Shown here: positions 1 through 64,000 of the stretch, in pieces
How positions within the stretch are numbered: the stretch's first letter is position 1
Layout of the letters: each line of letters starts with the position of its first letter
Origin: an uncultured Thermoplasmatales archaeon
GTDB taxonomy: Archaea > Thermoplasmatota > E2 > UBA202 > DSCA01
Assembly (NCBI GenBank): GCA_964514975.1
Contig: CAZESS010000010.1
Coordinates: 1 to 64,000 of the forward strand
Length of the DNA: 64,000 nucleotides
Direction of reading: 5' to 3'
The notes under the pieces: model-generated
What the model saw: only the letters and a program-made list of their open reading frames with translations
Databases searched by the model: none
Told to the model about the DNA's origin: nothing
Made by a program: the position numbers and the translations under genes

Positions 1-142
1 TTCGGCATCTCAGCATAGCGTTTCCGTTTGTTAAATGTTTTCAGGACAGTACACTTCGCTTTTTTCTGGCACTCATCCGTATCCGGGAAGACAAAAGTTT
101 TTTATGCCAGCGAATGTTACACCCCTGTTTTTAGGTGATATC

Positions 143-403
143 GTGACGTCTCAACAAATAGCACACATCCGCGACGCCCTCAAGGAGTTGCAGGAAGATG
201 TGTCGGTACCGCGGAATATTCGCAAGGGGGCAAAGGAAGTGAACGGGATTTTGCAGCGCGAGGACGAATCGCTCGACGTCCGGGTTGCGTCTGCGCTGTC
301 GGTACTCGACGACCTGGTGAACGATCCCAACGTTCCCATCCACGGGCGGACGGCGATATGGAACATAATGAGCCAGCTAGAATCGTTGAGCTCTGAAACG
401 TAA
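143..403 (+). CDS. UPF0147 family protein
   Basis: Conserved archaeal pattern 'D.SVPRNIR...A.S.LDDLVNDPN.P.H.RT.IWNI.S.LES'. GTG start at 143 follows an AGGTGAT SD (133-139). Confidence 0.85.
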   Translation: MTSQQIAHIRDALKELQEDVSVPRNIRKGAKEVNGILQREDESLDVRVASALSVLDDLVNDPNVPIHGRTAIWNIMSQLESLSSET

Positions 404-433
404 AAAAAGAAAAAAGAGGGGGGAAGCGAGGGT

Positions 434-631
434 CTATTTCTTTTTCAGGAACGGAAGACCCGTTCGCTTGTTGACCTTTACCTCGTATCCCTTTGGCTTC
501 TCTGCCGGCCTGCCGCTTTTCGGCGTCCGGGCGCTGAAGAAGTAGATGGTCTGGGTCTTTCCTCCCTTCAGTTCGACGTCTCGGGTGTACAATGTATACT
601 CTTTCCCCTTGCTTTTATATGTAAATGCCAT
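434..631 (-). CDS. Small basic conserved hypothetical protein (65 aa), possibly nucleic-acid binding
   Basis: Lys/Arg-rich, ends 'VNKRTGLPFLKKK'. SD-like GAGG upstream and a T-rich tract downstream on the minus strand. Confidence 0.75.
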   Translation of the reverse strand: MAFTYKSKGKEYTLYTRDVELKGGKTQTIYFFSARTPKSGRPAEKPKGYEVKVNKRTGLPFLKKK

Positions 632-851
632 TGTTATCGCCTCTTCTAGTGTATCTCTTAATAGAATTTAAATGCTTCGATATTTTTCCAGGGGAAGCGC
701 GGGTTAGCACAGCTGCAGCAGCACGAAAACCACAACACCCATAATAACAAAAATTATCCATAATATATACGCCAGATTGAGGCGCCGCATCCACCGCGCT
801 TTTTTCTCCGGCGTATCAAAAAAACGGCCGAGAATGGGGTCATCCGCGATG

Positions 852-1487
852 CTATCCATCCTTTGCCTCCATCAACGACTTCATGCGCTTCCGCCGGACG
901 AAATCCTCGCGCTCCCGTTCCTCGAGCTGCCGCTCGATGTACTCGATGGTACCCTCCAGCTTCGGGATGAAAATGTGCTCGAGCGCGTTCACCCGGCGCT
1001 TCGTCTTCTCTATCTCCTTGCCGAGCTTCTGGATGCTGCCCTCGATGCCAGCCACCTCGATCGTCTCCCGGAGCGCCTCATTGCTCTTCGCGATGGCCTC
1101 CGACAGGCTGGCCGTGGTATCCAGCACGCCATACTGCCCGACGTCGCGGTCCTCGAGCCCGAAGGCAACGATGGGCACACCCATCACGTGCTTCCGGTCC
1201 AGCTCGACCGAGCGATCATTCCGCATCGCCTCCGCCAGCTCCCGCACCCTGTCCTCGCCCATCAGCATCTCGGCGTGGATGAGCGCAGTGAACGCCTGCC
1301 GTAGTTTGCCCTCCATTTCCTCCCGCTTCTCGCGGCGGTCCCTGATGATGTCGAAAAAATCGGAGATAAGGGCATCCCGCTTCTGCGACAGCAGCTCATG
1401 GCCCTTGCTCGCCAGCGCCTTCCGCTTCCGTATCTCCAAGAGTTCCATGCGAGTCGGCTTGACGCCCTCCATTATCTCCTGTGCCAT
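852..1487 (-). CDS. atpD: A/V-type ATP synthase subunit D
   Basis: 'KPTRMELL', 'GHELLSQKRDAL', 'EIEKTKRRVNALE'. Confidence 0.97.
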   Translation of the reverse strand: MAQEIMEGVKPTRMELLEIRKRKALASKGHELLSQKRDALISDFFDIIRDRREKREEMEGKLRQAFTALIHAEMLMGEDRVRELAEAMRNDRSVELDRKHVMGVPIVAFGLEDRDVGQYGVLDTTASLSEAIAKSNEALRETIEVAGIEGSIQKLGKEIEKTKRRVNALEHIFIPKLEGTIEYIERQLEEREREDFVRRKRMKSLMEAKDG

Positions 1488-1490
1488 AGT

Positions 1491-2861
1491 TTACTCCGGG
1501 TAGTATTGCTCGATGTATTTTTCGTCTATCTTTTTCAAATCTTCCCTGGGCAGCATGCCGAGCAGCTCCCAGCCCAGGTCGAAGGTCTCGTCGAACGTCC
1601 GGTTTTCCTCCTCGCCCTGCGACACAAACCGTTCCTCGAACGCGTCGGCGAACTTGAGATAGCGGCGGTCACGCTCCGTCAGCGCCTCCTCACCGACCAC
1701 GGCGACGAGGTCACGGAGGTCGCATCCCTCCGCATATGCAGCATACAGCTGCGTTGAAAGCTGATGATGGTCGGGGCGGGTGCGCCCCTCGCCGATGCCC
1801 TCGGCCATGAGACGCGACAGGGCGGGCAGCACCGCAATCGGCGGATACACGTCCTTGTTCTGCAGCTCCCGGGACAACACGATCTGTCCCTCGGTGATGT
1901 AGCCCGTCAGATCAGGGATGGGATGCGTGATGTCGTCGTCGGGCATCGTCAAAATCGGGATCTGGGTAATCGAGCCCTCCCGGTCCTCGATGCGGCCGGC
2001 GCGCTCATACAGCTGCGCCAGATCGGTGTACATGTAACCGGGGTAGCCACGGCGGCCGGGCACTTCCTCACGGGCAGCGGCGATTTCCCGCAACGCCTCG
2101 GCGTAGTTGGTCATGTCGGTCAAAATGATCAGCACATGCATGTCCATGTCAAACGCCAGATACTCGGCGGCGGTCAGCGCCATCTTCGGCGCAATCAATC
2201 GCTCGATAGCCGGGTCGTCGGCAAGGTTGAGGAACAGGATGCTCCGCTCGATGGCACCGGTTTCCTCGAAATCACGCATAAAAAAATCGGCTTCCTCAGC
2301 GGTGATACCCATCGCGCAGAACACAACGGCAAAGTTCTCCTGACCGCGGACCTGCGCCTGCCGGGCGATCTGCGCCGCCAAGTTGTTGTGCGGGAGGCCG
2401 GAGCCAGAAAAAATGGGGAGCTTTTGCCCCCGTACAAGCGTGTTCATGCCGTCGATGGTCGAAATACCCGTCTGGATGGGATCACGGGGATACTCCCGCG
2501 CCGAGGGATTGATGGGGGATCCGTTGACATCCCGCATGCCATCCGGGATGGGCGCCGGCGAATCATCGATAGGGGTGCCGATGCCGTCGAACACGCGGCC
2601 GAGCATGTCCCCGGTGACGCCGAGCTGCATGGGCTTGCCCGTAAAACGCACCGCCGTATCCAAGGTGTCAAGGCCGGTGGTGCCCTCGAAGACCTGCACG
2701 ACGGCGCGGCCGCCGCCGACCTCCAGCACCTGGCCCGTGCGCTTCTCGCCGCCCGACGTCGTGATGTCGACGACCTCGCCGTAGCCAACGCCCTCGACCT
2801 CGTCGACGATCATCAGCGGACCCGAGACCTCTGTAACCGTTGTATACACCATTCCTTCCAT
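1491..2861 (-). CDS. atpB: A/V-type ATP synthase subunit B
   Basis: '[15 protein letters not shown]', '[15 protein letters not shown]', '[15 protein letters not shown]'. Start trimmed to ATG 2861. Confidence 0.98.
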
Positions 2862-2863
2862 AT

Positions 2864-4627
2864 TTATTCCTCCAGCGCTGCTATCTCGTTTTCCATCTGC
2901 TTTTCTATCTCGGCGAAGTGCTCCTCCCATTCATCGTTGGGCACCGTGCCCAGCCGGGAGATACGCACCCGCACGTCGAGCTTTTTGACCCTGTCGAAGT
3001 CAAAGGTTGGCGACGCGAGCTCTTCCACCAGATGATAATACTTGAGCATGATCCGCAGCATCTCATACTGCTTCTCCGACGGGCAAAACGTGTCCACCTC
3101 GTGGTAGGCGTTCTGCTGCAAAAAATCCTCCCGAATAATCTGCGCACCCTCGAGCACCGCCCTGTCCGAGGGCGGAAGCGCGTCCGGGCCGACCAGCCGG
3201 ATGATCTCCTGCAGCTCGTCCTCACGCTGCAGCAGCGCCATCGCCTCGTTTCGATAGGCAAGCCAGTCCTCGCCGACATGCTCGCTCCACCAGTCCTTCA
3301 CCCGGTCGAGGTACAGGGAATAGCTGCGCAGCCAGTTGACGGAGGGAAAATGACGCCTGTCCGCCAGGTCGGAGTCAAGCGCCCAGAAGACCTTGGCGAT
3401 ACGGAGCGTGTTCTGCGTCACCGGCTCCGAAAAATCCCCGCCCGGCGGCGACACCGCGCCGATGATGGACAGCGAGCCCTCGCGGTCATCGCTCCCAATG
3501 GTCTTGATGCGGCCGGCGCGCTCATAAAAACCTGCGAGACGCGAGGCCAGATAGGCGGGATAGCCCTCCTCGCCGGGCATCTCCTCCAGCCGGCCGGATA
3601 TCTCCCGCAACGCCTCAGCCCATCGGGACGTTGAATCAGCCATCAATGCGACGTCATAGCCCATGTCCCGGTAATATTCAGCCAGGGTGATACCCGTGTA
3701 GACGGATGCCTCCCGGGCTGCCACGGGCATGTTCGAGGTGTTCGCGATCAGGATCGTCCGGTTCATCAACGGTTCGCCGGTCCGGGGGTCCTTGAGCTCA
3801 GGGAAATCGCGCAGCACCTCGGTCATCTCGTTGCCGCGCTCCCCGCAGCCAATGTAGATCACGATGTCGGCATCGCTCCACCGGGCAAGCTGATGCTGTG
3901 ACACCGTCTTGCCGGTCCCAAAACCGCCGGGAATGGCAGCGGTACCTCCCTTCGCCATCGGGAAAAACGTGTCAAAGATGCGCTGTCCGTTGATGAGCGG
4001 GATGCTCGGCGGCAGCTTTTTTTTCTCCGGACGGGCCTGGCGGACGGGCCAGCGCTGCAGCATCGCTATCTCGCGCTCCTCGCCATCCACGTCGAGCACG
4101 GCGATGGTGTCCTCGACGGTGTAGCTGCCCTCGCTGACCGATGTGACGGTTGCCTCGTCGATGTCGGGCGGGACCATGACGCGGTGCTCCACCACCGGTG
4201 TCTCCTGGACGGTGCCCAGGATGTCGCCGGCGTGGACGGTATCATTTTTCTGCACCTTCGGGGTGAAATCCCATTCTGCCTCGCGGTCGACCGCCGGTGC
4301 CTCGACGCCACGCGCGATGAAATCCCCTGATTTTTCCATGATATCGGGGAGAGGGCGCTGGATGCCGTCATAGATGGCGGTGATGAGACCCGGGCCGAGT
4401 TCCACGGCGAGCGGCATGCCCGTGTTGATAACCGTATCGTTGGGCTGCAGCCCGGTCGTGTCCTCGTAGACCTGGATGGTGGCCTGGTCCTCCTTGAGCT
4501 CGATGATCTCGCCGATCAGTCCTTCCTCGCCGACCCGTACCAGGTCGTACATCTTCGCTCCCTTCATGTCCGTGGCTTTCACCACCGGTCCGGCCACGTT
4601 GTCGATTTTTCCCTTTTTATCAGCCAT
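2864..4627 (-). CDS. atpA: A/V-type ATP synthase subunit A (catalytic), no intein
   Basis: Walker A 'GGFGTGKT', 'GCGERGNE', '[13 protein letters not shown]'. Confidence 0.98.
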
Positions 4628-4644
4628 ACGTTTCACGCTCCAAT

Positions 4645-4962
4645 TTAAATCTCAACTCCGACAGCCCGCCGTATCAGCATGTCGATGGAGTCCTCCCGGT
4701 CCTCCATCTTGCCCCGCTTGTCAGGCACTTCAACGATGACGGGCAGCTCTTTCTGCAATTTTACCTGGGTAATCTTTTTGATGATCGACTGCGCGACGCG
4801 CTCCGTCACGATGACAACGCCGACGGCGTCGTCGGCGACGAGCTCGTCGAACTGCGCCGCAACGTCATCATCGGCAACCACGGCGCGGCTCACGCCGGCC
4901 AGCCTGAACAGCGCGACGGTGTCAGCGTCGCCGATAACCGCTATCTTCATGTCCTCGTTCAC
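4645..4962 (-). CDS. atpF: A/V-type ATP synthase subunit F
   Basis: '[16 protein letters not shown]', 'P.IVEVP', 'IRRAVGVEI'. GTG start overlaps the atpC stop. Confidence 0.95.
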
Positions 4963-6029
4963 GCCATCACCACCATGTCCCATATGTCATCCGACGGCAG
5001 TCCCTCGGCAACGCCCTTGGCGATGGCTTTGAGATTCCGCGCCTCATATTCTTTTTCAACGACAAACCGGATGCCGGCTCCAAGGCCCATGCTGTCATCG
5101 CAGGCCAAATCGGCGACGATGTGCAGGAGCTGCCCGTCAAGCGCCATCTCCAGCGCCGGGACACCCTGCTCCTCATAGCGGGGCATGGCGTTCCGCAGGA
5201 CGTCGATGTAGGCGGTGCCCTCCAGCAGCGAGATAATCTCGGGGATGGAATCTATTTTGAGCATGTGCTCGAGCGTCCAGCCGGCAAGCTCGCGGCCCTC
5301 GCCGAACAGCATTGACTCGATATCTGCAACGTGGTAATATTTGGCCCGGAAGATAGCCTTGAGGTTCATGACGTCAACCAGGCGTTTGACAAACACGTCC
5401 CGGATATGCCGCGTCGGCTTCGGCAGCTCGGCCTCACGCAGCCGGCCGATGAGATAGCGGTCGACCGCGTACTCGACGAACGCCGGTGCCGCATTTTCGT
5501 CGACGAGCTCCCTGACCTCGTGCATGCCATGGCTGGATAAAACGTTGAGCAGTTGCTCCCGGTCGGCTTTCTGGAGCGCCCGGAGGACCATTGCGCCCCA
5601 GTCCGAGTGTGTCTCTCGCTCGCCGGGTGCCTCGTTGCGCATGACGGCTTTGATGGCCTCCTTGACCGGGCGGGCGTCGAGCTTTTGCAGGTATGCGTCA
5701 TAGAAGGATGCGACCGTGTCCGGCGAGTCCTTCCGGGCCATCTCGACCATCCGGGCGAGCGAGCTGTCGATGCTGCGCTGCACCGCCCCGGCCCTGTCGC
5801 CTTCCACGGCGAAGTCGCGGCTGCCGACGTTGCCCGTGTATTGTTCGAGGGTGTCACTGTTCACGAGCGGAGCCAGCCCCTTTTTGTGGATGTACGGGGT
5901 GCCGATGGCGTTGAACTTGGCGTTGGGGTAGGTAAAGCCGGCCATCGAGACCAGCGACGGCATGAACTTTGCGGCGACCCCGACGCCTGCCGCGGCTGCT
6001 CCAACCCAGAGAACAGTGGCCAGGTTCAC
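4959..6029 (-). CDS. atpC: A/V-type ATP synthase subunit C (d)
   Basis: 'YPNAK', 'D.MNLK.IFR.K', 'KEYEARNLKAIA.G', and operon position. Confidence 0.92.
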   Translation of the reverse strand: MNLATVLWVGAAAAGVGVAAKFMPSLVSMAGFTYPNAKFNAIGTPYIHKKGLAPLVNSDTLEQYTGNVGSRDFAVEGDRAGAVQRSIDSSLARMVEMARKDSPDTVASFYDAYLQKLDARPVKEAIKAVMRNEAPGERETHSDWGAMVLRALQKADREQLLNVLSSHGMHEVRELVDENAAPAFVEYAVDRYLIGRLREAELPKPTRHIRDVFVKRLVDVMNLKAIFRAKYYHVADIESMLFGEGRELAGWTLEHMLKIDSIPEIISLLEGTAYIDVLRNAMPRYEEQGVPALEMALDGQLLHIVADLACDDSMGLGAGIRFVVEKEYEARNLKAIAKGVAEGLPSDDIWDMVVMA

Positions 6030-6595
6030 GTGTCCTCCTCCTCGAACAGGTGCTCGGCCATCAGGATGCGGATGTCGCCCATCCGGCGCTCCATGATCGA
6101 TTCGAAGGTTTCGTCGAGCTGGCGGCTGCCATCTGCGCTCTGGATGACGACGCCGCCGATGCTGTCGATGTTTCCCTCGACGGGTACGTCCAGCGAGGCA
6201 GCGATGTCTTTGTCCGTGTCCCGTGACACGAGAACGGTGCAGTCCCCGAAGCGCTTTTTGCCCTGCTGTATCGACCGGCGGACATGCGTCTCGTATGCAT
6301 CGCCGTTTACCTCGGCGAGATGCCGGCGGATCTCCCGGAGGCAGTCCTGCATCACCTGTTCCTTGGCCTGCCGCCGTGCCTCGCGGGCTTTGCGGCGCGC
6401 CACGGCCAGTGTTTTGTCTCGAACCCGGGTGGCCTGTTTTTCTCCCTGCATGCGGATGTCCTCGGCCTCTTTTTCGGCCTGCTCCCTCGCCTCCCGGATG
6501 ATCTGGTCGGCGCGCTGCTCCGCCTCCGCGATTATCTGCTCTGCCTGATGGGAGGCGTCATGCTCTATCCGCTCGATGAGGGATTCCAGCGACAT
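6026..6595 (-). CDS. atpE: A/V-type ATP synthase subunit E
   Basis: Coiled-coil N-terminus, 'IGGVVI.S.DG...D.TFE'. Confidence 0.93.
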   Translation of the reverse strand: MSLESLIERIEHDASHQAEQIIAEAEQRADQIIREAREQAEKEAEDIRMQGEKQATRVRDKTLAVARRKAREARRQAKEQVMQDCLREIRRHLAEVNGDAYETHVRRSIQQGKKRFGDCTVLVSRDTDKDIAASLDVPVEGNIDSIGGVVIQSADGSRQLDETFESIMERRMGDIRILMAEHLFEEEDT

Positions 6596-6598
6596 GGT

Positions 6599-7171
6599 TT
6601 ACAGCAGGCTCAGGCCTGACATCAGCAGGATGGCGACCAGCAGTCCGAAGATGGCGATGGTCTCCGGCATCACGGTGAAGATGATGCCCCTTGCCGCTAC
6701 ATCGGGATTGCGGCCGACGGCCGATATCGACGACGCGGCGACCATGCCCTGGCCGATGCCCGATATGCCGGTCAGTCCGACGACGAGCCCGATGGCGATG
6801 CCGCCCAATCCAAGGGCGCTGTTCTCCAGCAATGCCAGGTCGGCGGCGCCGCCCAGCAGGCCGGCTCCCATCATAAGCAAAACGGCGATGAGCAGGCCGT
6901 AGACCGCCTGGGTCATCGGCAGCACCTGGAGCACCAGCAGCTGTCCGAACAGTTCCGGTTTTTCCGCGGTGACCGCCACGGCCGAGTTGCCCGCGAAGGC
7001 AAGGCCGAAGGCGGAGGCGATACCGGCGATGGACACCGCCAGCATACAGCCGATCAGGATGTTCGCCTGCGTCTCGCCCGCCGCTCCGTCTTCCAGGCCG
7101 GCAGCCGATGCAGGGCCGGCACAGAGCACCAGGGCCACGAGGGCCAGTCCTATTGCCACAGTTTTCTTCAT
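6599..7171 (-). CDS. atpK: A/V-type ATP synthase subunit K (c, proteolipid) with two hairpins and a signal-peptide-like N-terminus
   Basis: Four hydrophobic helices. 'LPMTQAVYG' in hairpin 1, 'GIGQG...MPETIAIFG' in hairpin 2. Confidence 0.95.
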   Translation of the reverse strand: MKKTVAIGLALVALVLCAGPASAAGLEDGAAGETQANILIGCMLAVSIAGIASAFGLAFAGNSAVAVTAEKPELFGQLLVLQVLPMTQAVYGLLIAVLLMMGAGLLGGAADLALLENSALGLGGIAIGLVVGLTGISGIGQGMVAASSISAVGRNPDVAARGIIFTVMPETIAIFGLLVAILLMSGLSLL

Positions 7172-9135
7172 TTTATTTCCTCCGTATATTTTCTCTCTAT
7201 GTGAAAGGGAGTATACTTGCGGCCGCCTCCGTCATAGAAGCGACCGAAGAACTCGACATACTGCAGACGTAGCGCGTGAACGCCGGCGCCCAAGGCCTGC
7301 AGCAGCAGGTTGATGACATGTGCGAGCACGAGAACGACCGGGGCGAGCACCACCCCGACATATGGAACCAGAGAGGGCAAAAGCTCGGCGACGATGTTGA
7401 ACGCCATCGCCATGCCGGCGGTGGCAAGCCCCAGAGCGAGCAGCCGCGCATACGACAGCCAGTCGCCGATGTAGCCCGTCAGCTCGAAAAAGCCCATCGG
7501 GCCGTTGTTCACAAACAATGCAGCGAGGCCGACAACGGTAAAGACAAGAGACAGATAATACAGCAACGACGGCAATACCCAGATGTCCAGGAGCATGCTG
7601 CCGATGAGCGCACCCCCGCCGAGCTGGAGCACCATCCAGGCCGCCTGGTCGAGCGCCAGGTCCTTCATCCTGCCCCGCTTGAAATTCTGGTAGGCACCGA
7701 GCAAAATGCCCAGGTTGAGATGCGCCAGCCCGATGAGCAGGGTCATCGACAAAATGATGAGCGGCTTGTGCAGCGCATCGATGGGCAGTTCGAAGCCGAG
7801 CAGCGTCGCGCTGTAAAACGTCTGGTCTGGATTGCCATATATGAAGCGGGGTATGAAATCGCCGAAGAACCCGTTGAACAGGAAGCCGGCAACGATGGTC
7901 CCGATGCCCATCCAGATGCCCAGCAGCGACCAGTCATGGATGGTGTCGCTGTACCTGCCGAGCCGATAATAGGCCCATATCGCTGGGATGAGGATGAGGA
8001 TGCCGTAGCCGGCATCACCGAGCATGATGGCAAAAAACAATATAAGCGAAAAGCCGAGAAACATGGAGGGGTTGACCTCGTTGTACCTGGGCAGCGCAAA
8101 CAGTTCCAAGAACGTCCGGAAGGAGCCCGCCCACCCCGGCAGGTCAAGATGTATCGGCGCGTCATCGCTGTCACGCGACGCCACCTCGGCGGTAAAGGCA
8201 GCGGTGCCATCGGTCGCCTCCATGACGAGGCTTTCGAGGCGCTCCGCATGGCTGGCGAGACACCACCCCTGGATGAGCGACGTATACCGGGTGCGGCCGA
8301 AGCGCTCAGGTATCTCACGGCGCTCCTTTTCAAGCTCGATCTCCTCGCGGATGGCACGGATGCCATCCCGCCGCCGATGGAAAATCTCGCGGAGGTTCTC
8401 GGTCAGCTGCTTTTTTTTCGCCTCCATGTCCTTTTTTTCCCGTTCGAGCGCCGACACGCGCTGCCCGGGATACCCGGATGCCGATATCTCTATTTCCTCG
8501 AAATGCTTCGCCCGGCGCATCGCTTCGGCATCATCCCGATGTGCGACGAGCAGCACGGCCCATTCCTCCTCGTCGACCATCTCGCTGTAAACATGGATGG
8601 GGGTGTCCCTGAGCGAGGAGCGCAATGCGGTGACGTCGCCGGATAACCCGGCCGTAATGACCGTGAAACGGGAGGTGCCCAGCCAGCCGAGGTCGATGTC
8701 GAGGGCGTCGAGCTTTTCAAGCCTTGCCCGTTGTTCCTCGATGGCGTCGAGGCGCTTGTCGATGGCTTCGATGTCCTCCTCGGCGTTGATGACGTAGCGC
8801 TCGATGTCTTCCAGCAGCTCGTCGGCCGCAGCGATTTTTTCGTCGAGCGTGCGTCGCTGCACCTGTCGCTGTTCCGGAATGGACGGATGCAGCATCGCCC
8901 TGATGCCTTTGCGTTTTTTTTCGTATTGTTTGAGAATGTTGAGGATGCGGGTGAGGCGGAGCTCCCTGGAGGCACAGCGGTCCACCTCGGGGTGCATGCT
9001 GCCCTCCTCGACGTCTTCCATCGATGCCCGGGATATCTCCATCAGGCCGGCGTGGTGCAGCCGTTCGACGAGCTGGTTGTTCTGCTCCTGGTGCGTGAGG
9101 ATGCCAACCCGGCTCATCTCTGATGGAAACAGCAT
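7168..9135 (-). CDS. atpI: A/V-type ATP synthase subunit I (a)
   Basis: 'LPRYNEVNP', 'GDAGYG', 'SYARLLALGLA', 'HALRLQYVEFFGRFY.GGG'. Confidence 0.97.
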   Translation of the reverse strand: MLFPSEMSRVGILTHQEQNNQLVERLHHAGLMEISRASMEDVEEGSMHPEVDRCASRELRLTRILNILKQYEKKRKGIRAMLHPSIPEQRQVQRRTLDEKIAAADELLEDIERYVINAEEDIEAIDKRLDAIEEQRARLEKLDALDIDLGWLGTSRFTVITAGLSGDVTALRSSLRDTPIHVYSEMVDEEEWAVLLVAHRDDAEAMRRAKHFEEIEISASGYPGQRVSALEREKKDMEAKKKQLTENLREIFHRRRDGIRAIREEIELEKERREIPERFGRTRYTSLIQGWCLASHAERLESLVMEATDGTAAFTAEVASRDSDDAPIHLDLPGWAGSFRTFLELFALPRYNEVNPSMFLGFSLILFFAIMLGDAGYGILILIPAIWAYYRLGRYSDTIHDWSLLGIWMGIGTIVAGFLFNGFFGDFIPRFIYGNPDQTFYSATLLGFELPIDALHKPLIILSMTLLIGLAHLNLGILLGAYQNFKRGRMKDLALDQAAWMVLQLGGGALIGSMLLDIWVLPSLLYYLSLVFTVVGLAALFVNNGPMGFFELTGYIGDWLSYARLLALGLATAGMAMAFNIVAELLPSLVPYVGVVLAPVVLVLAHVINLLLQALGAGVHALRLQYVEFFGRFYDGGGRKYTPFHIERKYTEEIK

Positions 9136-9136
9136 G

Positions 9137-9454
9137 TTATTCGAGTATCATGTCCACGACGTCGTGCGCGGTCGTTTCGACGTGAGATGAGGCAGCCTTG
9201 CCGATACGCTCGGCGGCTCGTTCGCCCTCGGCCCGTATCTCCTGTGCCCTCCGTTCGGCATCCCGGCGGGACTGCTCGACCTGCTCCTCCACGGTTTCGC
9301 GGGCGCTTTCGAGGATGGATCGGGACTGCTGCTGTGCCTTCTCGCTGGCTTTTTTGACGATCCAGTCTGCCTCTTTTTCGGCCTGGTCGATGCGTTCCAC
9401 CGCCGCCTTTTCCGCCTCCTTGACCCTGCCTATCTCTTCCTTAATCATATACAC
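9137..9454 (-). CDS. atpH: A/V-type ATP synthase subunit H (G)
   Basis: Charged coiled-coil 'VKEAEKAA...AE', first gene of the operon. Start may be ATG 9448. Confidence 0.85.
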   Translation of the reverse strand: MYMIKEEIGRVKEAEKAAVERIDQAEKEADWIVKKASEKAQQQSRSILESARETVEEQVEQSRRDAERRAQEIRAEGERAAERIGKAASSHVETTAHDVVDMILE

Positions 9455-9493
9455 TGGGCTGAAATAGCCATGGGATTATAACTCTTCCGGCGT

Positions 9494-10879
9494 TCAGCCG
9501 TCGACGCGGGTGATGTCGAGGCTGCTCCATTCATCGCGGTCGTAGGGGCCGCCGCCGCTGCCGTCGGAGTAGTCCACGATCTTGAAGTTGTACCGGTAGT
9601 TCATGCAGCTCCGGTAGGCCCCGGAGAGCCAGTAGGCCGGCTGCCAGGGAAAGGTGCGAAGGTGCGGCAGGCCGAGCTGGTGGCCGAGCTCGTGCATGTA
9701 GGTGCCGCCGTGGCCCAGTATCATGCCTTCTTCCCAGGGGCGCCACCGCTGGACGTAGGCGCTCGCCACCAGGAACGCGTCGCGCTTGAAGTTGCAGCCC
9801 GCCACGCCTCTGCCAAACAGGCGCTGCATGTCATGGCAGATGATGACGTAGTGGAACACGCCCTCGCGGGGGTTGTCCCGGTTGCCATTGAGAAAGTATT
9901 CGTTGTATATCTCGCTGAGCTCGTCCCAGTCGAGCGTGTCGTCATAAGGTATGGTGTCGCTGCCATCCATCATGCCGTCGTCGGCGAGCATCATGATGTC
10001 GTGCTCGGCAAAGGATGAATACTGCATCTGCAGCGCCTCGACGGGCATCACGGGAGTGACACCGTCGCCGGATGCGATATAGTCGTTTTCCAGGTAGATG
10101 TCCTGCCGGAAGGGGTCGGCCAGCCACCGGTGCATCATGTATTCCTCGGTGTTCTGCAGGCCGTCCTGGTCGGGGTCCAGGTTGGCGTGGTCGTCCCAGG
10201 TAAAGGGGTCGTAGCCCCAGTGGTCCTCCCATTCGATGGGCACGCCGTCCTGGTCGGCGTCCTCGCCCAGGTTGCTCGTCTCCGGGTCGGTGCCATACAC
10301 ATTGGTTTCCTCCCAGTAGGAGAGGCCGTCGCCGTCGTAATCATTAACGGCGATGTCGAACCATATCTCGTAATCCGTATCGTCGCTCTCGTTGCCCGTG
10401 CAGCCAGCGCCGTGGCCGTAGCCATCCGTGTCACCCAAGAAATCGTCGCCGGTCCAGTCGCCCCGCCGGACATCGTAGGTGAACTCCAGGGCGCCGTCGC
10501 CGGAAACGTCCATCGCCTCACCATCCTCAAGCACCTCGATGGTCACCGCCACGCTCGCCTCATCGTCGGGGATGTCAAACGACGTGGTGCCGATGCCCCA
10601 GACATCAAAGCCCTCCATGGCATCGCTCTGCCATGTCTCGCCGTTGACTTCGACGCGCACGGTGAACGATGGTGGCTGCCCGATAGCGACGTCGAGCTTC
10701 CTCGCCCGCTCCAGGGTTACCTCCAGTGAGAGGTCGACCAGCGGGTCGAGGTCATCGTCCGCCGTTATCTGCATCTCCCGGTCGAAGGAAACCGTGGAGA
10801 CGGTGCCCGCCAGCGGCGCCGTCAGCATGACCAGCACCGCGGCACAGACAAACCATGTTTTTTTGTCTAGAAACGCCAT
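9494..10879 (-). CDS. Secreted zinc metallopeptidase (metzincin-like) with Ca-binding DxDxDG repeats
   Basis: N-terminal signal peptide. Repeats 'DYDGDG', 'DADQDG', 'DPDQDG'. 'HELGHQLGLPH' (HExxHxxGxxH) and Met-turn 'SCMNY'. Confidence 0.8.
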   Translation of the reverse strand: MAFLDKKTWFVCAAVLVMLTAPLAGTVSTVSFDREMQITADDDLDPLVDLSLEVTLERARKLDVAIGQPPSFTVRVEVNGETWQSDAMEGFDVWGIGTTSFDIPDDEASVAVTIEVLEDGEAMDVSGDGALEFTYDVRRGDWTGDDFLGDTDGYGHGAGCTGNESDDTDYEIWFDIAVNDYDGDGLSYWEETNVYGTDPETSNLGEDADQDGVPIEWEDHWGYDPFTWDDHANLDPDQDGLQNTEEYMMHRWLADPFRQDIYLENDYIASGDGVTPVMPVEALQMQYSSFAEHDIMMLADDGMMDGSDTIPYDDTLDWDELSEIYNEYFLNGNRDNPREGVFHYVIICHDMQRLFGRGVAGCNFKRDAFLVASAYVQRWRPWEEGMILGHGGTYMHELGHQLGLPHLRTFPWQPAYWLSGAYRSCMNYRYNFKIVDYSDGSGGGPYDRDEWSSLDITRVDG

Positions 10880-10936
10880 GTTTTTGTCATACCCGGGAGT
10901 TATATAACGTTAACCTTGCACGAAAACAAAAAAAGG

Positions 10937-11746
10937 CTACCCAACATCAACCACATCGCTGACACGGCGGATGGCCCGTTTGACTGCATCGCTGTCGACG
11001 GTGACCCTGATGGCCTGGCCGGGACAGACGTCGGCGCATCGTCCGCAGCCGCGGCATGCGTCGCCGATGACCGCCCGGCCGTCCTCGATGGCGATGGCGT
11101 CGACGAAGCAGACATCTGCGCATCGTCCGCAGCCGGTGCATGCGTCGCCAACGTGCACCTCGACGCCGTCCATCCGGTGGAGCTTGCCGGCGATGCTACC
11201 ATCGAGCTGCGGGAGCATCAGCCAGAGGCAGCAGCAGGGACAGCAGTTGCAGACCGTCAGCAGCTTTTCGCCGGGATGCGCATTGAGCCACCGGGTGTCA
11301 AGCTTGTTCCTGCCAACCAGGTGTATCAGGCCAGCCTCTCGGCAGCGCCGGGCATGCTCCAGCGCCTCCTCCCTGGATGCCTCGTGGCCGAGCGAGCGGT
11401 CGATGTGCCTGGTTGCCTCGCCCAGGAACAGGCAGCCCAGCTCGAGAGGGTAATCCTCACACTGCGATGCGTCGCGGCAGATGCAGAAGTCCATGATGAA
11501 GCGATGCCTCGCTCTGTCGATAAAATGTTCGACGACCTGCGACGGGACCACCAGAGACTCGGGCTGCTCGACCTCATGGTCTATCTCGATGACGGTGTCC
11601 TTCGGCAGGTAGAAGAGGTCGTCGTGCTCGAACAGCAGCCTGTCAACGAGCCGTCCGACGGGCTTGAAGCGGGTGAGCCTGGCCAAAATGAAGCGGAGCG
11701 GAAACACGGTCTCGATGAGCCGGACGTGCAATGGTCGTTTGGACAC
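10937..11746 (-). CDS. 4Fe-4S dicluster domain protein
   Basis: 'CICR', 'CNCCPCCC' and two CxxCxxCxxxC ferredoxin motifs. Confidence 0.88.
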   Translation of the reverse strand: MSKRPLHVRLIETVFPLRFILARLTRFKPVGRLVDRLLFEHDDLFYLPKDTVIEIDHEVEQPESLVVPSQVVEHFIDRARHRFIMDFCICRDASQCEDYPLELGCLFLGEATRHIDRSLGHEASREEALEHARRCREAGLIHLVGRNKLDTRWLNAHPGEKLLTVCNCCPCCCLWLMLPQLDGSIAGKLHRMDGVEVHVGDACTGCGRCADVCFVDAIAIEDGRAVIGDACRGCGRCADVCPGQAIRVTVDSDAVKRAIRRVSDVVDVG

Positions 11747-11785
11747 GGCACAACAGCAGGAAGGGCTTTTTATTCCTTGCGCCGG

Positions 11786-12718
11786 CTATTCGACGAGCAT
11801 GAGACCGAGCCGGCGGGCATGCTCAACCGCCCGGCGGTATTCCTTCCGCGTGATGCGACGGTCGATGTCGGGGTGCTCGCTCGCCCGGTAGCACGGCAGG
11901 TACTGGTCCATAATGTTCACCGATGCCTCCGGCACATGTTCGGCGAGCCAGTCCAGGATGGGCAGCGAGCAGCATTCAACATGACTGGGCATCACGAGAT
12001 GGCGGACAACCAGGTCGCCCTGGTCTCCAGCGATACAGTGGTTGCGGGTCACGACATCCCAGTAATTGGGGGCGTCGGAGAGCTTTGCTGCGCATGTATC
12101 GCTGCCATACTTGAAGTCGGTGAGATAGATGTCGATGACGCCGTCGAGCAGCTGCATCGTTTCCACGCTGCAGTACATGTTGCTGTTCCAGACCTGCGGG
12201 ACATCGCGGCTGCATGCCCGGAGCACCATCAGGATGTACGGCAGGTTTGGCGTCGGGTCGCCGCCGACCCAGTTGACATTGCGGCCTTCCCGCGTTTCGA
12301 TAACCTCGGCGAGCTGTTCAGGCCGGACGTACATGCCGTGCTGCCGCTTGGAGATATCCCAGTTCTGGCAGAAGATGCATGTGAAGGTGCAGCCGGTGAA
12401 AAAAATGGTGTGCGATGGAACGAGCATGGGCTCCTCGCCATGATGGAGGAACTCCGATGCCACGGCCGCATCGCCAACACCGCAGTAGCCTGCAGTGTCC
12501 GAGCGATCGACGTGGCAGCCTCGCTTGCAGAAATGACAGTCATGATAGATACGTCTGGCCAGCTCGATTTTCAGGTCGAGCAATGACTGCTCGGGCTGCC
12601 CTGCGGGCTGGCGCTGCATCGCGCTGCCGTGCTCCTGCCAGAGCATGTCGATGTCGTCGTCGCTGTCGAATCGTGCGGGGATGTGTTTGCATCGGAGATA
12701 GGCTGCCCGGTCAGTCAT
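11786..12718 (-). CDS. Radical SAM protein, PflX-like (PFL-activase related)
   Basis: 'CTFTCIFCQNWDIS' (CxxxCxxC), 'HHGEEP', 'VGGDPTP', 'VRHLVMP', 'NIMDQY.P'. Start ATG 12718. Confidence 0.9.
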   Translation of the reverse strand: MTDRAAYLRCKHIPARFDSDDDIDMLWQEHGSAMQRQPAGQPEQSLLDLKIELARRIYHDCHFCKRGCHVDRSDTAGYCGVGDAAVASEFLHHGEEPMLVPSHTIFFTGCTFTCIFCQNWDISKRQHGMYVRPEQLAEVIETREGRNVNWVGGDPTPNLPYILMVLRACSRDVPQVWNSNMYCSVETMQLLDGVIDIYLTDFKYGSDTCAAKLSDAPNYWDVVTRNHCIAGDQGDLVVRHLVMPSHVECCSLPILDWLAEHVPEASVNIMDQYLPCYRASEHPDIDRRITRKEYRRAVEHARRLGLMLVE

Positions 12719-13322
12719 CGTCCATCGTTTCCCTGACGATGTCGCCGCCCGGATCGGTTTCATGGAACACCTCGCCCTGGAAGCGGTACAGCCTGGTGTC
12801 GCCGTCCAGCCATGCGTCCGGGGGCAACCCGGCCTTCCAGCATGTCTGCGATATGAATGTTTCCTCATCCCAGCCCTGCGCGACGGGCACCTGTGGGAGG
12901 AGCAGGCCACGGCGGCCGTGCCGTTCGGCGATGAGGCCGTCCCGGCCCACCTCGATGCATGTGGGGTACCGTGTGGGCTCGTCCACCTCGATTTTTTCGG
13001 GCGGGGTCAGCACCGTGACCTCTACGGTAACGTCGTCGAGCTCCCCCGGCTGCAATGGGGAAAAGCGCGGGTCCCGGGTCGCCGACGTGGCCGCCTCCCG
13101 TAACGCTGCGGCGAGCTGCATCGAGGGCGCAGGGATGCCGATGCAGCCTCGCAGGTCGCCGGATGGATGGCGGTTGAGCGTGACAAACACGCCGGCCTTC
13201 CTCGTGAATGGCTTGCCTGCATCCATCGCTGGCACTTCCTCGCCGTAGACATGGGCCGTTATCACCCGTCGGGCGTAGCGGACAGCCCGCTGTCCCTGTT
13301 CGTCTGAGAGCATGGTGTCCAT
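12711..13322 (-). CDS. AMMECR1 domain protein (TIGR00296-like)
   Basis: 'GVFVTL', 'LRGCIG', 'DPRF.P', 'GLLLPQV', 'KAGL'. Start trimmed to ATG 13322. Confidence 0.93.
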   Translation of the reverse strand: MDTMLSDEQGQRAVRYARRVITAHVYGEEVPAMDAGKPFTRKAGVFVTLNRHPSGDLRGCIGIPAPSMQLAAALREAATSATRDPRFSPLQPGELDDVTVEVTVLTPPEKIEVDEPTRYPTCIEVGRDGLIAERHGRRGLLLPQVPVAQGWDEETFISQTCWKAGLPPDAWLDGDTRLYRFQGEVFHETDPGGDIVRETMDDD

Positions 13323-13336
13323 AGCAGCGGCGTTGA

Positions 13337-14791
13337 TTAAAAATCTTTCTCGTCCAGCAGGCGATATCTGCCATAGGTATGCAGTGCCCGGATGCCGTTG
13401 GCGAGACGTTCCGGCGTCCCGTAGACAGGGATGCCCATCTCCTGGATGGCGTCCTCGAGCAGGCTTATCCGGGACACCGGCCGGTAGTATTCGGTGGAGC
13501 CCTGCTCCGTCCTGCCCTCGATTTCGACGCCCAGCGACACCAGGAAGGGCCTGTCGTATCGTGCAGCAAAGCGCTGGAACACGAGCGCGAGCCGGCCGCC
13601 GTCTATCGAGGCCGGGTGCAGGGTGCCGATGGCGATGACGCCGTCGATATCCTGCTCGCCTGCAAGGATGTCCAGCACCCGCCGGTAGTCGTCTGCGTCT
13701 GCATCCCCGCCGAGGTCGATGGGGTTGTGGTGCGATGCATGCTCGGGCAGCTGCTCTGCCAGACGGCGCCGCAGCGCGTTGTCGAAGTCGGCGAGCTGCA
13801 GCCGATGCCGCCAGGGCTCCGGGAGCAGGGCATCGAAGCCGTTGTCCTCGCTGCTGAGCAGGTCGGTTTCCATGACGGCCATGCCGCCGCAGTTGGTCAC
13901 CACCGCGATGCGGCCGTTGCGGAGCGATGGACACCGGGAGAGCGCGGTGGCAGCGTCGATGGTCTGGGCGAGCGTCGAGGTCTGGACGACATGTGTCTGC
14001 CGGAGCACGCCGCGGTAGACGGCCTCGGAGCCGGCCATGGCGCCCGTGTGCGAGGAGGCGGCATCTCTCCCCCGTGCGGAGCAGCCAGCCTTGAGCATGA
14101 CAACCGGCGTCCGGCTGGTGATGTCGGGCATAACCTCGCGGAACGCCCGGCCGTTTTTGAGCGCCTCGACGTAGCCGGCGATGACCGCCGTGTCGGGGTC
14201 GTCGGCCATTGCCTGCATGATTTCGAGTTCGCTGATGTCGGCCTGGTTGCCGTAGCTTACGTAGTTGGAAACATGGCCGAGCTCGTTCATGATCATGAAG
14301 CCGACGCCGCCGCTCTGGGTGACGATGGAGACGTTGCCCTGGGGCGGACGCGCCGATTTTTCCTCGGGGATGAACAGCGTGTCAAGACCGGTGTGGGCGT
14401 TGAATACGCCGAGGCAGTTGGGGCCCAGGATGCGGGTGTCGGTACCCTCGATGATGTCGAGCAGCTCCTGCTCCGCGGCCGTGTTGCCAGCCTCCCCGTA
14501 GCCCGAGGTGACGATGACGACGATGGAGACGCCGGCATCGACGCAGTCCCTGACGGCCTGGTTGGCGATGTGCTGCGGGAGCGACACGACCGCCATGTCC
14601 ACCCGGCCGATATCCGTCACGCGGTCATGGCAGGGCATGTCCATGATGTCGTCGACGCCCGGGTTGACCGGGTAGACGTCTCCTTCGAACCTGGCCAGGT
14701 TCTGCAGGATGATGTTGCCGACCTTGCCCGCCGTGCGTGAGGCACCGACGACGGCGACGCTGTCGGGCAGGAGCAGCTTCTCAAGCGTCAT
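13337..14791 (-). CDS. acdA: ADP-forming acyl-CoA synthetase alpha subunit
   Basis: 'SVAVVGAS', 'GPNCLG', 'QSGG', phospho-His 'SHTGAMAG', 'NPIDL.GDA'. Confidence 0.92.
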   Translation of the reverse strand: MTLEKLLLPDSVAVVGASRTAGKVGNIILQNLARFEGDVYPVNPGVDDIMDMPCHDRVTDIGRVDMAVVSLPQHIANQAVRDCVDAGVSIVVIVTSGYGEAGNTAAEQELLDIIEGTDTRILGPNCLGVFNAHTGLDTLFIPEEKSARPPQGNVSIVTQSGGVGFMIMNELGHVSNYVSYGNQADISELEIMQAMADDPDTAVIAGYVEALKNGRAFREVMPDITSRTPVVMLKAGCSARGRDAASSHTGAMAGSEAVYRGVLRQTHVVQTSTLAQTIDAATALSRCPSLRNGRIAVVTNCGGMAVMETDLLSSEDNGFDALLPEPWRHRLQLADFDNALRRRLAEQLPEHASHHNPIDLGGDADADDYRRVLDILAGEQDIDGVIAIGTLHPASIDGGRLALVFQRFAARYDRPFLVSLGVEIEGRTEQGSTEYYRPVSRISLLEDAIQEMGIPVYGTPERLANGIRALHTYGRYRLLDEKDF

Positions 14792-15459
14792 GCCTCCACC
14801 TCCAGGTAGGCGTCGGCCGCTACCGCATGCTCCACGTCGACCACGAGCGGGTTGACGTCGCCCGCCACGATTCCGGGGTGCCGCTCCAGCATGCGGGAAA
14901 ACATCATGACCGTGTCGACGAGCGCCGCCAGGCTGACGTGCTCGCTGCCGCGGAAGTTCCCGAGCATCGCCCGTCCCCGAAGCTCATGGAGCATGTCATA
15001 TATGTCACCCCTGTTGAGCGGCAGCGCCCGGAAGGCCACGTCCCGGTATATCTCGGTTGACACACCGCCGATGCCCAGGCTGACCACCTGGCCAAAATCG
15101 CGGTCTCTGGTGGTCCCCAGGATGAGCTCGCGGCTGTCTCCGGTGGCGACGTCCTCGCTGACCAAAACGCCCTGTATCGAGGCATCCGGGTATGCCTGGC
15201 GTGCTCGTTCCCGTATGGCCCGTGCTGCTGCGGCGGCGTTTTCCCGCGAGCTGGCATGGGTAACGAGGCGTGCGTCGCTCTTGTGGACGATGTCACGGGA
15301 GCAGATTTTCACATAGACCGGGTAGTCGATGTCTCCAGGTATCTCGTCGTCGGTGAGCAGCGTTTCCCGCGGGCAGGATATACCGGCGTCGCGGAGCACC
15401 TGCTTCGCCTCATACTCGTTCAGTCTGCCGGGCGGCCGGGACCCGCCGTCGTGATGCAT
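14788..15459 (-). CDS. acdB: ADP-forming acyl-CoA synthetase beta subunit (ATP-grasp)
   Basis: 'LNEYEAK', 'HKSD', 'FG.V..G.GG', 'DVNPL'. Confidence 0.9.
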   Translation of the reverse strand: MHHDGGSRPPGRLNEYEAKQVLRDAGISCPRETLLTDDEIPGDIDYPVYVKICSRDIVHKSDARLVTHASSRENAAAAARAIRERARQAYPDASIQGVLVSEDVATGDSRELILGTTRDRDFGQVVSLGIGGVSTEIYRDVAFRALPLNRGDIYDMLHELRGRAMLGNFRGSEHVSLAALVDTVMMFSRMLERHPGIVAGDVNPLVVDVEHAVAADAYLEVEA

Positions 15460-15482
15460 AGGCTGAATATCGGACAGCCTAT

Positions 15483-16433
15483 CTAAAGATTGGGTTGTCG
15501 GTCCCGTTCAGCGCGGAACACCGACAGAAACGCCGGCCTGCCCTCGTATTCGATGATGCGGGTGGCTGCCTCAACCCGTCGGCGTTTGCCGTCCTTGCAC
15601 TTGACGTCGTAGGTCGTAATCGAGGGTATGTCATCGCCTGCGACGGCGCGCTCATATCGGCGCCGGACCTTCTGGACGGCCTCGGGGGTGAGCAGATCTG
15701 ACAGGGACATGTCGGTGAGCTCCTCGGTGGTGTACCCGGATATCGAGGGGTGACCGGCGGCATACTTGATTTTGTCGTCCTGGATGACCGCGATGGTGTC
15801 GTATATCTCGTTGAGCAGCGTCCGGAACAGCTTGTTTTCCCGCTGCATCCGTCGCTCGATTTTTTTCCGGAAGGTGATGTCGGTGCAGGCCATGATGTAG
15901 CGCTGGATGTCGCCGTCGTCCTGAACGGCGGCTACGCCCATGATGAAATCGAAATTTTTGCCGTCGCGGCGGCGGAGCTGTACCTCCTGGTGCTGTATGC
16001 CGCCGCTCTGCGCGCGGCTCATGAGCTCGTTGAGCTGGGCTGTGCTGGCGAACACGGTGGCGATGTCTTTGCCGAGGAGCTGCTGCTTGCCGGCGTATCC
16101 CAGGCTTTCGACGAATGCCCTGTTGCAGTTATGGATGGTGCCATCGGGGGCGACCAGGCAGGCGGGCTGCCGGTTTTGTTCGAAGGCGGCTCGGTATTCT
16201 CCGCCCCGGGTTGCGGCGAGGAGCTCTATCTGTTTGAACAGGTCGTCGAGGTCGAGCTGTTCGAGGAATGCGCCGCGGCGCTCCCGACGGATGTTGGCCA
16301 TGTGAAGCCGGATGGCCTCCTTGCAGAACTCGGCTATGCTGGAGTAGCCGAGCCGGGGGTTGTCTTTGATGTTGCCCCGGAGTTCGTCGTGCAGCGGCTG
16401 CGGCACCGAGATGGTGCTGTACTCTGACATCAT
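15483..16433 (-). CDS. Ribbon-helix-helix (CopG-like) plus two PAS domains; putative one-component regulator
   Basis: N-terminus 'YSTISVP..L.....GYSSIAEFCKEAIR'. PAS motifs 'N.AF...LGY...QLLG', 'RRDG', 'DIT.RK', 'SGYTTEEL', 'CKDG'. Confidence 0.82.
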   Translation of the reverse strand: MMSEYSTISVPQPLHDELRGNIKDNPRLGYSSIAEFCKEAIRLHMANIRRERRGAFLEQLDLDDLFKQIELLAATRGGEYRAAFEQNRQPACLVAPDGTIHNCNRAFVESLGYAGKQQLLGKDIATVFASTAQLNELMSRAQSGGIQHQEVQLRRRDGKNFDFIMGVAAVQDDGDIQRYIMACTDITFRKKIERRMQRENKLFRTLLNEIYDTIAVIQDDKIKYAAGHPSISGYTTEELTDMSLSDLLTPEAVQKVRRRYERAVAGDDIPSITTYDVKCKDGKRRRVEAATRIIEYEGRPAFLSVFRAERDRQPNL

Positions 16434-16529
16434 ATAACATATGCAAAATAGATATATAAATTATACATTCGTAGTGGATAGCGGGTGGACATCCTCAACA
16501 TTTAATAAACGACCGGAGATATACCTCTG

Positions 16530-17708
16530 ATGTATCTCTCACCCGAGCAGGAGCGGATGCTGGACGGCGAGATGGGCGAGGTGACCGCGCGGCTGATGCG
16601 GCTGCTGGTCCGGCTGGGCGACGTGTATGGAGCAGACAGGATGATACCCGTCGAGTCGGTGCAGGTCTCCGGCGTCTCCTACAAGTCAATCGGCGACCCC
16701 GGCCTGACGTTTCTGCAGGACTTCGCCGACAGGGGAGCCAGGGTCAAAACGCTGACGTTTCTCAACCCCGCCGGGATGGACCTGGAAAACTGGAAAGAGC
16801 TGGGCATCCCCCGGGATTTTGCGGAGAAACAGCAGGCCATCATCGACGCGTTTCGGCAGATGGGCATCGTGGTCACCGCGACCTGCACGCCCTATCTGGC
16901 GGGCAACCTGCCGCGCTTCCGGGAGCACATCGCCTGGGCCGAGAGCTCGGCGGTGTCGTTCGCCAACAGCGTCATCGGCGCCCGGACCAACCGGGAGGGT
17001 GGCCCCTCGGCATTGGCCGCGGCCATCACGGGGCTGACCCCCAACTATGGGCTGCATCTCGACGAGGCACGGCAGCCCGACATCCTGGTGGAGGTCGACG
17101 CCGATCTTTGCTGCACGGCCGACTTCGGGGCGCTCGGCCACCATGTCGGCAAAATCGTGCAGAACAAGATTCCCTTTTTCCGCGGTATCTCTCATGGCAA
17201 TACGGACAACCTGAAAGGGCTGGGCGCGGCGATGGCGGCCTCCGGCGCGGTCGCGCTGTATCACGTGGACGGCATGACCCCCGAAGCCGACGGCATGGAC
17301 ACGACGGGCCTGGAAACCATCCATGTCGGCCGGGAGGAGCTCGATGAGACCTATGAGGCGCTGAACACGGGTGAGCAGGCCGACGTGGTCATCACGGGCT
17401 GCCCCCATGCCTCGCTCCGGGAGGTCATCGAGGTCGCCCGGCTGGTCGAGGGAAAAACGCTGACCAAGGAGCTCTGGATTTGTACCTCGCGCTCGACGAA
17501 GGAGGTCGCGGAGCGGATGGGGCTCGGCGAGGTCATCGAGCGGGCGGGCGGCCACATCGTTGCAGATACATGCATGGTGGTCTCCCCCATCGAGGACATG
17601 TTCACGACGACGGCGGTGAACTCGGGTAAGGCCGCAACCTATCTGCCGAGCTTCTGCCAGCAAAAGGTCGTGTTCAACAACGTCAGAAAACTCCTGGAGG
17701 AAGCATGA
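16530..17708 (+). CDS. Aconitase X catalytic subunit (probable phosphomevalonate dehydratase large subunit)
   Basis: 'TCTPY', 'AWAESSAV.FANSVIGARTNREGG', 'GCPH.S', 'DTCMVV', 'NSGKA'. Sits in an isoprenoid operon. Confidence 0.9.
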   Translation: MYLSPEQERMLDGEMGEVTARLMRLLVRLGDVYGADRMIPVESVQVSGVSYKSIGDPGLTFLQDFADRGARVKTLTFLNPAGMDLENWKELGIPRDFAEKQQAIIDAFRQMGIVVTATCTPYLAGNLPRFREHIAWAESSAVSFANSVIGARTNREGGPSALAAAITGLTPNYGLHLDEARQPDILVEVDADLCCTADFGALGHHVGKIVQNKIPFFRGISHGNTDNLKGLGAAMAASGAVALYHVDGMTPEADGMDTTGLETIHVGREELDETYEALNTGEQADVVITGCPHASLREVIEVARLVEGKTLTKELWICTSRSTKEVAERMGLGEVIERAGGHIVADTCMVVSPIEDMFTTTAVNSGKAATYLPSFCQQKVVFNNVRKLLEEA

Positions 17709-18094
17709 AAGCGAGAACCATCAACCCGGGCGAGGCAAGCGGCGAGGCACTTGTCTCGCATGAGCCCATCGGCTTCTACGGGGGGGTCGACCCCGAAACC
17801 GGCATCGTAATAGAAAAAGGGCACGAGCTCGAGGGTGAATGCGTGACCGGCAGGATACTGGTGTTTCCCTGCGGCAAGGGCTCCACCGTGGGCTCCTATG
17901 TCATCTACGGCCTCCAGAAAAATGGCGTCGGTCCGGCAGCGATCGTCAACGAGGAAACCGAAACCATCGTCGCCACGGGGGCCATCCTGGCCGGCATCCC
18001 CTGCATAGACCATGTCGACATCGACGACATCGAAAACGGGGACATGCTGCATGTCGAGGCAGATGAGCGCGACGGCGTGGTGGAGCGGCAATGA
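17705..18094 (+). CDS. Aconitase X swivel subunit (DUF126; phosphomevalonate dehydratase small subunit)
   Basis: 'GGVDPETG', 'LVFP.GKGSTVGSY', 'GAILAGIP'. Confidence 0.92.
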   Translation: MKARTINPGEASGEALVSHEPIGFYGGVDPETGIVIEKGHELEGECVTGRILVFPCGKGSTVGSYVIYGLQKNGVGPAAIVNEETETIVATGAILAGIPCIDHVDIDDIENGDMLHVEADERDGVVERQ

Positions 18095-18828
18095 TAGCGG
18101 TCAAGCTCGGCGGCTCCGTCATCACCGACAAACGCCGGGAATGCTGCTACCGCCGAGGCGCTGCGGAGCGCCTGGCCCGCGAGATGGCCGGCTCCGACCA
18201 GCGAATGCTCGTGGTCCATGGCGCCGGCTCCTATGGCCATCCACAGGCAGAACGCTATGGCCTCCAGACGGGCGGCGGGCCGGACGTGCTGGAGGGCGTG
18301 GCGGTGACCCATGCCGCCGTCCGGGAGCTCAACCTTTATCTGCTCCAGGCGATGCGCACGGCCGGCGTGGCGGCGGTGTCACTGCCGCCGTTTCCCTCGC
18401 TCGACGAAAGCTATGAACGCAAAGCCCGGGAGATAATCGATGCGGGATTGACCCCGGTGACCTACGGCGACGTGGTCGTCCATCCCGACGTGGCCATCGT
18501 GTCCGGGGACCTGTTGCTCCAGCGGCTGAGCGTGGCGCTGCCCGTGCAGCAGGCGGTTTTTGTGACAAACGTGGACGGCATCTACCGGCATCCGGAGCGA
18601 CCGGAGACGCTGATAGCGCGGTGCACCCCGGAGGAGCTCGACGGTGCATTGTACGGCGAGGTCGACGGCGCCGACGTGACAGCGGGGATGGCCGGCAAGG
18701 TGAAAGCTATAAAGGAGATGGCCCATTCCGGTATTGACGTGGCCGTCATCAATGGAAACGAGGCGGGCAGGCTCCGGCAGGCGCTGCAGGGCGACGTCCA
18801 CGGCACCATGGTGAGCATCCATGAATAA
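18091..18828 (+). CDS. ipk: Isopentenyl phosphate kinase
   Basis: 'KLGGSVITDK', 'VHGAGSYGH', 'SGD', 'DVTAGMAGK'. Confidence 0.93.
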   Translation: MIAVKLGGSVITDKRRECCYRRGAAERLAREMAGSDQRMLVVHGAGSYGHPQAERYGLQTGGGPDVLEGVAVTHAAVRELNLYLLQAMRTAGVAAVSLPPFPSLDESYERKAREIIDAGLTPVTYGDVVVHPDVAIVSGDLLLQRLSVALPVQQAVFVTNVDGIYRHPERPETLIARCTPEELDGALYGEVDGADVTAGMAGKVKAIKEMAHSGIDVAVINGNEAGRLRQALQGDVHGTMVSIHE

Positions 18829-19828
18829 ACGGAAGCAGGACCACATCGACATCTCAAAGACAGGGGATGTCACATCGAGCTACAACTACTGGGACGACGT
18901 ACACTTTGTCCACAACGCGCTCCCCGAGATCGACATGGACGACATTGACACCCGGTGGCGGGCGTTCGGCGCCATGATGGACGCGCCGGTTGTCATCGCC
19001 GGGATGACCGGCGGCTGCCCCGACGCCACCTCGTTGAACCGCCGATTGGCGGGGCTCGCCGAGCGCTATGGCATCGGCATGGGTGTCGGCTCGCAGCGCG
19101 TGGCCCTGGAGGACGAGGGGGCAGTGGAAAGCTACGAGGTTATCACGCGCTTCGACATTCCGCTCGTGCTCGCCAACATCGGAGCGCCGCAACTCCTCGA
19201 ATGGGATGATGCAGCCGACCAGGCGGCGCGCGCTATAGAGATGATAGATGCGGACGTGCTCGCCGTCCATCTCAACTTTTTGCAGGAATGCATCCAGGTG
19301 GAGGGCGACCGCCGGGCGAGCGGCGTCATCGACGAGCTGCAAAACCTTGCGGCGTCGCTGTCAACCCCGGTCATGGTCAAGGAGACCGGGGCCGGCATCT
19401 CCCGTGACGTCGCCATGAGGCTCTGCGACACCGACATCGCGGGTATCGACGTCGGCGGCATGAGCGGGACCTCGTTTGCGGCCATAGAGGCCGTCCGGGC
19501 CGGGGAGCGTGGCGACCATGTGCAGGAGGAGCTCGGCCATTTGTTCCGGGACTGGGGCATCCCGACGCCGCTGTCGGTGCTCGAAACCGTGGACGTCTGC
19601 CATGACACGGGCATGGTCGTCATCGCGACCGGTGGCATCCGCACGGGGCTCGACGTCGCGCGGGGCATCGCGCTGGGTGCCGACGCGGCCGGCATGGCCG
19701 CCATGTTCCTGGAGGATGACGCAGATGTCATGTATGAAGCAGTGCTCCGTGGGCTCAAAACCGCCATGTTTCTCACCGGATGCCGCTCGCTCGACGAGCT
19801 GCGGGAGGTGGACGTATGGATGAGCTAA
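18821..19828 (+). CDS. fni: Type 2 isopentenyl-diphosphate delta-isomerase
   Basis: 'RKQDHI', 'GMTGG', 'GSQR', 'HLNFLQE', 'KETGAG', 'WGIPT'. Confidence 0.96.
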   Translation: MNKRKQDHIDISKTGDVTSSYNYWDDVHFVHNALPEIDMDDIDTRWRAFGAMMDAPVVIAGMTGGCPDATSLNRRLAGLAERYGIGMGVGSQRVALEDEGAVESYEVITRFDIPLVLANIGAPQLLEWDDAADQAARAIEMIDADVLAVHLNFLQECIQVEGDRRASGVIDELQNLAASLSTPVMVKETGAGISRDVAMRLCDTDIAGIDVGGMSGTSFAAIEAVRAGERGDHVQEELGHLFRDWGIPTPLSVLETVDVCHDTGMVVIATGGIRTGLDVARGIALGADAAGMAAMFLEDDADVMYEAVLRGLKTAMFLTGCRSLDELREVDVWMS

Positions 19829-20787
19829 TCGGCGCGCTTGCCCCCTGGCGGAAAAAAATCGATGATGCCATCGAGAAGGAGCTTGCCGGCGAGGAGCCCG
19901 CCGTGCTCTACCGGGCGGTCCGGCATCTGCCCGAGGCAGGCGGAAAACGGCTCCGGCCGCTCATCGCCATGCTTGCCTGCGACGTGGTGGGCGGCATGCC
20001 GGACGAGGCGGTGCGCTATGGCGCAGCTCTTGAAATCCTGCATACCTTTACCCTGGTGCACGATGACATCATGGACGACGACGACATGCGGCGCGGGCGG
20101 CCGTCCGTCCACCGTGCGTTCGACGAGGCGACCGCCATCCTTGCCGGGGATACCCTGTTCGCGATGTCGTTCGAAATCGTCACCTCGGGGAATCTGCCGG
20201 CGGACGTGGAACGACGGCTGGCGCACAACATCGCGGTCATGGCCCGGGAGATATGCGAGGGGCAGCAGCTCGACATGAGCTTCGAGACGTGCGACGACGT
20301 CAGCGAGGAGCTGTTCCTCACCATGATCGAGAAAAAGACGGCGAAGCTGTTCGAGCACGCGGCGCTGGGCGGCGCCGTCATCGGATCCGACAGCACTGAG
20401 ATGCAGGATGCACTGCGTGGCTATGGACGTGCGCTGGGCATGGCGTTCCAGATATGGGATGACTGCCTGGACGTCATCGGCGTGGACATCGGCAAGCCCG
20501 TGGGCAGCGACATCCGCGAGGGCAAAAAAACCCTGATGTTCATCCATGCCCGGGAGCACGCTGACAGTGATGGATGGCTGGAGCGGTACGGCGACCAGGG
20601 GGCATCCCGGGAGGACATCGACGGCGTCATCGAGGTGTTCCATGAGACTGGCGCGATGGATGCAGCCATGGACATGGCGAAGCGCTATGCCGGGGAGGCG
20701 GCCCGCTGCCTGGACATGCTGCCGGAGAGCACCGCGCGGCAGCGGCTGGCGCAGCTGTCGTCGTTCGCGGTTTCCAGGGGCACCTAG
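19816..20787 (+). CDS. idsA: Geranylgeranyl diphosphate / polyprenyl synthase
   Basis: 'GGKRLRP', FARM 'HDDIMD', 'GQQLD', 'KKTA', 'FQIWDD'. Start ATG 19816. Confidence 0.93.
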   Translation: MDELIGALAPWRKKIDDAIEKELAGEEPAVLYRAVRHLPEAGGKRLRPLIAMLACDVVGGMPDEAVRYGAALEILHTFTLVHDDIMDDDDMRRGRPSVHRAFDEATAILAGDTLFAMSFEIVTSGNLPADVERRLAHNIAVMAREICEGQQLDMSFETCDDVSEELFLTMIEKKTAKLFEHAALGGAVIGSDSTEMQDALRGYGRALGMAFQIWDDCLDVIGVDIGKPVGSDIREGKKTLMFIHAREHADSDGWLERYGDQGASREDIDGVIEVFHETGAMDAAMDMAKRYAGEAARCLDMLPESTARQRLAQLSSFAVSRGT

Positions 20788-20835
20788 CACCGGGGGTTCC
20801 GCAACTGTTTTATGCCCGTGGCGGGTATCATTGCT

Positions 20836-21276
20836 ATGCGAGCGATTTTGGTGGTGGCGATGCTGCTCTGTATCCTGCTGTTCCCGGCGACATGTGGACA
20901 CGTGGACGGGTCGGGCACCGGCGATGATGGCGCCGCCGTGTCCATCGTCCGTCCGAAAAATGGACTGTTTTTGTTCGACATCCGGGTTGTCCCGCTTGCG
21001 GGGCAAATTGTCATCGGGCCGGTATCCGTCGAGGCGGAGGCTTCGGATGATGTCGACCGTGTTGCTTTTTTGGTGCCGCCCGAGGTGGGCTGCCGTCCCT
21101 GGGAGGTTGGCAGCGACAGCGACCCGCCATATGGCTTCGTCTGGGAGGGCAGCAACGGGGCGATACAGGACACCGGGCTGGCGTCGCTCATCGCCTGGGG
21201 CTACACCGATGGCGACAGGGTGGCGGAGGACGCCCTGCTGCTGCTCCGCTATGCCGGGCAGGGAAGCAAAGCTTAA
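20836..21276 (+). CDS. Secreted hypothetical protein, Ig-like fold suspected
   Basis: Signal peptide, then 'V.IVRP.NG.FLF...D..PPY.F.W', a pattern typical of Ig-like surface domains. Confidence 0.6.
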   Translation: MRAILVVAMLLCILLFPATCGHVDGSGTGDDGAAVSIVRPKNGLFLFDIRVVPLAGQIVIGPVSVEAEASDDVDRVAFLVPPEVGCRPWEVGSDSDPPYGFVWEGSNGAIQDTGLASLIAWGYTDGDRVAEDALLLLRYAGQGSKA

Positions 21277-21301
21277 AAGAACGGCGGGGCATACGAACAA
21301 G

Positions 21302-22978
21302 ATGACCGATGACATCGCCGCCCTTGCACGGAAGCATGCATTGCTCAACGCCGCCGAGTTCGACGGACAGGCGCAGGCCAAGGCCGTCATCGGCAAGGTG
21401 ATGGCCGCGGTCGACGCTGACCCCCGGGAGGTCATCCCCGTCGTGCGTCGCGCGGTGACGGAGGTCAACGAGCTCTCCCTTGAGGAGCAGCGGACGGAGA
21501 TAGCGGAGCACGGCTACGAGCGACGGGAAACCATGCATGAGGAGGGACTGCCGGAGCTGCCTCACGCCATCCAGGGCGAGGTTGTAACGAGGTTTCCGCC
21601 GGAGCCCAACGGCTACCTGCACATCGGGCATGCCAAGGCCGCGGTCGTCGACCACGAGTATGCCCGGCGCTACAACGGCCGGTTTATCCTGCGTTTCGAC
21701 GACACCAATCCCGCCAACGAGAGCATGGAGTTCTATGAGGCACAGCGGGAGGGATTGCGATGGCTCGGCATCGAATGGGACCACGAATATCGGACGTCGG
21801 ACAACCTGCCACGGCATTACGAGCTGGCGGAGCAGCTCATCGAGCAGGGCGATGCATATCTCTGCACCTGTCCACCCGACAGGGTCAGGGAAAACCGCCG
21901 ACGGGGGCATGCATGCGCCTGCCGGGACAGCATGACCATGGACAAATGGCATGATTTTTTTGACATGGAGCCGGGCAGCGCGGTGCTCCGCCTCGCCGGG
22001 GACATCCGGTCGGATAACACGGCGATGCGCGACCCGACATTGCTCCGTATCATCGACGAGCCACATCCCGTCCATGGCGACACCTATCGGGTGTGGCCGA
22101 CCTATGATTTCACGGGCGCCATCGAGGACTCGTTATCCGGCGTGACGCATCCATTCCGGACGAAGGAATACGAGCTCCGTGACGAGGTCTATTTTTATCT
22201 GCTCGAGCGGCTGGGATTGCGGAAGCCACATCTGATGGAGTTCGCCCGGCTCTCCGTCCAGGGGATGCCCGTGTCCAAGCGAAAAATACGGCCGCTCATC
22301 GACGACGGCCACGTTGAAGGCTGGGATGACCCCCGGCTGCCCACATTGCTGGGACTGCGACGGCGCGGCATCCAGCCCGAGGCCATCAGAGATTTCGTTT
22401 TGTCGCAGGGTATCTCACGCGCCGAGTCGACGGTCACCTTCGACCAGGTGGAGGCGTTCAACCGGAAATTGCTCGACCCGACAGCGAGGCGATATTTTTA
22501 TGTGCCCGACCCGGTGCGGGTTGACGTCGCGGAGGCGCCGGAAACAGCGGTGGTGCTCCCGCATCATCCATCACGTGACCTGGGCGAGCGATGCATCATG
22601 ACGGGCGACGTGTTCTACATCCCCGGCGCCGACGCCCGAAATATCGCCAGCGGCGACCTGTTCCGGCTGAAGGACTGCTACAACGTCGAGGTCATCGACA
22701 CCGATGGCGGCATCCGGGGATGCTACACCGGCGACGAGCTGCTCCCAGAAACGGCGAAGCTGCAATGGGTGACCGACAATCATGTCGACATGGAGATATG
22801 GCGGCCAGGGGCGCTCGTCAACACGGACGGCTCGTTCAACCCGGACAGCATGACCGTGGACAGGGGATATGCAGAGCGAGCTGTCCAGCAGCTCAACCCT
22901 GGTGACATGGTCCAGTTTGAGCGCTACGGCTTCGTCCGCATCGACGCTCCGGGCCGGGCTATCCTGGCACACAAATAG
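21302..22978 (+). CDS. gltX: Glutamate--tRNA ligase (archaeal type)
   Basis: 'RFPPEPNGYLHIGH', 'RFDDTNP', 'VSKR', 'WDDPRLPT', 'QFERYGF'. Start ATG 21302. Confidence 0.97.
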   Translation: MTDDIAALARKHALLNAAEFDGQAQAKAVIGKVMAAVDADPREVIPVVRRAVTEVNELSLEEQRTEIAEHGYERRETMHEEGLPELPHAIQGEVVTRFPPEPNGYLHIGHAKAAVVDHEYARRYNGRFILRFDDTNPANESMEFYEAQREGLRWLGIEWDHEYRTSDNLPRHYELAEQLIEQGDAYLCTCPPDRVRENRRRGHACACRDSMTMDKWHDFFDMEPGSAVLRLAGDIRSDNTAMRDPTLLRIIDEPHPVHGDTYRVWPTYDFTGAIEDSLSGVTHPFRTKEYELRDEVYFYLLERLGLRKPHLMEFARLSVQGMPVSKRKIRPLIDDGHVEGWDDPRLPTLLGLRRRGIQPEAIRDFVLSQGISRAESTVTFDQVEAFNRKLLDPTARRYFYVPDPVRVDVAEAPETAVVLPHHPSRDLGERCIMTGDVFYIPGADARNIASGDLFRLKDCYNVEVIDTDGGIRGCYTGDELLPETAKLQWVTDNHVDMEIWRPGALVNTDGSFNPDSMTVDRGYAERAVQQLNPGDMVQFERYGFVRIDAPGRAILAHK

Positions 22979-22986
22979 ACACGTGG

Positions 22987-23199
22987 CTATGCGAGGCGGC
23001 GCTGCCAGTACCAGCGGACCGGGTAGGGTATCAATACCAGCCAGATGACGGTGATGCCCGCCAGCGTCACCAGCAGGGGAAGCCGGAGGAGCGCTATCGC
23101 TAGAAACATGAAGGAGACAGCGGGGAGTATCACGATGACGTGGAAAAGGAAGGCGAGGTCGGCCAGTATGCCGTTTTTGAGGATGCTGTCCTGTGCCAT
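22987..23199 (-). CDS. Small membrane protein (two TM helices)
   Basis: Two hydrophobic segments and a basic tail. TATA-like sequence upstream. Confidence 0.6.
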   Translation of the reverse strand: MAQDSILKNGILADLAFLFHVIVILPAVSFMFLAIALLRLPLLVTLAGITVIWLVLIPYPVRWYWQRRLA

Positions 23200-23247
23200 G
23201 GAGGTCACCGTATGCTATATATGCCGGGATAATAAAAAGGAATCGCT

Positions 23248-24480
23248 TTAGCCGCCAGGATTGTATTTCAGGATCCAGGACTTGTATGGCATGTCCCGGG
23301 AGTCCACGCCGACCGCCCCGGCGTTGATCTCCAGGATGCCGTCGTTGTCCATGTCGCCGACGCAGGTCACCGCGAGCATGCCAAACGTCTCGTCGATATG
23401 GTATTCCTCGTCATAGGTGCCGGTGTCGTTGTTCCACTGCAATATGTGGACATGGTTGGTGCCCACGCATACCTCGGGGATGCCGTCGTCGTCGACGTCG
23501 CCGACGTCGATGGCCTCGATGGTGGCGTCCTCATCCTGCCAGACATGGCGATATTTTTGCTCGTATGCGGTGCCGTTCCATTCGTAGATGGCGAGCTCGG
23601 GCGTGTAAAACGTGACATGTATCTCCGGCCGGCCGTCGCGGTCGCTGTCCTTGGACACGCAGCCGAAGGGGTAGCCCGTGTCCTCGCCATAGCGGGCGAC
23701 AACGGAGGGCTGCCATGCTGTCCCGTTCCATTGCAGTGCGATGGTTTCGTTGGTGTTGATGATGATCTCGTTGGCGCCGTCATCGTCGACGTCGGCGATC
23801 CATGGAAAATAGACGCTCTGGCTGCCCGGGGCGTTCCAGCTGCTCTCCGCTATGTAGGCGTCGCCGTTCCACTGGAGCACGAGCACCTCGGGTGTGCCGC
23901 TCCGGTAGCCGCCGGTGACGACGACCTCGTTCAGGCCGTCGTTGTCGACGTCGCCGACCATGCAGTCCAGCGTGGTCTCCCAGCCGCGGGCGTCGGTGAC
24001 AATATATTGCCCGGTTTTCTGGTACCGGCTGCCGTCCCATGCAAACGAGGAAAAATGGCGGCCCCAGGCCACGCCGATTTCGTTGTCGCCGTCGTTGTCC
24101 GCGTCGCCGATGAAAAAACCGGTGGCTGAGCCCAGGCCGAGCAATGTGTAGCCAATGCCGAAAACGGGGTCCATGATCCGTGCCTGCTCCACATAGGTTT
24201 CCGCCATCTCGTCATACTGCATGACCCGCATGAACGGGTCGCGGCCGCCGATGAGCAGCTCATTTTTCCCGTCGTTGTCCGCGTCGCCAACGGGCTGCGG
24301 GCCCTCATAGCGGGCGCTCCACAGCGCCAGCCGTCCATAGCTTTTTTCCCATTGAACGCCGAAATCCTGCTCCACCGGCGCTTCGTCACCGGAAAGCGAG
24401 GTGAACTGTTCATAGATGCCGAGGAGGGGTCCGTTGAACAGCAGGACGAGGCCGACCAAGAAGACAACCATCTGGCGCAT
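23248..24480 (-). CDS. Secreted FG-GAP/VCBS repeat (beta-propeller) protein
   Basis: Signal peptide and seven 'GDxDxDGxxE'-type repeats. Confidence 0.85.
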   Translation of the reverse strand: MRQMVVFLVGLVLLFNGPLLGIYEQFTSLSGDEAPVEQDFGVQWEKSYGRLALWSARYEGPQPVGDADNDGKNELLIGGRDPFMRVMQYDEMAETYVEQARIMDPVFGIGYTLLGLGSATGFFIGDADNDGDNEIGVAWGRHFSSFAWDGSRYQKTGQYIVTDARGWETTLDCMVGDVDNDGLNEVVVTGGYRSGTPEVLVLQWNGDAYIAESSWNAPGSQSVYFPWIADVDDDGANEIIINTNETIALQWNGTAWQPSVVARYGEDTGYPFGCVSKDSDRDGRPEIHVTFYTPELAIYEWNGTAYEQKYRHVWQDEDATIEAIDVGDVDDDGIPEVCVGTNHVHILQWNNDTGTYDEEYHIDETFGMLAVTCVGDMDNDGILEINAGAVGVDSRDMPYKSWILKYNPGG

Positions 24481-24553
24481 GAACAGACATCACAGAAGCA
24501 TTATAAAACGATGTCGGGGAAAAGCCCTATATGGCAGCATGGTTTCCCCTATC

Positions 24554-25138
24554 ATGGAGGTCGACCCGGCTATCGACATCATGGTACATGAGGGGGTATA
24601 CGCGCCGGCGGAGGACTCCTGGCTGTTGCTCGACGCCCTCGAGATAGATGAGTGCAGCATGCTGGACATGGGCACCGGCACGGGTGTCCTCGGGCTCCAT
24701 GCCGCCCGCCATGGCATGGATGTCGACGCGGTGGATGTCAGCCCTGCTGCGGTTGATAACGCACGGGCCAACGCATGCCACAACGACATCGATATCAGGG
24801 TGACCCGGGGCGACCTGTTCACCGGGGTTGACAAATGTTACGACGTCATCGCGTTCAATCCCCCCTATCTGCCCGCCCGTGACGGCGACAGCAGATGGGA
24901 CGGCGGCCCGGACGGCGTCACGATGGCGCGGCGGTTCCTCGACAGCGCCGACGGACACCTGGCAAAAAACGGCCGCATGTTTTTGCTGCTGTCATCGCTG
25001 GGCGACACATCCGGGCTGCTCCGGTCGTACCGGGAACGCTACCGCTTTGAACGAAAACGGCGGCTCGCCCTGTTTTTCGAACGATTAACCGTTTACGAGA
25101 TCACACGCCGTGATAGCGGTTGCGCTCCCACATGGTGA
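24554..25138 (+). CDS. HemK2/PrmC-like SAM methyltransferase (release factor glutamine methylase)
   Basis: 'VY.PAEDS.LL', 'DMGTGTG', 'NPPYLP', 'GG.DG'. Confidence 0.9.
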   Translation: MEVDPAIDIMVHEGVYAPAEDSWLLLDALEIDECSMLDMGTGTGVLGLHAARHGMDVDAVDVSPAAVDNARANACHNDIDIRVTRGDLFTGVDKCYDVIAFNPPYLPARDGDSRWDGGPDGVTMARRFLDSADGHLAKNGRMFLLLSSLGDTSGLLRSYRERYRFERKRRLALFFERLTVYEITRRDSGCAPTW

Positions 25139-26462
25139 CATGTTCCGCGTAGTCGTCGCATTCCCGCTGTTTGATGTCCAAAAATGCATGGTAGGCATGG
25201 CTGCCGAGCGCCTCGCTGACCCGGGTGTCGCTCTGCAACGCCTGGATCGCCTCATGGAGCGACCGGGGCAGCCGTCCGATGCCGTGCCGGCGGAGCTCCT
25301 CCTGGCTCATGGCGTAGATGTTGCTGTCGACGGGGTCTCCGGGCTCCCGTTTTTTCTGGATGCCGTCCATGCCGGCGTGGACGAGCACCGCGAGGGCGAG
25401 ATATGGATTGCATGAGGCATCGGGATGCCGTATCTCGATGTCCATGGCCTGCTGTTTGCCGGCATGGTTGGGGATGCGGACCAGCGAGCTGCGGTTGTAG
25501 CCGCCCCAGGCGACATGGATGGGTGCCTCATAGTGGGGGACCAGCCGCTTGTAGGAGTTCACCGTGGGATTGGTGATGGCCGTCAATGCAGGGGCATGGT
25601 CGAGCAGGCCGCCGATGAAATAGCGGGCTGTCTGCGTGAGATGATGCTCATCGTCGTCGTCATAAAACGCCGACCTGTTGTTTTTGAACAGCTCCATGTG
25701 GACGTGCATGCCGCTGCCCGCGTCGCCCTGCACCGGCTTGGGCATGAAGGTGACATGGAGGTTTTGCATGGCGCCGAGCGCCCGGGCGAGAAACATGGCA
25801 TAGGTGGCGGTGTCGCCGGCGGTGAGCGTGCCCCTGACGGGATGGATCTCGATTTCGTGCTGCCATGTCCCGCCCTCATGGTGATGGTATTTGACGGGGA
25901 TATCGGATGCCATCAACGCCTCGCAGAGATGGTTGCGGAAGGGTTCAAGCCGGTCGTTGGGCACCGCTGCAAAGTATCCCTCCATCTCCGCCGGGTCGAA
26001 CAGGCCGCGGCAGGGCGTTCCCGTTTCGGTGTCGTCGACGGGGAAGGCATGGAACTCGAACTCGGGTGACAGCTCGACCGTGTCGTAGCCATGCTGCCGG
26101 ACATGCTGTGTCGCCCGACGGGCGATGTGCCGGGGGTCACCCGGGAAGGGCTCATGTTGGTCGACGGATGCGACGTCCATGACGACGCGGGCGCGGTCGC
26201 CGCCGTAGAGCCAGGGCATGGGCTGCACCGTTTCCGGGTCGGGGATGGCGACCATGTCCGACTGTTCGACCTCGCTGAACCCGTGGACGGAGGAGCCGTC
26301 GAAGCCGACGCCATGTGTCCAGATGTCGTCCTGGAGGTACTGCTGGACGGGCATCGACATCGAGCGGAGCGTGCCGAGCAGGTCGACGAACTGTCCCTGC
26401 ACCCAGCGGATGTCGTGCTCCCTGAGCATCTGCTGCGCCTCTGTAACAGCGGAGGAATCCAT
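25101..26462 (-). CDS. glnA: Glutamine synthetase type I
   Basis: 'FDGSS', 'HHE', 'TFMPKP', 'GSGMHVH', 'NSYKRLVP..EAP', 'NRS..VRIP', 'E.R.PD..CNPY'. Start ATG 26462. Confidence 0.92.
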   Translation of the reverse strand: MDSSAVTEAQQMLREHDIRWVQGQFVDLLGTLRSMSMPVQQYLQDDIWTHGVGFDGSSVHGFSEVEQSDMVAIPDPETVQPMPWLYGGDRARVVMDVASVDQHEPFPGDPRHIARRATQHVRQHGYDTVELSPEFEFHAFPVDDTETGTPCRGLFDPAEMEGYFAAVPNDRLEPFRNHLCEALMASDIPVKYHHHEGGTWQHEIEIHPVRGTLTAGDTATYAMFLARALGAMQNLHVTFMPKPVQGDAGSGMHVHMELFKNNRSAFYDDDDEHHLTQTARYFIGGLLDHAPALTAITNPTVNSYKRLVPHYEAPIHVAWGGYNRSSLVRIPNHAGKQQAMDIEIRHPDASCNPYLALAVLVHAGMDGIQKKREPGDPVDSNIYAMSQEELRRHGIGRLPRSLHEAIQALQSDTRVSEALGSHAYHAFLDIKQRECDDYAEHVTMWERNRYHGV

Positions 26463-26519
26463 GGACGGGGTATTGCCACCGGGATATAAAGGTTTACTGT
26501 TTTTGCCGTCAGGCAATGT

Positions 26520-26744
26520 CGAGCATCCTTCATATGAGGATTACTTGCAGGCACCTGCCTTAAAAAATGAGATTGTGCGGCTGCGGGACAGGCTCCTGAG
26601 GGAGATAGAGGGGCTCAAAATCGCATGAGATGGTACGGTATACGGGAGCTGTCGGACATCATGCGTGATATACTGAACGGGAACATACGGCCTCATTTTG
26701 CAGAATGTATATCAGCCCCCTATGGAGAGAGCTTCAGAGACTGA
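26520..26744 (+). pseudogene. Remnant of a TumA/TumE-like (DUF6516) TA pair: antitoxin 3' end plus toxin 5' end
   Basis: 26520-26660 aligns by eye with 29101-29241 ('EHPSYEDYL...LREIEGL.IA*' then 'MRW.GIRELSDI'). Confidence 0.75.
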
Positions 26745-26788
26745 ACAGTTTTTTTGTAGGATGGTATTGGTTTTCCCTTCTCGCAAGG

Positions 26789-27175
26789 TTACAGGATAGC
26801 GTTGGCGTCGTGGACGGGAATATTCATATTCCGGGCAGCCGTTGATAATTCCTGGTCCTCGCTGACCAGCGGCTCTCCGTGAGAGCGAGCAGCGTGCAGG
26901 AACGAGGCATCATAGTAGGTGATGCCGGTCTCAGCTGCTATCCTGTACACGTTTTCGCGCATGCCGGGGCGCAGTACCTCCATGAGTGAAAGACATTTCT
27001 CAACAATGCTCACCAGTTTTTTTCCCTCGCTGAACGATATGTTCTCCCTCCTGGAATGTTTCCATATTACGTTTCCCAGTTCATATGCAGCCAGGTCAAG
27101 CGTTTTTTCATGTACAAGGACATCGATTCTACCGCTCTCGATGACCCGGTATATGGAGCTGGTATCGAGGATCAT
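26789..27175 (-). CDS. vapC: VapC-family PIN toxin
   Basis: 'ILDTSS', 'YELGNVIWK', 'ITYYDASF', 'LVSED'. Confidence 0.9.
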   Translation of the reverse strand: MILDTSSIYRVIESGRIDVLVHEKTLDLAAYELGNVIWKHSRRENISFSEGKKLVSIVEKCLSLMEVLRPGMRENVYRIAAETGITYYDASFLHAARSHGEPLVSEDQELSTAARNMNIPVHDANAIL

Positions 27176-27396
27176 CGCTCCCTGTCCTCCCGTACCAGCC
27201 GGGTTAGGTCTTTGCCACGTATTTTTTTGAGGATTGGCGTTATGTTCTCTATATCCTGTCTGATTTTTTGTGCTTCTCTTTTTTTGATTTCATGCTGCAG
27301 CGCATCCCGTATCACTTTGGACACCTGGATATGGTGTTCTTTTATTTTTTCTTTCATCTCGTCTGGTATCTTCGCGGAGACCGTCTGCGACGCCAT
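27172..27396 (-). CDS. vapB: VapB-type antitoxin (RHH/CcdA-like)
   Basis: 'TVSAKIP.E.K....I.VS.VIR.AL', 'LVREDRER'. ATGA overlap with vapC. Confidence 0.85.
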   Translation of the reverse strand: MASQTVSAKIPDEMKEKIKEHHIQVSKVIRDALQHEIKKREAQKIRQDIENITPILKKIRGKDLTRLVREDRER

Positions 27397-27529
27397 GGCC
27401 GTAATACCAAAAGGGTTACTTAAAGTTTACTTTACGTATTACAGCGTGGTATCTCCCGCGTATATTTAACATTCCCGCGTGATAAAGAGGCGGTGACAGC
27501 GGGACGTCGGCAGGGAGACATACGTACGG

Positions 27530-27830
27530 CAGCAGCGAGAGGGCGTCAAAACATCGGAACTGTTTTTGGTTGAAGGTAAACAAAGCCACGTTTCCGTTGG
27601 TCGCCATGGCGGCAATCATGGCATCGATTCTGGAACCGTGTTCCCCATCTTTTCACCGACGACCTCGAGCTGTGCGGACATCCAGGCGTCATCGTGCCCG
27701 TAGGGGAGGACATCCATCTGGTGGATCTCAGCCGGGACCTTTTTTTGCATATGTCCGCAATCCGTAGCGCATCTCGTGGAGCGTAAGCGAGGCGATGACA
27801 ACATCCGCATCAGCCTAGATGATTTCTATT
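27530..27830 (-). pseudogene. Frameshifted, 5'-truncated VapC paralog of 29526-29903
   Basis: Fragments 'MDVLPY..DDA..SAQLE' and 'MIAAMA.N.N..L.TFN.K.FRC.D.L' lie in different frames and match the intact copy. Confidence 0.8.
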
Positions 27831-28050
27831 AAAAGGCTTACAGGACCATTTATCACACGCTTCACCGGCTGGTTTTGCAGGAGGTTTCTCCAGCGGTACA
27901 CGGTGGAGGAAAAAGCGGACAACCACCATCCTATGGTTCTCTATTTTGCCACAAAAAAAGGAAAGAAAAAGTAAACTATTTGATGGGAAAGCGGTCCGGT
28001 AGCGAGTGGGAACCTCTCCCTATCCACAGCGACGGGCCAGCGTGACTACT

Positions 28051-28299
28051 TTACTGTTTGTCCTTGTGGTAAAAATCCAGGAATATTATCTTATCTTTCT
28101 CTTTGAGATAGGCGTAGGACAATCGGAAGGGCGATACATATACCTCCCTGGTTCCTTTTCGAGCATATCGCATCGGTTTCCCCACCTTGGGGCTGTTCAC
28201 GATTTTGCTGATTTGCTTCTTTATCCGTTCCTTCAATCGTTTATCCTTTATCTTCTTGACCGCTTTTTCAAATTGGTCGTCGTAGGCAACAGTTACCAT
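28051..28299 (-). CDS. relE: RelE/ParE-family toxin
   Basis: 'F.K.VKKI.D', 'P.VGKPMRY', 'RE.YV.PFRL.Y', 'FYHKDKQ'. Confidence 0.88.
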   Translation of the reverse strand: MVTVAYDDQFEKAVKKIKDKRLKERIKKQISKIVNSPKVGKPMRYARKGTREVYVSPFRLSYAYLKEKDKIIFLDFYHKDKQ

Positions 28300-28562
28300 T
28301 CTTCAAGGATTTCCATGAACTGCTTGCCCTCGACTTCCTTGAACTCTCCTGCCTCATATCGCTCGAAAGCTTCCTCGGTGCGACGGGCAAACTCCAGGTC
28401 CTCCTCGAAGTTTTTATCCAGGTTTTTGGCCTGTTTCAGTATCAGTCGGTCGCCATCTCGGATGACGATGAATTTGTCTCCCCTGTGAAATCCTTTCCGG
28501 GTTTCGATGGGGATGACAATCTGCCCCCGAGAACTCATCTTGGTAACGGCTATATCCTTCAT
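28293..28562 (-). CDS. AbrB/MazE/SpoVT-type antitoxin
   Basis: 'TKMSSRGQIVIP...R', C-terminus 'EEDLEFARRTEEA'. Confidence 0.88.
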   Translation of the reverse strand: MKDIAVTKMSSRGQIVIPIETRKGFHRGDKFIVIRDGDRLILKQAKNLDKNFEEDLEFARRTEEAFERYEAGEFKEVEGKQFMEILEEW

Positions 28563-28565
28563 CAA

Positions 28566-28581
28566 GTAAGATATATCTTAC
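28566..28581. promoter_or_regulatory. Perfect 16-bp palindrome GTAAGATATATCTTAC, putative TA autoregulatory operator
   Basis: Immediately upstream of the AbrB-type antitoxin start. Confidence 0.65.
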
Positions 28582-28608
28582 CAATTATTTAAGGTTTTTG
28601 ACTGATAT

Positions 28609-28828
28609 GTAGATGTGCCGCAAAAAGTCAAGAAACAACTGGGGTTCAAACCCGATGATAGGCTTCTGGCGGTCAGGATAAACAAGTCTATTTTGCTCGC
28701 CAGGATGGAATCGCTCAACATACAACAAGAGTTCGGGGGGGCTGGCCTCAGAGACCACCGCCCGGTTTCGTGAGAAAGACGTGGCCAAAGAAGACGTCGA
28801 CGAGGCCGTCAGATGGCCGAGAGCATAG
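28609..28828 (+). pseudogene. AbrB-type antitoxin pseudogene (5'-truncated, frameshift in G7 tract)
   Basis: Reads 'VDVPQKVKKQLGFKPDDRLLAV...QQEFGG', then +1 shift at G7 (28735-28741) to 'LASETTARFREKDVAKEDVDEAVRW'. Confidence 0.7.
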
Positions 28829-28939
28829 TCGTGCTGGTAGAGCATAGAGCGCCGGAATAATGGATCTCATTTCTTTTTCCGTCCATCATCCTACACGCGG
28901 TTATCACAGTTTATATATCCTGTGTTAATTAAATACGCA

Positions 28940-29209
28940 ATGGTGCACAGTAAAGACGCCCTTAAAATGAGGGAGGCAGAAGCAATAATCACGCTCACTG
29001 AATTGGCTAACAAGATGGAAAGATTACGAGACATAATGGACAGATATGACGTTGCACGCATAGAAGAAATTGAAACCTATATTGAAGGAGAAAGGATTCC
29101 CGAGCATCCCTCCTACGAGGATTATCTATCCGCGCTTACCCTGAAAAATGAGATTGATAACCTGCGGAGCAAACTCCTGAGAGAGATAGAGGGACTCGAA
29201 ATCGCATGA
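28940..29209 (+). CDS. Putative antitoxin (TumA-like) upstream of a DUF6516 toxin
   Basis: 'KMERLR.I..RY...EE.E...I.EHPSYEDYL'. ATGA overlap with the next gene. Start uncertain. Confidence 0.65.
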   Translation: MVHSKDALKMREAEAIITLTELANKMERLRDIMDRYDVARIEEIETYIEGERIPEHPSYEDYLSALTLKNEIDNLRSKLLREIEGLEIA

Positions 29210-29474
29210 GATGGCACGGTATACGGGAGTTATCCGATATCCCTGCAGGACAAAAAAAAAATACAGCTTTCAATGGCAGCGGAAAGACGAGATGTACAGA
29301 GTGGATACTGCCCCTCATCACCGTGATCTTGCATCATTTCCACGGCACATCCACTATGGAAAAGAGGAGAATGTTATCGAGGATACGCTAACCGATGGCG
29401 AAGCTACACCGGCAGAAAACATCGAAAGCGTCATGACCTGGATTCGAAACATAATGGAAAACCCTGGCGATTAA
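29206..29474 (+). pseudogene. DUF6516/TumE-like toxin with internal deletion and frameshift
   Basis: N-terminus 'MRWHGIRELSDI' in one frame; 'IRYP...KYSFQWQ...R.DTAPHH.DL.SFP.H.H' in another. Confidence 0.7.
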
Positions 29475-29525
29475 CGTCTTTGTACGGCATGGAAGTCGCT
29501 GAGGCGGCGGGCGCGGGGCGGATGC

Positions 29526-29903
29526 TTATTCCAGCAGCATGAGGTTGTCAATGCACCGGAAATGTCGCGTGTTGAAGGTATACAGGATTGCGTTTCTGTT
29601 CACTGCGATGGCGGCGATCATGGCATCGATCCTGGATGTCATGTTTCCCGCCTGTTCACATGCCAGTTCAAGCTGCGCGGACAGCCTGGCATCCTCGCTC
29701 CGAAATGGGAGGACGTCCATCTGTTGCAGCTCGTCGGGCACCGTTTTTGCATATTTATGCAATCCATAGCGTATCTCGTGGAGCGTGAGCGCGGTGATGG
29801 CGACAGCGTCGTCGGCGTGGATGATTTTTTGTAACGCCTGCTCTCCTTTCTCTGATTTTTTGTCCAGTATCTCTATCAGGACGCTGGTATCGAGAATGAT
29901 CAT
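29526..29903 (-). CDS. vapC: VapC-family PIN toxin
   Basis: 'IILDTSVLI', 'T.HE', 'DAMIAA', 'TFNTRHF'. Confidence 0.92.
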   Translation of the reverse strand: MIILDTSVLIEILDKKSEKGEQALQKIIHADDAVAITALTLHEIRYGLHKYAKTVPDELQQMDVLPFRSEDARLSAQLELACEQAGNMTSRIDAMIAAIAVNRNAILYTFNTRHFRCIDNLMLLE

Positions 29904-30118
29904 GCGTGGTACCGTTTTTCTTTCCGCTTTTCACGTATCTCCCGGGTCATGGCGTCCTTGTCTTCGAAGGTAACGGAGCCCCGCATTTTTTTGAGGAGGG
30001 CGACATTGCGACAGCTGCTCAGCTTGTTCAGCAGGTCGCTGAAGCTCTCGCTGTCTTCCTTCAGCGCGACGAGCTTGTTGTACACGTCCTCCTTGATGGT
30101 TAGCGTCTTAAACGGCAT
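29900..30118 (-). CDS. vapB: Antitoxin VapB (DUF217-like)
   Basis: 'KTLTIKEDVYNKL..LK...ESFSDL'. Confidence 0.88.
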   Translation of the reverse strand: MPFKTLTIKEDVYNKLVALKEDSESFSDLLNKLSSCRNVALLKKMRGSVTFEDKDAMTREIREKRKEKRYHA

Positions 30119-30127
30119 CACCCATAT

Positions 30128-30141
30128 TATGTTTAAACATA
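30128..30141. promoter_or_regulatory. Palindrome TATGTTTAAACATA, putative vapB operator
   Basis: Perfect 14-bp palindrome about 10 bp upstream of the vapB start. Confidence 0.55.
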
Positions 30142-30257
30142 TATTTAAATGTTATGTGTCCTTGGGTAAATGTCTCCTCGGTATCATCCGCGGCCAGCAG
30201 CATGGCTAAGATATGAAAAAGCCACATTCGATATGAAGGAGATGATAGCCCTGCCAC

Positions 30258-30398
30258 TCAGGGCTGGCTATTGTTATAGGTGGTGTCCACTGCCTCTTTA
30301 AAGCCATGGAAATCACTGGGGCGGTGACTGATGATGCTGATACATCGTGCCATGTCCTCCAGTTTGAGGGGCACCCTGTTTTCGTCTCGCTCATCCAT
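30258..30398 (-). pseudogene. Truncated HepT/DUF86-like toxin (N-terminus only)
   Basis: 'MDERDENRVPLKLEDMARCI...RPSDF..F' directly after an MNT gene; no RxxxxH motif remains. Confidence 0.5.
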
Positions 30399-30808
30399 CG
30401 TATCGCCGCAAGCCTTCATAATATATGCCCAGCCGAGGTTTAAAATCCTCGTACTCCCTGATCGTCTGCAGAAAAATGTTGAATGTTTCCACATAGTCTT
30501 TCTGGTAGAGGACATCCCACATGGGATATGATGTCTTTTCTCACATGCAGCGGGAGATCCTGGAAGACATGGATGTCATATGCATCGCCGAGGGAGCCCG
30601 AGGCCTTCATCCTGAACTGGAATCGTTCTTCAGCCGGGCCATGATAGTACACGGCGATATCTATGTCGGATAGCGGCGTCTGCCGCTCCTCCACCCGGGA
30701 CCCATACAGGATGACGAACCGGACGCCGTCACCACCAATCCGGCATATGTGGTCAACCACGGCATCCAGACCCTGACGATGATGTATATCTTCAATCCCC
30801 GGTCTCAT
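30391..30808 (-). pseudogene. Minimal nucleotidyltransferase (MntA-like) with a 1-nt frameshift near 30519
   Basis: 'LYGS', 'SDIDIAV', 'D.HVFQDLPL'. Removing one base restores 'GDVLYQKDY...EYEDFKPRL' to TGA 30391. Confidence 0.8.
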
Positions 30809-30969
30809 TTAAACTCTTCTGTTTTTGTGGCGGTCCTCCTCTTCCAGTACCTTTTTAAAATCGTACCGCAATTGGGCGGGACGATAAAAGCCCGGGGTGC
30901 CAGCATTGGTAATCGTGATGCAGACCATCACCGAAATATGGTGGCGTTAACCAACTGTTGGCTCCGCCG

Positions 30970-31335
30970 TCATTCGATGGGGAGCTGCTTTATCCGTATT
31001 CTTCCTTCTTCAACGATTACGATCGACCCGCTTTCCAACGCTGTTTTGATACGAGGGATGACATTGGCAAGTATCTCGTTGACGTGGTCAGGAGTCGGAT
31101 TGGTAAGCCGGAGGATAATGATGGAGGGCTTTGTAGCCCTGAAATAGGCGAGTATCTCTCCAAAATCAAGGTTCATCGTTATGATAACCATGTCTTCACG
31201 GAGGGCATAGGCAAATATTTCTTTGTCCGCAGCCGTCTGCATATTGAGTTTGTCAACCCGGATAGCTTCATAGCCCTGCTGATGTAAAAACGCCTCCGTT
31301 TTTGGAGACACTGGCATGTCGAGAAGAAAATTCAT
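30970..31335 (-). CDS. DUF5615 family PIN-like protein (VapC45-like)
   Basis: 'FLLDM.VS', 'D.EI..YA', 'IIT.NLDFG', 'RI..LPI'. Confidence 0.88.
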   Translation of the reverse strand: MNFLLDMPVSPKTEAFLHQQGYEAIRVDKLNMQTAADKEIFAYALREDMVIITMNLDFGEILAYFRATKPSIIILRLTNPTPDHVNEILANVIPRIKTALESGSIVIVEEGRIRIKQLPIE

Positions 31336-31559
31336 GTGACCGTCGGCAATGTATGTTCGGAGGTCATCCAGGCGGCAAATTCGAGCGCCTGCTGGATGTC
31401 TTCTTTTTCCAGTTCGGGATAGTCATCCATGATGCTGTCGACTGTTTTCCCCGATGCCACCAGTTTGACGATAAGGGACACGGGTATCCTCATCTCTCGG
31501 ATGCAGGGCTGGCCGCCCAGCACATCTGGATGAATCGTAATCCGGGTGAACGTCTCCAT
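31332..31559 (-). CDS. DUF433 domain protein (antitoxin)
   Basis: 'RITI.P.V.GGQPCIR.MRIPV', 'DYP.L..EDI..AL.FAA'. Confidence 0.92.
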   Translation of the reverse strand: METFTRITIHPDVLGGQPCIREMRIPVSLIVKLVASGKTVDSIMDDYPELEKEDIQQALEFAAWMTSEHTLPTVT

Positions 31560-31778
31560 GTTAAAACAACGAGTCGTTTATTAAAATAGTTTTCCCAGTC
31601 CGTCAGCAGCTTTTTTCCATATATATTTAAAAGCACATGCTATTCATGGGGGCTATGAGGGCGGGGTGTCGGCATGCTTCTTCCCGGATATGGGCGTATG
31701 GCGAGGGTTGGACAGCAACGGTAGATGAATGCAGGAAATACCAAAATAGAAATATGGACGCTTTATTCATCTTATATC

Positions 31779-32972
31779 ATGAAGGCAGTGATTCTGGCAG
31801 CGGGGGAGGGCACGCGCCTCCAGCCCTTCACGGACACCAGACCAAAAGTGATGTTGCCGATATGCAACAAGCCAATCGTCGAATACGTGGTAGATGCATT
31901 ATCCGGGAACAACGTCACCGACATCGTGATGGTCGTGGGCTATAAAAAGGATAGCGTCATGCGGTATTTCGGCGGTGGACAACAGTGGGGAGTTGATATC
32001 GAATACGTGGAGCAACAAAAACAGATTGGGACCGGTCATGCACTCCTCCAGGCGGCGGAGCACGTCGATGACGAATTCCTGGTGGTAGCGGGAGACAACA
32101 TTATTGGTGCAGAGGGAATCGCCCGCATCCTTGAGAGCCACGTCGAATATGGACTGTTGATCGAGCGAAGTGAAAGCCCCTCAAAGTACGGCGTGGTGGA
32201 AAGAGAGGGGAGACGCGTATCCGCCATCAGCGAGAAACCGGTGGCAGCAAAAACGAACCTGGTGTCAACAGGCGTCTGCAAACTACAGCCGGCCATTTTC
32301 GACGAGATACGGGAGAACGTGAAGCAGGGCGAGGGCAGCCTGACCGCGGCCATACAGCATCTGATAGAAAAGGGCGAAACGGTGGCGGCGGTGGAGGGCT
32401 ACGGCGGATGGATGGACATCGTCTACCCGTGGAACGTGCTCAAGGTGAACGCATATGCGCTGCAGCGTACGACGGAACGGCAGGCTGGAACGGTGGGTCG
32501 CAACGTCGTCCTCCAGGGAGAGGTGAGTATCGGCGAGGACACCGTCATCCATCCCGGCTGCTACATCGCCGGCCCCACCGTGATAGGGGCGGGATGCGAA
32601 ATCGGCCCGAACGTCTGCATCTTTCCCTCTACGAGCATCGGCAGCGACGTGACCGTGTATCCCTTCACCGACATCCGATACAGCGTGATAATGGACGGCT
32701 GCCGTATCGGCTCGCATTCATTTATATCGCATTCGGTCGTCGGCAAGAACACGCGGCTGTCATCGCATTTCTCTGCGATGGTTGGCGACTCCGTCATAGA
32801 AATCGAGGGTGCATTTTACCGGGTCACTGACCAGGGATCGTTCATCGGGGATGGCTGCCGTATCGGGCAGCAGGTCGTGGTGGCGCCGGGCAGGACGATC
32901 GGCACCGGCTGCCTCATCGGACCGCTCAACGTGATGGAGAGAGACGTGCCGAAAGAGAGCAGCGTGATGTGA
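31779..32972 (+). CDS. glmU: Bifunctional sugar-1-phosphate nucleotidyltransferase/acetyltransferase (GlmU-like)
   Basis: 'ILAAGEGTRL.P.T..RPK', 'GTGHA', hexapeptide-repeat C-terminus. Confidence 0.85.
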   Translation: MKAVILAAGEGTRLQPFTDTRPKVMLPICNKPIVEYVVDALSGNNVTDIVMVVGYKKDSVMRYFGGGQQWGVDIEYVEQQKQIGTGHALLQAAEHVDDEFLVVAGDNIIGAEGIARILESHVEYGLLIERSESPSKYGVVEREGRRVSAISEKPVAAKTNLVSTGVCKLQPAIFDEIRENVKQGEGSLTAAIQHLIEKGETVAAVEGYGGWMDIVYPWNVLKVNAYALQRTTERQAGTVGRNVVLQGEVSIGEDTVIHPGCYIAGPTVIGAGCEIGPNVCIFPSTSIGSDVTVYPFTDIRYSVIMDGCRIGSHSFISHSVVGKNTRLSSHFSAMVGDSVIEIEGAFYRVTDQGSFIGDGCRIGQQVVVAPGRTIGTGCLIGPLNVMERDVPKESSVM

Positions 32973-34765
32973 TGTGCGGTATTACGGGCTACGTCGGATA
33001 TCGGCAGGCGTCACAGGTGCTCCTCGACTGTCTGAAACGACTTGAATACCGGGGATATGACTCGGCGGGCATCTGCGTCGCAGAAGATGGACTATCCGTG
33101 GTCAAACGGGTCGGAGAGATACGGCACCTTGAAGAGGCAATGCCCGAGATACAGGGAAACGCCGGCATCGGCCATACCAGGTGGGCGACGCACGGCGGCG
33201 TGACCAAAGAAAATGCGCATCCGCACGTCAGTTGCAGCGGCGACATCGCCATCGTTCATAACGGCATCATCGAAAACTTCGCCGCGCTGCGAGACGAGCT
33301 GGAGGCGGAGGGCCACGCGTTCGCCTCGGAGACCGATAGCGAGGTCATTGCGCACCTCATCGAGGAGGCCTACGACGGGTCGCTCGATGATGCTGTCCGG
33401 ACGGCCGTCTCTCACCTGCGGGGGTCCTATGCCCTCGTTGCCGTGGCCCGGCAGGAGCCGGATACGGTCGTTGCCGTGCGAAAGGAAAGTCCGCTGGTCG
33501 TCGGCATCGGGGACAGCGAGAACTTCATCTCCTCGGACGTGCCGGCCTTTCTCGAATACACCAGCCGGGTGATGTACCTCGAAGACGGCGAGGTGTGCGT
33601 GATCCGCCGCGACGACGTGGCGGTCAGCGATATGAACGGCCATCTTGTCGACAAGGACGTGCAGACGGTGGACTGGAGCGTCGAGAATGCCGAAAAAGGC
33701 GGCTACCGGCACTTCATGCTTAAGGAAATCCACGAGCAGCCGGCCACCATCGCCGACACGTTGCGCGGACGCATCGGGGAGATAGCGCCGCTCATTGACC
33801 TCAACGGGCTGCCGGTCGACGACGTCGACAGCGTCACCATCGTCGCCTGCGGCACCTCGTATTATGCCGGGATGGTCGGCAAATATCTGCTGGAGGAACT
33901 CGCGGATCTGCCGGTCATAACCGAGCTCTCGTCGGAGTACCGGTACTTCGGCGCGAAGCGCGGACTCGTGGTTGCCGTCAGCCAGTCGGGCGAGACGGCC
34001 GATACCCTGGGGGCGGTACAGGCGGCGCAACGGCAGGGATGCCGCACGCTGGCCGTCACGAACGTTGAGGGGAGCACCATCACCAGAATCGCCGATGCCG
34101 TCATGCTCACCCGGTGCGGCCCTGAAATCGGTGTGGCGGCCACCAAGACGTTTACGGCGCAGGTGGCGACGCTCATGCTGCTCGGGCTGTACATCGGGCT
34201 TGAACGTGGAGTGCTCACTGAAGACGAAATGCACGAATACGCCACCTGTCTCAGGGACGTCCCGGCGGCGCTCGAGCAGGTGCTCGACAGAGATGACATC
34301 GTCGACGTGGCGGCGTGGCTGCAGGACTACGACAGCATCTTCTACATCGGGCGGGGACGGGACTACCCGCTGGCGCTCGAAGGAGCGTTGAAGCTCAAGG
34401 AGATATCATACATCCATGCGGAAGGCTTTGCAGCCGGGGAGTTGAAGCATGGGCCGTTCGCGTTGCTCACCGAGGAGACGCCGGTGGTGGCCATCGTGAC
34501 CCCCGGCCAGGTATATGACAAAATGATAGCCAACATCGGGGAAATCAAGGCCCGGGATGCACCGGTGGTGGCCATCGCACCGGACGACGACACGGAGATA
34601 GACAAGTACGCCGACCATGTCATCCGCTATCCGGCAACACCGGAAATCGTCGGCTGTTTCCCCATCGCCGTGGCCCTGCAGCTGCTGGCCTACCACGTGG
34701 CAGACCGGAGGGGCTGCTCTATTGATAAACCCCGCAATCTCGCGAAATCAGTGACCGTGGAGTGA
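32972..34765 (+). CDS. glmS: Glutamine--fructose-6-phosphate aminotransferase
   Basis: 'MCGI', 'LEYRGYDSAG', 'GHTRWATHG', 'SQSGETADT', 'PRNLAKSVTVE'. Confidence 0.98.
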   Translation: MCGITGYVGYRQASQVLLDCLKRLEYRGYDSAGICVAEDGLSVVKRVGEIRHLEEAMPEIQGNAGIGHTRWATHGGVTKENAHPHVSCSGDIAIVHNGIIENFAALRDELEAEGHAFASETDSEVIAHLIEEAYDGSLDDAVRTAVSHLRGSYALVAVARQEPDTVVAVRKESPLVVGIGDSENFISSDVPAFLEYTSRVMYLEDGEVCVIRRDDVAVSDMNGHLVDKDVQTVDWSVENAEKGGYRHFMLKEIHEQPATIADTLRGRIGEIAPLIDLNGLPVDDVDSVTIVACGTSYYAGMVGKYLLEELADLPVITELSSEYRYFGAKRGLVVAVSQSGETADTLGAVQAAQRQGCRTLAVTNVEGSTITRIADAVMLTRCGPEIGVAATKTFTAQVATLMLLGLYIGLERGVLTEDEMHEYATCLRDVPAALEQVLDRDDIVDVAAWLQDYDSIFYIGRGRDYPLALEGALKLKEISYIHAEGFAAGELKHGPFALLTEETPVVAIVTPGQVYDKMIANIGEIKARDAPVVAIAPDDDTEIDKYADHVIRYPATPEIVGCFPIAVALQLLAYHVADRRGCSIDKPRNLAKSVTVE

Positions 34766-34769
34766 AACC

Positions 34770-36074
34770 ATGTTTGGCACATCAGGAATAAGAGGAATCG
34801 CAAACGAGGAGGTAACCGCCGAGCTGGCCCTCCGGGTGGGAAACGCCTGCGGGTCACGCCACGATAGCATCGTCATCGGCCACGACCCCCGCACGTCAAG
34901 CAAGATGCTCCAGAGCGCTGTCACGGCGGGAGCCCTGGCCGCCGGGGCCATGGTGACCGATGCTGGCCTGGTGTCGACGCCGACGCTGGCGCATGCCGCC
35001 CGACGGCATGACCTTGGAGTGATGATAACGGCGTCGCACAACCCGCCGGAATACAACGGCATCAAGCTTTTCAATCCAGATGGCTCCGGTTTTTCCATCG
35101 AACAGTCCACCAAAATCGAAGCGGCGATGGAGCATCCGTGTCGGGTGCCCTGGAACGAGATTAAAGATGTGGAGGTCTGCCATGACACGATTGATGAACA
35201 CGTGGCGGTCATCCTTGATGACGTCGACCAGGTGCAGCAGCCATTCAAGGTCGTCGTTGACTGCGGCTCCGGCGCCACGGGAACGATAACACCCTTTTTG
35301 CTCCGGGAGCTGGGCTGCACCGTGGTGGCGTTGAACGCGCAGCCGGACGGGTTTTTCCCGGCGCATGACCCGGAACCGACGCCCGAGAACCTCGGGGAGC
35401 TGATGCAGCTTGTCGCCGGCAGCGACGCGGATCTGGGATTGGCGCATGACTGCGACGGCGACCGCGTGGTCGCCGTGACCGCCGACGGTGTCTACGTACC
35501 AAACGACCGGCTGCTGGCTCTGCTGGCCCGGCATGTCTGCCCCGAGGGTACCATTGCGGTGCCGGTGGACACTTCGCTGACCGTGGATGCGGCATTGCCC
35601 GATGCCACGGTAACGCGGACCAGGGTCGGCGACATCTACATCTCGGCGTGGCTCAAAAAAAATGATGGGGGCTTCGGCGGGGAGCCGTCGGGGACCTATG
35701 TGTTCCCCTCGTTTTCCTACTGTCCGGATGGCGTCTATGCGGCTGCCGTCATCGCGTCGCTGGCCGCCGAAACGTCGCTTGCCGACGAGCTGGCGGACAT
35801 GCCCGGCTACGAGCTCCGGCGGGGCACCGTGTCCTCCTCTCGGGAGCGGATACTGGAGGGCATGACGGATATCGAAGACGAGATGGAACAGCTCGACGCC
35901 GACGAGATATCCACGGTGGACGGCATCCGGGTTGCCTGGGACGACCGATGGGCGCTGGTCAGGCCGTCGGGCACCGAACCCAAGGTCCGGGTGACGGTTG
36001 AAGCGGAAACACAGGAGCAGGCGGGCGAGGTCTACCAGCGGCTCATAGACCTGGTCAGGAGGTGTGTCACATGA
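34770..36074 (+). CDS. glmM: Phosphoglucosamine mutase (phosphohexomutase)
   Basis: 'FGTSGIRG', 'TASHNP', 'DCDGDR', 'RPSGTEP'. Confidence 0.92.
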   Translation: MFGTSGIRGIANEEVTAELALRVGNACGSRHDSIVIGHDPRTSSKMLQSAVTAGALAAGAMVTDAGLVSTPTLAHAARRHDLGVMITASHNPPEYNGIKLFNPDGSGFSIEQSTKIEAAMEHPCRVPWNEIKDVEVCHDTIDEHVAVILDDVDQVQQPFKVVVDCGSGATGTITPFLLRELGCTVVALNAQPDGFFPAHDPEPTPENLGELMQLVAGSDADLGLAHDCDGDRVVAVTADGVYVPNDRLLALLARHVCPEGTIAVPVDTSLTVDAALPDATVTRTRVGDIYISAWLKKNDGGFGGEPSGTYVFPSFSYCPDGVYAAAVIASLAAETSLADELADMPGYELRRGTVSSSRERILEGMTDIEDEMEQLDADEISTVDGIRVAWDDRWALVRPSGTEPKVRVTVEAETQEQAGEVYQRLIDLVRRCVT

Positions 36075-37276
36075 AAGCCGTCATCCTGGCCGCCGGCGAA
36101 GGAAAGCGCATGCACCCGTTGACGTATACGCAGCCCAAGGTCATGCTGCCCGTGGCCGGCCGGCCGCTGCTGGAATGGAATCTGCTCCGGGCACGGGAGG
36201 CGGGCATCGAGGACATCTTGTTCGTCGTCGGCTACAAGAGCGAGCGGGTGCGGGACTATTTTGGTGACGGCAGCCGATGGAACGTCGACATCGAATACGT
36301 CAACCAGGGCGAGCCCAGGGGGACGGGCCACGCCGTTGCGCAGGTCCAGTCTTTCGTCGACGACTTTTTGGTGCTGTGCGGGGACACCGTTGTCGGCGCC
36401 GGGGACATCAAAAAAATGATGCAGCAGGACCTGGCGATGGGCCTCACCGAGGTGGCGGACGCCAGCGAGTACGGCGCCGTCGAGCTGCAAAACAGCAGCG
36501 TCATAGCGATACATGAAAAGATAGCCCAACCTGTCTCGACGGTCATCAACGCGGGCGTATACCATTTCACCGGCATCATCTTTGACTACCTGAAGCGAAT
36601 AGACAGGTCGCCCCGTGGCGAATACGAGCTCACCGACGCCATCAACCTGCTCGCCACAGAGCAGTCCATGGACGGCATAAGAATGGAGGAATGGCGGGAC
36701 GTCGGATACCCCTGGGATCTGCTGGACGCCAACCGGGACATGCTCGCGGCGATGGACGGCGACATCAAGGGACATGTCGAGGGACATGCGACGCTGGAGG
36801 GAAACGTGCACGTCGGCGAAAACACCCGGGTGATGAACGGGGCATACGTCCAAGGCCCCGTCTACATTGGCAAGGACTGCACAATCGGGCCCAACTGCCA
36901 TATCCGGCCGGCGACGTCAATCGGCAATGGCTGCCACGTGGGCAACGCCTGCGAAATCAAAAACAGCATCGTCATATCGGACAGCAACGTTCCCCACCAC
37001 AACTATGTTGGTGACAGTGTCATCGGACGCGGCTGCAACCTGGGCTCGGGCACCAAGATCGCCAACCTCCGCCTCGACAAAAACAATATCACGGTGACCC
37101 AGAACGGAAAAAAAGTGCACACCGGGCGACGGAAGCTCGGCGCCATCGTCGGCGACAACGTGCAGACCGGCGTCAACGCCATGCTCAACGTGGGCACCCT
37201 TGTCGGCAACAGCGTGTTCATTGGGCCGGGAGCACTCGGACAGGGCGAGATTGCCCCTCGCTCAAAAATACTGTAA
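36071..37276 (+). CDS. glmU: Bifunctional GlmU (archaeal type)
   Basis: 'ILAAGEG.RM.PLT..PK', 'SPRGEYELTDA', 'HHNYVGDS', 'GRRKLGA'. Confidence 0.92.
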   Translation: MKAVILAAGEGKRMHPLTYTQPKVMLPVAGRPLLEWNLLRAREAGIEDILFVVGYKSERVRDYFGDGSRWNVDIEYVNQGEPRGTGHAVAQVQSFVDDFLVLCGDTVVGAGDIKKMMQQDLAMGLTEVADASEYGAVELQNSSVIAIHEKIAQPVSTVINAGVYHFTGIIFDYLKRIDRSPRGEYELTDAINLLATEQSMDGIRMEEWRDVGYPWDLLDANRDMLAAMDGDIKGHVEGHATLEGNVHVGENTRVMNGAYVQGPVYIGKDCTIGPNCHIRPATSIGNGCHVGNACEIKNSIVISDSNVPHHNYVGDSVIGRGCNLGSGTKIANLRLDKNNITVTQNGKKVHTGRRKLGAIVGDNVQTGVNAMLNVGTLVGNSVFIGPGALGQGEIAPRSKIL

Positions 37277-37297
37277 TAAAGCCGCGGAGGGGGAACA

Positions 37298-37928
37298 TCA
37301 TGGAATCCGCTCAGAAAACAGCCATTTCAACACGATGAAAAGCTGTTTGAAATGCTCCCAGGCAATCCGTCGCCGTTTATCTATATCTTTGTTTATCACT
37401 TCCATGTCGGTTACTCTGGCACCATGCGACCGTGCTTCCAGAACGAAAACGCCGCAGGTGCAGGCTCCTGCCAGCTCAAGTTTCCGGGTAAGGATGTTTC
37501 GTATCGCCCGGTAGCCGGTGCCGCAGTCTGCTGTCCGCACCCGATAGTTGGTCAGATAATTGATAACCCGCTCCGACGGGCGAGGAATGTTTTTCCTCAC
37601 TCCAAGGACGACATCTGCCCTGTCGTTTTCGATAGGCTGTACCAGCCGGGGAATATAGCGGGAGGTCATGTTCGCCGTCGGCGTCAAGGGTGACGATGAT
37701 ATCCTGTTCTGCTTCGCGAAATCCTTTTTTGAGACAGGAGATATATCCCTGCCGTGTGGGGTTGCATATAACCCGGCCAAAACGGTGTGCAATCGATGCG
37801 GTGTCATCGGTGCTGTGATCGTCAATGACGATGATTTCATCGACGTAACGACCCGTCTCCTGGAGGACTGGTGCAATCCTTTCTGCCTCGTTATGGGCGG
37901 GTATGACCGCGGAAATCTTACTGGCCAT
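37298..37928 (-). pseudogene. GT2 (DPM1-like) glycosyltransferase split by a 1-nt frameshift near 37663
   Basis: 'VIPAHNE', 'DDHSTD', 'DADGEHD' in one frame; 'RYIPRLV.PI....ADVVLG.R' in another. Could be a sequencing error. Confidence 0.8.
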
Positions 37929-38883
37929 ACGGATTGTGCTGGATGAACCATGTGACTGTTTCGGCTATACCTGCTGAAAGAGGAACGGAGGGCCTGTATC
38001 CAAGTATCTTTTCAGCTTTGCTGATGTCGGCATAGTTGCGATAGATTTCTCCCTTTCTCGCTGGCTCGTAGTAGGGGTCAGCCACGGTGTAGCCATGGGG
38101 CTCCATCTCTTCTGTTATCATGTGATACAGGGTGTTTATGGTTGTTTCTGTCCCCGTTGCTATCTGAAAGAGTTCAAACCGGTTGGGGAGTTCCTCGGTC
38201 AAGGCCAGATAGATAGCTCTGGCGATGTCACGGGCATGAATGAAATCCCTGGTCTGGTCTCCGTCGCCATAGATGGCCACTCGCTCATTTCGAAGCATTT
38301 GCCTGAGAAATTTGGCGACCACGCTACCCTTCGTATATGAATGCGGCCCGTAGACGTTGGAGAACCGCAGGGCTACTGTGTCAAGGTCGTATGAGCCGGC
38401 AAAAGCGCTGCAGTATCCCTCTCCAGCGAGCTTGCTGGCTCCGTATGGGGATAACGGCCGGGGTGGTTTTTTTTCGTCCAGGGGCGGTGTCTGCTCGCCC
38501 AGGGGAGCTGCCGAGGAGGCCTGCACCAGCCGGGTAATGTTTCCCTCTGCTGCTTCTGTGAGCACGTTGAGCAGGCCAAATATGTTTATGTCTGCGTCTT
38601 CAAATGGGTCTTCTACGGATGGGATAACGCCGACCTGCGCCGCCAGGTTTACCAGATATGTGCTGCCCTGCAGGGCATCCGCTACAGTCTCCCTGTCGCG
38701 GATGTCTCCTTTGAGAAATGTTATCCTTTCAGGGGAAAATCCGTCAAGGTGTTCCAGGTTTTCTTTGCTGCCGCTGCTGAGGTTGTCCAAGATGATGATA
38801 TGCCAGTCGGTACTGGAAAGCAGATGCTCGGTGAGGTTGAGGCCGATAAACCCGCATCCCCCGGTTATGGTAATCTGGGTCAT
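37918..38883 (-). CDS. NAD-dependent epimerase/dehydratase (UDP-hexose 4-epimerase-like)
   Basis: 'TGGCGFIG', 'SPYGASK', 'NVYGP', 'GDG.QTRDF'. Confidence 0.92.
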   Translation of the reverse strand: MTQITITGGCGFIGLNLTEHLLSSTDWHIIILDNLSSGSKENLEHLDGFSPERITFLKGDIRDRETVADALQGSTYLVNLAAQVGVIPSVEDPFEDADINIFGLLNVLTEAAEGNITRLVQASSAAPLGEQTPPLDEKKPPRPLSPYGASKLAGEGYCSAFAGSYDLDTVALRFSNVYGPHSYTKGSVVAKFLRQMLRNERVAIYGDGDQTRDFIHARDIARAIYLALTEELPNRFELFQIATGTETTINTLYHMITEEMEPHGYTVADPYYEPARKGEIYRNYADISKAEKILGYRPSVPLSAGIAETVTWFIQHNPYGQ

Positions 38884-38884
38884 G

Positions 38885-39193
38885 TTACATCACACGTTGC
38901 AGCATTGCTTCCAGCTGTTCGGGGGATTTGGCTCCGACTGCCCGTTCCACGATGTCGCCGTCCTTGAAGATAAGATACGCGGGAACACCCAGTATATCGT
39001 ATTCCGTGGCGATGCCCGGGTTGCGGTCGATGTTGATTTTCGCGACGTGCAGCCGGTCGTCATATTTTTCAGCCAGCTGGCCGAGAACGTGTTTTTGCTG
39101 CTGGCAGGGAGGACACCATGAGCCCCAGAACTCGACCATCACGGGTCGGTCGGAGTGCAGGAGCTCTTTCAGTTTCTTTTTTGTGACCTCCAT
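38885..39193 (-). CDS. trxA: Thioredoxin
   Basis: 'FWGSWCPPC', cis-Pro 'GVP'. Confidence 0.92.
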   Translation of the reverse strand: MEVTKKKLKELLHSDRPVMVEFWGSWCPPCQQQKHVLGQLAEKYDDRLHVAKINIDRNPGIATEYDILGVPAYLIFKDGDIVERAVGAKSPEQLEAMLQRVM

Positions 39194-39204
39194 GGCGTTC
39201 ACCG

Positions 39205-40761
39205 TTATACTGGTTCCTCTACCTCAGCTTCCTGTTCTCCCGTGTGGAATATCGGCTCGTAGCCCTCGATGTCTTTTTCACCCGGCTTGTACACTTCGAG
39301 GACGCCGGTGTCCTTCTTTTCGCCGCTCCACCAGGTTTTCGGCAAAATGGTATGTGATTTTTCGTCGATACGTTTTTGTATCTCGGGGATGGTAAGAAGA
39401 TCGAACATCCGGGTGATTTCTTCTTCAAGGCTGACCCTGGGCTGGAAGCCAAATTCCTGTGGAAGCTTCGTCGAGACGACTTCGAAGGGATGCTTGTCGG
39501 CTTCCACCCGCGGGTTTTCCAGCCGCTGGATGGATACGTCAAGGTCGAATGCGTCGTTTCCGACGACGGCAACGGTTTCCGCCAGTCGCTTTATCTTGTG
39601 GAGTCCCGACACCTGGTTGACCACGTCGTATTGCCCGGGCTCCGGCGGCGACGAGATAAGGCGAACCATGCATTCCATGGCGTCCTCCAGAGCGATGAAT
39701 CCCCGTATCTGCTCGCCCTCCCCGTAGATGGTGAGCGGGATGCCCTGGATGGCCTGCGCCACGAAGCGGTTGACAACGGTGCCGAACCATTCGTCGATAT
39801 CCAGCCGGGTGCGCAGGCGGGGGTCCGCCGCCAGTTCATCGGTGTGCACACCATAGATGACGCCCTGCATGATGTCGTAGGAGCGGAGCCACCAGTATTT
39901 ACATGCCTCGTAGACGTTGAAGGTGTCCTGCACCTTGCTGACATGGTAGAAGCTGACCGGGTCACGGGGGGTGACCTCGCCGCCCATGCTCCATTCACGT
40001 CCATCCCATCTGAGGACCGCGTCGGAGGGAAAAAGGCCTTCGAACAGCGGCCGGCCGGTGAGGGGGCTTCCATATTCTCCCATGGTCCCGAGCTTGATGA
40101 GAGATGTCTCGGGTACGACATCCTTCATAATCCAGAGGAGACCAAGGGTGCCCAGCGTGTTGTTATCCTGGGTCTCGATGGCATGTTCGGCGTCCACCAG
40201 CGAGTAGGGTGCAGAGGGAATCTCCGCGTAGTGAACGATTGACTCCGGCTTCACTTCTTCGATGAACTCTCGAAGCTTTTTCCGGTCCCGGATGTCCATC
40301 CGGCGGAAGTTGATATCGATATCAAGGGCCTCTTTCGCCGCATGCAATCGCTCGGTCATCTTTTCGATGGGAACGATGGTGTGAGCGCCTTTCTCCATGA
40401 CGCAGTCACGGCGGGTGTAATTGTCAATACCGCTGACCTTGCAGCCCAGGACTCCCAGCTTCAACGCGAGCGTCCATCCAAGGTAGCCGTCCAGGCCGAG
40501 AATCATAACCCGCATGTCCCTCAGCATGTAAACATTATATTGTTCCTTGAACTCCCATTCCGGGCACTGTTCAAAGGTGATAGACGGCTCGAAATGTCCC
40601 AGCTCGGGCCGTCGCTTGCATTCTATCATAATCTGGCCTTCAGGGCCCATCTGCTTCTTTATTTCTTCCTTCGACTGCCCGCAGGCCCGAAAATCGACGT
40701 TTCCCTTGAATATGGCCGCCGGACAGTTCCAGCATGTCTTATCCGCATTATGTGGCTTCAT
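39205..40761 (-). CDS. sqdB: UDP-sulfoquinovose synthase (SqdB/Agl3) with an 82-aa Cys-rich N-terminal extension
   Basis: 'ILGLDGYLGW', 'DNYTRR', 'PSAPYS', 'KLGTMGEYG', 'SFYHVSK', 'FGTVVNRF', 'NPRVE'. Confidence 0.9.
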   Translation of the reverse strand: MKPHNADKTCWNCPAAIFKGNVDFRACGQSKEEIKKQMGPEGQIMIECKRRPELGHFEPSITFEQCPEWEFKEQYNVYMLRDMRVMILGLDGYLGWTLALKLGVLGCKVSGIDNYTRRDCVMEKGAHTIVPIEKMTERLHAAKEALDIDINFRRMDIRDRKKLREFIEEVKPESIVHYAEIPSAPYSLVDAEHAIETQDNNTLGTLGLLWIMKDVVPETSLIKLGTMGEYGSPLTGRPLFEGLFPSDAVLRWDGREWSMGGEVTPRDPVSFYHVSKVQDTFNVYEACKYWWLRSYDIMQGVIYGVHTDELAADPRLRTRLDIDEWFGTVVNRFVAQAIQGIPLTIYGEGEQIRGFIALEDAMECMVRLISSPPEPGQYDVVNQVSGLHKIKRLAETVAVVGNDAFDLDVSIQRLENPRVEADKHPFEVVSTKLPQEFGFQPRVSLEEEITRMFDLLTIPEIQKRIDEKSHTILPKTWWSGEKKDTGVLEVYKPGEKDIEGYEPIFHTGEQEAEVEEPV

Positions 40762-42059
40762 AGTGGTTCACCCTGTACATGATGTAAGATTGAGGTGACG
40801 TCCTCAACATGGGGATATGATGAGACTATTTTACTGTTTTCCCTTCCCTTAACATAAAGAAACGCGTCATCCTGCGTGTGCATGCCCACGATGGTGTCAT
40901 CCGTCTCGAAAAGGGAACGCTGTCGCATGCTCCCGCTCAGGCTGAACCCGGAATGCGGGAGCAGCACCATGTCTGGCGCCCGGTCAGTATGGTCGCCATG
41001 GTAGAGGTCTTTTTTTGTATATACCTTTTTGATGACCGGCTCGCCGTCTTTTTCCAGCTGGTAGAAGAGCTCCGTGAGCTCCTCAACGACCTGTTCTTCC
41101 TCGTCCTCCGTGACGGAGCCCCGGGGATACGTGTCTTTTTTGTTGAAATATACACGGGAAGGGTCCAGGGCAAATGCCTTCGTACCCCTTTCTATGTTGT
41201 TGTATTTTCTGTCCGGCTGGTCGCCCCAGTTGAGGTAGCCTTCGCTGGCGAGATACGTGTTGAGGTGGACGCTGGACTGGATGCGCTCCATGCCGTGGTC
41301 GGAGAGCATGAGGAGCGCGTCGTTGTCATGCATCCGGTTGTTGATTTCGCCGATGGCGTCGTCGACTCGCTTGAAGTATTCGAGGAATTGCTCGTGGTGT
41401 TTGTGGTCGGGGTCTTCGTAGGCGTCCCAGAGGAAATGTTCCAGGCGGTCGGAACCGGTGAACACGAGCATGAACGTGTCCCAGTCCATCGTGTTCCACA
41501 GCCTGCGGGAGAGCTGCATCCGTTTTTCGTGAACCCGGAAGAGGTCTTTGAGGAACAGCTCGGTTGACTTGTATGCTTTTTTGCTGTCGACGTCGACCCG
41601 GTAGCCCATGTCCTGCAATGTCTGCACAGATGATGGCGGATAGACGGCTTTTTGGAGGTCGAGGGACACGAAGCCGGAGACCCAGAAGCCGTTTATCTCT
41701 CTGACCGGATAGGTGGCGGGCACGTTGATGATGACATATGTTTTGTCATGCTGCTGCCAGAACGCCGGCTGCTGGATGTTACGATAGTTGGGAAATGACA
41801 TGGTGTAGGTGCCGGGTATCAGGTCGGTGAAACCGTAGATGCCGTGTTCCCCGGGATTTTTGCCGGTGATGATGGAGCTCCATGACACGGACGATATCTC
41901 GGGGATGGAGGACTCCATGGCGGTGAACACGCCGTCTCTGCGGAGCTCCCGGAAGTGTGGCATCACGCCATGGTCTGATAAATCCTCGAGAAGCCGGTAG
42001 GGGACACCATCGATACCGATGATGACCAGTCGTCCGTTGTTTTCTTTCTCGCTACCCAT
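40758..42059 (-). CDS. Alkaline phosphatase superfamily protein (type I phosphodiesterase/nucleotide pyrophosphatase)
   Basis: 'IIGIDG', 'S.VSW.S..TG.NPG.HGI.GF', 'DR..H', 'SDHG', 'G.H'. Confidence 0.88.
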   Translation of the reverse strand: MGSEKENNGRLVIIGIDGVPYRLLEDLSDHGVMPHFRELRRDGVFTAMESSIPEISSVSWSSIITGKNPGEHGIYGFTDLIPGTYTMSFPNYRNIQQPAFWQQHDKTYVIINVPATYPVREINGFWVSGFVSLDLQKAVYPPSSVQTLQDMGYRVDVDSKKAYKSTELFLKDLFRVHEKRMQLSRRLWNTMDWDTFMLVFTGSDRLEHFLWDAYEDPDHKHHEQFLEYFKRVDDAIGEINNRMHDNDALLMLSDHGMERIQSSVHLNTYLASEGYLNWGDQPDRKYNNIERGTKAFALDPSRVYFNKKDTYPRGSVTEDEEEQVVEELTELFYQLEKDGEPVIKKVYTKKDLYHGDHTDRAPDMVLLPHSGFSLSGSMRQRSLFETDDTIVGMHTQDDAFLYVKGRENSKIVSSYPHVEDVTSILHHVQGEPL

Positions 42060-42251
42060 AATAACTCGGTGTCATAAAGAACCCATTTATTTAAAAAACT
42101 GTCGGCTGTGGCTGTGGCGCTGTCTCCTGCCTGCCGTCTCGTTGTTCCTGTCCCTTTTCCATATTATTATTTATATCCATGCTGTTTTCATGCGCCAGAA
42201 CCGGCCTATTTTTCCATATCTATTTAAAAGCATAGCGCATTCAGGAGGCCG

Positions 42252-43766
42252 ATGATAGCCCGGAAGTCGGCGTTGATTATCGCTGTGCAGGCCGCCAACG
42301 GCATCCTGGGCTACATCGGGCTGAAGTTTATCGCCCTGTATATGGACCCCTGGCAGTACGGCGTCGTGGGCTTTGCCTACGGGCTGGTGAGCGTCCTCTC
42401 GATTGTCGGAAGGCTCGGGTTCGACCGGGCGCACATCAAGCGGGTGTCGGAGGGACGAGACCTGGGCACCTGTATCGCCACCTTTGCGTCCTCCAAGCTG
42501 GGGTTGGCCGGCGTGATGTCCGCCGTGTTGATGGTCGGGGTCGTGGCGTGGAAATATGTCCTCGGCCGGGGTTTCGAGTCGGTGGTACACCAGCAGGCGA
42601 TGTATGTGATGCTGGCCTATTTTTTCCTTTTTACGCTGAGCCGGATATTTGTTTCCACGTTTAACGCCCGGAAGGAAACCGCGAAGGCGATGCTGCCCAT
42701 GTTCGCCTATCAGATAGGGCGGATCGGGGCCACGGTGTATGTCGCCCTGTCCGGGCTCGGGGCCCTCGCGCTCGCCTATACATATATTGTCGGGGAGATA
42801 TTCGAGGTGGCTCTCGCCTGGTATTTTGCCCGGCGGTATCCGGTGGGGAAACCCACGGCGTCGATGGCGAAGAGCTACATCTCGTTCGCGATGCCCATGG
42901 CCGTGGTGGTGGCCTCGTCGATTCTCATGCGGAACATCGACAAGGTGTTCATCCAGCTTTTTATGTACGCGGAGGACGTGGGCCGGTATTTCGCGATCAG
43001 CAACCTCTCCCGGTTCATCATCCTGTTTGTCTCCGCGGTGGGCACGCTTATCTTCCCCACCATCTCGGAGCATCATGCACGGAAAAACATGCGGGAGATA
43101 GAGCGGCTGACCCTTGTCTCCGAGCGATATCTGAGCATGATGGTGTTCCCCCTGGTGATGCTGATGGTGGTGCTGGCGGAGCCCATCATCCGGGTTTTGC
43201 TGAGCAACAAGTATCTGCCCGCGCTGACGGTGCTGCAGATCATGCCGTTTTTCGTGCTGATCGAGGCATTGTCGAAGCCATATGACACGCAGCTGTCCGG
43301 CATGAACCTGCCCCGGCTGACCAAGAACAGGGTGATCATCATGGCGGCGAGCAACGTGGCGTTGAACCTGGTGCTCATTCCACCGGACATTAAAAGTATT
43401 GGATTGAAAACGGCGGGGCTGGGCGTGGAGGGAGCAGCGGTGGCCACCGTGGCCGCCTACGCTATCGGGCTGCTGTATATCCGGTTTGTGGCATGGCGGA
43501 TGACGGGCATCAAAGCCAATCCGCGTATCGTGCTGCACGCGATTGCGGCCGGAGGGATGGCGCTGCTGCTCTGGTATGTGAACCAGATGGCCCATTTTGG
43601 CCGATGGTATGAGCTTCTGGGAGCGGGTTTGTTCGGTCTTGGGGTATATGTCGGCCTGCTGGTTTTGATGCGGGAGTTCACCCGTGAGGACTTCGACCTG
43701 TTCATGGACACCCTGAACGTGAAAAAGATGCTCGCCTATGTCAGGGACGAGATACGGAGAGAGTAG
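42252..43766 (+). CDS. Oligosaccharide flippase (Wzx/MOP family)
   Basis: Many TM helices; 'IDK..I', 'VG.Y', 'IFP.IS', 'N..LN.VLIP', 'G..GAAVAT'. Confidence 0.9.
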   Translation: MIARKSALIIAVQAANGILGYIGLKFIALYMDPWQYGVVGFAYGLVSVLSIVGRLGFDRAHIKRVSEGRDLGTCIATFASSKLGLAGVMSAVLMVGVVAWKYVLGRGFESVVHQQAMYVMLAYFFLFTLSRIFVSTFNARKETAKAMLPMFAYQIGRIGATVYVALSGLGALALAYTYIVGEIFEVALAWYFARRYPVGKPTASMAKSYISFAMPMAVVVASSILMRNIDKVFIQLFMYAEDVGRYFAISNLSRFIILFVSAVGTLIFPTISEHHARKNMREIERLTLVSERYLSMMVFPLVMLMVVLAEPIIRVLLSNKYLPALTVLQIMPFFVLIEALSKPYDTQLSGMNLPRLTKNRVIIMAASNVALNLVLIPPDIKSIGLKTAGLGVEGAAVATVAAYAIGLLYIRFVAWRMTGIKANPRIVLHAIAAGGMALLLWYVNQMAHFGRWYELLGAGLFGLGVYVGLLVLMREFTREDFDLFMDTLNVKKMLAYVRDEIRRE

Positions 43767-43868
43767 ACCGCCGCTGTGTCGACAGATATAAATGATATTC
43801 CTGTATTTTGAGGACTGAGTGATAACGGTGTCTCTTGTAACACGCTCTATTATTATGGGGGTTGTATC

Positions 43869-44843
43869 GTGCATGTCGCAGTGATTGGAACCGGCAGGGT
43901 CGGACGGTATACGGTGATGCTGCTGGCGAGCGAACGCTGGATAGACCGGCTGACGCTGGTTGATGTAAAGCCGGGCCTGGCACGGGCGGTGGCGGAGGAG
44001 GTCAGGCATGCCCTGGCCAGCATCCGGAATCCCATCGAGGTGGATTCGTTCCAGGACAGCATGGCGGTACAGGACGCCGACATCGTCCTGGTTACGGCGG
44101 GAACGCCGCGGACGCCTGACATGAAGGAGCGGACGAATCTGACGTCGCGGAACGCCGCCATCATCCGGGATATCGCGGAGGTCGTGGCTCCCGCTAACCC
44201 GGATGCCAGGTATGTGATTGTGACCAACCCGGTGGACGCCATGGCCACCCTGTTCAAAGAGATATCGGAGGCACGATGGGTCATCAGCACGGGAACGAAT
44301 CTGGAAAGCCAGCGATTTCGAGCCGAGCTCGCGAAACAGTTGGACATCCCTATCTCTGCGGTGCAGGGGTTCGTGGGCGGGGAACACGGCCAAAGAGCGG
44401 TGTTTTTGTGGTCGACGGTAAAAATAGGGGGATTGCCCCTGGAAAAATACACGGATATGACAGGAAAAACCATCGACAAATCTATGATAGAGAAATCAGT
44501 GAAAGAGATATCACGGCACATCATCAAGGCGAGCGGCGGCACCAGACATGGGCCGGCAACTTCTTTTAGGGATATTGTACGGTCTGTAGCAGTGGACGAG
44601 AACCGGGTGCTGTCGGTTGCCACCCCGTATGAACTCCGGGATGGGTCCGGGGAGGTCATGGTTGGCAGACCACAGATGGTCGGCAAATATCTCGGATACA
44701 CGCTGGAAGACGATTTGACCCCGGGCGAACGAGACAGCATTGAAACGGCGGCACAACGAATCCATGAAACATATACAAAAATATACAAAAGCCAAATCAG
44801 CCCTGGAACCATGAGGGATGGCAGGCAGCCGACCAATGAATAG
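43869..44843 (+). CDS. LDH/MDH-family 2-hydroxyacid dehydrogenase (MDH-like)
   Basis: 'VIGTGRVG', 'AGTPR.P', 'VTNPVD', 'GTNLESQR', 'GEHG'. Confidence 0.88.
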   Translation: MHVAVIGTGRVGRYTVMLLASERWIDRLTLVDVKPGLARAVAEEVRHALASIRNPIEVDSFQDSMAVQDADIVLVTAGTPRTPDMKERTNLTSRNAAIIRDIAEVVAPANPDARYVIVTNPVDAMATLFKEISEARWVISTGTNLESQRFRAELAKQLDIPISAVQGFVGGEHGQRAVFLWSTVKIGGLPLEKYTDMTGKTIDKSMIEKSVKEISRHIIKASGGTRHGPATSFRDIVRSVAVDENRVLSVATPYELRDGSGEVMVGRPQMVGKYLGYTLEDDLTPGERDSIETAAQRIHETYTKIYKSQISPGTMRDGRQPTNE

Positions 44844-45810
44844 AAATGTGTTGCTATTGCTGAACGAACGGCGGCAGGTGTTAGACAGCCGCATTGATTT
44901 ATTGGAGCAGCAAGGCTGGGATGTCGAGGTCTGCTACGTTGGGTTTTTTGGCTTCTGGCAGCTTTTCAAGCTCTGCCTGCAAAAGGATTTCCGTTTTGTA
45001 TGGTCTATCAGTAATCCGGTCTGGCTGCATCTGTATGGATTCGTTATCAGCCTGTTTTTTTGTTGCACATGGGTTGCAGAGATGAGGGACGACCTGATGT
45101 ATTACAAGGATGTTTTTTCGGCAGCCGGGTTTTGGCTTGTACGTTGTTTTTCTGATGTCTCCCTGCTGTGCAGGGACAACTGGAGCGAACATGACGGTTT
45201 TGAAATGTTGCCCTATTTTGGTTCGAGCAGGAAACCCAATAGGGATATGGATAAGTTTTCATGTTTTACCGTGGTATATGCCGGGCGGTTCTATGACGGA
45301 TGGATTACGCCGATATGTTTTCTGTACGCCTGCCATGATTTTATTGAAACACATGGTCTTACCCCTGACGATTTCAGGATATGGTTTTATGCAAAAAAAT
45401 GGCGACCAGAATATGACGGGATTATTTCCCGTGAGTATTATGATGTCAGGGACTATGTTTCAGAGCAAAAGATATATCGGATTTATCAACGGTCGCATTT
45501 GTTGCTCTACATCGTCGGGGCACCCGAGTCATCTCAGAATAAAATAAATAAAAAGCTGTGGGATTACATCAGCAGCGGCACCCCCATTCTTTGTATATCT
45601 GGAGAGGGATACAGAGTGAATAATATAATACGGGACAATGACCTGGGATACGTGTGCTATGAGAACGATATAGCTTCTATTGAAAAAGCCCTGGAAACGG
45701 CATATAACAACAGCGGAGAGGTCAATGCTGATAGCTGGAGGCTGTTCCGCCGGAGAGACCATGATATGGCATTAGTAGAAGTGTTGGACAGATACCTAGA
45801 AACTGAATGA
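44836..45810 (+). CDS. GT4-like (GT-B) glycosyltransferase, divergent
   Basis: 'WVAEMRD', 'VVYAGRFY', 'KLWDYI.SG.PIL'. Lower GC than its flanks. Confidence 0.7.
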   Translation: MNRNVLLLLNERRQVLDSRIDLLEQQGWDVEVCYVGFFGFWQLFKLCLQKDFRFVWSISNPVWLHLYGFVISLFFCCTWVAEMRDDLMYYKDVFSAAGFWLVRCFSDVSLLCRDNWSEHDGFEMLPYFGSSRKPNRDMDKFSCFTVVYAGRFYDGWITPICFLYACHDFIETHGLTPDDFRIWFYAKKWRPEYDGIISREYYDVRDYVSEQKIYRIYQRSHLLLYIVGAPESSQNKINKKLWDYISSGTPILCISGEGYRVNNIIRDNDLGYVCYENDIASIEKALETAYNNSGEVNADSWRLFRRRDHDMALVEVLDRYLETE

Positions 45811-46130
45811 AAGGTTTTTTCTGAGCTGTCAAACTGATAAAATAAGTGTCATTGCAGCAATAATATTTGTAATACTCTCTTGCAAGGTGATAATATGATT
45901 TTGCCTTTTTCCAGACGGTTTTTACCACTGAGCATTAACTGTCGAATCACAGGTGTTTTTCCCCGCCTTTTAGTACGGTAGCCTTTACGGCAAGGTACTC
46001 AGGATGCGGCAATAGCCTCCAACTCTAGGCATCAATATGGTCACTTTTCCAGAAAGGACTTAGATTTAATCCTTCCACCCCTAAACCAGAAATAAGATTT
46101 TCGCTTGATGTCCGGAAGTGTACTGTCCGG

Positions 46131-46547
46131 AAGCATGATGCGCTGGCTATCGATGAGACCATGGTAAGGATCGACGGTGAATGATGGATTGTCTGGGCTG
46201 CCATCGATATGGAGCGATGGGACATCTTGGCCGTCTGAATCACCCAGGCCCGGTCATCTCTTGAAGCATACAGCTTCATTAAGCATGCCCTCCGGAAATG
46301 CACAAATGAGCCAACCATCTATGTGGACAGATGTCCGTGGTATAAGCCGGCGCTGGAACGCCTCAGCATAACATGGGAGCGTAGGACGTTTGGCCCGCAG
46401 AATCCCATCGAGCAATGGTTCGGCATACTGAAGCACCGGGTCAAACGGTTCTATGTCCGCTGACCGTATAACGCCGGGCGCGACACCGCCCAGCAGTGAA
46501 TCGCCGCCTTTGTGACGCTCTACAACATCAGGAAGTGCCTAAGTTGA
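46131..46547 (+). mobile_element. IS6-family transposase remnant (3' half), inactivated
   Basis: One frame reads 'LAIDETMVRI...WIVWAAID...YVDRCPWY..AL...TFG..NPIEQWF..LKHR.KRF'. In-frame TGA at 46182, 46236, 46461 and 46497. Ends CTAAGTTGA, as archaeal IS6 transposase genes often do. Confidence 0.85.
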
Positions 46548-46734
46548 TATCTACAAAGATGGGACAAAAAAGAGATTAAAAATGGCAGTTGACTATGAAT
46601 CTATAATATCTTTTTATGAAAAATAAATCCGATATATTTTTAACCTAATTCCTTTTTATTCTTGGCGTGATAACATAACAACTCACGAATATTTAAAAGA
46701 AAATAAACAAATAGAAAGGTCACTTAAAAATTCC

Positions 46735-47400
46735 GTGGTGTTTCATGTAGGTCTTTCTAAAACGGGTTCTTCATTTTTGCAAAATTGCGTTTTCCCAGAA
46801 ATTGACGTTAATCTAATCAAGCAATTCAAATTACATTCATCTATCGACGGAAAATATGATATCACACTTGTTTCTGATGAAACTTTATCCAATGACTGTC
46901 TGTGGTTCAACTGTGCTCCCCGCAATGTCGTGGCAAAACGGATACACGATCTTTTCCCGAGGGCATCAATAATTATTGTCACTAGAGATAAAGATGATTT
47001 TGCACGGTCTATGTGGAGAGAATATGTAGAGTGGGGCGGTGATAAGTCTTACCAAGCCTGGCGTAATGACATGAAACAATGTAACCCGGATGTTTTTTCT
47101 TTCGGCAAATACGTGGATTTATTAAATTATCTTTTTGAAAGAGTTCTCGTTTTGGAGTTTAGCACACTAAAAGACGACGTCGAATATTTTATTAGTGAAA
47201 TCTGTGACTTTATCGGCGTTCCAATACCAGATTATGAAAACAGGATTGTAAATAAGTCACTTGATAAGAAGGCAGCAAAAAGATGGCAACGTTTCAACCG
47301 TTTTTTTAGCTCGCACTGGAGTAAGGGGAGGCTACCCATGTATTCTAATCCCCTATATTGGATGCGTCAAATGAGAAAACGATTAGGCGTGCAATTATGA
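46735..47400 (+). CDS. Sulfotransferase-family protein
   Basis: PAPS-binding-like 'FHVGLSKTGSSFLQ', 'VSDE.LS', 'IIIV.R......S', 'IC.FIG', 'N.S'. Low GC. Confidence 0.75.
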   Translation: MVFHVGLSKTGSSFLQNCVFPEIDVNLIKQFKLHSSIDGKYDITLVSDETLSNDCLWFNCAPRNVVAKRIHDLFPRASIIIVTRDKDDFARSMWREYVEWGGDKSYQAWRNDMKQCNPDVFSFGKYVDLLNYLFERVLVLEFSTLKDDVEYFISEICDFIGVPIPDYENRIVNKSLDKKAAKRWQRFNRFFSSHWSKGRLPMYSNPLYWMRQMRKRLGVQL

Positions 47401-47503
47401 AAAAGGCAGCATCTGCCAACACTCAAATACGACGTCACTTAATAATACATGATATGTTTTTTTGTATTTATTTATGTCAGCTTTATCTCGATTAAATAAT
47501 AAC

Positions 47504-48112
47504 CTAGATTTTGCCGCGCGGGTTTATTAACTTTTGATAAAAAAAATCGTACATTTTTCTCGGCATTTTCTTAACATATTTTGGATATTTTAAAGATATA
47601 ATTGAGTTTGTTCGCAGATATTGAATAAAGTTTCTTGGGTCTCTACTAGGATGCTCCATATGCTTCACTGCACTTACTGGAAATTTTATAAGTTCATACC
47701 CCATTTTCTGGAGTCGATAGCTGAATTCTACATCTTCAGAAAAAAGCATCATGGGATCAAATCCACCCACCTTAAAAAAGTCCTTCCTCGTAATGGATAG
47801 AACCCTGCCTATCAAATAATCATGCCATCTACTTTTAAGACCAGCTACACTATGCTCACTGACTGCAAACGTTAACTTTTTGAAAAATATCTTTGAAAAT
47901 TTTATATCGTCATCCATAAACACTAAAACATTCCCAGATGCTTTCATTGCCCCAATATTTCTGGCGACAGAAAGACCGTTGATGGATTCATTGTCGGTTT
48001 TCCAATCAGAAATAATTACTTCTACATCGTCGGGAACAGATTTAAGCGTTGCCGGCTCCTCTGAGAGGGTAGGAATGACTACGGTAACATCTTTTTCCAT
48101 ATTTTCTCGCAT
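47504..48112 (-). CDS. GT2 glycosyltransferase (short)
   Basis: 'VVIPT', 'ARNIGA', 'FMDDD', 'GGFD', 'EDVEF.YR'. Low GC. Confidence 0.85.
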   Translation of the reverse strand: MRENMEKDVTVVIPTLSEEPATLKSVPDDVEVIISDWKTDNESINGLSVARNIGAMKASGNVLVFMDDDIKFSKIFFKKLTFAVSEHSVAGLKSRWHDYLIGRVLSITRKDFFKVGGFDPMMLFSEDVEFSYRLQKMGYELIKFPVSAVKHMEHPSRDPRNFIQYLRTNSIISLKYPKYVKKMPRKMYDFFYQKLINPRGKI

Positions 48113-48174
48113 TAAACTCAACCACTTATTTAATTTCTTCTAAACATCAATAGGTATTTAAATACCCATGGAAT

Positions 48175-49131
48175 ATGAGCTCGTCTGTTATGGGAGATAC
48201 GAAGCAACATCAGAGTGTTACCATCGTTGTCAATGTTTACAACGCTGCCGATATCATCGACGACTTTATGGGTTCGCTTACAGAACAAACATTTACAGAT
48301 TTTCATCTGTTGGTCATCGACGATGGGTCGACCGACCACACCATACAAAAAATCGAAAAATACAACGAGCAGATAGACATATCCATTCACCGGCGCTCCC
48401 ACCAGGGCATCAAAAAAGCCCGAGCCTACGGCGTCCAGCAGGCATCCGGAGACATCATCATAATCCTCGACGCCGATCTCATCCTCGATTGCCACGCCAT
48501 CGAAGAACTTGTCAGGCCGCTGGAAACCGACACCGTCGGCGCAGTCGGAGGAACACTCAAAGGAAAAGGAGACACCACAACAAGCAAAGCCTATGGATTC
48601 CTCCGAGAACTCTTCTACAGCCTTCGAGCAAAAGGACAACAGGCCGACTGGCTAACCGGAGGATTCGCTGCATTCAAACAAGAGGTGATAAAAAAAGCGG
48701 GTGGATTTTCAACCGAACAGCTTTCCGGCGACCTCGACATATCCTGGAAGATAAAAAAGCAGGGCTACAGGCTCGTGCTCAACCAGGATGCGGTCGCATA
48801 TCACCGCGACCCCGAAACCCTCCAAGAGATATGGAACCGAGAAAAAAACATCGGCCAGCGGGAATACCATCTCACCAAAAAACATCCCAAAGAAGCGATG
48901 AAACCCCGCAGGCTATTCCGGTTCTACCCGATGCTGCTGCCCGTCGCCATACTCCTCACATTTCTCTCATGGCCGCTCGTCGCCACGATAATAGCAATAT
49001 CATACCTTGCAACTCTCATAGCAGTGAAAGGCACGTTCAAAGTCCGGAGTATCGCCTGGCTGGTGTTCAACGTGATGAACGCTGCCTACTGCACAGGATT
49101 CCTCTCCACCATGCTCATCAATAAAAAATAG
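48175..49131 (+). CDS. GT2 glycosyltransferase with C-terminal TM helices
   Basis: 'DDGSTD', 'LDAD', 'GGF', 'DLD.S', hydrophobic C-terminus. Confidence 0.88.
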   Translation: MSSSVMGDTKQHQSVTIVVNVYNAADIIDDFMGSLTEQTFTDFHLLVIDDGSTDHTIQKIEKYNEQIDISIHRRSHQGIKKARAYGVQQASGDIIIILDADLILDCHAIEELVRPLETDTVGAVGGTLKGKGDTTTSKAYGFLRELFYSLRAKGQQADWLTGGFAAFKQEVIKKAGGFSTEQLSGDLDISWKIKKQGYRLVLNQDAVAYHRDPETLQEIWNREKNIGQREYHLTKKHPKEAMKPRRLFRFYPMLLPVAILLTFLSWPLVATIIAISYLATLIAVKGTFKVRSIAWLVFNVMNAAYCTGFLSTMLINKK

Positions 49132-49265
49132 TACAAGAATATCATTTTATGCCGGTGCACCAGAATTTGCTGCACCCGCCCGGAGAGACATTTCCTCCAC
49201 CAGGCCCTCAAGCAGGGATAGTATATGCTATCAATGAAGAATCACCACTTTTCTTACAAATTTTC

Positions 49266-50885
49266 TTATAAGTCCGTGTACTCATCTCTCATTTTCTGCA
49301 GCCAGTAGGAGAGCACGAACAGCAGATAGAAAAAATAGCCATGCCTGCCGCCGGACACCCGCTCCGCCAGTGCATCCACGTTGTCAGCGATGCCTGCAGC
49401 CTCAATGTGGTCGACCATAAACCGATGCAGCCGTGGCTCCTTCGCGATCACCCCGCCAACCTGCTCGACCGTCTGGCTGCCCGGACAGAGCTTTTTTTTG
49501 ATTTCCTGCACATACTTTGTCATAACCTGAAGCCGCCGTGGCGCATTCAATGGAAAGGCATACCGGGTCGTCAGTATCTTATACTCGGGAGACATCTTCT
49601 GCAGCAATGAATAATACAGCTTATTGTTGACCCTGTCGTTTCGCTGCATGCAGCTGAAATAAAAATCATAGTCCAAGAATGGGAACAACCGTTCCGGAGG
49701 CGCCCTAGAAAACTTGAACATGTGCCGGCGTCGCTCTCGCATAAACATGTGATATGCCTCTATGTCCACATGCTCGAAGGGGACGGGCACCGCCGTCAGT
49801 TTTTCATATACCTCTGGGACCAGGTACCGCTGGAGAGCACCTCCTGGTATTTTGGTCCGCACCCTGTCGAGCAGAGAACGTGAAACAGAGCGAAAAGGGA
49901 TGCCGAACAGGATGGTCAGATAATACCGTTTATCCCGGAGCAGCAAAAATTCCCCCGAGACAGGAGGGGCAAACCCGCCGCTGAGCCTGACATTGAATCC
50001 CGGTGCGGTCGTCTTGGATACCTCAGGTTTTCGTATATCAAACGGATTTTGTGTGTCAAAAAGTTGTTGCACCTGTTCTTTGGACCGTGCCGTCTGGCTC
50101 CTGAGTATACGATGTTGTTTTATGTCCAGGTTGCTCGTCAGCTCTTTCGCCAGCCGGACATCCTCCCGTTGCGCCGCATCAGGCTGCTCAGGACACCCAG
50201 TTATGGCGGTCAGCTCCTGCTTGTTCGGCCAGTGAAACAGCACAAAGCGGGAATCAATGCCGCCCGACAGGTTGAGGGCATACTCGATCTCATCCGTGTA
50301 CAGCCGCTGGCATCCCCGCCGAAAAAGCTCCTCGACATCCCGGGAGATGGTGACATTTTGTGGCGTATACGACCGCACCTCTACCGACGGCCGTTTCATA
50401 TCATAGGCCACAATGGCGTGTGGCGACAGCACCCTGATATACCGGTCCTGAGTTTCATATCGCAAAAAGTTGCCATATTTGAGATACTGGGAGAGGGCAT
50501 ACCAGTCGATCTCCCGGAAAGGCAGATTGAGAATGTTTGAGGAAAACTGAAACGGCTCACAGGTGGTATAATAAAATGGTAGCTGACCGAAATAGTCGTT
50601 GGCCACGTAGAGCTTTTCCCTGTTTTTGTCATGGACAAGCAGGTTGAACTTGCCCGTCCTGATCTTCTCGACGAAGCGGATGCCATGTTTTTTGTACATC
50701 ATGTGCAGCCTGTGCAGGGTTTCCTGCCGCAGGCTTTCGCCGATGTCGTCCTCAAGGACGAGGTAGCCGTCAACCGCGATGACAACGTCGCTGGTTTCAT
50801 AGATGTCGTCAAAAAAAACCTGGTTCAGGTTGACCGTGAGCTCGCCGTCAACAAAATGAAAGCCAATGTCATCTATATCTTCCAT
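49266..50885 (-). CDS. Asparagine synthetase-like (AsnB-type) ATP-dependent amide ligase lacking the N-terminal catalytic Cys
   Basis: 'NDYFGQLPFYY', PP-loop 'LSGGIDSR', 'PFLD'. The N-terminus is MEDI, not MCGI. Confidence 0.75.
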   Translation of the reverse strand: MEDIDDIGFHFVDGELTVNLNQVFFDDIYETSDVVIAVDGYLVLEDDIGESLRQETLHRLHMMYKKHGIRFVEKIRTGKFNLLVHDKNREKLYVANDYFGQLPFYYTTCEPFQFSSNILNLPFREIDWYALSQYLKYGNFLRYETQDRYIRVLSPHAIVAYDMKRPSVEVRSYTPQNVTISRDVEELFRRGCQRLYTDEIEYALNLSGGIDSRFVLFHWPNKQELTAITGCPEQPDAAQREDVRLAKELTSNLDIKQHRILRSQTARSKEQVQQLFDTQNPFDIRKPEVSKTTAPGFNVRLSGGFAPPVSGEFLLLRDKRYYLTILFGIPFRSVSRSLLDRVRTKIPGGALQRYLVPEVYEKLTAVPVPFEHVDIEAYHMFMRERRRHMFKFSRAPPERLFPFLDYDFYFSCMQRNDRVNNKLYYSLLQKMSPEYKILTTRYAFPLNAPRRLQVMTKYVQEIKKKLCPGSQTVEQVGGVIAKEPRLHRFMVDHIEAAGIADNVDALAERVSGGRHGYFFYLLFVLSYWLQKMRDEYTDL

Positions 50886-51046
50886 GGTATAATCCTGCAG
50901 CTAGGGGCAACATGCCCGGTTTTTTTAAATAATTTGTTGTTTTGTAGCGCCGGCTTCCCATATACCTTAAATATTGCGGCCTCATTGCACTGGGTGCAGA
51001 CACACCTTTCGATAGTGCTCTGCATATGCATCATTGAAGTGGTAGC

Positions 51047-52372
51047 ATGAAATACAGGGTCAGATGTCTCAACTGCGGAAAAACATATGGCGAAGACGAA
51101 TACGTGACCAGGTGCACAAACGGCTGCGACGCGATGCTGCGCACCGAATACGAGCAAAAACAGATTGAGTCCGTCGACGAATATCCAGGGCTCTGGCAGT
51201 ACATCAACTGGCTGCCCGTCAACTCTGTCGACAGCCGCATCCTCGAGCACAGCAGCACCTTCCACACATACCGGAGCGAAAAGCTGGCCGACCATCTCGG
51301 CCTGGACAACCTCGTCATCTGCCTCAACGCGTTTCGCCCCGGACACCGGGCGAGCATGAAAACCGCCACGTTCAAGGACATCGAAGCCGAGCTGTCATTC
51401 CAGCGCATCCAGACCACAAAAGACCATGGCAAACCATTCATTCTTTCCTCAGCGGGCAACACCGGCACCGCGTTCATATATTATTCTAATATCGTTAAAT
51501 ATCCAATCGTGCTAACAGCCACTGAGGAGGCCCGTCGAAATCGAATCTGGTCATACCGGAAGTCAAACCCATATGTGACCATGATAACCATGCAAGACCG
51601 TTGCGATTACTGTGACGCAATAAGCCTTGCCCGTGAACTCGGGAGCAGCGGATATTTCGTAGCAGAAGGCGGCGCCCGCAACGTCGCCCGTAGAGACGGG
51701 ATGGGCACTATCATGCTCGATGCCACCAGGATGCTCGGCCGGATGCCCGACCACTATTTCCAGGCGCTTGGCTCCGGGCCGGGAGCCATCGCCGCCTACG
51801 AGGCATCGCTCCGCCTGCAACGGGACGGCCGCTACGGCGACAGGCTGCCAAGGATCCATGGCGCACAAAACGCCCCGTTCGCGCCGATGTATGACGCCTG
51901 GCATGCCGGAACAAGGTGCATCGACACCAAATACCAGTGCGAGGCGGCCAAAAACCTGATACGGCAGGTGCACGCCCACGTGCTCACCAACCGCCATCCA
52001 GCCTACGACGTCAAAGGCGGCGTGTACGACGCGCTCTCCGCCACCAACGGCGAGTTCTACTGCATATCCAACGAGGAGGCACGGCGGGCGCAGCAGCTGT
52101 TCAAACGGCTGGAGGGCTGCAGCATCGTGCCCGCCGCCGGCGTCACCGTGGCCTCCCTCATCCAAGCGGTGGAAAACGAGCTCGTTGACCCCGACGACAC
52201 GGTTTTGCTCAACATCACCGGCGGCGGCAGACAGGAAATGGAGATGAAAAAGTTTAAAGTAACGCCCTCCATTACCCTCACACGGAACTATGACCCTGAA
52301 CAGGTCCTGCACGAGGTTTTATCATGCAACAAAAAATTGAGCGCGCAAAAGAACTCATACGAGAGGGAATAG
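51047..52372 (+). CDS. Cysteate synthase (threonine synthase-like PLP enzyme)
   Basis: 'T.TFKD.EA', 'SAGNT..AF', 'EGGARNVARRDGMGT', 'PDHYFQA.GSG.G.IA', 'VL.NR.P.Y', 'LLNITGGG'; these match the methanogen cysteate synthase family. Confidence 0.88.
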   Translation: MKYRVRCLNCGKTYGEDEYVTRCTNGCDAMLRTEYEQKQIESVDEYPGLWQYINWLPVNSVDSRILEHSSTFHTYRSEKLADHLGLDNLVICLNAFRPGHRASMKTATFKDIEAELSFQRIQTTKDHGKPFILSSAGNTGTAFIYYSNIVKYPIVLTATEEARRNRIWSYRKSNPYVTMITMQDRCDYCDAISLARELGSSGYFVAEGGARNVARRDGMGTIMLDATRMLGRMPDHYFQALGSGPGAIAAYEASLRLQRDGRYGDRLPRIHGAQNAPFAPMYDAWHAGTRCIDTKYQCEAAKNLIRQVHAHVLTNRHPAYDVKGGVYDALSATNGEFYCISNEEARRAQQLFKRLEGCSIVPAAGVTVASLIQAVENELVDPDDTVLLNITGGGRQEMEMKKFKVTPSITLTRNYDPEQVLHEVLSCNKKLSAQKNSYERE

Positions 52373-53100
52373 AAACATATGGAGACCGGGTGGCCGTCGG
52401 CTGCAGCTGGGGAAAAGACAGCATGGCCCTGCTGCATCTCGCCCTGGAGGTCGACCCGGACGTACCGGTGTTTTCGATTTTGACGGTACACAAGCCGGAT
52501 GAAACATATGAATATGCCAAAAAGGTATGCGAAAAATACGACCTCGACCCGCATATCTACATGGTGGCAGACGAGGTCCCCGAAGCAATCGAAGGGATGA
52601 ACGTCACGCTGCTCCCGATGGATGAATACAAAAAAGAGGCGATGCGGATAAAAACCGAGAGCGGGCGCGACATCTACTACGAGGACCCCGACCTGTGCTG
52701 CCAGCTGCTCAAGGTCGTGCCCACCCGACATGCATACAAGGACATGGACCTGCGGGCATGGTTCAGCGGGCTGCGGAACACCGAGGGGCACACCAGGACG
52801 TTCCTGGACGAAAAAGAAAAACGGAGCGACAAAGAAGTAAAAATTAATCCCATACTTGGCTGGTGGGAAAACGAGGTGTGGCGATACCTGGAGGAAAACG
52901 ACATCCCCATCCATCCATGGTACGACAAAAAGTTCGAAAACGGCAAAAAAATCCGCTCGCTCGGCTGCGCACCCTGCACCGTCCCCGTCCATGAATATGA
53001 GGCAGAGCGAGCCGGACGATGGAGAGGAACAAACAAAAAAGCCGGGGAATGCGGCATCCACACGCAGCCGCTCAGAAAACTGAAAAAAGACGAAGTCTAA
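52324..53100 (+). CDS. cysH: Assimilatory APS/PAPS reductase, Fe-S (APS) type
   Basis: 'SWGKDS', 'CC..LKV.P', 'K.NPI..W', 'SLGCAPCT', 'R.GRW', 'ECGIH'. Confidence 0.88.
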   Translation: MQQKIERAKELIREGIETYGDRVAVGCSWGKDSMALLHLALEVDPDVPVFSILTVHKPDETYEYAKKVCEKYDLDPHIYMVADEVPEAIEGMNVTLLPMDEYKKEAMRIKTESGRDIYYEDPDLCCQLLKVVPTRHAYKDMDLRAWFSGLRNTEGHTRTFLDEKEKRSDKEVKINPILGWWENEVWRYLEENDIPIHPWYDKKFENGKKIRSLGCAPCTVPVHEYEAERAGRWRGTNKKAGECGIHTQPLRKLKKDEV

Positions 53101-53117
53101 CCCCCTTTTTTTTCTTT

Positions 53118-54125
53118 TTACCATATCCGCCGCCGGAGCAGCGCATAGAGCACCCCATACGCATATGACACATGGACGCCGGGGAGCAAAAGCAGCGCAT
53201 ACAAAAACAGCCGGACATCGTGGTAGCCATGGGCCAGCCGAACCGATTCCAGCGCAATGGCCATCGCATAGGCCACGCCGCCAAGAAACAGCAGCACGAC
53301 GAGCCAGTCGAGAATGCCGAACACGGTGAAGAGCACTACGGCGGTAAGCAGACCTACAAGCCCGTAGGCGGGCCAGAGATAGATGTGGCTGAGCAGGCCC
53401 TGCAGGCCATGTTTTTTGACGATCGCGACCTTGGCCTTCGCCCATTTGTATATCTGCCTGGCGAAATGACGGATGTGCTGCTTACGGTAATGCACAACCC
53501 TGACCCGGGACGAGTACAGCAGCCGATGGCCGGCACGGCGTATCCGATGGTTGAGCTCCAGGTCCTGTCCCTTCACAAACGCCTCGTCGAACAGGCCCAC
53601 CTCCATCACAATGCTGCGGCGGAGCGCCAGGTTGCAGGTCGGGATGTGGTCGACATAGCTCGTCCCCCGTTCCATGGTATGCTGCGTCGACGGGTTGAAC
53701 TGGCCGCCCCGCGCCAGCGGCGACGTCATCACCCGGCCGACCGCCTTGGATTTGTAGATGCTGTCCCCGGGGAGCAGGTCGGGGCCGCCGACGCCTGCAA
53801 CGTCGTGCTCCATAAAAAGACGGCTGATCTGGCTGAGCCAGTCATCATAGGGAACCGCGTCGCCGTCAACAAACGCGACGATGTCGCCCTGCGCTGTCTC
53901 GATGCCCCGGTTGCGGCCCGCCGCCGCGTTCTCCAGGGGATTGCGCAGCAGCCGAAAGTCATGCACCTCCTGCAACTCCTCGAGCAGCTCATAGGTGCCG
54001 TCGGTGCTCATCCCGTCGATCACGATGACCTCGTAGTCCTCATAATCCTGCCGGGACAGCCCCTCGATACATTTCTGGATGTGCGGGCGTTCGTCTTTGA
54101 CTGCCACGACGACTGAAATGAGCAC
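53118..54125 (-). CDS. GT2 glycosyltransferase (ExoA-like) with C-terminal TM helices
   Basis: 'DGMSTDGT', 'GRN.G', 'FVDGD', 'GLFDE', 'QDLELN.R'. GTG start at 54125. Confidence 0.9.
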   Translation of the reverse strand: MLISVVVAVKDERPHIQKCIEGLSRQDYEDYEVIVIDGMSTDGTYELLEELQEVHDFRLLRNPLENAAAGRNRGIETAQGDIVAFVDGDAVPYDDWLSQISRLFMEHDVAGVGGPDLLPGDSIYKSKAVGRVMTSPLARGGQFNPSTQHTMERGTSYVDHIPTCNLALRRSIVMEVGLFDEAFVKGQDLELNHRIRRAGHRLLYSSRVRVVHYRKQHIRHFARQIYKWAKAKVAIVKKHGLQGLLSHIYLWPAYGLVGLLTAVVLFTVFGILDWLVVLLFLGGVAYAMAIALESVRLAHGYHDVRLFLYALLLLPGVHVSYAYGVLYALLRRRIW

Positions 54126-54237
54126 AGGAAGAATTATGCCAGCGTTAATAAACGTTCTCCTGTTCACCGGCCGCTGCGAATCAGGCGGCTGGAATGATGC
54201 CGGGTGGCGGCGTCCGATGGACGGCATATCGTAAAAC

Positions 54238-54283
54238 ATGTTTAACGATATAACGAAAGATTATTAAATATGTTTAACGATAT
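54238..54283 (+). repeat. 14-bp direct repeat ATGTTTAACGATAT (54238, 54270) in the promoter of the AAA/DUF4143 gene
   Basis: Exact duplication flanking a TATA-like TTATTAAATA. Confidence 0.6.
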
Positions 54284-54295
54284 TGCAATACAACG

Positions 54296-55585
54296 ATGGC
54301 TGAAGAAATACGCACGGTAATCAAGGAATACTGGAAAAAAGAGCTCCCGCAGACAAAGCAACGGGAGATAGCACTCTCACTGGAACCACATTTTATAAAC
54401 GATGTCGTCGGACCCCGGCGGGCGGGCAAGACCTATCTCATGTTCCTCACCATCAAAAAACTAATGGAGGAACAAGACAAAGAGGCGACCATTTACATAA
54501 ACTTCGAAAACCGGAAACTCAAGCCCCTCAGGAAGGAATATTTCAACGACATCGTGGCCTTCATCTACGCAGAACAGCTCCTCGAAACCTATGACACCGT
54601 ATACCTGTTTCTGGACGAGGTGCAACGGATGCCCAACTGGGAGACATACGTCCGGAGCATCTACGACGAATTCAAAGGCGGCCTCAAGATTTTTGTCAGC
54701 GGCTCATCGGCAAACCTGCTGAGCAGGGAATACGCATCGTTGCTCACCGGACGACACCTCACGACCCGCATCCTCCCCCTGAGTTTCAGGGAATTTCTCG
54801 GGTTCAAAGGATGCTCCACAGCCAACGACACCGAGCGAGAGAGAGCCCTCCTCAAACGGCACCTGGAAGCGTACCTCCACTATGGCGGGTTCCCCGACGT
54901 CGTGCTAGCACACGAAAAAGAGGACATCCTTTCTCAGCTTTTCATGGATATTGTGTCCCGGGGCGTGCTGTCACGAGTGGAAGTTCGAAAGGAGGACGTC
55001 CTCGACGAGTTTGCCTACCACCTCGCCAGCAACGTCTCCAGCCTGCTGAGTTTCAACAAAATGAAAAACTACTTTGACAGCAGGGGAATACAAGTCTCCG
55101 TTCCAACGCTCACAACCTACTTCTCTCATCTCAGAAGCGCATTCCTGTTTTTCGACAGCCGCATCTTCTCCTACAATGTGAAAGACCAGATGCAATATCC
55201 CCGGAAAATATACTGCGTGGACAACGGCATAGCCAATATAACCGGGTTTAAAACGTCACGGGACCTGGGCGCGCTGTACGAAAACACCGTAGCGGTAGAG
55301 TTGCTTCGACGCGGAAACAATCTCTACTACTGGAAAAGCAAACGACAGGAAGAAGTTGACTTTGTGATAAAAAAGGGAACCGACGTCGGGCAGCTCATCC
55401 AGGTATGCACCGACATCCGAAACACGGATACCAGAAAACGGGAGACAGCGGCCCTCCTCAAGGCAATGGACGAATTCGACCTTGAAGAAGGAATGATAAT
55501 AACGGGCTCCACCACAGAAAAGGAAACAGTAGAGGGAAAAAGGATTCACTATATGCCCCTCCTTGAATGGCTCCTGAAACAGTGA
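54296..55585 (+). CDS. AAA_14 + DUF4143 ATP-binding protein
   Basis: 'GPRRAGKT', 'FLDEVQ', 'SGSS', 'LTGR', 'GGFP', 'K.Y..DNG', 'EVDFV...IQV'. Confidence 0.92.
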   Translation: MAEEIRTVIKEYWKKELPQTKQREIALSLEPHFINDVVGPRRAGKTYLMFLTIKKLMEEQDKEATIYINFENRKLKPLRKEYFNDIVAFIYAEQLLETYDTVYLFLDEVQRMPNWETYVRSIYDEFKGGLKIFVSGSSANLLSREYASLLTGRHLTTRILPLSFREFLGFKGCSTANDTERERALLKRHLEAYLHYGGFPDVVLAHEKEDILSQLFMDIVSRGVLSRVEVRKEDVLDEFAYHLASNVSSLLSFNKMKNYFDSRGIQVSVPTLTTYFSHLRSAFLFFDSRIFSYNVKDQMQYPRKIYCVDNGIANITGFKTSRDLGALYENTVAVELLRRGNNLYYWKSKRQEEVDFVIKKGTDVGQLIQVCTDIRNTDTRKRETAALLKAMDEFDLEEGMIITGSTTEKETVEGKRIHYMPLLEWLLKQ

Positions 55586-55690
55586 CCGTGAGGCTTATCT
55601 GCCCGGTCGGCATCTATTCCCCGCTCACCACCCGGGCGGCATCCAGTGACCAGCAACACCAGTCAATATAATAACACATATTACGTTGTT

Positions 55691-55849
55691 ATGGAAAAAG
55701 AAAAAGAGAGCGATACGAGTTATAAAGGGCTCTCTCCCAATGAATACCACCTGCTCTCTCTGATAGAGATGAGCAGCATGGTGGTGTTCAACGTGCGAGA
55801 CGTCATGCAGATCTTAACGTTTATCGGGAAGAAAATAACGGGTTCGTGA
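55691..55849 (+). pseudogene. Truncated N-terminus of an AbiEi-like (type IV TA) antitoxin/wHTH protein
   Basis: 'KGLSPNEY.LL.......VF...DV' resembles AbiEi N-termini; stops after about 52 aa. Confidence 0.45.
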
Positions 55850-55931
55850 CTGCTGGAATCTCTCCTCCGCTGCGAAAAACATGTAAACCACAGGCCGATA
55901 TATCCCCAGGGAACCCAAGGACGTCGTCACG

Positions 55932-56300
55932 ATGCTACAGGATCTGCAACACTTCGACGACCTGCGCTTCGTCTATCTGTTCGGCTCCGCAGCCACCGGC
56001 GATGCCACCGAGCGGTCCGATGTAGACCTCTGTCTCTACTACGACCTCGACGACGAGCAGGAACTGGCGGATCTGCTCTACGAAATTAGCGGCATGCTTT
56101 CCTCTCGCTACGACATCCATTTCTTTCAGTTTCTTCCCCGGTATGTGCAGAAGGAGGTGTTTAGGGGCAGACTGCTCTACACCTCCGACCGGGGCTTCGT
56201 CCACGACCTGGCCTATCACACCCGGCGGGCATACGAGGACTTCGAACCCCGATACCGCCTCATCCTCCACGGCAAAGCCGGAGTGGAGGCCTCCAGATGA
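55932..56300 (+). CDS. Minimal nucleotidyltransferase (MntA-like)
   Basis: 'YLFGS.A.G.....SDVDL', 'DI..F..LP', 'YEDFEP'. Confidence 0.88.
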   Translation: MLQDLQHFDDLRFVYLFGSAATGDATERSDVDLCLYYDLDDEQELADLLYEISGMLSSRYDIHFFQFLPRYVQKEVFRGRLLYTSDRGFVHDLAYHTRRAYEDFEPRYRLILHGKAGVEASR

Positions 56301-56360
56301 ACGAAAAACTGCTGCACAAACTGTCAGCGGCACGGGACAGCGTGAACCTCGTCGACCGCC
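56297..56360 (+). pseudogene. Stub of a HepT/DUF86-like toxin
   Basis: 'MNEKLLHKLSAARDSVNLV' overlaps the MNT stop (ATGA) and is then interrupted. Confidence 0.45.
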
Positions 56361-56372
56361 GGTGGTGCAATC

Positions 56373-56680
56373 ATGGCTGAAACAGCATCTCTAGCGTCGC
56401 TGGAAAAAGAGTTCGGGTTTCTGAAAGACCGGGCGCTGGCGCTGCTGCTCTACGGCTCCCATGCCACCGGTGACGTCCACTCGCCGGCAAAAAATACGAC
56501 GTCTACCTGTTCGAGGAGCTGCCGCTCTACCTCCAGGTAGCGATAATAGAGGCGCATCGGGTCGTCTTCTGCCGCAACATTTACGATCTCCATGAATACT
56601 TCTATCCCTACATGAAACGATGGAGAGATCAGAAACAACGGAACACCGTGACACGGGAGGATGTCCTCCGGGGCCTGTAA
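56373..56680 (+). pseudogene. Second MNT nucleotidyltransferase with an internal deletion (DxD motif lost) and frameshift near 56487
   Basis: 'LEKEFGFL....LLYGSHA.G', then in a shifted frame 'KYDVYLFEELPLYLQ..II...YFY...K.W.DQ..R'. Confidence 0.75.
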
Positions 56681-56696
56681 CACCGCCGGCAGCCAC

Positions 56697-57086
56697 TCAC
56701 CGTACCCGTATCAGCGGGACGTCAAGGTCGTCAAAGTCATCGTCCCATCCAACCAGCAGCTGGTCCTCTTTCGCCTGTGCCGTAGCCGCCGCGAAGGCAT
56801 CGGCAAGCGGTATCGCATGCAGCGCTTTTATCATGCCTGCCTTTCGCCAGATAGCATCGTGTGGCTGCACGACCTGGAGGCCGTATGCGTTCAGGTTCCG
56901 TATCTTTTCTTCGGCTATGGCGGCGTCACGCCGGTACAGGATGTAGTACAGTTCTGTCAGGTTCACCACGCTCAGCCATCCCTGGATGGCTCCCTGTATC
57001 ACCCGTCCAAGCCATTCCTCAACCACCGGTGCACCCGGCTCGTCGAGGTAGAACAGCAGCAGGCTTTCGGTGTCAAACACCACCAT
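56697..57086 (-). CDS. vapC: VapC-family PIN toxin
   Basis: 'VFDT', 'S.VNL.E.YY', 'LADAFAAATA'. Confidence 0.88.
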   Translation of the reverse strand: MVVFDTESLLLFYLDEPGAPVVEEWLGRVIQGAIQGWLSVVNLTELYYILYRRDAAIAEEKIRNLNAYGLQVVQPHDAIWRKAGMIKALHAIPLADAFAAATAQAKEDQLLVGWDDDFDDLDVPLIRVR

Positions 57087-57341
57087 CTATATCCGCTCCA
57101 GCCGGTGCTCCCGCCGTACATCTTCCTGTCGGTCCTCCTTCAGGATATCCTCGGCGGTCAGGTCTCCGAACAGGGATTTGAGCGATCCGCGTTCATCGGC
57201 GAGAGGGGGAAGCGGTCTGAACATGACGCCGTGCACAGTCGGGATAACAATTGCTTTGTCCTCAAAGCCAAACCTGTCCCGCCACCGCTTCGGAATGGTG
57301 GCCTGTCCCTTTTTCGTAATTTTCACTACCCTCTCATCCAT
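57087..57341 (-). CDS. AbrB/MazE-type antitoxin
   Basis: 'VKITKKGQATIPK.WR..FG'. Confidence 0.9.
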   Translation of the reverse strand: MDERVVKITKKGQATIPKRWRDRFGFEDKAIVIPTVHGVMFRPLPPLADERGSLKSLFGDLTAEDILKEDRQEDVRREHRLERI

Positions 57342-57388
57342 GTATTACTAAAAATAAAAGTATTACTTAAATATTTTGGTAGTATTAC
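57342..57388. promoter_or_regulatory. Three GTATTAC direct repeats (57342, 57360, 57382), putative antitoxin operator
   Basis: Immediately upstream of the AbrB-type gene in an AT-rich promoter. Confidence 0.5.
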
Positions 57389-57540
57389 GTTTTTTTTTAA
57401 TACATATGCATCCTGCTCTCTGCGGCACCCCCCTCCCCATCCGGGAACATCCCATCGGCCCCATGGCGGCAACAAACATTTTTAACCCCTGTTGCTTTGT
57501 GAAAGCCGTGAACCCGAAAGGCCCAGCCTGTTGTCCATCG

Positions 57541-59046
57541 GTGCCGCGCGGCAAAAGCGGCATTAGAGTGGCGACGGAGCGGCAGGAAAACCACATCCGG
57601 GATATCGCCCGCCAGCTGAAAAACGATCCGTTGATGGTGCTCCCCGAATGCCGGGGTGACTGCCGGCGCTGCCAGTTCAAGGGCATCCGCAAAAAGCTGG
57701 AGAAGCTCCAGGACGCCGACGATGACACCCTGAAAAAATATGCCTCGAAAAAAGATTTTTTCTCGAAGGACCTGGCGGCAGCCGTCGCGGCGACGATGCT
57801 GCTCGCCGACGCGGACGACATCCCCTACCTGGCAGCCAAGGACATCAGCGGCAGCACCTATGTCTACGCGAAGCGTGGCGAAGCGGACGAGGAAAAACTG
57901 CTGGCGGTGCAAAACTATGACGACCCACATCTGCGCCTGCTGACCGTGATGGACCAGGCGGCGAAAAACGACCTGTATCTATACTCCATGGAGGACGGCA
58001 TGGTCTGCATCGAGGGCGACCCGTCGCCGCCCGACCACTTTGTATCCTTCGTCCTGCAGCGCCTCGGTCTCACCCGGACCGGCTGCAAACACAATGCCAC
58101 GCCGGCGCTGGTCATCGACTGGCAGCCCGCCGATGTCACCCTGCACATCTGCGAGCGCTGCGCCTCGGACAGGAACACCATCGCCATGCTCACCCGGTAT
58201 TTTTTTGCGCCGGACATCGAAACGATTTTTTCGGTGGACGTCGAGGGCGGCGTGGTGGAATGCGGCCATCAGTGCGACACATGCCCCGTCGACATGGTTG
58301 ACAGCGAGCTGGACGACGACCTCTACATGGCGGGGCAGATGAGCGACGCCGCGTTCATCGAAAACTGGCGGAAAACCGTCCGCTGGAACATCGAAGCGCT
58401 CGACGAGCCCGTGTTCGTGCTCGACGGCATCTGCCTGGGCACCAGCGTCGATGCGGCAATCGAGCATCTCTCGCCACAGAAATGGGAGGAACAGGCGCTC
58501 CGGTTTCTGCTCGAGCGGGCAACCAGGCCGCTCGTCCTTGACGACGCGACCCCCAACGCTGTCATCGCCGCGTTCTGGAATGGCCATGCCGAAACGGTGG
58601 TACAGCAGATCGCGGGCGACGAGGGAGTCCGCATTTTGCGCCAGCATGACAGCAAGTATACCCCGGCGGAGATACTTGAACGGGTACATGAGGCGGCGCG
58701 GCGGCAGCAGGCGCTGGCGGCGCTGCCCTCCTACGATGGTTTGCCGGCGCTGGCATCGTTTGCGGATGGCGTCGCCCGGACCTATCGCAGCGACGGCGTT
58801 GCGGAGGCGGTGAAGGTCATCCAGCGGAAGGACATGGATTTCAAGCACAAGGCGGTCGCCTACGCGTTTTTGATGGCGATGGACAAGGCGGCGGGGGAGG
58901 GATGGAAATACAGCGATGCGGAGCGGGAGTTCGGCGAGCATCTCGCCGGGCACGCCGAGCAGCTGTTATCCAGCGAGGGCGATGCATATGGCGAGGCGTT
59001 GCAGGCGATGCTGCGGGCGACCGGTTCGACGGAAATCATCGGGTGA
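57541..59046 (+). CDS. Conserved hypothetical Cys-rich protein
   Basis: Long ORF with host-like codon usage and motifs CxxxCxxC, CxxC, CxxxCxxC. Start uncertain (GTG 57541). Confidence 0.8.
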   Translation: MPRGKSGIRVATERQENHIRDIARQLKNDPLMVLPECRGDCRRCQFKGIRKKLEKLQDADDDTLKKYASKKDFFSKDLAAAVAATMLLADADDIPYLAAKDISGSTYVYAKRGEADEEKLLAVQNYDDPHLRLLTVMDQAAKNDLYLYSMEDGMVCIEGDPSPPDHFVSFVLQRLGLTRTGCKHNATPALVIDWQPADVTLHICERCASDRNTIAMLTRYFFAPDIETIFSVDVEGGVVECGHQCDTCPVDMVDSELDDDLYMAGQMSDAAFIENWRKTVRWNIEALDEPVFVLDGICLGTSVDAAIEHLSPQKWEEQALRFLLERATRPLVLDDATPNAVIAAFWNGHAETVVQQIAGDEGVRILRQHDSKYTPAEILERVHEAARRQQALAALPSYDGLPALASFADGVARTYRSDGVAEAVKVIQRKDMDFKHKAVAYAFLMAMDKAAGEGWKYSDAEREFGEHLAGHAEQLLSSEGDAYGEALQAMLRATGSTEIIG

Positions 59047-59048
59047 CC

Positions 59049-59456
59049 ATGCCCGCCGAGCGGTCATGCGGCGCCGTGATTTTCCATAATGATAGCTATC
59101 TGCTCCTCCGATATGGCTGGGGGCACTGGGGGTTCGTGAAGGGCCATGTCGAGCCCGGCGAGGACGAACGGATGACGGTGCTCCGGGAGGCCGAGGAGGA
59201 GACGGGGCTGACCCCCGGGCAGCTCTCCTTCGTGGAGGGATTCCGGGAGACCATCAGCTATTTTTACAAAAAAAATGGCAGCACCATCTACAAGGAGGTC
59301 GTCTATTTTCTGGCCGAGAGCACGTCACGGGAGATAACGCTGTCACATGAGCACACCGACCACGCCTGGCTCACCTACGAGGATGCACAGGAACAGCTCA
59401 CCTATGACAACGCCAAAACGGTGCTCAAGCGGGCGGAGCGGCAGCGCACCAAATAA
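59049..59456 (+). CDS. NUDIX hydrolase (Ap4A hydrolase-like)
   Basis: 'SCGAV', Nudix box 'KGHVEPGE...T..REAEEETG', 'LSHEH....W'. Confidence 0.92.
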   Translation: MPAERSCGAVIFHNDSYLLLRYGWGHWGFVKGHVEPGEDERMTVLREAEEETGLTPGQLSFVEGFRETISYFYKKNGSTIYKEVVYFLAESTSREITLSHEHTDHAWLTYEDAQEQLTYDNAKTVLKRAERQRTK

Positions 59457-59484
59457 CTTATAGCCCGACGGAGATGTCCTTTTC

Positions 59485-60549
59485 ATGCGCCTCATCGAAT
59501 GGCGGGGCAAACAATTGCTCCGGCACTATGGCATCCCGACTCCCAGCGGCAGCCTGGCTGCATCACCCGGCGACGTCGACGGGATATCGCTGCCGTTGCC
59601 CTGGATGCTGAAGGCACAGGTACCCATCGGCGGGCGCGGCAACGCCGGGGGGGTCGTCCGCGCCGACAGCCGCGAGGAGGCACGGGAGGGCATGGCACGC
59701 CTGCTCGACAAAACCCTGCATGGCTTTCCCGTCCAGGAGGTGCTCGTCGAGGAACACCTGGCCCATGACGATGAACGATATCTGGCCGTCACCGTCGACC
59801 GGGAGCGCCGCCTGCCCCTGCTGCTCTACGGCCGGCAGGGCGGCGTCGACGTCGAACGCCAGGGCGAGGTGCTCCGGCTGCCGGTGCATCCGCTGGCCGG
59901 GCTGCAGCCCTACCAGCTCAGGCAGCTCGGCGACGTTGCCGATGTGGCCCGGCATCTCTACCGGCTGTTCCGGTCATGTGACACCCGGCTGGCCGAGATA
60001 AACCCGCTCACCATCATGGACGGCAATCCGGTTGCGCTCGACGCGAAAATCGAGATCGATGACAGCGCTCTCTTCCGGCAGGACGAGCTCCCCCGGGACG
60101 ACCCTGCGCTCACCGACCTGGAGCGGGAGGCACGCGACGCCGGCCTGGCCTTCATAGAGCTCAACGGCAACATCGGGGTCATCGCCAACGGCGCCGGGCT
60201 CACCATGGCGACGCTTGACGCGCTGGAGCGCTACGGCGGCCGTGGCATGTTTCTGGACCTGTCGGGGACGGACAGCGCCGCCAGGGTGAAACAGGCGTTT
60301 GAGATACTGTGCAGGGCATCTCCGGACGTTGTCTTTGTCAACCTGTTCGGCGGTATCACGAAATGTGACACTGTGGCCCAAGGTATCCTTGATGCGCTCG
60401 ACGAGACGGGGATGGATGTACCCGTTGTGGCCCGCATCCGCGGCACCAACGAGGAACGGGCGGCGGAGATGCTCGCGGGCAGGGTCGTCATGGTTCCCTC
60501 GTTTCAGGAGGCTGCACGGACGGCTGCCGAGCTGGGGAGACATCCATGA
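59485..60549 (+). CDS. sucC: Succinyl-CoA (acyl-CoA) ligase beta subunit
   Basis: 'KAQV..GGRG.AGG', 'EINPL', 'NGAGL.MAT.D', 'N.FGGIT.CD', 'GTN'. Confidence 0.92.
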   Translation: MRLIEWRGKQLLRHYGIPTPSGSLAASPGDVDGISLPLPWMLKAQVPIGGRGNAGGVVRADSREEAREGMARLLDKTLHGFPVQEVLVEEHLAHDDERYLAVTVDRERRLPLLLYGRQGGVDVERQGEVLRLPVHPLAGLQPYQLRQLGDVADVARHLYRLFRSCDTRLAEINPLTIMDGNPVALDAKIEIDDSALFRQDELPRDDPALTDLEREARDAGLAFIELNGNIGVIANGAGLTMATLDALERYGGRGMFLDLSGTDSAARVKQAFEILCRASPDVVFVNLFGGITKCDTVAQGILDALDETGMDVPVVARIRGTNEERAAEMLAGRVVMVPSFQEAARTAAELGRHP

Positions 60550-61430
60550 GCATCCTCGTCGACGGGGAAACCAGGGTCGTGGTGCAGGGGGCGACGGGCT
60601 ACCAGGGCCGCTATCATGTCCGGGCGATGCAGGCGTTTGGCAGCACGGTCGTTGCCGGTGTTACCCCTGGCAGAGGCGGGGACAGGGTGCACGGGGTACC
60701 CGTGTACGACGTGGTGCGGGAGAGCATGGTGCATGAGCCGGATGCGTCGCTGGTGCTGGTGCCCGCCCCCCATGCCCGTGATGCGGTTTTTGAGGCGCTT
60801 GATGCGGGCGTCGGGCTCGTCGTCGTTGTCACGGACGGCGTCCCGCTGCATGACGCGGTGGACATGGTGCAGTATGCCCGGTGCTGCAATGCCACGCTCA
60901 TCGGCCCCAACTGTCCCGGCGTGGCATGCCCGGGCAGCGCGAAGGTTGGTATTATCCCCAACTGGCTGTTTTCCCGGGGCTCCATCGGCGTGGTGTCGCG
61001 CTCGGGCACGCTGACCTACGAGGTGGTGTATGCGCTGAGCGAGGCCGGGCTGGGCCAGTCATCGGTGGTGGGGCTGGGCGGCGACCCGGTCGTCGGCACC
61101 ACGTTTACGGAGGCGCTCGCCTGGTTTGACGATGACCCGGAGACGATGGCGGTGGTGCTGGTCGGCGAGATCGGCGGGACGATGGAGCAACGGGCCGCCT
61201 CATTTATTGCCGGGGAGATGGAGACGCCGGTGTATGGCTATGTCGCGGGTCGTGCTGCACCATCTGGCCGGCGGATGGGACATGCCGGCGCCATCGTGTC
61301 CGACGGGAGCGAGCATGCAGCGGCGAAGATAGCGGCGCTGGAGGCTGCAGGGGTGACGATGGCGGCGTTTCCGCATGATCTGCCGGAGCTGATACGGCGC
61401 GACGGGCTGCCGGAGAGCACCGTGGATTGA
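60546..61430 (+). CDS. sucD: Succinyl-CoA (acyl-CoA) ligase alpha subunit
   Basis: 'VQGATG', 'GPNCPG', 'SRSGTLTYE', 'GEIGG', 'RMGHAGA'. Confidence 0.94.
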   Translation: MSILVDGETRVVVQGATGYQGRYHVRAMQAFGSTVVAGVTPGRGGDRVHGVPVYDVVRESMVHEPDASLVLVPAPHARDAVFEALDAGVGLVVVVTDGVPLHDAVDMVQYARCCNATLIGPNCPGVACPGSAKVGIIPNWLFSRGSIGVVSRSGTLTYEVVYALSEAGLGQSSVVGLGGDPVVGTTFTEALAWFDDDPETMAVVLVGEIGGTMEQRAASFIAGEMETPVYGYVAGRAAPSGRRMGHAGAIVSDGSEHAAAKIAALEAAGVTMAAFPHDLPELIRRDGLPESTVD

Positions 61431-61492
61431 TGGCGGATAATGGGCGGCGATGACGGAAAAGCTTTTAGGAGCATGGGGCTTACAGGTGCGAG

Positions 61493-61565
61493 GGGCCCGT
61501 AGGGTAGCTTGGCATCCTTCAGGCTTTGGGAGCCTGTGACTCGAGTTCAAATCTCGACGGGCCCA
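61493..61565 (+). tRNA. tRNA-Pro (anticodon TGG), no intron, CCA not encoded
   Basis: Acceptor GGGCCCG/CGGGCCC, anticodon arm CAGGC-TTTGGGA-GCCTG, T arm TCGAG-TTCAAAT-CTCGA, followed by a T-rich tract. Confidence 0.96.
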
Positions 61566-61641
61566 TCCCTCTTTTTGCTTCTCGTGGCCTGTGAATGGTG
61601 CCGGTATAGCGGCGGGATAACGTTTTTATACCGGCGTGACT

Positions 61642-61652
61642 TAACAATTGTT
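61642..61652. promoter_or_regulatory. Palindromic operator-like site TAACAATTGTT (copy 1)
   Basis: 11 bp downstream of TTTTATA; repeated before nadA. Confidence 0.65.
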
Positions 61653-61662
61653 GGTGATAGCG

Positions 61663-61815
61663 ATGAAGGTCTATCTCTGTGGAGAAAAGGGCTGTTGCCC
61701 CAGCGTGGAGGTCACGGATGCCGGTGTGACCATCGGCGAGCACGACAACACCTGTACGCTGACGCGGGAGCAATTCAACAGCCTGAAACACAAAATCAAG
61801 GCCGGCGAACTGTAG
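61663..61815 (+). CDS. Small Cys-rich protein (50 aa), absent from the ORF track
   Basis: MKVYLCGEKGCCPSVEVTDAGVTIGEHDNTCTLTREQFNSLKHKIKAGEL*. GGTGAT SD, TATA at 61624-61630, T-rich tract after the stop. Confidence 0.8.
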   Translation: MKVYLCGEKGCCPSVEVTDAGVTIGEHDNTCTLTREQFNSLKHKIKAGEL

Positions 61816-61876
61816 GCCGGTACTTTTCCCTTTTTATTTTTTTGGCCACCGCAACAGTTTTATACATCCGGCTAAA

Positions 61877-61888
61877 TAACAATTGTTA
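61877..61888. promoter_or_regulatory. Palindromic operator-like site TAACAATTGTTA (copy 2)
   Basis: 12 bp downstream of TTTTATA, just before the nadA ATG. Confidence 0.65.
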
Positions 61889-61891
61889 AAA

Positions 61892-62794
61892 ATGGATGCG
61901 CAGTTGAAGCAGTACAAGGAACAGCACAACGCCGACATCCTCGCCCACAACTACCAGCGGCCCGACGTGCAGGACGCGGCCGATTACGTCGGCGACTCCC
62001 TCAGCCTGGCCACACGAGCAACAGAGGCGGATGCAGACGTCATCGTGTTCTGCGGCGTCGACTTCATGGCCGAAACCGCCGCGATACTCAACCCGAACAA
62101 AACAGTTGTACATCCGAATGAAGCGGCGAGGTGTCCGATGGCAGCCATGGTTGACGCAGACGGGCTGCAGGCATTGAAAGATGAACACCCGGAGGCAGCC
62201 GTCGCAACATACGTGAACACCACCGCCGAGGTCAAGGCAGCCAGCGACATCTGCTGCACCTCCTCCAACGCGGTCAAGGTCATCAAGAGCCTTCCCGAGC
62301 GCGACGTCATCTTCGTACCCGACGAAAACCTCGGCCGGTACCTCAGGCGCCTCCTGCCCGAAAAGCGTCTCATCCTGTGGCCCGGCGTCTGCCCGACGCA
62401 TGACAAGATAACAGCAGCAGACATCACGGCGCTGCAGCACGAACATCCCGCGGCGGAAACCATGGTGCATCCCGAATGCCGGCCGGAAGTGATAGACCTC
62501 GCCGACCAGGTGCTCTCAACGGGCGGGATGATCCGCCATGTCCGGAAGAGCGACGGCACCGAGTTCATCGTCGGCACCGAAAAAGAGCTCTGCCACCGCC
62601 TGTCCACGGAAAGCCCGGACAAGCATTTTTACCCCGTCAAAAAGGCGAGATGTCCGAACATGAAAAAGATAACGATGGAAAAAGTTTTAAAAAGCATGGC
62701 GACGTTATCCCCCACGGTTTCCCTGTCCGAGCGCATAATGACGGAGGCACGCCGACCTCTTCGGCGGATGATGGACACGGGACGAGGCGATTGA
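61892..62794 (+). CDS. nadA: Quinolinate synthase A
   Basis: 'LAHNYQ', 'GDSL', 'FCGVDFMAETA', 'CPMA', 'CTSSNA', 'HPEC', 'CPNMK'. Confidence 0.96.
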   Translation: MDAQLKQYKEQHNADILAHNYQRPDVQDAADYVGDSLSLATRATEADADVIVFCGVDFMAETAAILNPNKTVVHPNEAARCPMAAMVDADGLQALKDEHPEAAVATYVNTTAEVKAASDICCTSSNAVKVIKSLPERDVIFVPDENLGRYLRRLLPEKRLILWPGVCPTHDKITAADITALQHEHPAAETMVHPECRPEVIDLADQVLSTGGMIRHVRKSDGTEFIVGTEKELCHRLSTESPDKHFYPVKKARCPNMKKITMEKVLKSMATLSPTVSLSERIMTEARRPLRRMMDTGRGD

Positions 62795-62795
62795 G

Positions 62796-63956
62796 ATGAA
62801 ACGCATATATCTCGACCACGCGGCAACAACGCCGGTTGACCCCGACGTGCTGGACGCCATGCTCCCCTATTTCACCGAAACATACGGCAACGCGTCCTCA
62901 CTGCACAGCGAGGGCACCGAAGCGAAAGAAGCGCTGGAGCAAAGCCGGGAGCAGGTCGCCGGGCTCGTCGGCGCCGACAGCAGCGAAATCGTCTTCACGG
63001 GAAGCGGCACCGAAAGCGACAACCTCGCCGTCATGGGCACCGCGATGCGGCATGGCAGCGGCCACATCATCACCAGCCAGATAGAACACCCGGCGGTGCT
63101 GCGCACCTGCGAACATCTGGAAAAACAGGGCTTCGACATATCCTATCTTCCCGTCGACGAACACGGCATGGTGAACCCGGCCGATGTCGGCGCGGCGATA
63201 CAGGACGACACCGTCCTCGTCAGCGTGATGCACGCCAACAACGAAATCGGAACCGTCGAGCCGCTTCGGGAGATAACGAGCGTCGCCCATGACCATGACG
63301 TGCCGGTGCACACCGACGCGGTGCAGACAGTCGGCAAGATACCGGTCGACGTGGACGACCTCCATGTCGACATGCTGTCCCTGTCAGCCCACAAGATATA
63401 CGGGCCAAAGGGAGTCGGCGCGCTCTACATCCGCGAAGGCAGCAGCACGCCGGAGGCCCTGTTCCACGGCGGCGGCCACGAACACGGGCTGCGCTCCTCC
63501 ACCGAAAACATCCCGGGCATCGTCGGCCTCGGCATGGCATGCCGGCTCGCCGGCGAGCGCACGGAAAAAGACCATGAGCACATGCGAACGCTCCGCGACC
63601 GGCTGATACAGGAGGTGCTCGACATCGAGGAATCATATCTCAACGGGCATCCCACCAGGCGGCTGCCGAACCACGCGCATTTTCGTTTTACCGCGGTCGA
63701 GGGCGAATCACTGCTGCTGAGCCTTGACGAGGAGGGAATCGCGGCCTCAACCGGCTCGGCATGCTCCTCGAAAAAGCTGCAGGCCTCGCACGTCCTGCTG
63801 GCCATCGGGCTGGACGAGGTCGAAGCGCACGGCTCGCTCCGGCTGACGCTGGGCAGGAACACCACGCGCGACGACATCGATTACGTGCTCGAGGTGCTGC
63901 CTGGCATCGTAACGCGGCTGCGGCAGATGTCACCGCTCTGGGAGGAAACGACATGA
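62796..63956 (+). CDS. iscS: Cysteine desulfurase (IscS/NifS)
   Basis: 'YLDHAATT', 'HTDAVQ', 'SAHK.YGPKG', 'STGSACSS'. Confidence 0.96.
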   Translation: MKRIYLDHAATTPVDPDVLDAMLPYFTETYGNASSLHSEGTEAKEALEQSREQVAGLVGADSSEIVFTGSGTESDNLAVMGTAMRHGSGHIITSQIEHPAVLRTCEHLEKQGFDISYLPVDEHGMVNPADVGAAIQDDTVLVSVMHANNEIGTVEPLREITSVAHDHDVPVHTDAVQTVGKIPVDVDDLHVDMLSLSAHKIYGPKGVGALYIREGSSTPEALFHGGGHEHGLRSSTENIPGIVGLGMACRLAGERTEKDHEHMRTLRDRLIQEVLDIEESYLNGHPTRRLPNHAHFRFTAVEGESLLLSLDEEGIAASTGSACSSKKLQASHVLLAIGLDEVEAHGSLRLTLGRNTTRDDIDYVLEVLPGIVTRLRQMSPLWEETT

Positions 63957-64000
63957 GCATGTACACCGACAGGGTGATGGAGCACTTCCGCAACCCACGG
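63953..64000 (+). CDS. iscU: Fe-S scaffold IscU/NifU (partial, runs off the window)
   Basis: 'MSMYTDRVMEHFRNPR'; ATGA overlap with iscS. Confidence 0.88.
   Translation, partial: MSMYTDRVMEHFRNPR

Follow-up and report, generated by a model that had tools for sequence, protein, structure and literature searches.

Two independently recurring sulfonation cassettes in a probable surface-glycan island of a non-methanogenic Thermoplasmatota-type archaeon

The cysteate synthase of Methanosarcina acetivorans reportedly serves the coenzyme M route. Alistipes and Odoribacter, which have bacterial cysteate synthases, are reported producers of sulfonolipids (capnine/sulfobacin). For Methanomassiliicoccales, a portion of PMC4153887 infers the use of cysteate synthase together with ComDE. 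Sulfosugars offer a second set of precedents. Agl3, the SQD1-type enzyme of the Sulfolobus acidocaldarius N-glycan, was used in vitro with 0.1–100 mM sulfite; at 0.1 mM, a 5,6-ene intermediate built up (PMC4388408). The sulfofucose of the Thermoplasma acidophilum N-glycan differs from sulfoquinovose at C4 only, and no biosynthetic pathway for it has been identified, according to PMC12421959. Finally, WbpS and WbqG, of the AsnB family, convert the uronic acids of glycans to uronamides (excerpt of PMC7468200).

We analyzed a 64,000-nucleotide stretch of DNA (the window) from a non-methanogenic Thermoplasmatota-type archaeon of a microbial mat; the genome is 98.9% complete. Genes were identified from a listing of open reading frames combined with Pfam and NCBIfam scans. 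All genes that an earlier, sequence-only reading had named were present where it had placed them, and its enzyme identities hold in family scans and in comparisons of the SQD1-like protein with structure 1i24 and of CysH with 7lhr. On balance, we regard the segment from 37.3 to 54.2 kb as probably a variable surface-glycan island, a mosaic of two sulfonation cassettes (A and B) plus a sulfotransferase, a Wzx-type flippase and several glycosyltransferases, with the products proposed below. The genes of the island and of the block before it are:

31725–32972, plus strand: glmU-like (Pfam NTP_transferase and Hexapep)
32969–34765, plus strand: glmS (identified from its translation)
34770–36074, plus strand: phosphohexomutase (Pfam PGM_PMM I–IV)
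36062–37276, plus strand: glmU-like (Pfam NTP_transferase and Hexapep)
37298–37951, minus strand: family-2 glycosyltransferase (GT2), frameshifted near 37655–37664 (PF00535, 68.7 bits on the N-terminal part)
37918–38883, minus strand: nucleotide-sugar 4-epimerase-like SDR, NAD epimerase (PF01370, 186 bits)
38885–39202, minus strand: thioredoxin with a WCPPC site (PF00085, 79.1 bits)
39205–40761, minus strand: long-form UDP-sulfoquinovose synthase, SQD1/Agl3-like (NF041015 and PDB 1i24)
40516–40761, minus strand: N-terminal domain of the long SQD1 (82 residues, five of them invariant Cys), of no known family
40758–42059, minus strand: cytoplasmic AlkP-superfamily protein (type I phosphodiesterase/nucleotide pyrophosphatase) of unassigned role (PF01663, 155.9 bits)
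42252–43766, plus strand: Wzx-type oligosaccharide flippase (PF13440, 82.9 bits; PF01943, 63.9 bits)
43869–44843, plus strand: LDH-like, malate-dehydrogenase-type 2-hydroxyacid dehydrogenase, accessory (Ldh_1_N and Ldh_1_C; under NCBIfam cut-offs)
44818–45810, plus strand: 330-aa ORF, possible GT-B (GT4-like) glycosyltransferase (Atlas lead)
46735–47400, plus strand: sulfotransferase of a PAPS-dependent family (PF00685, 35 bits; PF13469, 34 bits)
47504–48121, minus strand: small GT2-like glycosyltransferase (PF10111, 32.2 bits; PF00535, 27.6 bits)
48175–49131, plus strand: GT2 glycosyltransferase (PF00535, 97.5 bits)
49266–50885, minus strand: AsnB-superfamily adenylating enzyme lacking the glutaminase Cys, 539 aa (GATase_7, 31.3 bits; TIGR01536, 48.4 bits, under cut-off)
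51047–52372, plus strand: cysteate synthase, O-phosphoserine + sulfite to L-cysteate (TIGR03844, 449.6 bits, over the 324.9 cut-off)
52324–53100, plus strand: CysH, Fe-S-type thioredoxin-dependent assimilatory APS/PAPS reductase (PF01507, 138.8 bits; NF002537, 167.5 bits, over the 154 cut-off)
53118–54239, minus strand: GT2 with a hydrophobic C-terminal part, the membrane GT2 (PF00535, 92.1 bits)

The glmU-like/glmS/phosphohexomutase/glmU-like block (31725..37276) is predicted to supply UDP-hexose and UDP-GlcNAc; its GC3 (0.71–0.80) resembles that of the core genome. The GC3 of the island is mixed (0.35–0.77), which indicates piecemeal acquisition: the small GT2-like gene has a value of 0.35 and the sulfotransferase gene one of 0.36, against ~0.8 for the core genome. 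The clustering of the genes is not a matter of chance, since the cysteate synthase (cysS) and cysH genes overlap by 49 nt, the alkP–sqdB–trx–epimerase–GT2 genes overlap or lie 1–2 nt apart, and each set is found again in other genomes. Positions 37200–53781 are covered, with 0 differences and at a depth of 14.3, by a Logan contig from the probable source run; contiguity and the GT2 frameshift are thus reproduced in a second, though not sample-independent, assembly.

The five glycosyltransferases of the sequence-only reading, one of them frameshifted, come down to four Pfam-supported GT2 genes, frameshift included, and one GT-B lead, because the 330-aa ORF had no match in the Pfam or NCBIfam scans; its Atlas feature matches (0.96–0.97) are to clusters that partly carry Glyco_transf_4. 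Among the other accessory genes, the flippase has a 65% ortholog within the G003 island, and the GT2 at 48175–49131 and the sulfotransferase have, respectively, a 51% ortholog and a 35% homolog in the long-SQD1 locus of G321. The MDH-like enzyme, relevant to the sulfolactate branch that the sequence-only reading had suggested, is the sole copy in the genome and was present in 0 of the 40 relatives searched. Its top PDB matches are archaeal MDHs (E 1e-64), and the Arg of “PR”, which we take to be the residue that selects a second anionic group, is aligned.

Cassette A is a tight operon consisting of AlkP, the long SQD1 with its five-Cys N-domain, thioredoxin, the 4-epimerase-like gene and GT2; the AlkP-family gene and the beginning of sqdB share 4 nt. 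The SQD1-like protein scored 403.9 bits over positions 1–383 of the 384 in NF041015, under that model’s NCBIfam equivalog cut-off of 575. Its SFYHVSKVQD and KLGTMGEYG motifs are aligned with the PDB SQD1 structure 1i24, and T226, Y272, H273 and K276 are invariant (alignment A2). The N-domain, for which a Pfam scan gave no match, is rare: at E<=1e-3, we found only 40 representatives among 1.84 billion, some of them stand-alone proteins of 75–85 aa. Across 12 sequences, C10, C13, C27, C48 and C66 do not vary. The best PDB matches of the epimerase-like protein are 4-epimerases (4zrm, E 3.9e-53, then WbpP and WbgU), with dehydratases ranking lower; we consider it a candidate UDP-sulfoquinovose 4-epimerase. 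As for the frameshifted GT2, an intact 217-aa ortholog from G214 aligns over residues 2–93 in frame −1 and over residues 97–209 in frame −2 (tblastn).

The partners of the long SQD1 set it apart from the short form. Thioredoxin lies directly downstream in 5/5 other long-form loci vs. 0/24 short-form loci, and none of the cassette A partner genes (trx, alkP, epimerase, GT2) occurs within 1.5 kb of the 24 short-form genes; many short-form genes of the same phylum adjoin a nucleotidyltransferase. Four of the five other long-SQD1 loci contain an AlkP ortholog (48–62% identity), which in three of them immediately precedes sqdB; orthologs of the epimerase and of the GT2 are each found in three. The thioredoxin had earlier been assigned to CysH as its partner; it travels with long-form SQD1 instead.

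Cassette B consists of the membrane GT2, the AsnB-like ligase, cysteate synthase and CysH. Could the last two belong to ordinary sulfate assimilation, with CysH leading to sulfide and cysteine and the PLP enzyme acting as a threonine synthase? CysH, sat and cysC are standard assimilation genes, and the PLP enzyme does match threonine-synthase models weakly. However, the best of these models gave 69.7 bits vs. 449.6 for TIGR03844, no NIR_SIR sulfite reductase was matched in the 98.9%-complete genome, and the cysS–cysH pair sits within a low-GC3 glycan island. We therefore consider this explanation very improbable.

The FKD lysine of the cysteate synthase is invariant (alignment A1), and the protein falls in a clade with 100% SH-aLRT support, separate from the methanogen sequences. 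CysH is adjacent or fused in 9/9 rows of known context in this clade (8 distinct sequences); by contrast, it is adjacent in 4/80 cysteate synthase loci of genome contigs. For loci of the phylum the count is 3/30, namely the window’s own, that of G003 and, as a partial match, that of L254. The pair is encoded as a single fused 670-aa protein in G045, from a related genus (family f4), and many fused clusters exist in the protein database. CysH itself, the only canonical APS reductase of the genome, carries the motifs CC, GCAPCT and ECGIH, which line up with 7lhr, the enzyme of M. tuberculosis.

A cysteate synthase might also belong to coenzyme M biosynthesis, or be left over from it, on the model of Methanosarcinales and Methanomassiliicoccales: the family was first defined in methanogens, and the use inferred for the latter order (above, from part of PMC4153887) is a precedent. 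Yet mcrA and ComD, whose absence the sequence-only reading had thought worth checking, were not found in the 98.9%-complete genome, which excludes coenzyme M as the purpose of the enzyme. Moreover, mcrA was found in 0/4 other genomes carrying this clade, the clade is split from the methanogen sequences, and the enzyme is encoded by an intact gene that overlaps cysH. We thus give the coenzyme M explanation almost no credence.

The sulfur supply is consistent with local use of sulfite. The sat and cysC genes, which the sequence-only reading had suggested looking for elsewhere in the genome, form a cluster on another contig together with genes for a Na/sulfate symporter and a DHH phosphoesterase. 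Their presence, the overlap and fusion of cysS and cysH, and the lack of any NIR_SIR match bear out the earlier idea that the locus makes its own sulfite. Because no NIR_SIR sulfite reductase was found, sulfite from the island CysH most likely goes to C–S bonds rather than to coenzyme M or sulfide. It might be argued that the sulfoquinovose cassette alone decorates the glycan, that CysH mainly feeds SQD1, and that the cysteate synthase homolog and the AsnB-like enzyme have unrelated roles; SQD1 requires sulfite (cf. the range used for Agl3, above), and the genome has a single canonical APS reductase. This is unlikely: CysH keeps company with cysteate synthase, as a fusion or a neighboring gene, rather than with SQD1; four of the five other long-SQD1 genomes have neither cysteate synthase nor CysH above cut-off; and G003 has kept cysS–cysH without SQD1.

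These distributions bear on the earlier view of the locus as one conserved system, which does not stand. The island is a mosaic of two independently recurring cassettes. Among the genomes searched, A and B share a locus only here, and SQD1 was found in 0/60 closest relatives. The expected co-occurrence was seen in only one of the five other long-SQD1 genomes, where cysteate synthase and CysH lie on a separate contig in a non-glycan context. Cassette B is conserved in a congener and two metagenome contigs. In G003, the identities of AsnB-like, cysS, cysH and GT2 are 59, 83, 89 and 76%, and the island also has a GDP-mannose dehydratase, an epimerase, GT2, GT4 and Wzx. The AsnB-like gene adjoins cysS in G003, L100 and L101.

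The context of cysS–cysH in family f4 raises another possibility: the product of the cysteate cassette may be a sulfonate, either soluble or bound to lipid (cysteate, taurine, sulfolactate or an N-acyl derivative), that serves as an osmolyte or small metabolite. The position of the cassette within the glycan island would then have no functional meaning, the region being variable and subject to horizontal exchange. In G045 and G214, both of f4, the pair is followed by a phosphatidylserine-decarboxylase-like gene and preceded by a PaaK-like ligase (G045) or an unassigned 467-aa ORF (G214), with no glycosyltransferases near, so that in this family cysteate may end up in a product other than a glycan. 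The mixed GC3 of the island would fit as well, and the MDH-type enzyme, with its Arg retained, could presumably reduce sulfopyruvate. On the other hand, the Pfam scan found no aminotransferase or decarboxylase among the island genes. The neighbors of cysS–cysH in G003 and L102 are sugar-nucleotide and flippase genes (in L102, a UDP-sugar dehydrogenase, an epimerase, a nucleotidyltransferase, PseI and an ABC flippase). A pair made up of the AsnB-like gene and the membrane GT2 occurs in G000, G003 and G016 (GT2 orthologs of 76% in G003 and 60% in G016). In G016, no cysteate synthase was found beside or apart from this pair, and the AsnB-like gene is split over two frames. We regard the small-metabolite explanation as possible but rather doubtful.

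We return to the glycan reading. In cassette A, UDP-glucose and sulfite would yield UDP-sulfoquinovose, part of which the epimerase-like SDR would probably convert at C4 to UDP-sulfofucose; the sulfosugar would then be transferred onto a lipid-linked glycan. In cassette B, CysH with a thioredoxin would reduce APS to sulfite, and from this and O-phosphoserine, cysteate synthase would form L-cysteate. The AsnB-like enzyme, a proposed cysteate amide ligase, may link this product to a carboxyl-bearing sugar. The genome’s single UDP-sugar dehydrogenase, its only uronic-acid-forming one, is on contig C8, outside the island. The fold assignment of the ligase rests on weak sequence matches (human ASNS 9b6c, profile E 1.5e-5), as its structure model is poor (pLDDT 50.9). 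APS and PAPS would come from the sat/DHH/cysC/sulfate-symporter cluster on the other contig. The predicted products are a sulfoquinovose- or sulfofucose-bearing glycan, a cysteate amide and an O-sulfate. The glycan may be destined for protein or lipid; two STT3/AglB homologs are encoded outside the island. A sulfoquinovose cassette together with a cysteate cassette that has its own sulfite-making enzyme points to unusually sulfonated surface glycans in a non-methanogenic archaeon.

How does the island compare with the described systems? Like WbpS and WbqG, the AsnB-like protein belongs to the AsnB superfamily, keeps the PP-loop (LSGGxDSR, invariant in the family) and is encoded in a glycan locus with a flippase and glycosyltransferases. 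It differs in lacking the N-terminal catalytic Cys (absent in 11/11 sequences), and hence cannot make its own ammonia from glutamine. It also matches TIGR03108 very weakly (30.8 bits vs. a cut-off of 816.9), belongs to a very small family (13 close homologs), and is genetically tied to cysteate synthase.

The cysteate synthase shares with the M. acetivorans enzyme a TIGR03844 score over cut-off and the invariant FKD lysine, but its host is a non-methanogen with no ComD found, its clade is coupled or fused to CysH, and its neighbors are glycan genes and the AsnB-like ligase rather than coenzyme M genes. Alistipes and Odoribacter, both among the genome matches of the family, likewise have a homolog in a non-methanogen, as a supply of structural sulfonate. 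The tree places their sequences in the other main clade, no CysH was adjacent in the loci examined, and no alpha-oxoamine synthase-type acyltransferase was seen in the island by Pfam scan. CysH has the PAPS_reduct fold, the CC...CxxC and ECG(I/L)H motifs and an NCBIfam score over cut-off in common with the thioredoxin-linked enzymes of M. tuberculosis (7lhr) and P. aeruginosa (2goy); its product, however, is apparently consumed by C–S bond-forming enzymes instead of sulfite reductase, and in the island’s relatives it is fused to cysteate synthase.

With the 6-C-sulfofucose N-glycan of Thermoplasma acidophilum, from a related phylum, the parallel is a predicted sulfohexose synthase whose gene adjoins a 4-epimerase-like gene; within 1.5 kb of the phylum’s short-form SQD1 genes, a set that may or may not contain Thermoplasma, there is no epimerase. 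The long SQD1 resembles Agl3/SQD1 in its SDR core with GxxGxxG, the Thr/Tyr/Lys triad and the His following Tyr, in its full-length alignment to 1i24 (E 6.5e-76), in its presumed substrates (UDP-glucose and sulfite, as in passages of PMC4388408) and in its place among glycosylation genes. It differs in falling under the equivalog cut-off, in the insertions in its core, in the additional 82-residue, five-Cys N-domain of no known family, and in its company: thioredoxin invariably comes next, and most of the loci also have an AlkP-family gene, either immediately before it or at another place in the locus.

The gene list proposed for this surface-glycan island (~37.3–54.2 kb) in the sequence-only reading was borne out, gene by gene, by ORF lists and by Pfam and NCBIfam scans. 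Five tightly packed minus-strand genes form an operon after the glmU/glmS block, and the remaining island genes lie beyond them.

Features of the island and of the block beside it.
31725–37276: block of glmU-like, glmS, phosphohexomutase and glmU-like genes
37298–37951, minus strand: family-2 glycosyltransferase (GT2), frameshifted; operon
37918–38883, minus strand: NAD-dependent epimerase-like SDR, 321 aa; operon
38885–39202, minus strand: thioredoxin with a WCPPC site; operon
39205–40761, minus strand: SQD1-like protein, 518 aa; operon
40758–42059, minus strand: AlkP-family protein (PF01663); operon
42252–43766: Wzx-type flippase with a MOP domain (PF13440, 82.9 bits; PF01943, 63.9 bits)
43869–44843: LDH/MDH-like dehydrogenase
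44818–45810: 330-aa ORF matching no family; GT4-like as a lead from the protein Atlas only
46735–47400: sulfotransferase (PF00685, 35 bits, cut-off 22; PF13469, 34 bits, cut-off 27)
47504–48121: small GT2
48175–49131: GT2
49266–50885: AsnB-like protein, 539 aa, divergent from the cysteate synthase gene
51047–52372: cysteate synthase (cysS; TIGR03844)
52324–53100: CysH-type reductase (NF002537)
53118–54239: GT2 with a hydrophobic C-terminal part

One glycosyltransferase gene had been called frameshifted, and a two-frame alignment confirmed this for the first GT2: residues 2–93 of the intact 217-aa ortholog from genome G214 align in frame -1 and residues 97–209 in frame -2, which puts the site at ~37655–37664. 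A Logan contig (depth 14.3) from the sole public run with this stretch matches positions 37200–53781 without a single difference. Thus, a second assembly of the same sample repeats both the contiguity of the island and the GT2 frameshift. That run, a microbial-mat metagenome, is probably the source of the window's DNA.

The base composition of the island is uneven. Flanking housekeeping genes have a GC3 of ~0.8 (the flanking genes include an A-type ATPase, a class I Glu/Gln-type tRNA synthetase and AcnX), and the island genes range from 0.35 to 0.77; such mixture is typical of a variable glycan region built piecemeal. The sulfotransferase and the adjacent small GT2 (46735–48121) lie at 0.35–0.36, compared to ~0.8 for the core genome, and look like the latest acquisition in the island. 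The stretch GLSKTGSS, present at the N-terminus of the translated sulfotransferase, is presumably its PAPS loop. An AAA_14/DUF4143 ATPase (54296–55585) lies at the island edge. Farther upstream, at 26500–31700, GC is low (0.49–0.54) and only small ORFs occur; read by eye, their translations look like a toxin–antitoxin cluster (PIN-like, RelE-like and nucleotidyltransferase-like proteins with small partners). Neither rRNA, tRNA nor tandem repeats were found in that segment, and the sole match of the Rfam and tRNA scans of the window was a tRNA-Pro.

We then considered the sulfur enzymes. The cysteate synthase scored 449.6 bits against TIGR03844 (cut-off 324.9), and the best threonine-synthase model reached 69.7 bits; its PALP domain scored 99.6 bits. 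Among 19 sequences (alignment A1), F109-K110 is invariant and D111 nearly so; we take K110 to be the PLP-binding lysine of this fold-type II family. The CysH-type reductase, whose gene overlaps cysS by 49 nt, scored 138.8 bits against PF01507 and 167.5 against NF002537 (cut-off 154). Its lCCql, GCAPCT and ECGIH segments, which hold the cluster cysteines (CC...CxxC) and the catalytic cysteine near the C-terminus, align to 7lhr of Mycobacterium tuberculosis; the fungal PAPS reductase 7rge is without the CC and CxxC cluster cysteines. These shared segments support the earlier identification of the protein as an Fe-S APS reductase.

What could such a pair of enzymes be for? The window lies on contig C10 of a genome of 1.96 Mb, for which completeness is 98.9% and contamination 2.9%. 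Coenzyme M biosynthesis would account for a cysteate synthase, and the sequence-only reading had named mcr and comDE as the genes to look for: neither mcrA nor the alpha subunit of sulfopyruvate decarboxylase (ComD) was found in this genome. Coenzyme M therefore does not explain the enzyme, and we rejected it. The same reading had looked to the rest of the genome for sat and cysC, and both are there: ATP sulfurylase and APS kinase are encoded together on contig C5 (G000:C5:25333-30120, L183), separated by the gene of a DHH-family phosphoesterase that may be a pAp phosphatase, and a Na/sulfate symporter adjoins them. This cluster is also bordered by genes for a universal stress protein and for a histidine kinase of 2004 aa that has 14 PAS stretches. 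Because the C5 cluster and CysH are present, sulfate uptake, activation to APS and PAPS, and reduction of APS to sulfite are all possible. No NIR_SIR-domain sulfite reductase was found in the genome by a search that matched 11 of 14 control genomes, nor did we find another enzyme in it that would reduce sulfite further. Ordinary sulfate assimilation was rejected on this absence and on the disparity between the TIGR03844 and threonine-synthase scores. Sulfonolipid synthesis was likewise considered and rejected. Elsewhere in the genome, on other contigs, we found one UDP-sugar dehydrogenase and two STT3/AglB homologs.

Recurrence in other genomes was informative about the cysS–cysH pair. True cysteate synthase orthologs among 60 relatives were limited to the congener G003, with 83% identity, and, at 52–55%, three genomes from the genus g21. 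G003 keeps the whole arrangement of AsnB-like gene, cysS, cysH and membrane GT2 (59, 83, 89 and 76% identity, respectively), set inside a different glycan island with Wzx, GDP-mannose dehydratase, an epimerase, GT2, GT4, a split AlkP-family gene and transposases. In g21, cysteate synthase and CysH are one 670-aa protein. Fused genes were located in G045 (~670 aa; L017, 6174–8186) and likewise under G053, G057, L020 and L021, and the protein database holds many fused clusters of 640–675 aa. Two metagenome contigs (L100 and L101) carry the AsnB-like gene, cysS and cysH on one strand, at 43–47, 56 and 60–66% identity. In a third, low-GC metagenome contig (L102), cysS–cysH is flanked on one side by a UDP-sugar dehydrogenase, an epimerase and a nucleotidyltransferase, and on the other by a 628-aa unknown, a PIG-L-type deacetylase and a pseudaminic acid synthase; upstream there is an ABC flippase. 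The GC3 of L102 (~0.17) is that of a very low-GC organism.

A maximum-likelihood tree of 46 cysteate synthase rows (quick search) groups the window's protein into a clade of 25 rows (SH-aLRT support 100%), apart from the methanogen and bacterial cysteate synthases. CysH is adjacent or fused in all nine clade rows of known context (eight distinct sequences). An adjacent CysH was present at 4 of 80 cysteate-synthase family loci in species-representative genomes (two Thermoplasmata, two spirochaetes) and at three of the 30 loci in the phylum (the window's own, that of G003 and a partial match in L254). Four other carriers of the clade were tested for mcrA, and none had it. In the phylum sample, families f11, f32 and f50 include many genomes with a canonical cysteate synthase and no adjacent CysH.

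Not every neighborhood of the pair concerns glycans. A phosphatidylserine-decarboxylase-like gene directly follows both the fused cysS–cysH (G045; also G053, G057, L020 and L021) and the unfused pair of G214 (L241, 3320–6072). The upstream neighbor in G045 encodes a PaaK-like adenylate-forming enzyme, and that in G214 is an unassigned ORF of 467 aa; G045 also has an ATP-grasp gene close by, and glycosyltransferases were absent near the pair in G045 and G214. As read from sequence, this gene order hints at a cysteate-to-taurine-type step, and the context counts against the simple view that cysteate goes onto a glycan.

The AsnB-like protein bears on the same question. It matched GATase_7 at 31.3 bits and TIGR01536 at 48.4 bits against a cut-off of 267.1; PF00733 was not reported. 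A single-sequence search of the PDB gave no matches, and human ASNS was reached by profile only (E = 1.5e-5), with the PP-loops aligned. The protein is therefore no more than a distant relative within the asparagine-synthetase superfamily. The PP-loop LSGGxDSR, with its SGGxDS core, is invariant in the family. All 11 members examined lack the glutaminase nucleophile Cys near the N-terminus; the window's protein begins MEDIDDIGFH, and its open frame runs just five codons further upstream. An AlphaFold2 model built from an 11-row alignment had a mean pLDDT of 50.9 and a pTM of 0.33, a quality insufficient to support a fold comparison. The 628-aa protein of L102, which belongs to no family, has a PP-loop-like SSGLDS stretch; we do not claim homology between the two, as the hhalign probability was 1% and only that stretch aligned.

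The family is also very small: a word-seeded search of 5.8 billion clustered proteins returned 13 close homologs, and only three true members were found among the 401 sampled genomes of the phylum. Genome G016 belongs to the same order but to another family. Its membrane GT2 (60% identity) is immediately followed by an AsnB-like gene broken across two frames (L291, 688–3322, on G016:C5), and no cysteate synthase was found in that genome. This pair may be what is left of a decaying cassette. An AsnB-like/GT2 pair without cysteate synthase and the tiny size of the family both count against the simple cysteate-on-glycan view.

Turning to the operon, residues 83–479 of the SQD1-like protein align to residues 12–393 of the Arabidopsis SQD1 structure 1i24 (E = 6.5e-76), with the motifs KLGTMGEYG and SFYHVSKVQD in register. 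G89-x-x-G92-x-x-G95, T226, Y272, H273 and K276 are invariant in the alignment with eight relatives (A2) and align to SQD1; we take H273, the His after the Tyr, to be an SQD1 motif residue. The GxxGxxG NAD motif and a Thr145/Tyr182/Lys186 triad define UDP-sulfoquinovose synthase (PMC4388408). The protein scored 403.9 bits against NF041015, below the cut-off of 575, with model positions 1–383 of 384 covered.

None of the 60 closest relatives has an SQD1 match; among 401 sampled genomes of the phylum, 40 do. Five of these 40 have the long form, at 70–77% identity including its N-terminal extension of 82 residues. The remaining matches begin near residue 80, at ~40% identity. Thioredoxin directly follows SQD1 at all five long-form loci. 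An AlkP-family ortholog (48–62% identity) is present at four of them, in three directly upstream of sqdB; the epimerase and the small GT2 each occur at three, Wzx at two and the sulfotransferase at one. Within 1.5 kb of 24 short-form loci we found no thioredoxin, AlkP-family protein or epimerase; many of these genes have a nucleotidyltransferase beside them instead.

The N-terminal extension (residues 1–82) matches no Pfam family. Across 12 sequences of this domain, five cysteines (C10, C13, C27, C48, C66) and the motif RPxLGxFxP show no or almost no variation. A scan of 1.84 billion representatives returned only 40 proteins at E ≤ 1e-3, stand-alone proteins of 75–85 aa among them. The protein Atlas assigned no family to the domain (best score 0.83, the chance level), and two complex predictions with thioredoxin scored 0.00, which speaks neither for nor against binding. 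One long-form SQD1 (P0144, 845 aa) contains an intein-like insertion of ~330 residues exactly at the catalytic-threonine motif, between KLG and TMGE(Y/F)G.

Where does the sulfite of the long SQD1 come from? Only one of the five long-SQD1 genomes, G214, has a cysteate synthase and a CysH above cut-off, and these lie on a separate contig from its SQD1; G214, G077 and G142 have ATP sulfurylase. Because the loci keep SQD1 and thioredoxin together while most of these genomes are without canonical CysH, we assign the thioredoxin to the long SQD1 and not to CysH. In the genomes without canonical CysH, sulfite must come from another source, possibly the larger PAPS_reduct-domain proteins that they carry. 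The window's genome has such a second PAPS_reduct-domain ORF of its own (617 aa, contig C4; G000:C4:88963-89493, L181), and similar large proteins occur in G077 and G142. Since those two genomes lack canonical CysH, these proteins are possible alternative sulfite sources.

Two further enzymes of the island could act on sulfonated intermediates. The best solved relatives of the epimerase-like protein are 4-epimerases (4zrm, WbpP and WbgU), with dehydratases ranking below. Archaeal malate dehydrogenases are the nearest relatives of the dehydrogenase (E = 1e-64), which retains the "PR" arginine; it falls below NCBIfam cut-offs and is the sole member of its family in the genome. Because none of 40 relatives has the gene, we consider it an accessory island gene and not lineage housekeeping. 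As to the sulfolactate branch of the initial proposal, an MDH-type enzyme could reduce sulfopyruvate; no aminotransferase was found in the island.

From these data, we conclude that the locus combines, as a mosaic, two cassettes that move independently of each other: AlkP-family protein, long SQD1, thioredoxin, epimerase and GT2 on the one hand, and membrane GT2, AsnB-like protein, cysS and CysH on the other. Among the genomes searched, they are joined in one locus only here. The initial proposal thus holds in part. That the cell makes its own sulfite for C–S bond-forming enzymes is well supported, given the coupling of CysH to cysS and a genome in which no sulfite reductase was found; a single conserved multi-sulfonation system is not what we see, as the two cassettes recur separately.

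A working scheme can be outlined. Sulfate would be imported and activated, and CysH with thioredoxin would yield sulfite, which cysteate synthase would combine with O-phosphoserine to form cysteate. The AsnB-like enzyme, being without a glutaminase, would adenylate a carboxylate and take an amine other than ammonia; that amine would be cysteate or, alternatively, cysteate would be joined to an amino sugar through its carboxyl. Handling of the modified or acceptor sugar would fall to the paired membrane GT2. From UDP-glucose and sulfite, the long SQD1 would make UDP-sulfoquinovose, which the neighboring 4-epimerase-like enzyme may turn into UDP-sulfofucose. The sulfotransferase would add O-sulfate from PAPS, and Wzx would flip the lipid-linked product.

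Archaeal surfaces are shaped by sulfonated sugars, and sulfoquinovose is a major organosulfur pool; to our knowledge, the sulfite source of SQD1-type enzymes is poorly understood. The locus offers testable candidates for that source and for sulfofucose biosynthesis. Its novelty lies in the CysH-coupled cysteate synthase lineage of non-methanogens, the AsnB-like partner of that lineage and the thioredoxin-linked long SQD1. Beside the cysteate synthases of coenzyme M and of bacterial sulfonolipids, this one represents a third lineage, in which non-methanogenic archaea have the enzyme physically linked, or fused, to APS reductase, and the small AsnB-like ligase family may join glycans to a sulfonated amino acid. 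Our searches found no literature treating cysteate synthase together with sulfoquinovose, none on amide-linked cysteic acid in polysaccharide and, judged by titles and the starts of abstracts among the papers listed, none on cysteate synthase and glycans. A bolder reading makes three things new at once, and we hold it to be doubtful as a whole. Archaeal surface glycans might bear a cysteate-amide or cysteate-derived decoration, installed by a glutaminase-less AsnB-like ligase that might be fed by a dedicated, sometimes fused, APS-reductase/cysteate-synthase unit. The UDP-sulfoquinovose synthase would be redox-coupled: by means of the five-cysteine domain, the obligate thioredoxin neighbor and the AlkP-family partner, delivery of the sulfur donor could follow a mode new for SQD1/Agl3. 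Finally, the adjacent 4-epimerase may provide the first biosynthetic route to UDP-sulfofucose.

Both cassettes invite comparison with known systems. Sulfofucose differs from sulfoquinovose solely at C4 and is present in the N-glycans of Thermoplasma acidophilum; according to a 2025 paper, no route for its biosynthesis has been identified (PMC12421959). For the other cassette, there is a parallel with WbpS and WbqG, which amidate uronic acids of glycans (PMC7468200); the AsnB-like protein would act in the same way, but with cysteate as the amine.

Follow-up and report, generated by a model that had tools for sequence, protein, structure and literature searches.

What is a cysteate synthase (CS) doing in an uncultured Thermoplasmatales archaeon, in an island of glycan genes and beside an AsnB-like protein that lacks its glutaminase Cys? 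The enzyme is usually treated as part of coenzyme M biosynthesis and, in bacteria, of sulfonolipid synthesis. Here, gene placement suggests that cysteate is built into surface sugars. Our best reading, which we advance tentatively and rate a little short of even, is that this member of the Thermoplasmata, not a methanogen, carries a sulfate-to-cysteate module in its surface-glycan island, and that the cysteate serves the surface glycan, where the Cys-less ligase probably joins it to a uronic acid through an amide bond.

Within the window (the whole 64,000-nucleotide stretch analysed), the AsnB-like gene (P0001, 49266-50885, minus strand) is followed by the CS gene (P0002, 51047-52372, plus), a CysH-type reductase gene (P0003, 52324-53100, plus) and a GT2 glycosyltransferase gene (53118-54239, minus; Pfam GT2, 92.1 bits). 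All coordinates in the original prediction hold, as do the 49-bp overlap of the CS and CysH genes (52324-52372, with the CysH ATG visible at 52324) and the divergent layout, whose gap, given as about 160 bp, measures 161 bp (50886-51046, no strand). This intergenic region contains two A/T-rich TATA-like boxes (around 50920-50935 and 50966-50975), both kept in the congener locus L009 (genome G003), for which we predict a promoter function. Special conservation of the region, suggested by an aligner's 'mean column identity 89%', was rejected: by direct count the window and L009 agree in 124 of 163 intergenic columns (159 of 203 overall), no higher than in coding DNA and inside the 66-86% nucleotide identity spanned by the genes on either side. 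Because L009 has the same four-gene order, with a CS/CysH overlap of 46 bp, and because many close CS relatives are CS-CysH fusions (670-675 aa) with the same domain order as the window genes, we consider the layout to be more than chance.

The PLP enzyme is a cysteate synthase rather than a threonine synthase, as had been proposed: its 441-residue product scores 449.6 bits with TIGR03844, above the curated equivalog cut-off of 324.9, whereas the best threonine synthase model reaches 69.7 bits against a cut-off of 303. F109-K110, part of an F-K-D/E motif, is invariant in 13 family sequences, and K110 is presumably the PLP-binding Lys of a fold-type II PLP site. By family membership, the enzyme would convert O-phospho-L-serine and sulfite to L-cysteate. 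It is encoded by the sole such gene in the genome; a separate ThrC-like gene is present (257.3 bits against a cut-off of 266), and the genome's ThrC-like genes gave no tblastn match to the CS query at 1e-3. The suggested phylogenetic comparison with methanogen cysteate synthases, run as a quick, midpoint-rooted tree without a ThrC-like outgroup, placed the gene in a separate 31-row clade (SH-aLRT 99) that includes forms linked or fused to CysH and leaves the methanogen and ANME sequences outside. P0003 (258 aa) likewise proved to be a sulfonucleotide (APS/PAPS) reductase, matching PAPS_reduct (PF01507, 138.8 bits) and scoring above cut-off with NF002537 (167.5 bits against 154). It carries CC (LCCQLL) and CxxC (GCAPCT) motifs and a C-terminal ECGIH, an instance of the ECG(I/L)H motif that we take to hold the C-terminal Cys of sulfonucleotide reductases; alongside the CC and CxxC cysteines, which in the APS-specific (Fe-S) subclass serve the cluster, the APS_reductase model TIGR02055 gives 128.1 bits against a cut-off of 235.3. 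That these two genes form a cysteate module is the part of our reading in which we have high confidence.

Profile searches of the host genome, which is 98.9% complete, returned no match for McrA (PF02249) or the sulfopyruvate decarboxylase ComD (TIGR03845), with controls matching, nor for sulfite reductase (NIR_SIR); the locus therefore belongs neither to coenzyme M synthesis nor to sulfur assimilation. The non-coenzyme M role that had been predicted thus stood; its novelty for the enzyme family did not, given bacterial sulfonolipid synthesis (available portion of PMC11211663). Lacking ComD and McrA, the genome yielded no other cysteate consumer. Sat, APS kinase and UDP-sugar 6-dehydrogenase genes are present, the last on a different contig from the island. 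A taurine route was set aside: no decarboxylase for it was found in the island, and the genome's only phosphatidylserine-decarboxylase-type gene lies outside, on contig C23.

P0001 (539 aa) is an AsnB-superfamily PP-loop adenylating enzyme that matches GATase_7 at 31.3 bits and the glutamine-dependent asparagine synthetase B model TIGR01536 at 48.4 bits, against a cut-off of 267.1. The PP-loop LSGGIDSR noted originally occupies residues 206-213, with SGGxDSR invariant across the family alignment (A1), and the loss of the glutaminase Cys extends to the whole family: none of 14 aligned members has an N-terminal Cys. The original prediction had allowed that the true start might expose one; P0001 has no Met-Cys start, and since its open frame (544 aa) reaches only five codons further upstream, no alternative start can do so. 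The N-terminus instead carries a six-residue extension and an Ile at the Cys position, and hhalign pairs N74/G75/E76 of E. coli AsnB with D39/G40/Y41, so that the Gln-site residues N74 and E76 are replaced as well. An AF2 model (pLDDT 82.8) predicts an AsnB-superfamily fold, with an Ntn-type N-domain and a PP-loop ATP-pyrophosphatase domain, and its top Foldseek matches are beta-lactam synthetase, carbapenam synthetase, TsnB9 and AsnB (E ≤ 1e-12; 542-630 alignment columns, roughly full length). Such a ligase is absent from 38 of 41 relatives and the window's genome has no canonical AsnB, which together argue that P0001 is not a housekeeping enzyme. Enzymes of the AsnB type first activate a carboxylate by adenylation and only afterwards take up an amine, and we propose that P0001 is an amide ligase acting on a glycan carboxylate. 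An ESM Atlas search with the ligase retrieved generic AsnB-like clusters only. A comparison of the CS-linked ligases (P0001, P0004 and P0005) with the nine other core members was uninformative about a sulfonate pocket: the 18 columns that separate the two sets reflect composition (K to Q/D/N/R and I to V) and show no new basic site.

The surrounding island has a GC content of 0.40-0.54, against 0.61-0.65, and encodes a Wzx-type polysaccharide flippase (42252-43766, plus; Polysacc_synt_3, 82.9 bits), another GT2 glycosyltransferase, whose gene converges on that of the AsnB-like protein (48175-49131, plus; Glycos_transf_2, 97.5 bits), and GlmS, GlmU-like and phosphoglucosamine-mutase-type genes. 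A UDP-sulfoquinovose-synthase-like SDR (39205-40761, minus) matches NF041015 over profile positions 1-383 of 384 at 403.9 bits, below the equivalog cut-off of 575, and is a potential second sulfite user; supplying sulfite both to it and to CS would be compatible roles. A short sulfotransferase-like ORF (46735-47400, plus; 221 aa) matches only positions 88-194 of 255 in Sulfotransfer_1 (35 bits) and may be truncated. The congener's island contains transposases. Two further candidates were dismissed. The MDH/LDH gene at 43869-44843, considered as a sulfolactate dehydrogenase, is probably a housekeeping enzyme, since tblastn against the whole genome found no second copy; and the low-GC stretch at 26.6-31.7 kb, considered as an rRNA operon or repeat array, contains only small ORFs and no tandem repeats, with Rfam reporting one tRNA in the whole window.

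The ligase family is tiny, and outside this genus its genes lie directly behind a GT2 gene, usually after a UDP-sugar 6-dehydrogenase, and without CS: in the four such loci (L010, L043, L044 and L045) GT2 is directly upstream in all four and a UDP-sugar dehydrogenase upstream in three. This setting strengthens the original link of AsnB-like proteins in glycan loci to sugar carboxylates. Orthologues of the window's GT2 at 53118-54239 (60-76% identity) immediately precede the AsnB-like gene in L010/L003 and L043, while in L009 the orthologue borders the cassette; they occur in 10 of 41 relatives, and in G008, G017 and G028 they do so without the ligase. Because GT2 and the ligase adjoin without CS outside the genus, CS-CysH looks like a cassette inserted between them. 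Adjacency of CS and the ligase is one evolutionary event, seen in a single genus only (the window, L009 and, probably, a metagenome contig of 8783 bp). Of the non-CS ligase loci, only one comes from a whole genome, G016 (95% completeness); that genome has no CS at E ≤ 1e-30, and its ligase gene is frameshifted. CS itself scores above cut-off in 66 of 401 genomes of the phylum, and McrA is absent from the one genome tested in each of families f4, f31 and f42. In the distant and apparently non-methanogenic family f31, whose sole McrA-tested genome (G241) lacks it, all 12 of 12 CS loci include GT4 and a flippase, and 7 of the 12 include a UDP-sugar dehydrogenase; we saw no ligase candidate in these CS blocks. 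In class relatives (f4) the surroundings of CS-CysH are not glycan genes; its neighbours there are a PaaK-like ligase and a gene of the phosphatidylserine-decarboxylase type.

We propose the following pathway. Sulfate would be activated by Sat and APS kinase, whose genes lie outside this locus, and reduced by the CysH-type enzyme to sulfite, which the translationally coupled CS would combine with O-phosphoserine to give L-cysteate. The ligase would most likely adenylate a hexuronic acid, supplied to the glycan by GT2, at its C-6 carboxylate, and pass the activated uronate to an amine that does not come from glutamine. In this genus cysteate would most plausibly provide that amine through its alpha-amino group, and the product would be a sulfonated glycan bearing N-(uronoyl)cysteate. 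Our confidence differs by step: action of the ligase on a glycan uronate is somewhat better than an even bet, incorporation of cysteate into the glycan falls modestly below even, and the prediction that cysteate is the amine used by P0001 is doubtful. The existence of ligase family members without CS calls for caution on this last step, and ammonia or another amino acid would account for the ligase just as well.

In favour of the preferred reading we count the CS and CysH identities, the conserved overlap and the fusions, the lack of another obvious sulfite fate, the ligase fold with its lost glutaminase site, the GT2 and UDP-sugar dehydrogenase context of a non-housekeeping ligase, the island content, the independent f31 lineage and the published precedents. 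Against it we count the one-genus adjacency, ligase loci without CS, GT2 orthologues without the ligase, the non-glycan contexts in f4, f31 blocks without a ligase candidate, the compositional nature of the subgroup residues and the placement of the UDP-sugar dehydrogenase on another contig. In a rival account the two units are neighbours without being partners: the ligase would couple free ammonia or an everyday amino acid (Thr, Ala, Gly or Ser) to a uronic acid, just as in genomes without CS, and CS-CysH would have landed in a variable low-GC island to make cysteate for another glycan decoration or a soluble sulfonate. C-6-amidated uronic acids, plain or with threonine, are known in archaeal N-glycans (PMC11407970). 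Four ligase loci without adjacent CS, a genome (G016) without any, the transposases and low GC, and the f4 contexts all fit this account, which we regard as quite possible, if appreciably short of even; yet the cassette sits exactly between two genes that form an overlapping operon elsewhere, no other cysteate consumer was found, and the only genome known to have the ligase and no CS has a frameshifted ligase.

A reversed polarity, in which cysteate is activated at its alpha-carboxylate and then transferred by the ligase to the nitrogen of an amino sugar to give an N-cysteatoyl hexosamine, would suit the GlmS, GlmU-like and phosphoglucosamine-mutase-type genes of the island as well as the adenylate-then-accept chemistry of the family. 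We think it unlikely: the recurrent partner of the family is UDP-sugar 6-dehydrogenase, which points to a sugar carboxylate, and members without CS would need a different acyl donor. Alternatively, the reductase might mainly feed sulfite to the sulfoquinovose-synthase-like enzyme 11 kb away, leaving CS a side consumer or sulfite sink. The score of that enzyme and the 6-C-sulfo sugar of a Thermoplasma N-glycan (PMC11407970) speak for this arrangement, which is nevertheless quite unlikely as CysH is coupled or fused to CS, and not to the sulfoquinovose-synthase-like gene, across many lineages. The housekeeping pairing of a threonine synthase with an ammonia-dependent asparagine synthetase draws on the missing canonical AsnB and was already disfavoured; with threonine synthase models at no more than 69.7 bits against 449.6 for cysteate synthase, a separate ThrC-like gene, and an AsnB-like gene of sporadic occurrence, low TIGR01536 score and glycan-island setting, it is very improbable.

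Extended beyond this locus, the preferred reading becomes a more speculative proposal, about which we are doubtful: that non-methanogenic Thermoplasmatota make cysteate de novo for surface glycans, that in this genus a new Cys-less AsnB-type family ligates the cysteate amine to a hexuronic acid in an undescribed carboxy-sulfonate decoration, and that two or more other lineages of the phylum follow the same logic with different ligases. Two distant lineages place CS within sets of glycan genes, adjacent to dehydrogenases that form uronic acids or to the partners of such dehydrogenases. Should cysteate prove to be a building block of glycans, archaeal glycobiology would gain a new sulfonated modification, a tiny orphan AsnB-like family would gain a function, the widespread CS-CysH fusions would be explained, and there would be a biological source of organosulfonate where such archaea live. 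Literature searches yielded no cysteate amide.

The nearest known enzyme is the Methanosarcinales-type cysteate synthase of coenzyme M biosynthesis, reportedly described by Graham et al. in 2009. The window's synthase belongs to the same TIGR03844 family above the equivalog cut-off and has its Cys-rich N-terminal segment as well as its invariant FK motif, whereas its host has no McrA or ComD match and its gene falls in the CysH-linked clade. Bacterial synthesis of sulfonolipids (capnine and sulfobacin) also uses the enzyme outside coenzyme M metabolism, starting from phosphoserine via cysteate; according to the available portion of PMC11211663, cysteate is there condensed with an acyl chain, whereas here the setting is an archaeon with glycan genes and no acyltransferase partner was seen. 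For the ligase, the best Foldseek matches are beta-lactam and carbapenam synthetases (1mbz, 1jgt and 1q15; E ~3e-14 to 9e-14), likewise two-domain, Cys-less PP-loop enzymes, although they are only 12-13% identical to P0001, with TM no better than 0.39-0.46; their reaction is an intramolecular ring closure, and no feature of P0001 points to cyclisation. In the accessible part of a preprint (bioRxiv 10.1101/2025.10.30.685158), AsnB homologues whose N-terminus is not Cys tend to be those with amino-acid ligase activity, and one such homologue, PdmN, ligates D-Ala or D-Ser to a polyketide carboxylate. By analogy, P0001, with an AsnB fold and its glutaminase Cys replaced, would be expected to couple a carboxylate to an amino acid supplied from outside, with the likeness confined to the non-Cys N-terminus: its proposed substrate is a sugar acid, and it has the six-residue extension and the Ile. 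Acid-bearing amines in amide linkage to uronic acids have precedents in taurine on GalNAcA of Staphylococcus aureus CP1 (PMC12043029) and threonine on mannuronic acids (ManNAcA derivatives) of Methanococcus N-glycans (PMC11407970), and the chemistry proposed here would be the same, an amide between a C-6 carboxylate and an acid-bearing amine.

The ORF table places three genes exactly where the original prediction had put them, with an AsnB-like ligase (P0001, 539 aa) at 49266-50885 on the minus strand, a PLP enzyme (P0002, 441 aa) at 51047-52372 on the plus strand and a CysH-type reductase (P0003, 258 aa) at 52324-53100, also on the plus strand. The predicted 49-bp overlap between the latter two has the same length in the table, with an ATG present at 52324, and the divergent intergenic region, put at about 160 bp, measures 161 bp. 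Identification of P0002 as a cysteate synthase was also upheld, as it scores 449.6 bits on the TIGR03844 model (cut-off 324.9) and 69.7 bits on the best threonine synthase model, against 303. Residues F109-K110 are unchanged across 13 family sequences, and the host genome carries a separate ThrC-like gene (257.3 bits; cut-off 266). Among 5.8 billion proteins, the nearest cysteate synthase relatives are 52-55% identical and mostly 670-675 aa long, combining PALP and PAPS_reduct domains; in one such fusion, P0186, the synthase spans residues 8-399 and CysH residues 423-670. P0003 itself scores 138.8 bits on PAPS_reduct and 167.5 bits on NF002537 (cut-off 154), and carries CC, CxxC and ECGIH motifs, which we take to mark Fe-S, APS-type sulfonucleotide reductases. 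We nevertheless name it an APS/PAPS reductase, because its score on the APS-specific model is 128.1 bits, under the cut-off of 235.3. A cysteate module comprising cysteate synthase and CysH is well supported.

The proposal that this cysteate synthase serves a role other than coenzyme M synthesis gained support from the host genome (1.96 Mb, 98.9% complete; the window lies on its contig C10). McrA, sulfopyruvate decarboxylase alpha and NIR_SIR sulfite reductase gave zero matches there, with positive matches in control genomes, and so neither an assimilatory nor a coenzyme M fate for sulfite finds a match. ATP sulfurylase and APS kinase genes are adjacent on contig C5. In a quick, midpoint-rooted tree of cysteate synthases, which addresses the methanogen part of the proposed phylogenetic comparison, P0002 groups with CysH-linked forms and one Armatimonadota sequence (clade of 31 rows, support 99); a separate clade of 19 rows contains the McrA-positive families, Methanoperedens and the archaeal family f31 of the same phylum.

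P0001 retains the predicted ATP PP-loop (LSGGIDSR, residues 206-213) and, as predicted, lacks an N-terminal Cys, which is absent from all 14 aligned family members. Core members carry (D/L)-I-G-F-H-Y, with Ile at the canonical Cys position and a few residues preceding it, and two outliers start MSFYG and MIGFYG; because the P0001 frame extends only 5 codons upstream of its ATG, no alternative start exposes a Cys. Sequence models recognize the protein poorly (48.4 bits on TIGR01536, cut-off 267.1; a partial Pfam match within the glutaminase domain). Alignment with hhalign pairs residues 26-288 with residues 61-325 of E. coli AsnB at 94.9% probability, placing D39-G40-Y41 opposite N74-G75-E76, and an AF2 model (pLDDT 82.8) resembles beta-lactam synthetase, carbapenam synthetase, TsnB9 and AsnB along approximately the full protein (E ~1e-13, TM 0.39-0.52). 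The family is tiny: a word-index search found fifteen proteins besides P0001, of which 13 are 43-59% identical to it, and a HMMER scan of 1.84 billion representatives returned 7 at E<=1e-30. Across 401 genomes of the phylum, scores above 600 bits occur only in the host, its congener (G003) and one further genome (G016), and six more genomes give hits of 74-107 bits, which fall in AsnB-like frames of the ordinary kind, 589-666 aa long. Remote relatives commonly start without Cys, as only 27 of the 143 that reach 480 aa or more have M-C-G/S there; many AsnB-like proteins of 580-640 aa (P0024-P0045) instead start MPG(L/I)xG and look like a large, apparently uncharacterized group of Cys-less AsnB homologues. 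Although the host genome has no canonical AsnB, P0001 is not a housekeeping enzyme, since 38 of 41 relatives lack the gene.

The ligase gene keeps company with a GT2 gene, located at 53118-54239 in the window. The congener locus has the same order (GT2, CysH, cysteate synthase, divergent AsnB-like gene; protein identities of 76, 89, 83 and 59%), with a 46-bp synthase/CysH overlap. In G016 (locus L010) and locus L043, a GT2 gene 60-62% identical to that of the window has its end touching or overlapping the AsnB-like start, and a more distant GT2 precedes the ligase in L044 and L045. Three of these loci (that of G016, L043 and L045) also have a UDP-sugar 6-dehydrogenase gene upstream of the ligase (in L044 only 170 nt precede the GT2); that of the host genome is on contig C8. 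A relative 37% identical to P0001 neighbours UDP-GlcNAc 2-epimerase, dehydrogenase and canonical AsnB genes (L046). Neither cysteate synthase nor CysH occurs in any of these five loci, and G016 (95% complete) has no cysteate synthase at E<=1e-30. The ligase gene of G016, a Thermoplasmata MAG, is frameshifted, with two frames split near residue 87-91 (contig C5, about L010:9758-11391); the split marks a pseudogene or, alternatively, an error in assembly. Because orthologues of the window GT2, found in 10 of 41 relatives, sometimes occur without the ligase (G008, G017, G028), the ligase looks like an optional tailoring step following a GT2 that probably adds uronic acid. From these arrangements, the oppositely oriented synthase-CysH pair looks to have been inserted between GT2 and ligase in this genus.

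All of these window genes lie in an island of ~31.7-55.6 kb, with GC as low as 0.40, that also encodes GlmS, a GlmU-like protein, mutases, epimerases, a flippase, GT2s and a short sulfotransferase. Behind a UDP-sulfoquinovose-synthase-like gene at 39205-40761 on the minus strand (518-aa ORF matched from residue 83; 403.9 bits, under the 575 cut-off) comes a member of the type I phosphodiesterase/nucleotide pyrophosphatase family (40758-42059, minus strand), a pair suggesting that the same glycan carries a 6-sulfo sugar. The island's lowest GC (0.40) falls at 46000-48150, where the 221-aa sulfotransferase ORF, matching its profile in part, and a 205-aa minus-strand GT2 fragment may be decayed genes. 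The 5 kb at 26600-31700 have lower GC (0.49-0.54) and small ORFs only (<=160 aa), with no Rfam match and no tandem repeats.

Cysteate synthase also accompanies glycan genes in f31, at 12 loci in four genera (L158-L169). These enzymes are 32-36% identical to P0002, yet score 335-437 bits on TIGR03844, and lie near GT4 (12/12 loci), flippase (12/12), glutaredoxin (9/12) and UDP-sugar dehydrogenase (7/12) genes, without CysH in the block; DegT, acetyltransferase, ABC-2 transporter and heparinase-like genes surround it, with MBOAT in 3 of 12 loci. The f31 loci form one conserved synteny block, independent of the window's lineage, and the genome tested (G241) has no McrA. In f4, a family of the same class, the synthase and CysH are fused or adjacent at 7 of 7 loci (L151-L157, four genera), and McrA is again absent from the genome tested (G149). 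Their partners, each at 6 of 7 loci, are a PaaK/F390-synthetase-like adenylating enzyme (~470 aa, without a Pfam match at 1e-6) and a phosphatidylserine-decarboxylase-type gene. The PaaK-like gene lies near synthase-CysH, divergently adjacent in L151, L152 and L155, and the decarboxylase-type gene follows the pair (for example, L151:8087-12177); at L154, two ATP-grasp genes of the sugar-transfer-associated type and archaellins lie close by. Such a cassette might serve as another system for conjugating cysteate or taurine, a lead only, as three paralogues of the PaaK-like ligase occur elsewhere in the host genome.

Fold, lost nucleophile and neighbours best fit a role for P0001 in forming amides on a glycan uronate independently of glutamine. 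The position of the module in this one genus makes cysteate a candidate for its amine, a reading strengthened by our finding no other cysteate consumer and by the glycan-gene neighbours of the f31 synthases. By calculation, the residue of a hexuronate amidated with cysteate would have a mass of about 327.03 Da. Against this reading, family members occur without cysteate synthase and we found no sequence signature for cysteate. Ammonia or another amino acid is a serious rival. The open-text literature searched yielded no account of a cysteate-bearing glycan, nor of a cysteate synthase gene placed in a glycan locus. A review (PMC11407970) describes a 6-C-sulfo sugar in a Thermoplasma N-glycan and, in methanogen glycans, uronic acids amidated at C-6 either plainly or with threonine, never mentioning taurine. 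A preprint (bioRxiv 10.1101/2025.10.30.685158) links a non-Cys N terminus in AsnB homologues to amino-acid ligase activity, contrasting PdmN, a ligase for D-Ala or D-Ser, with FdmV, a Cys-bearing amidotransferase.
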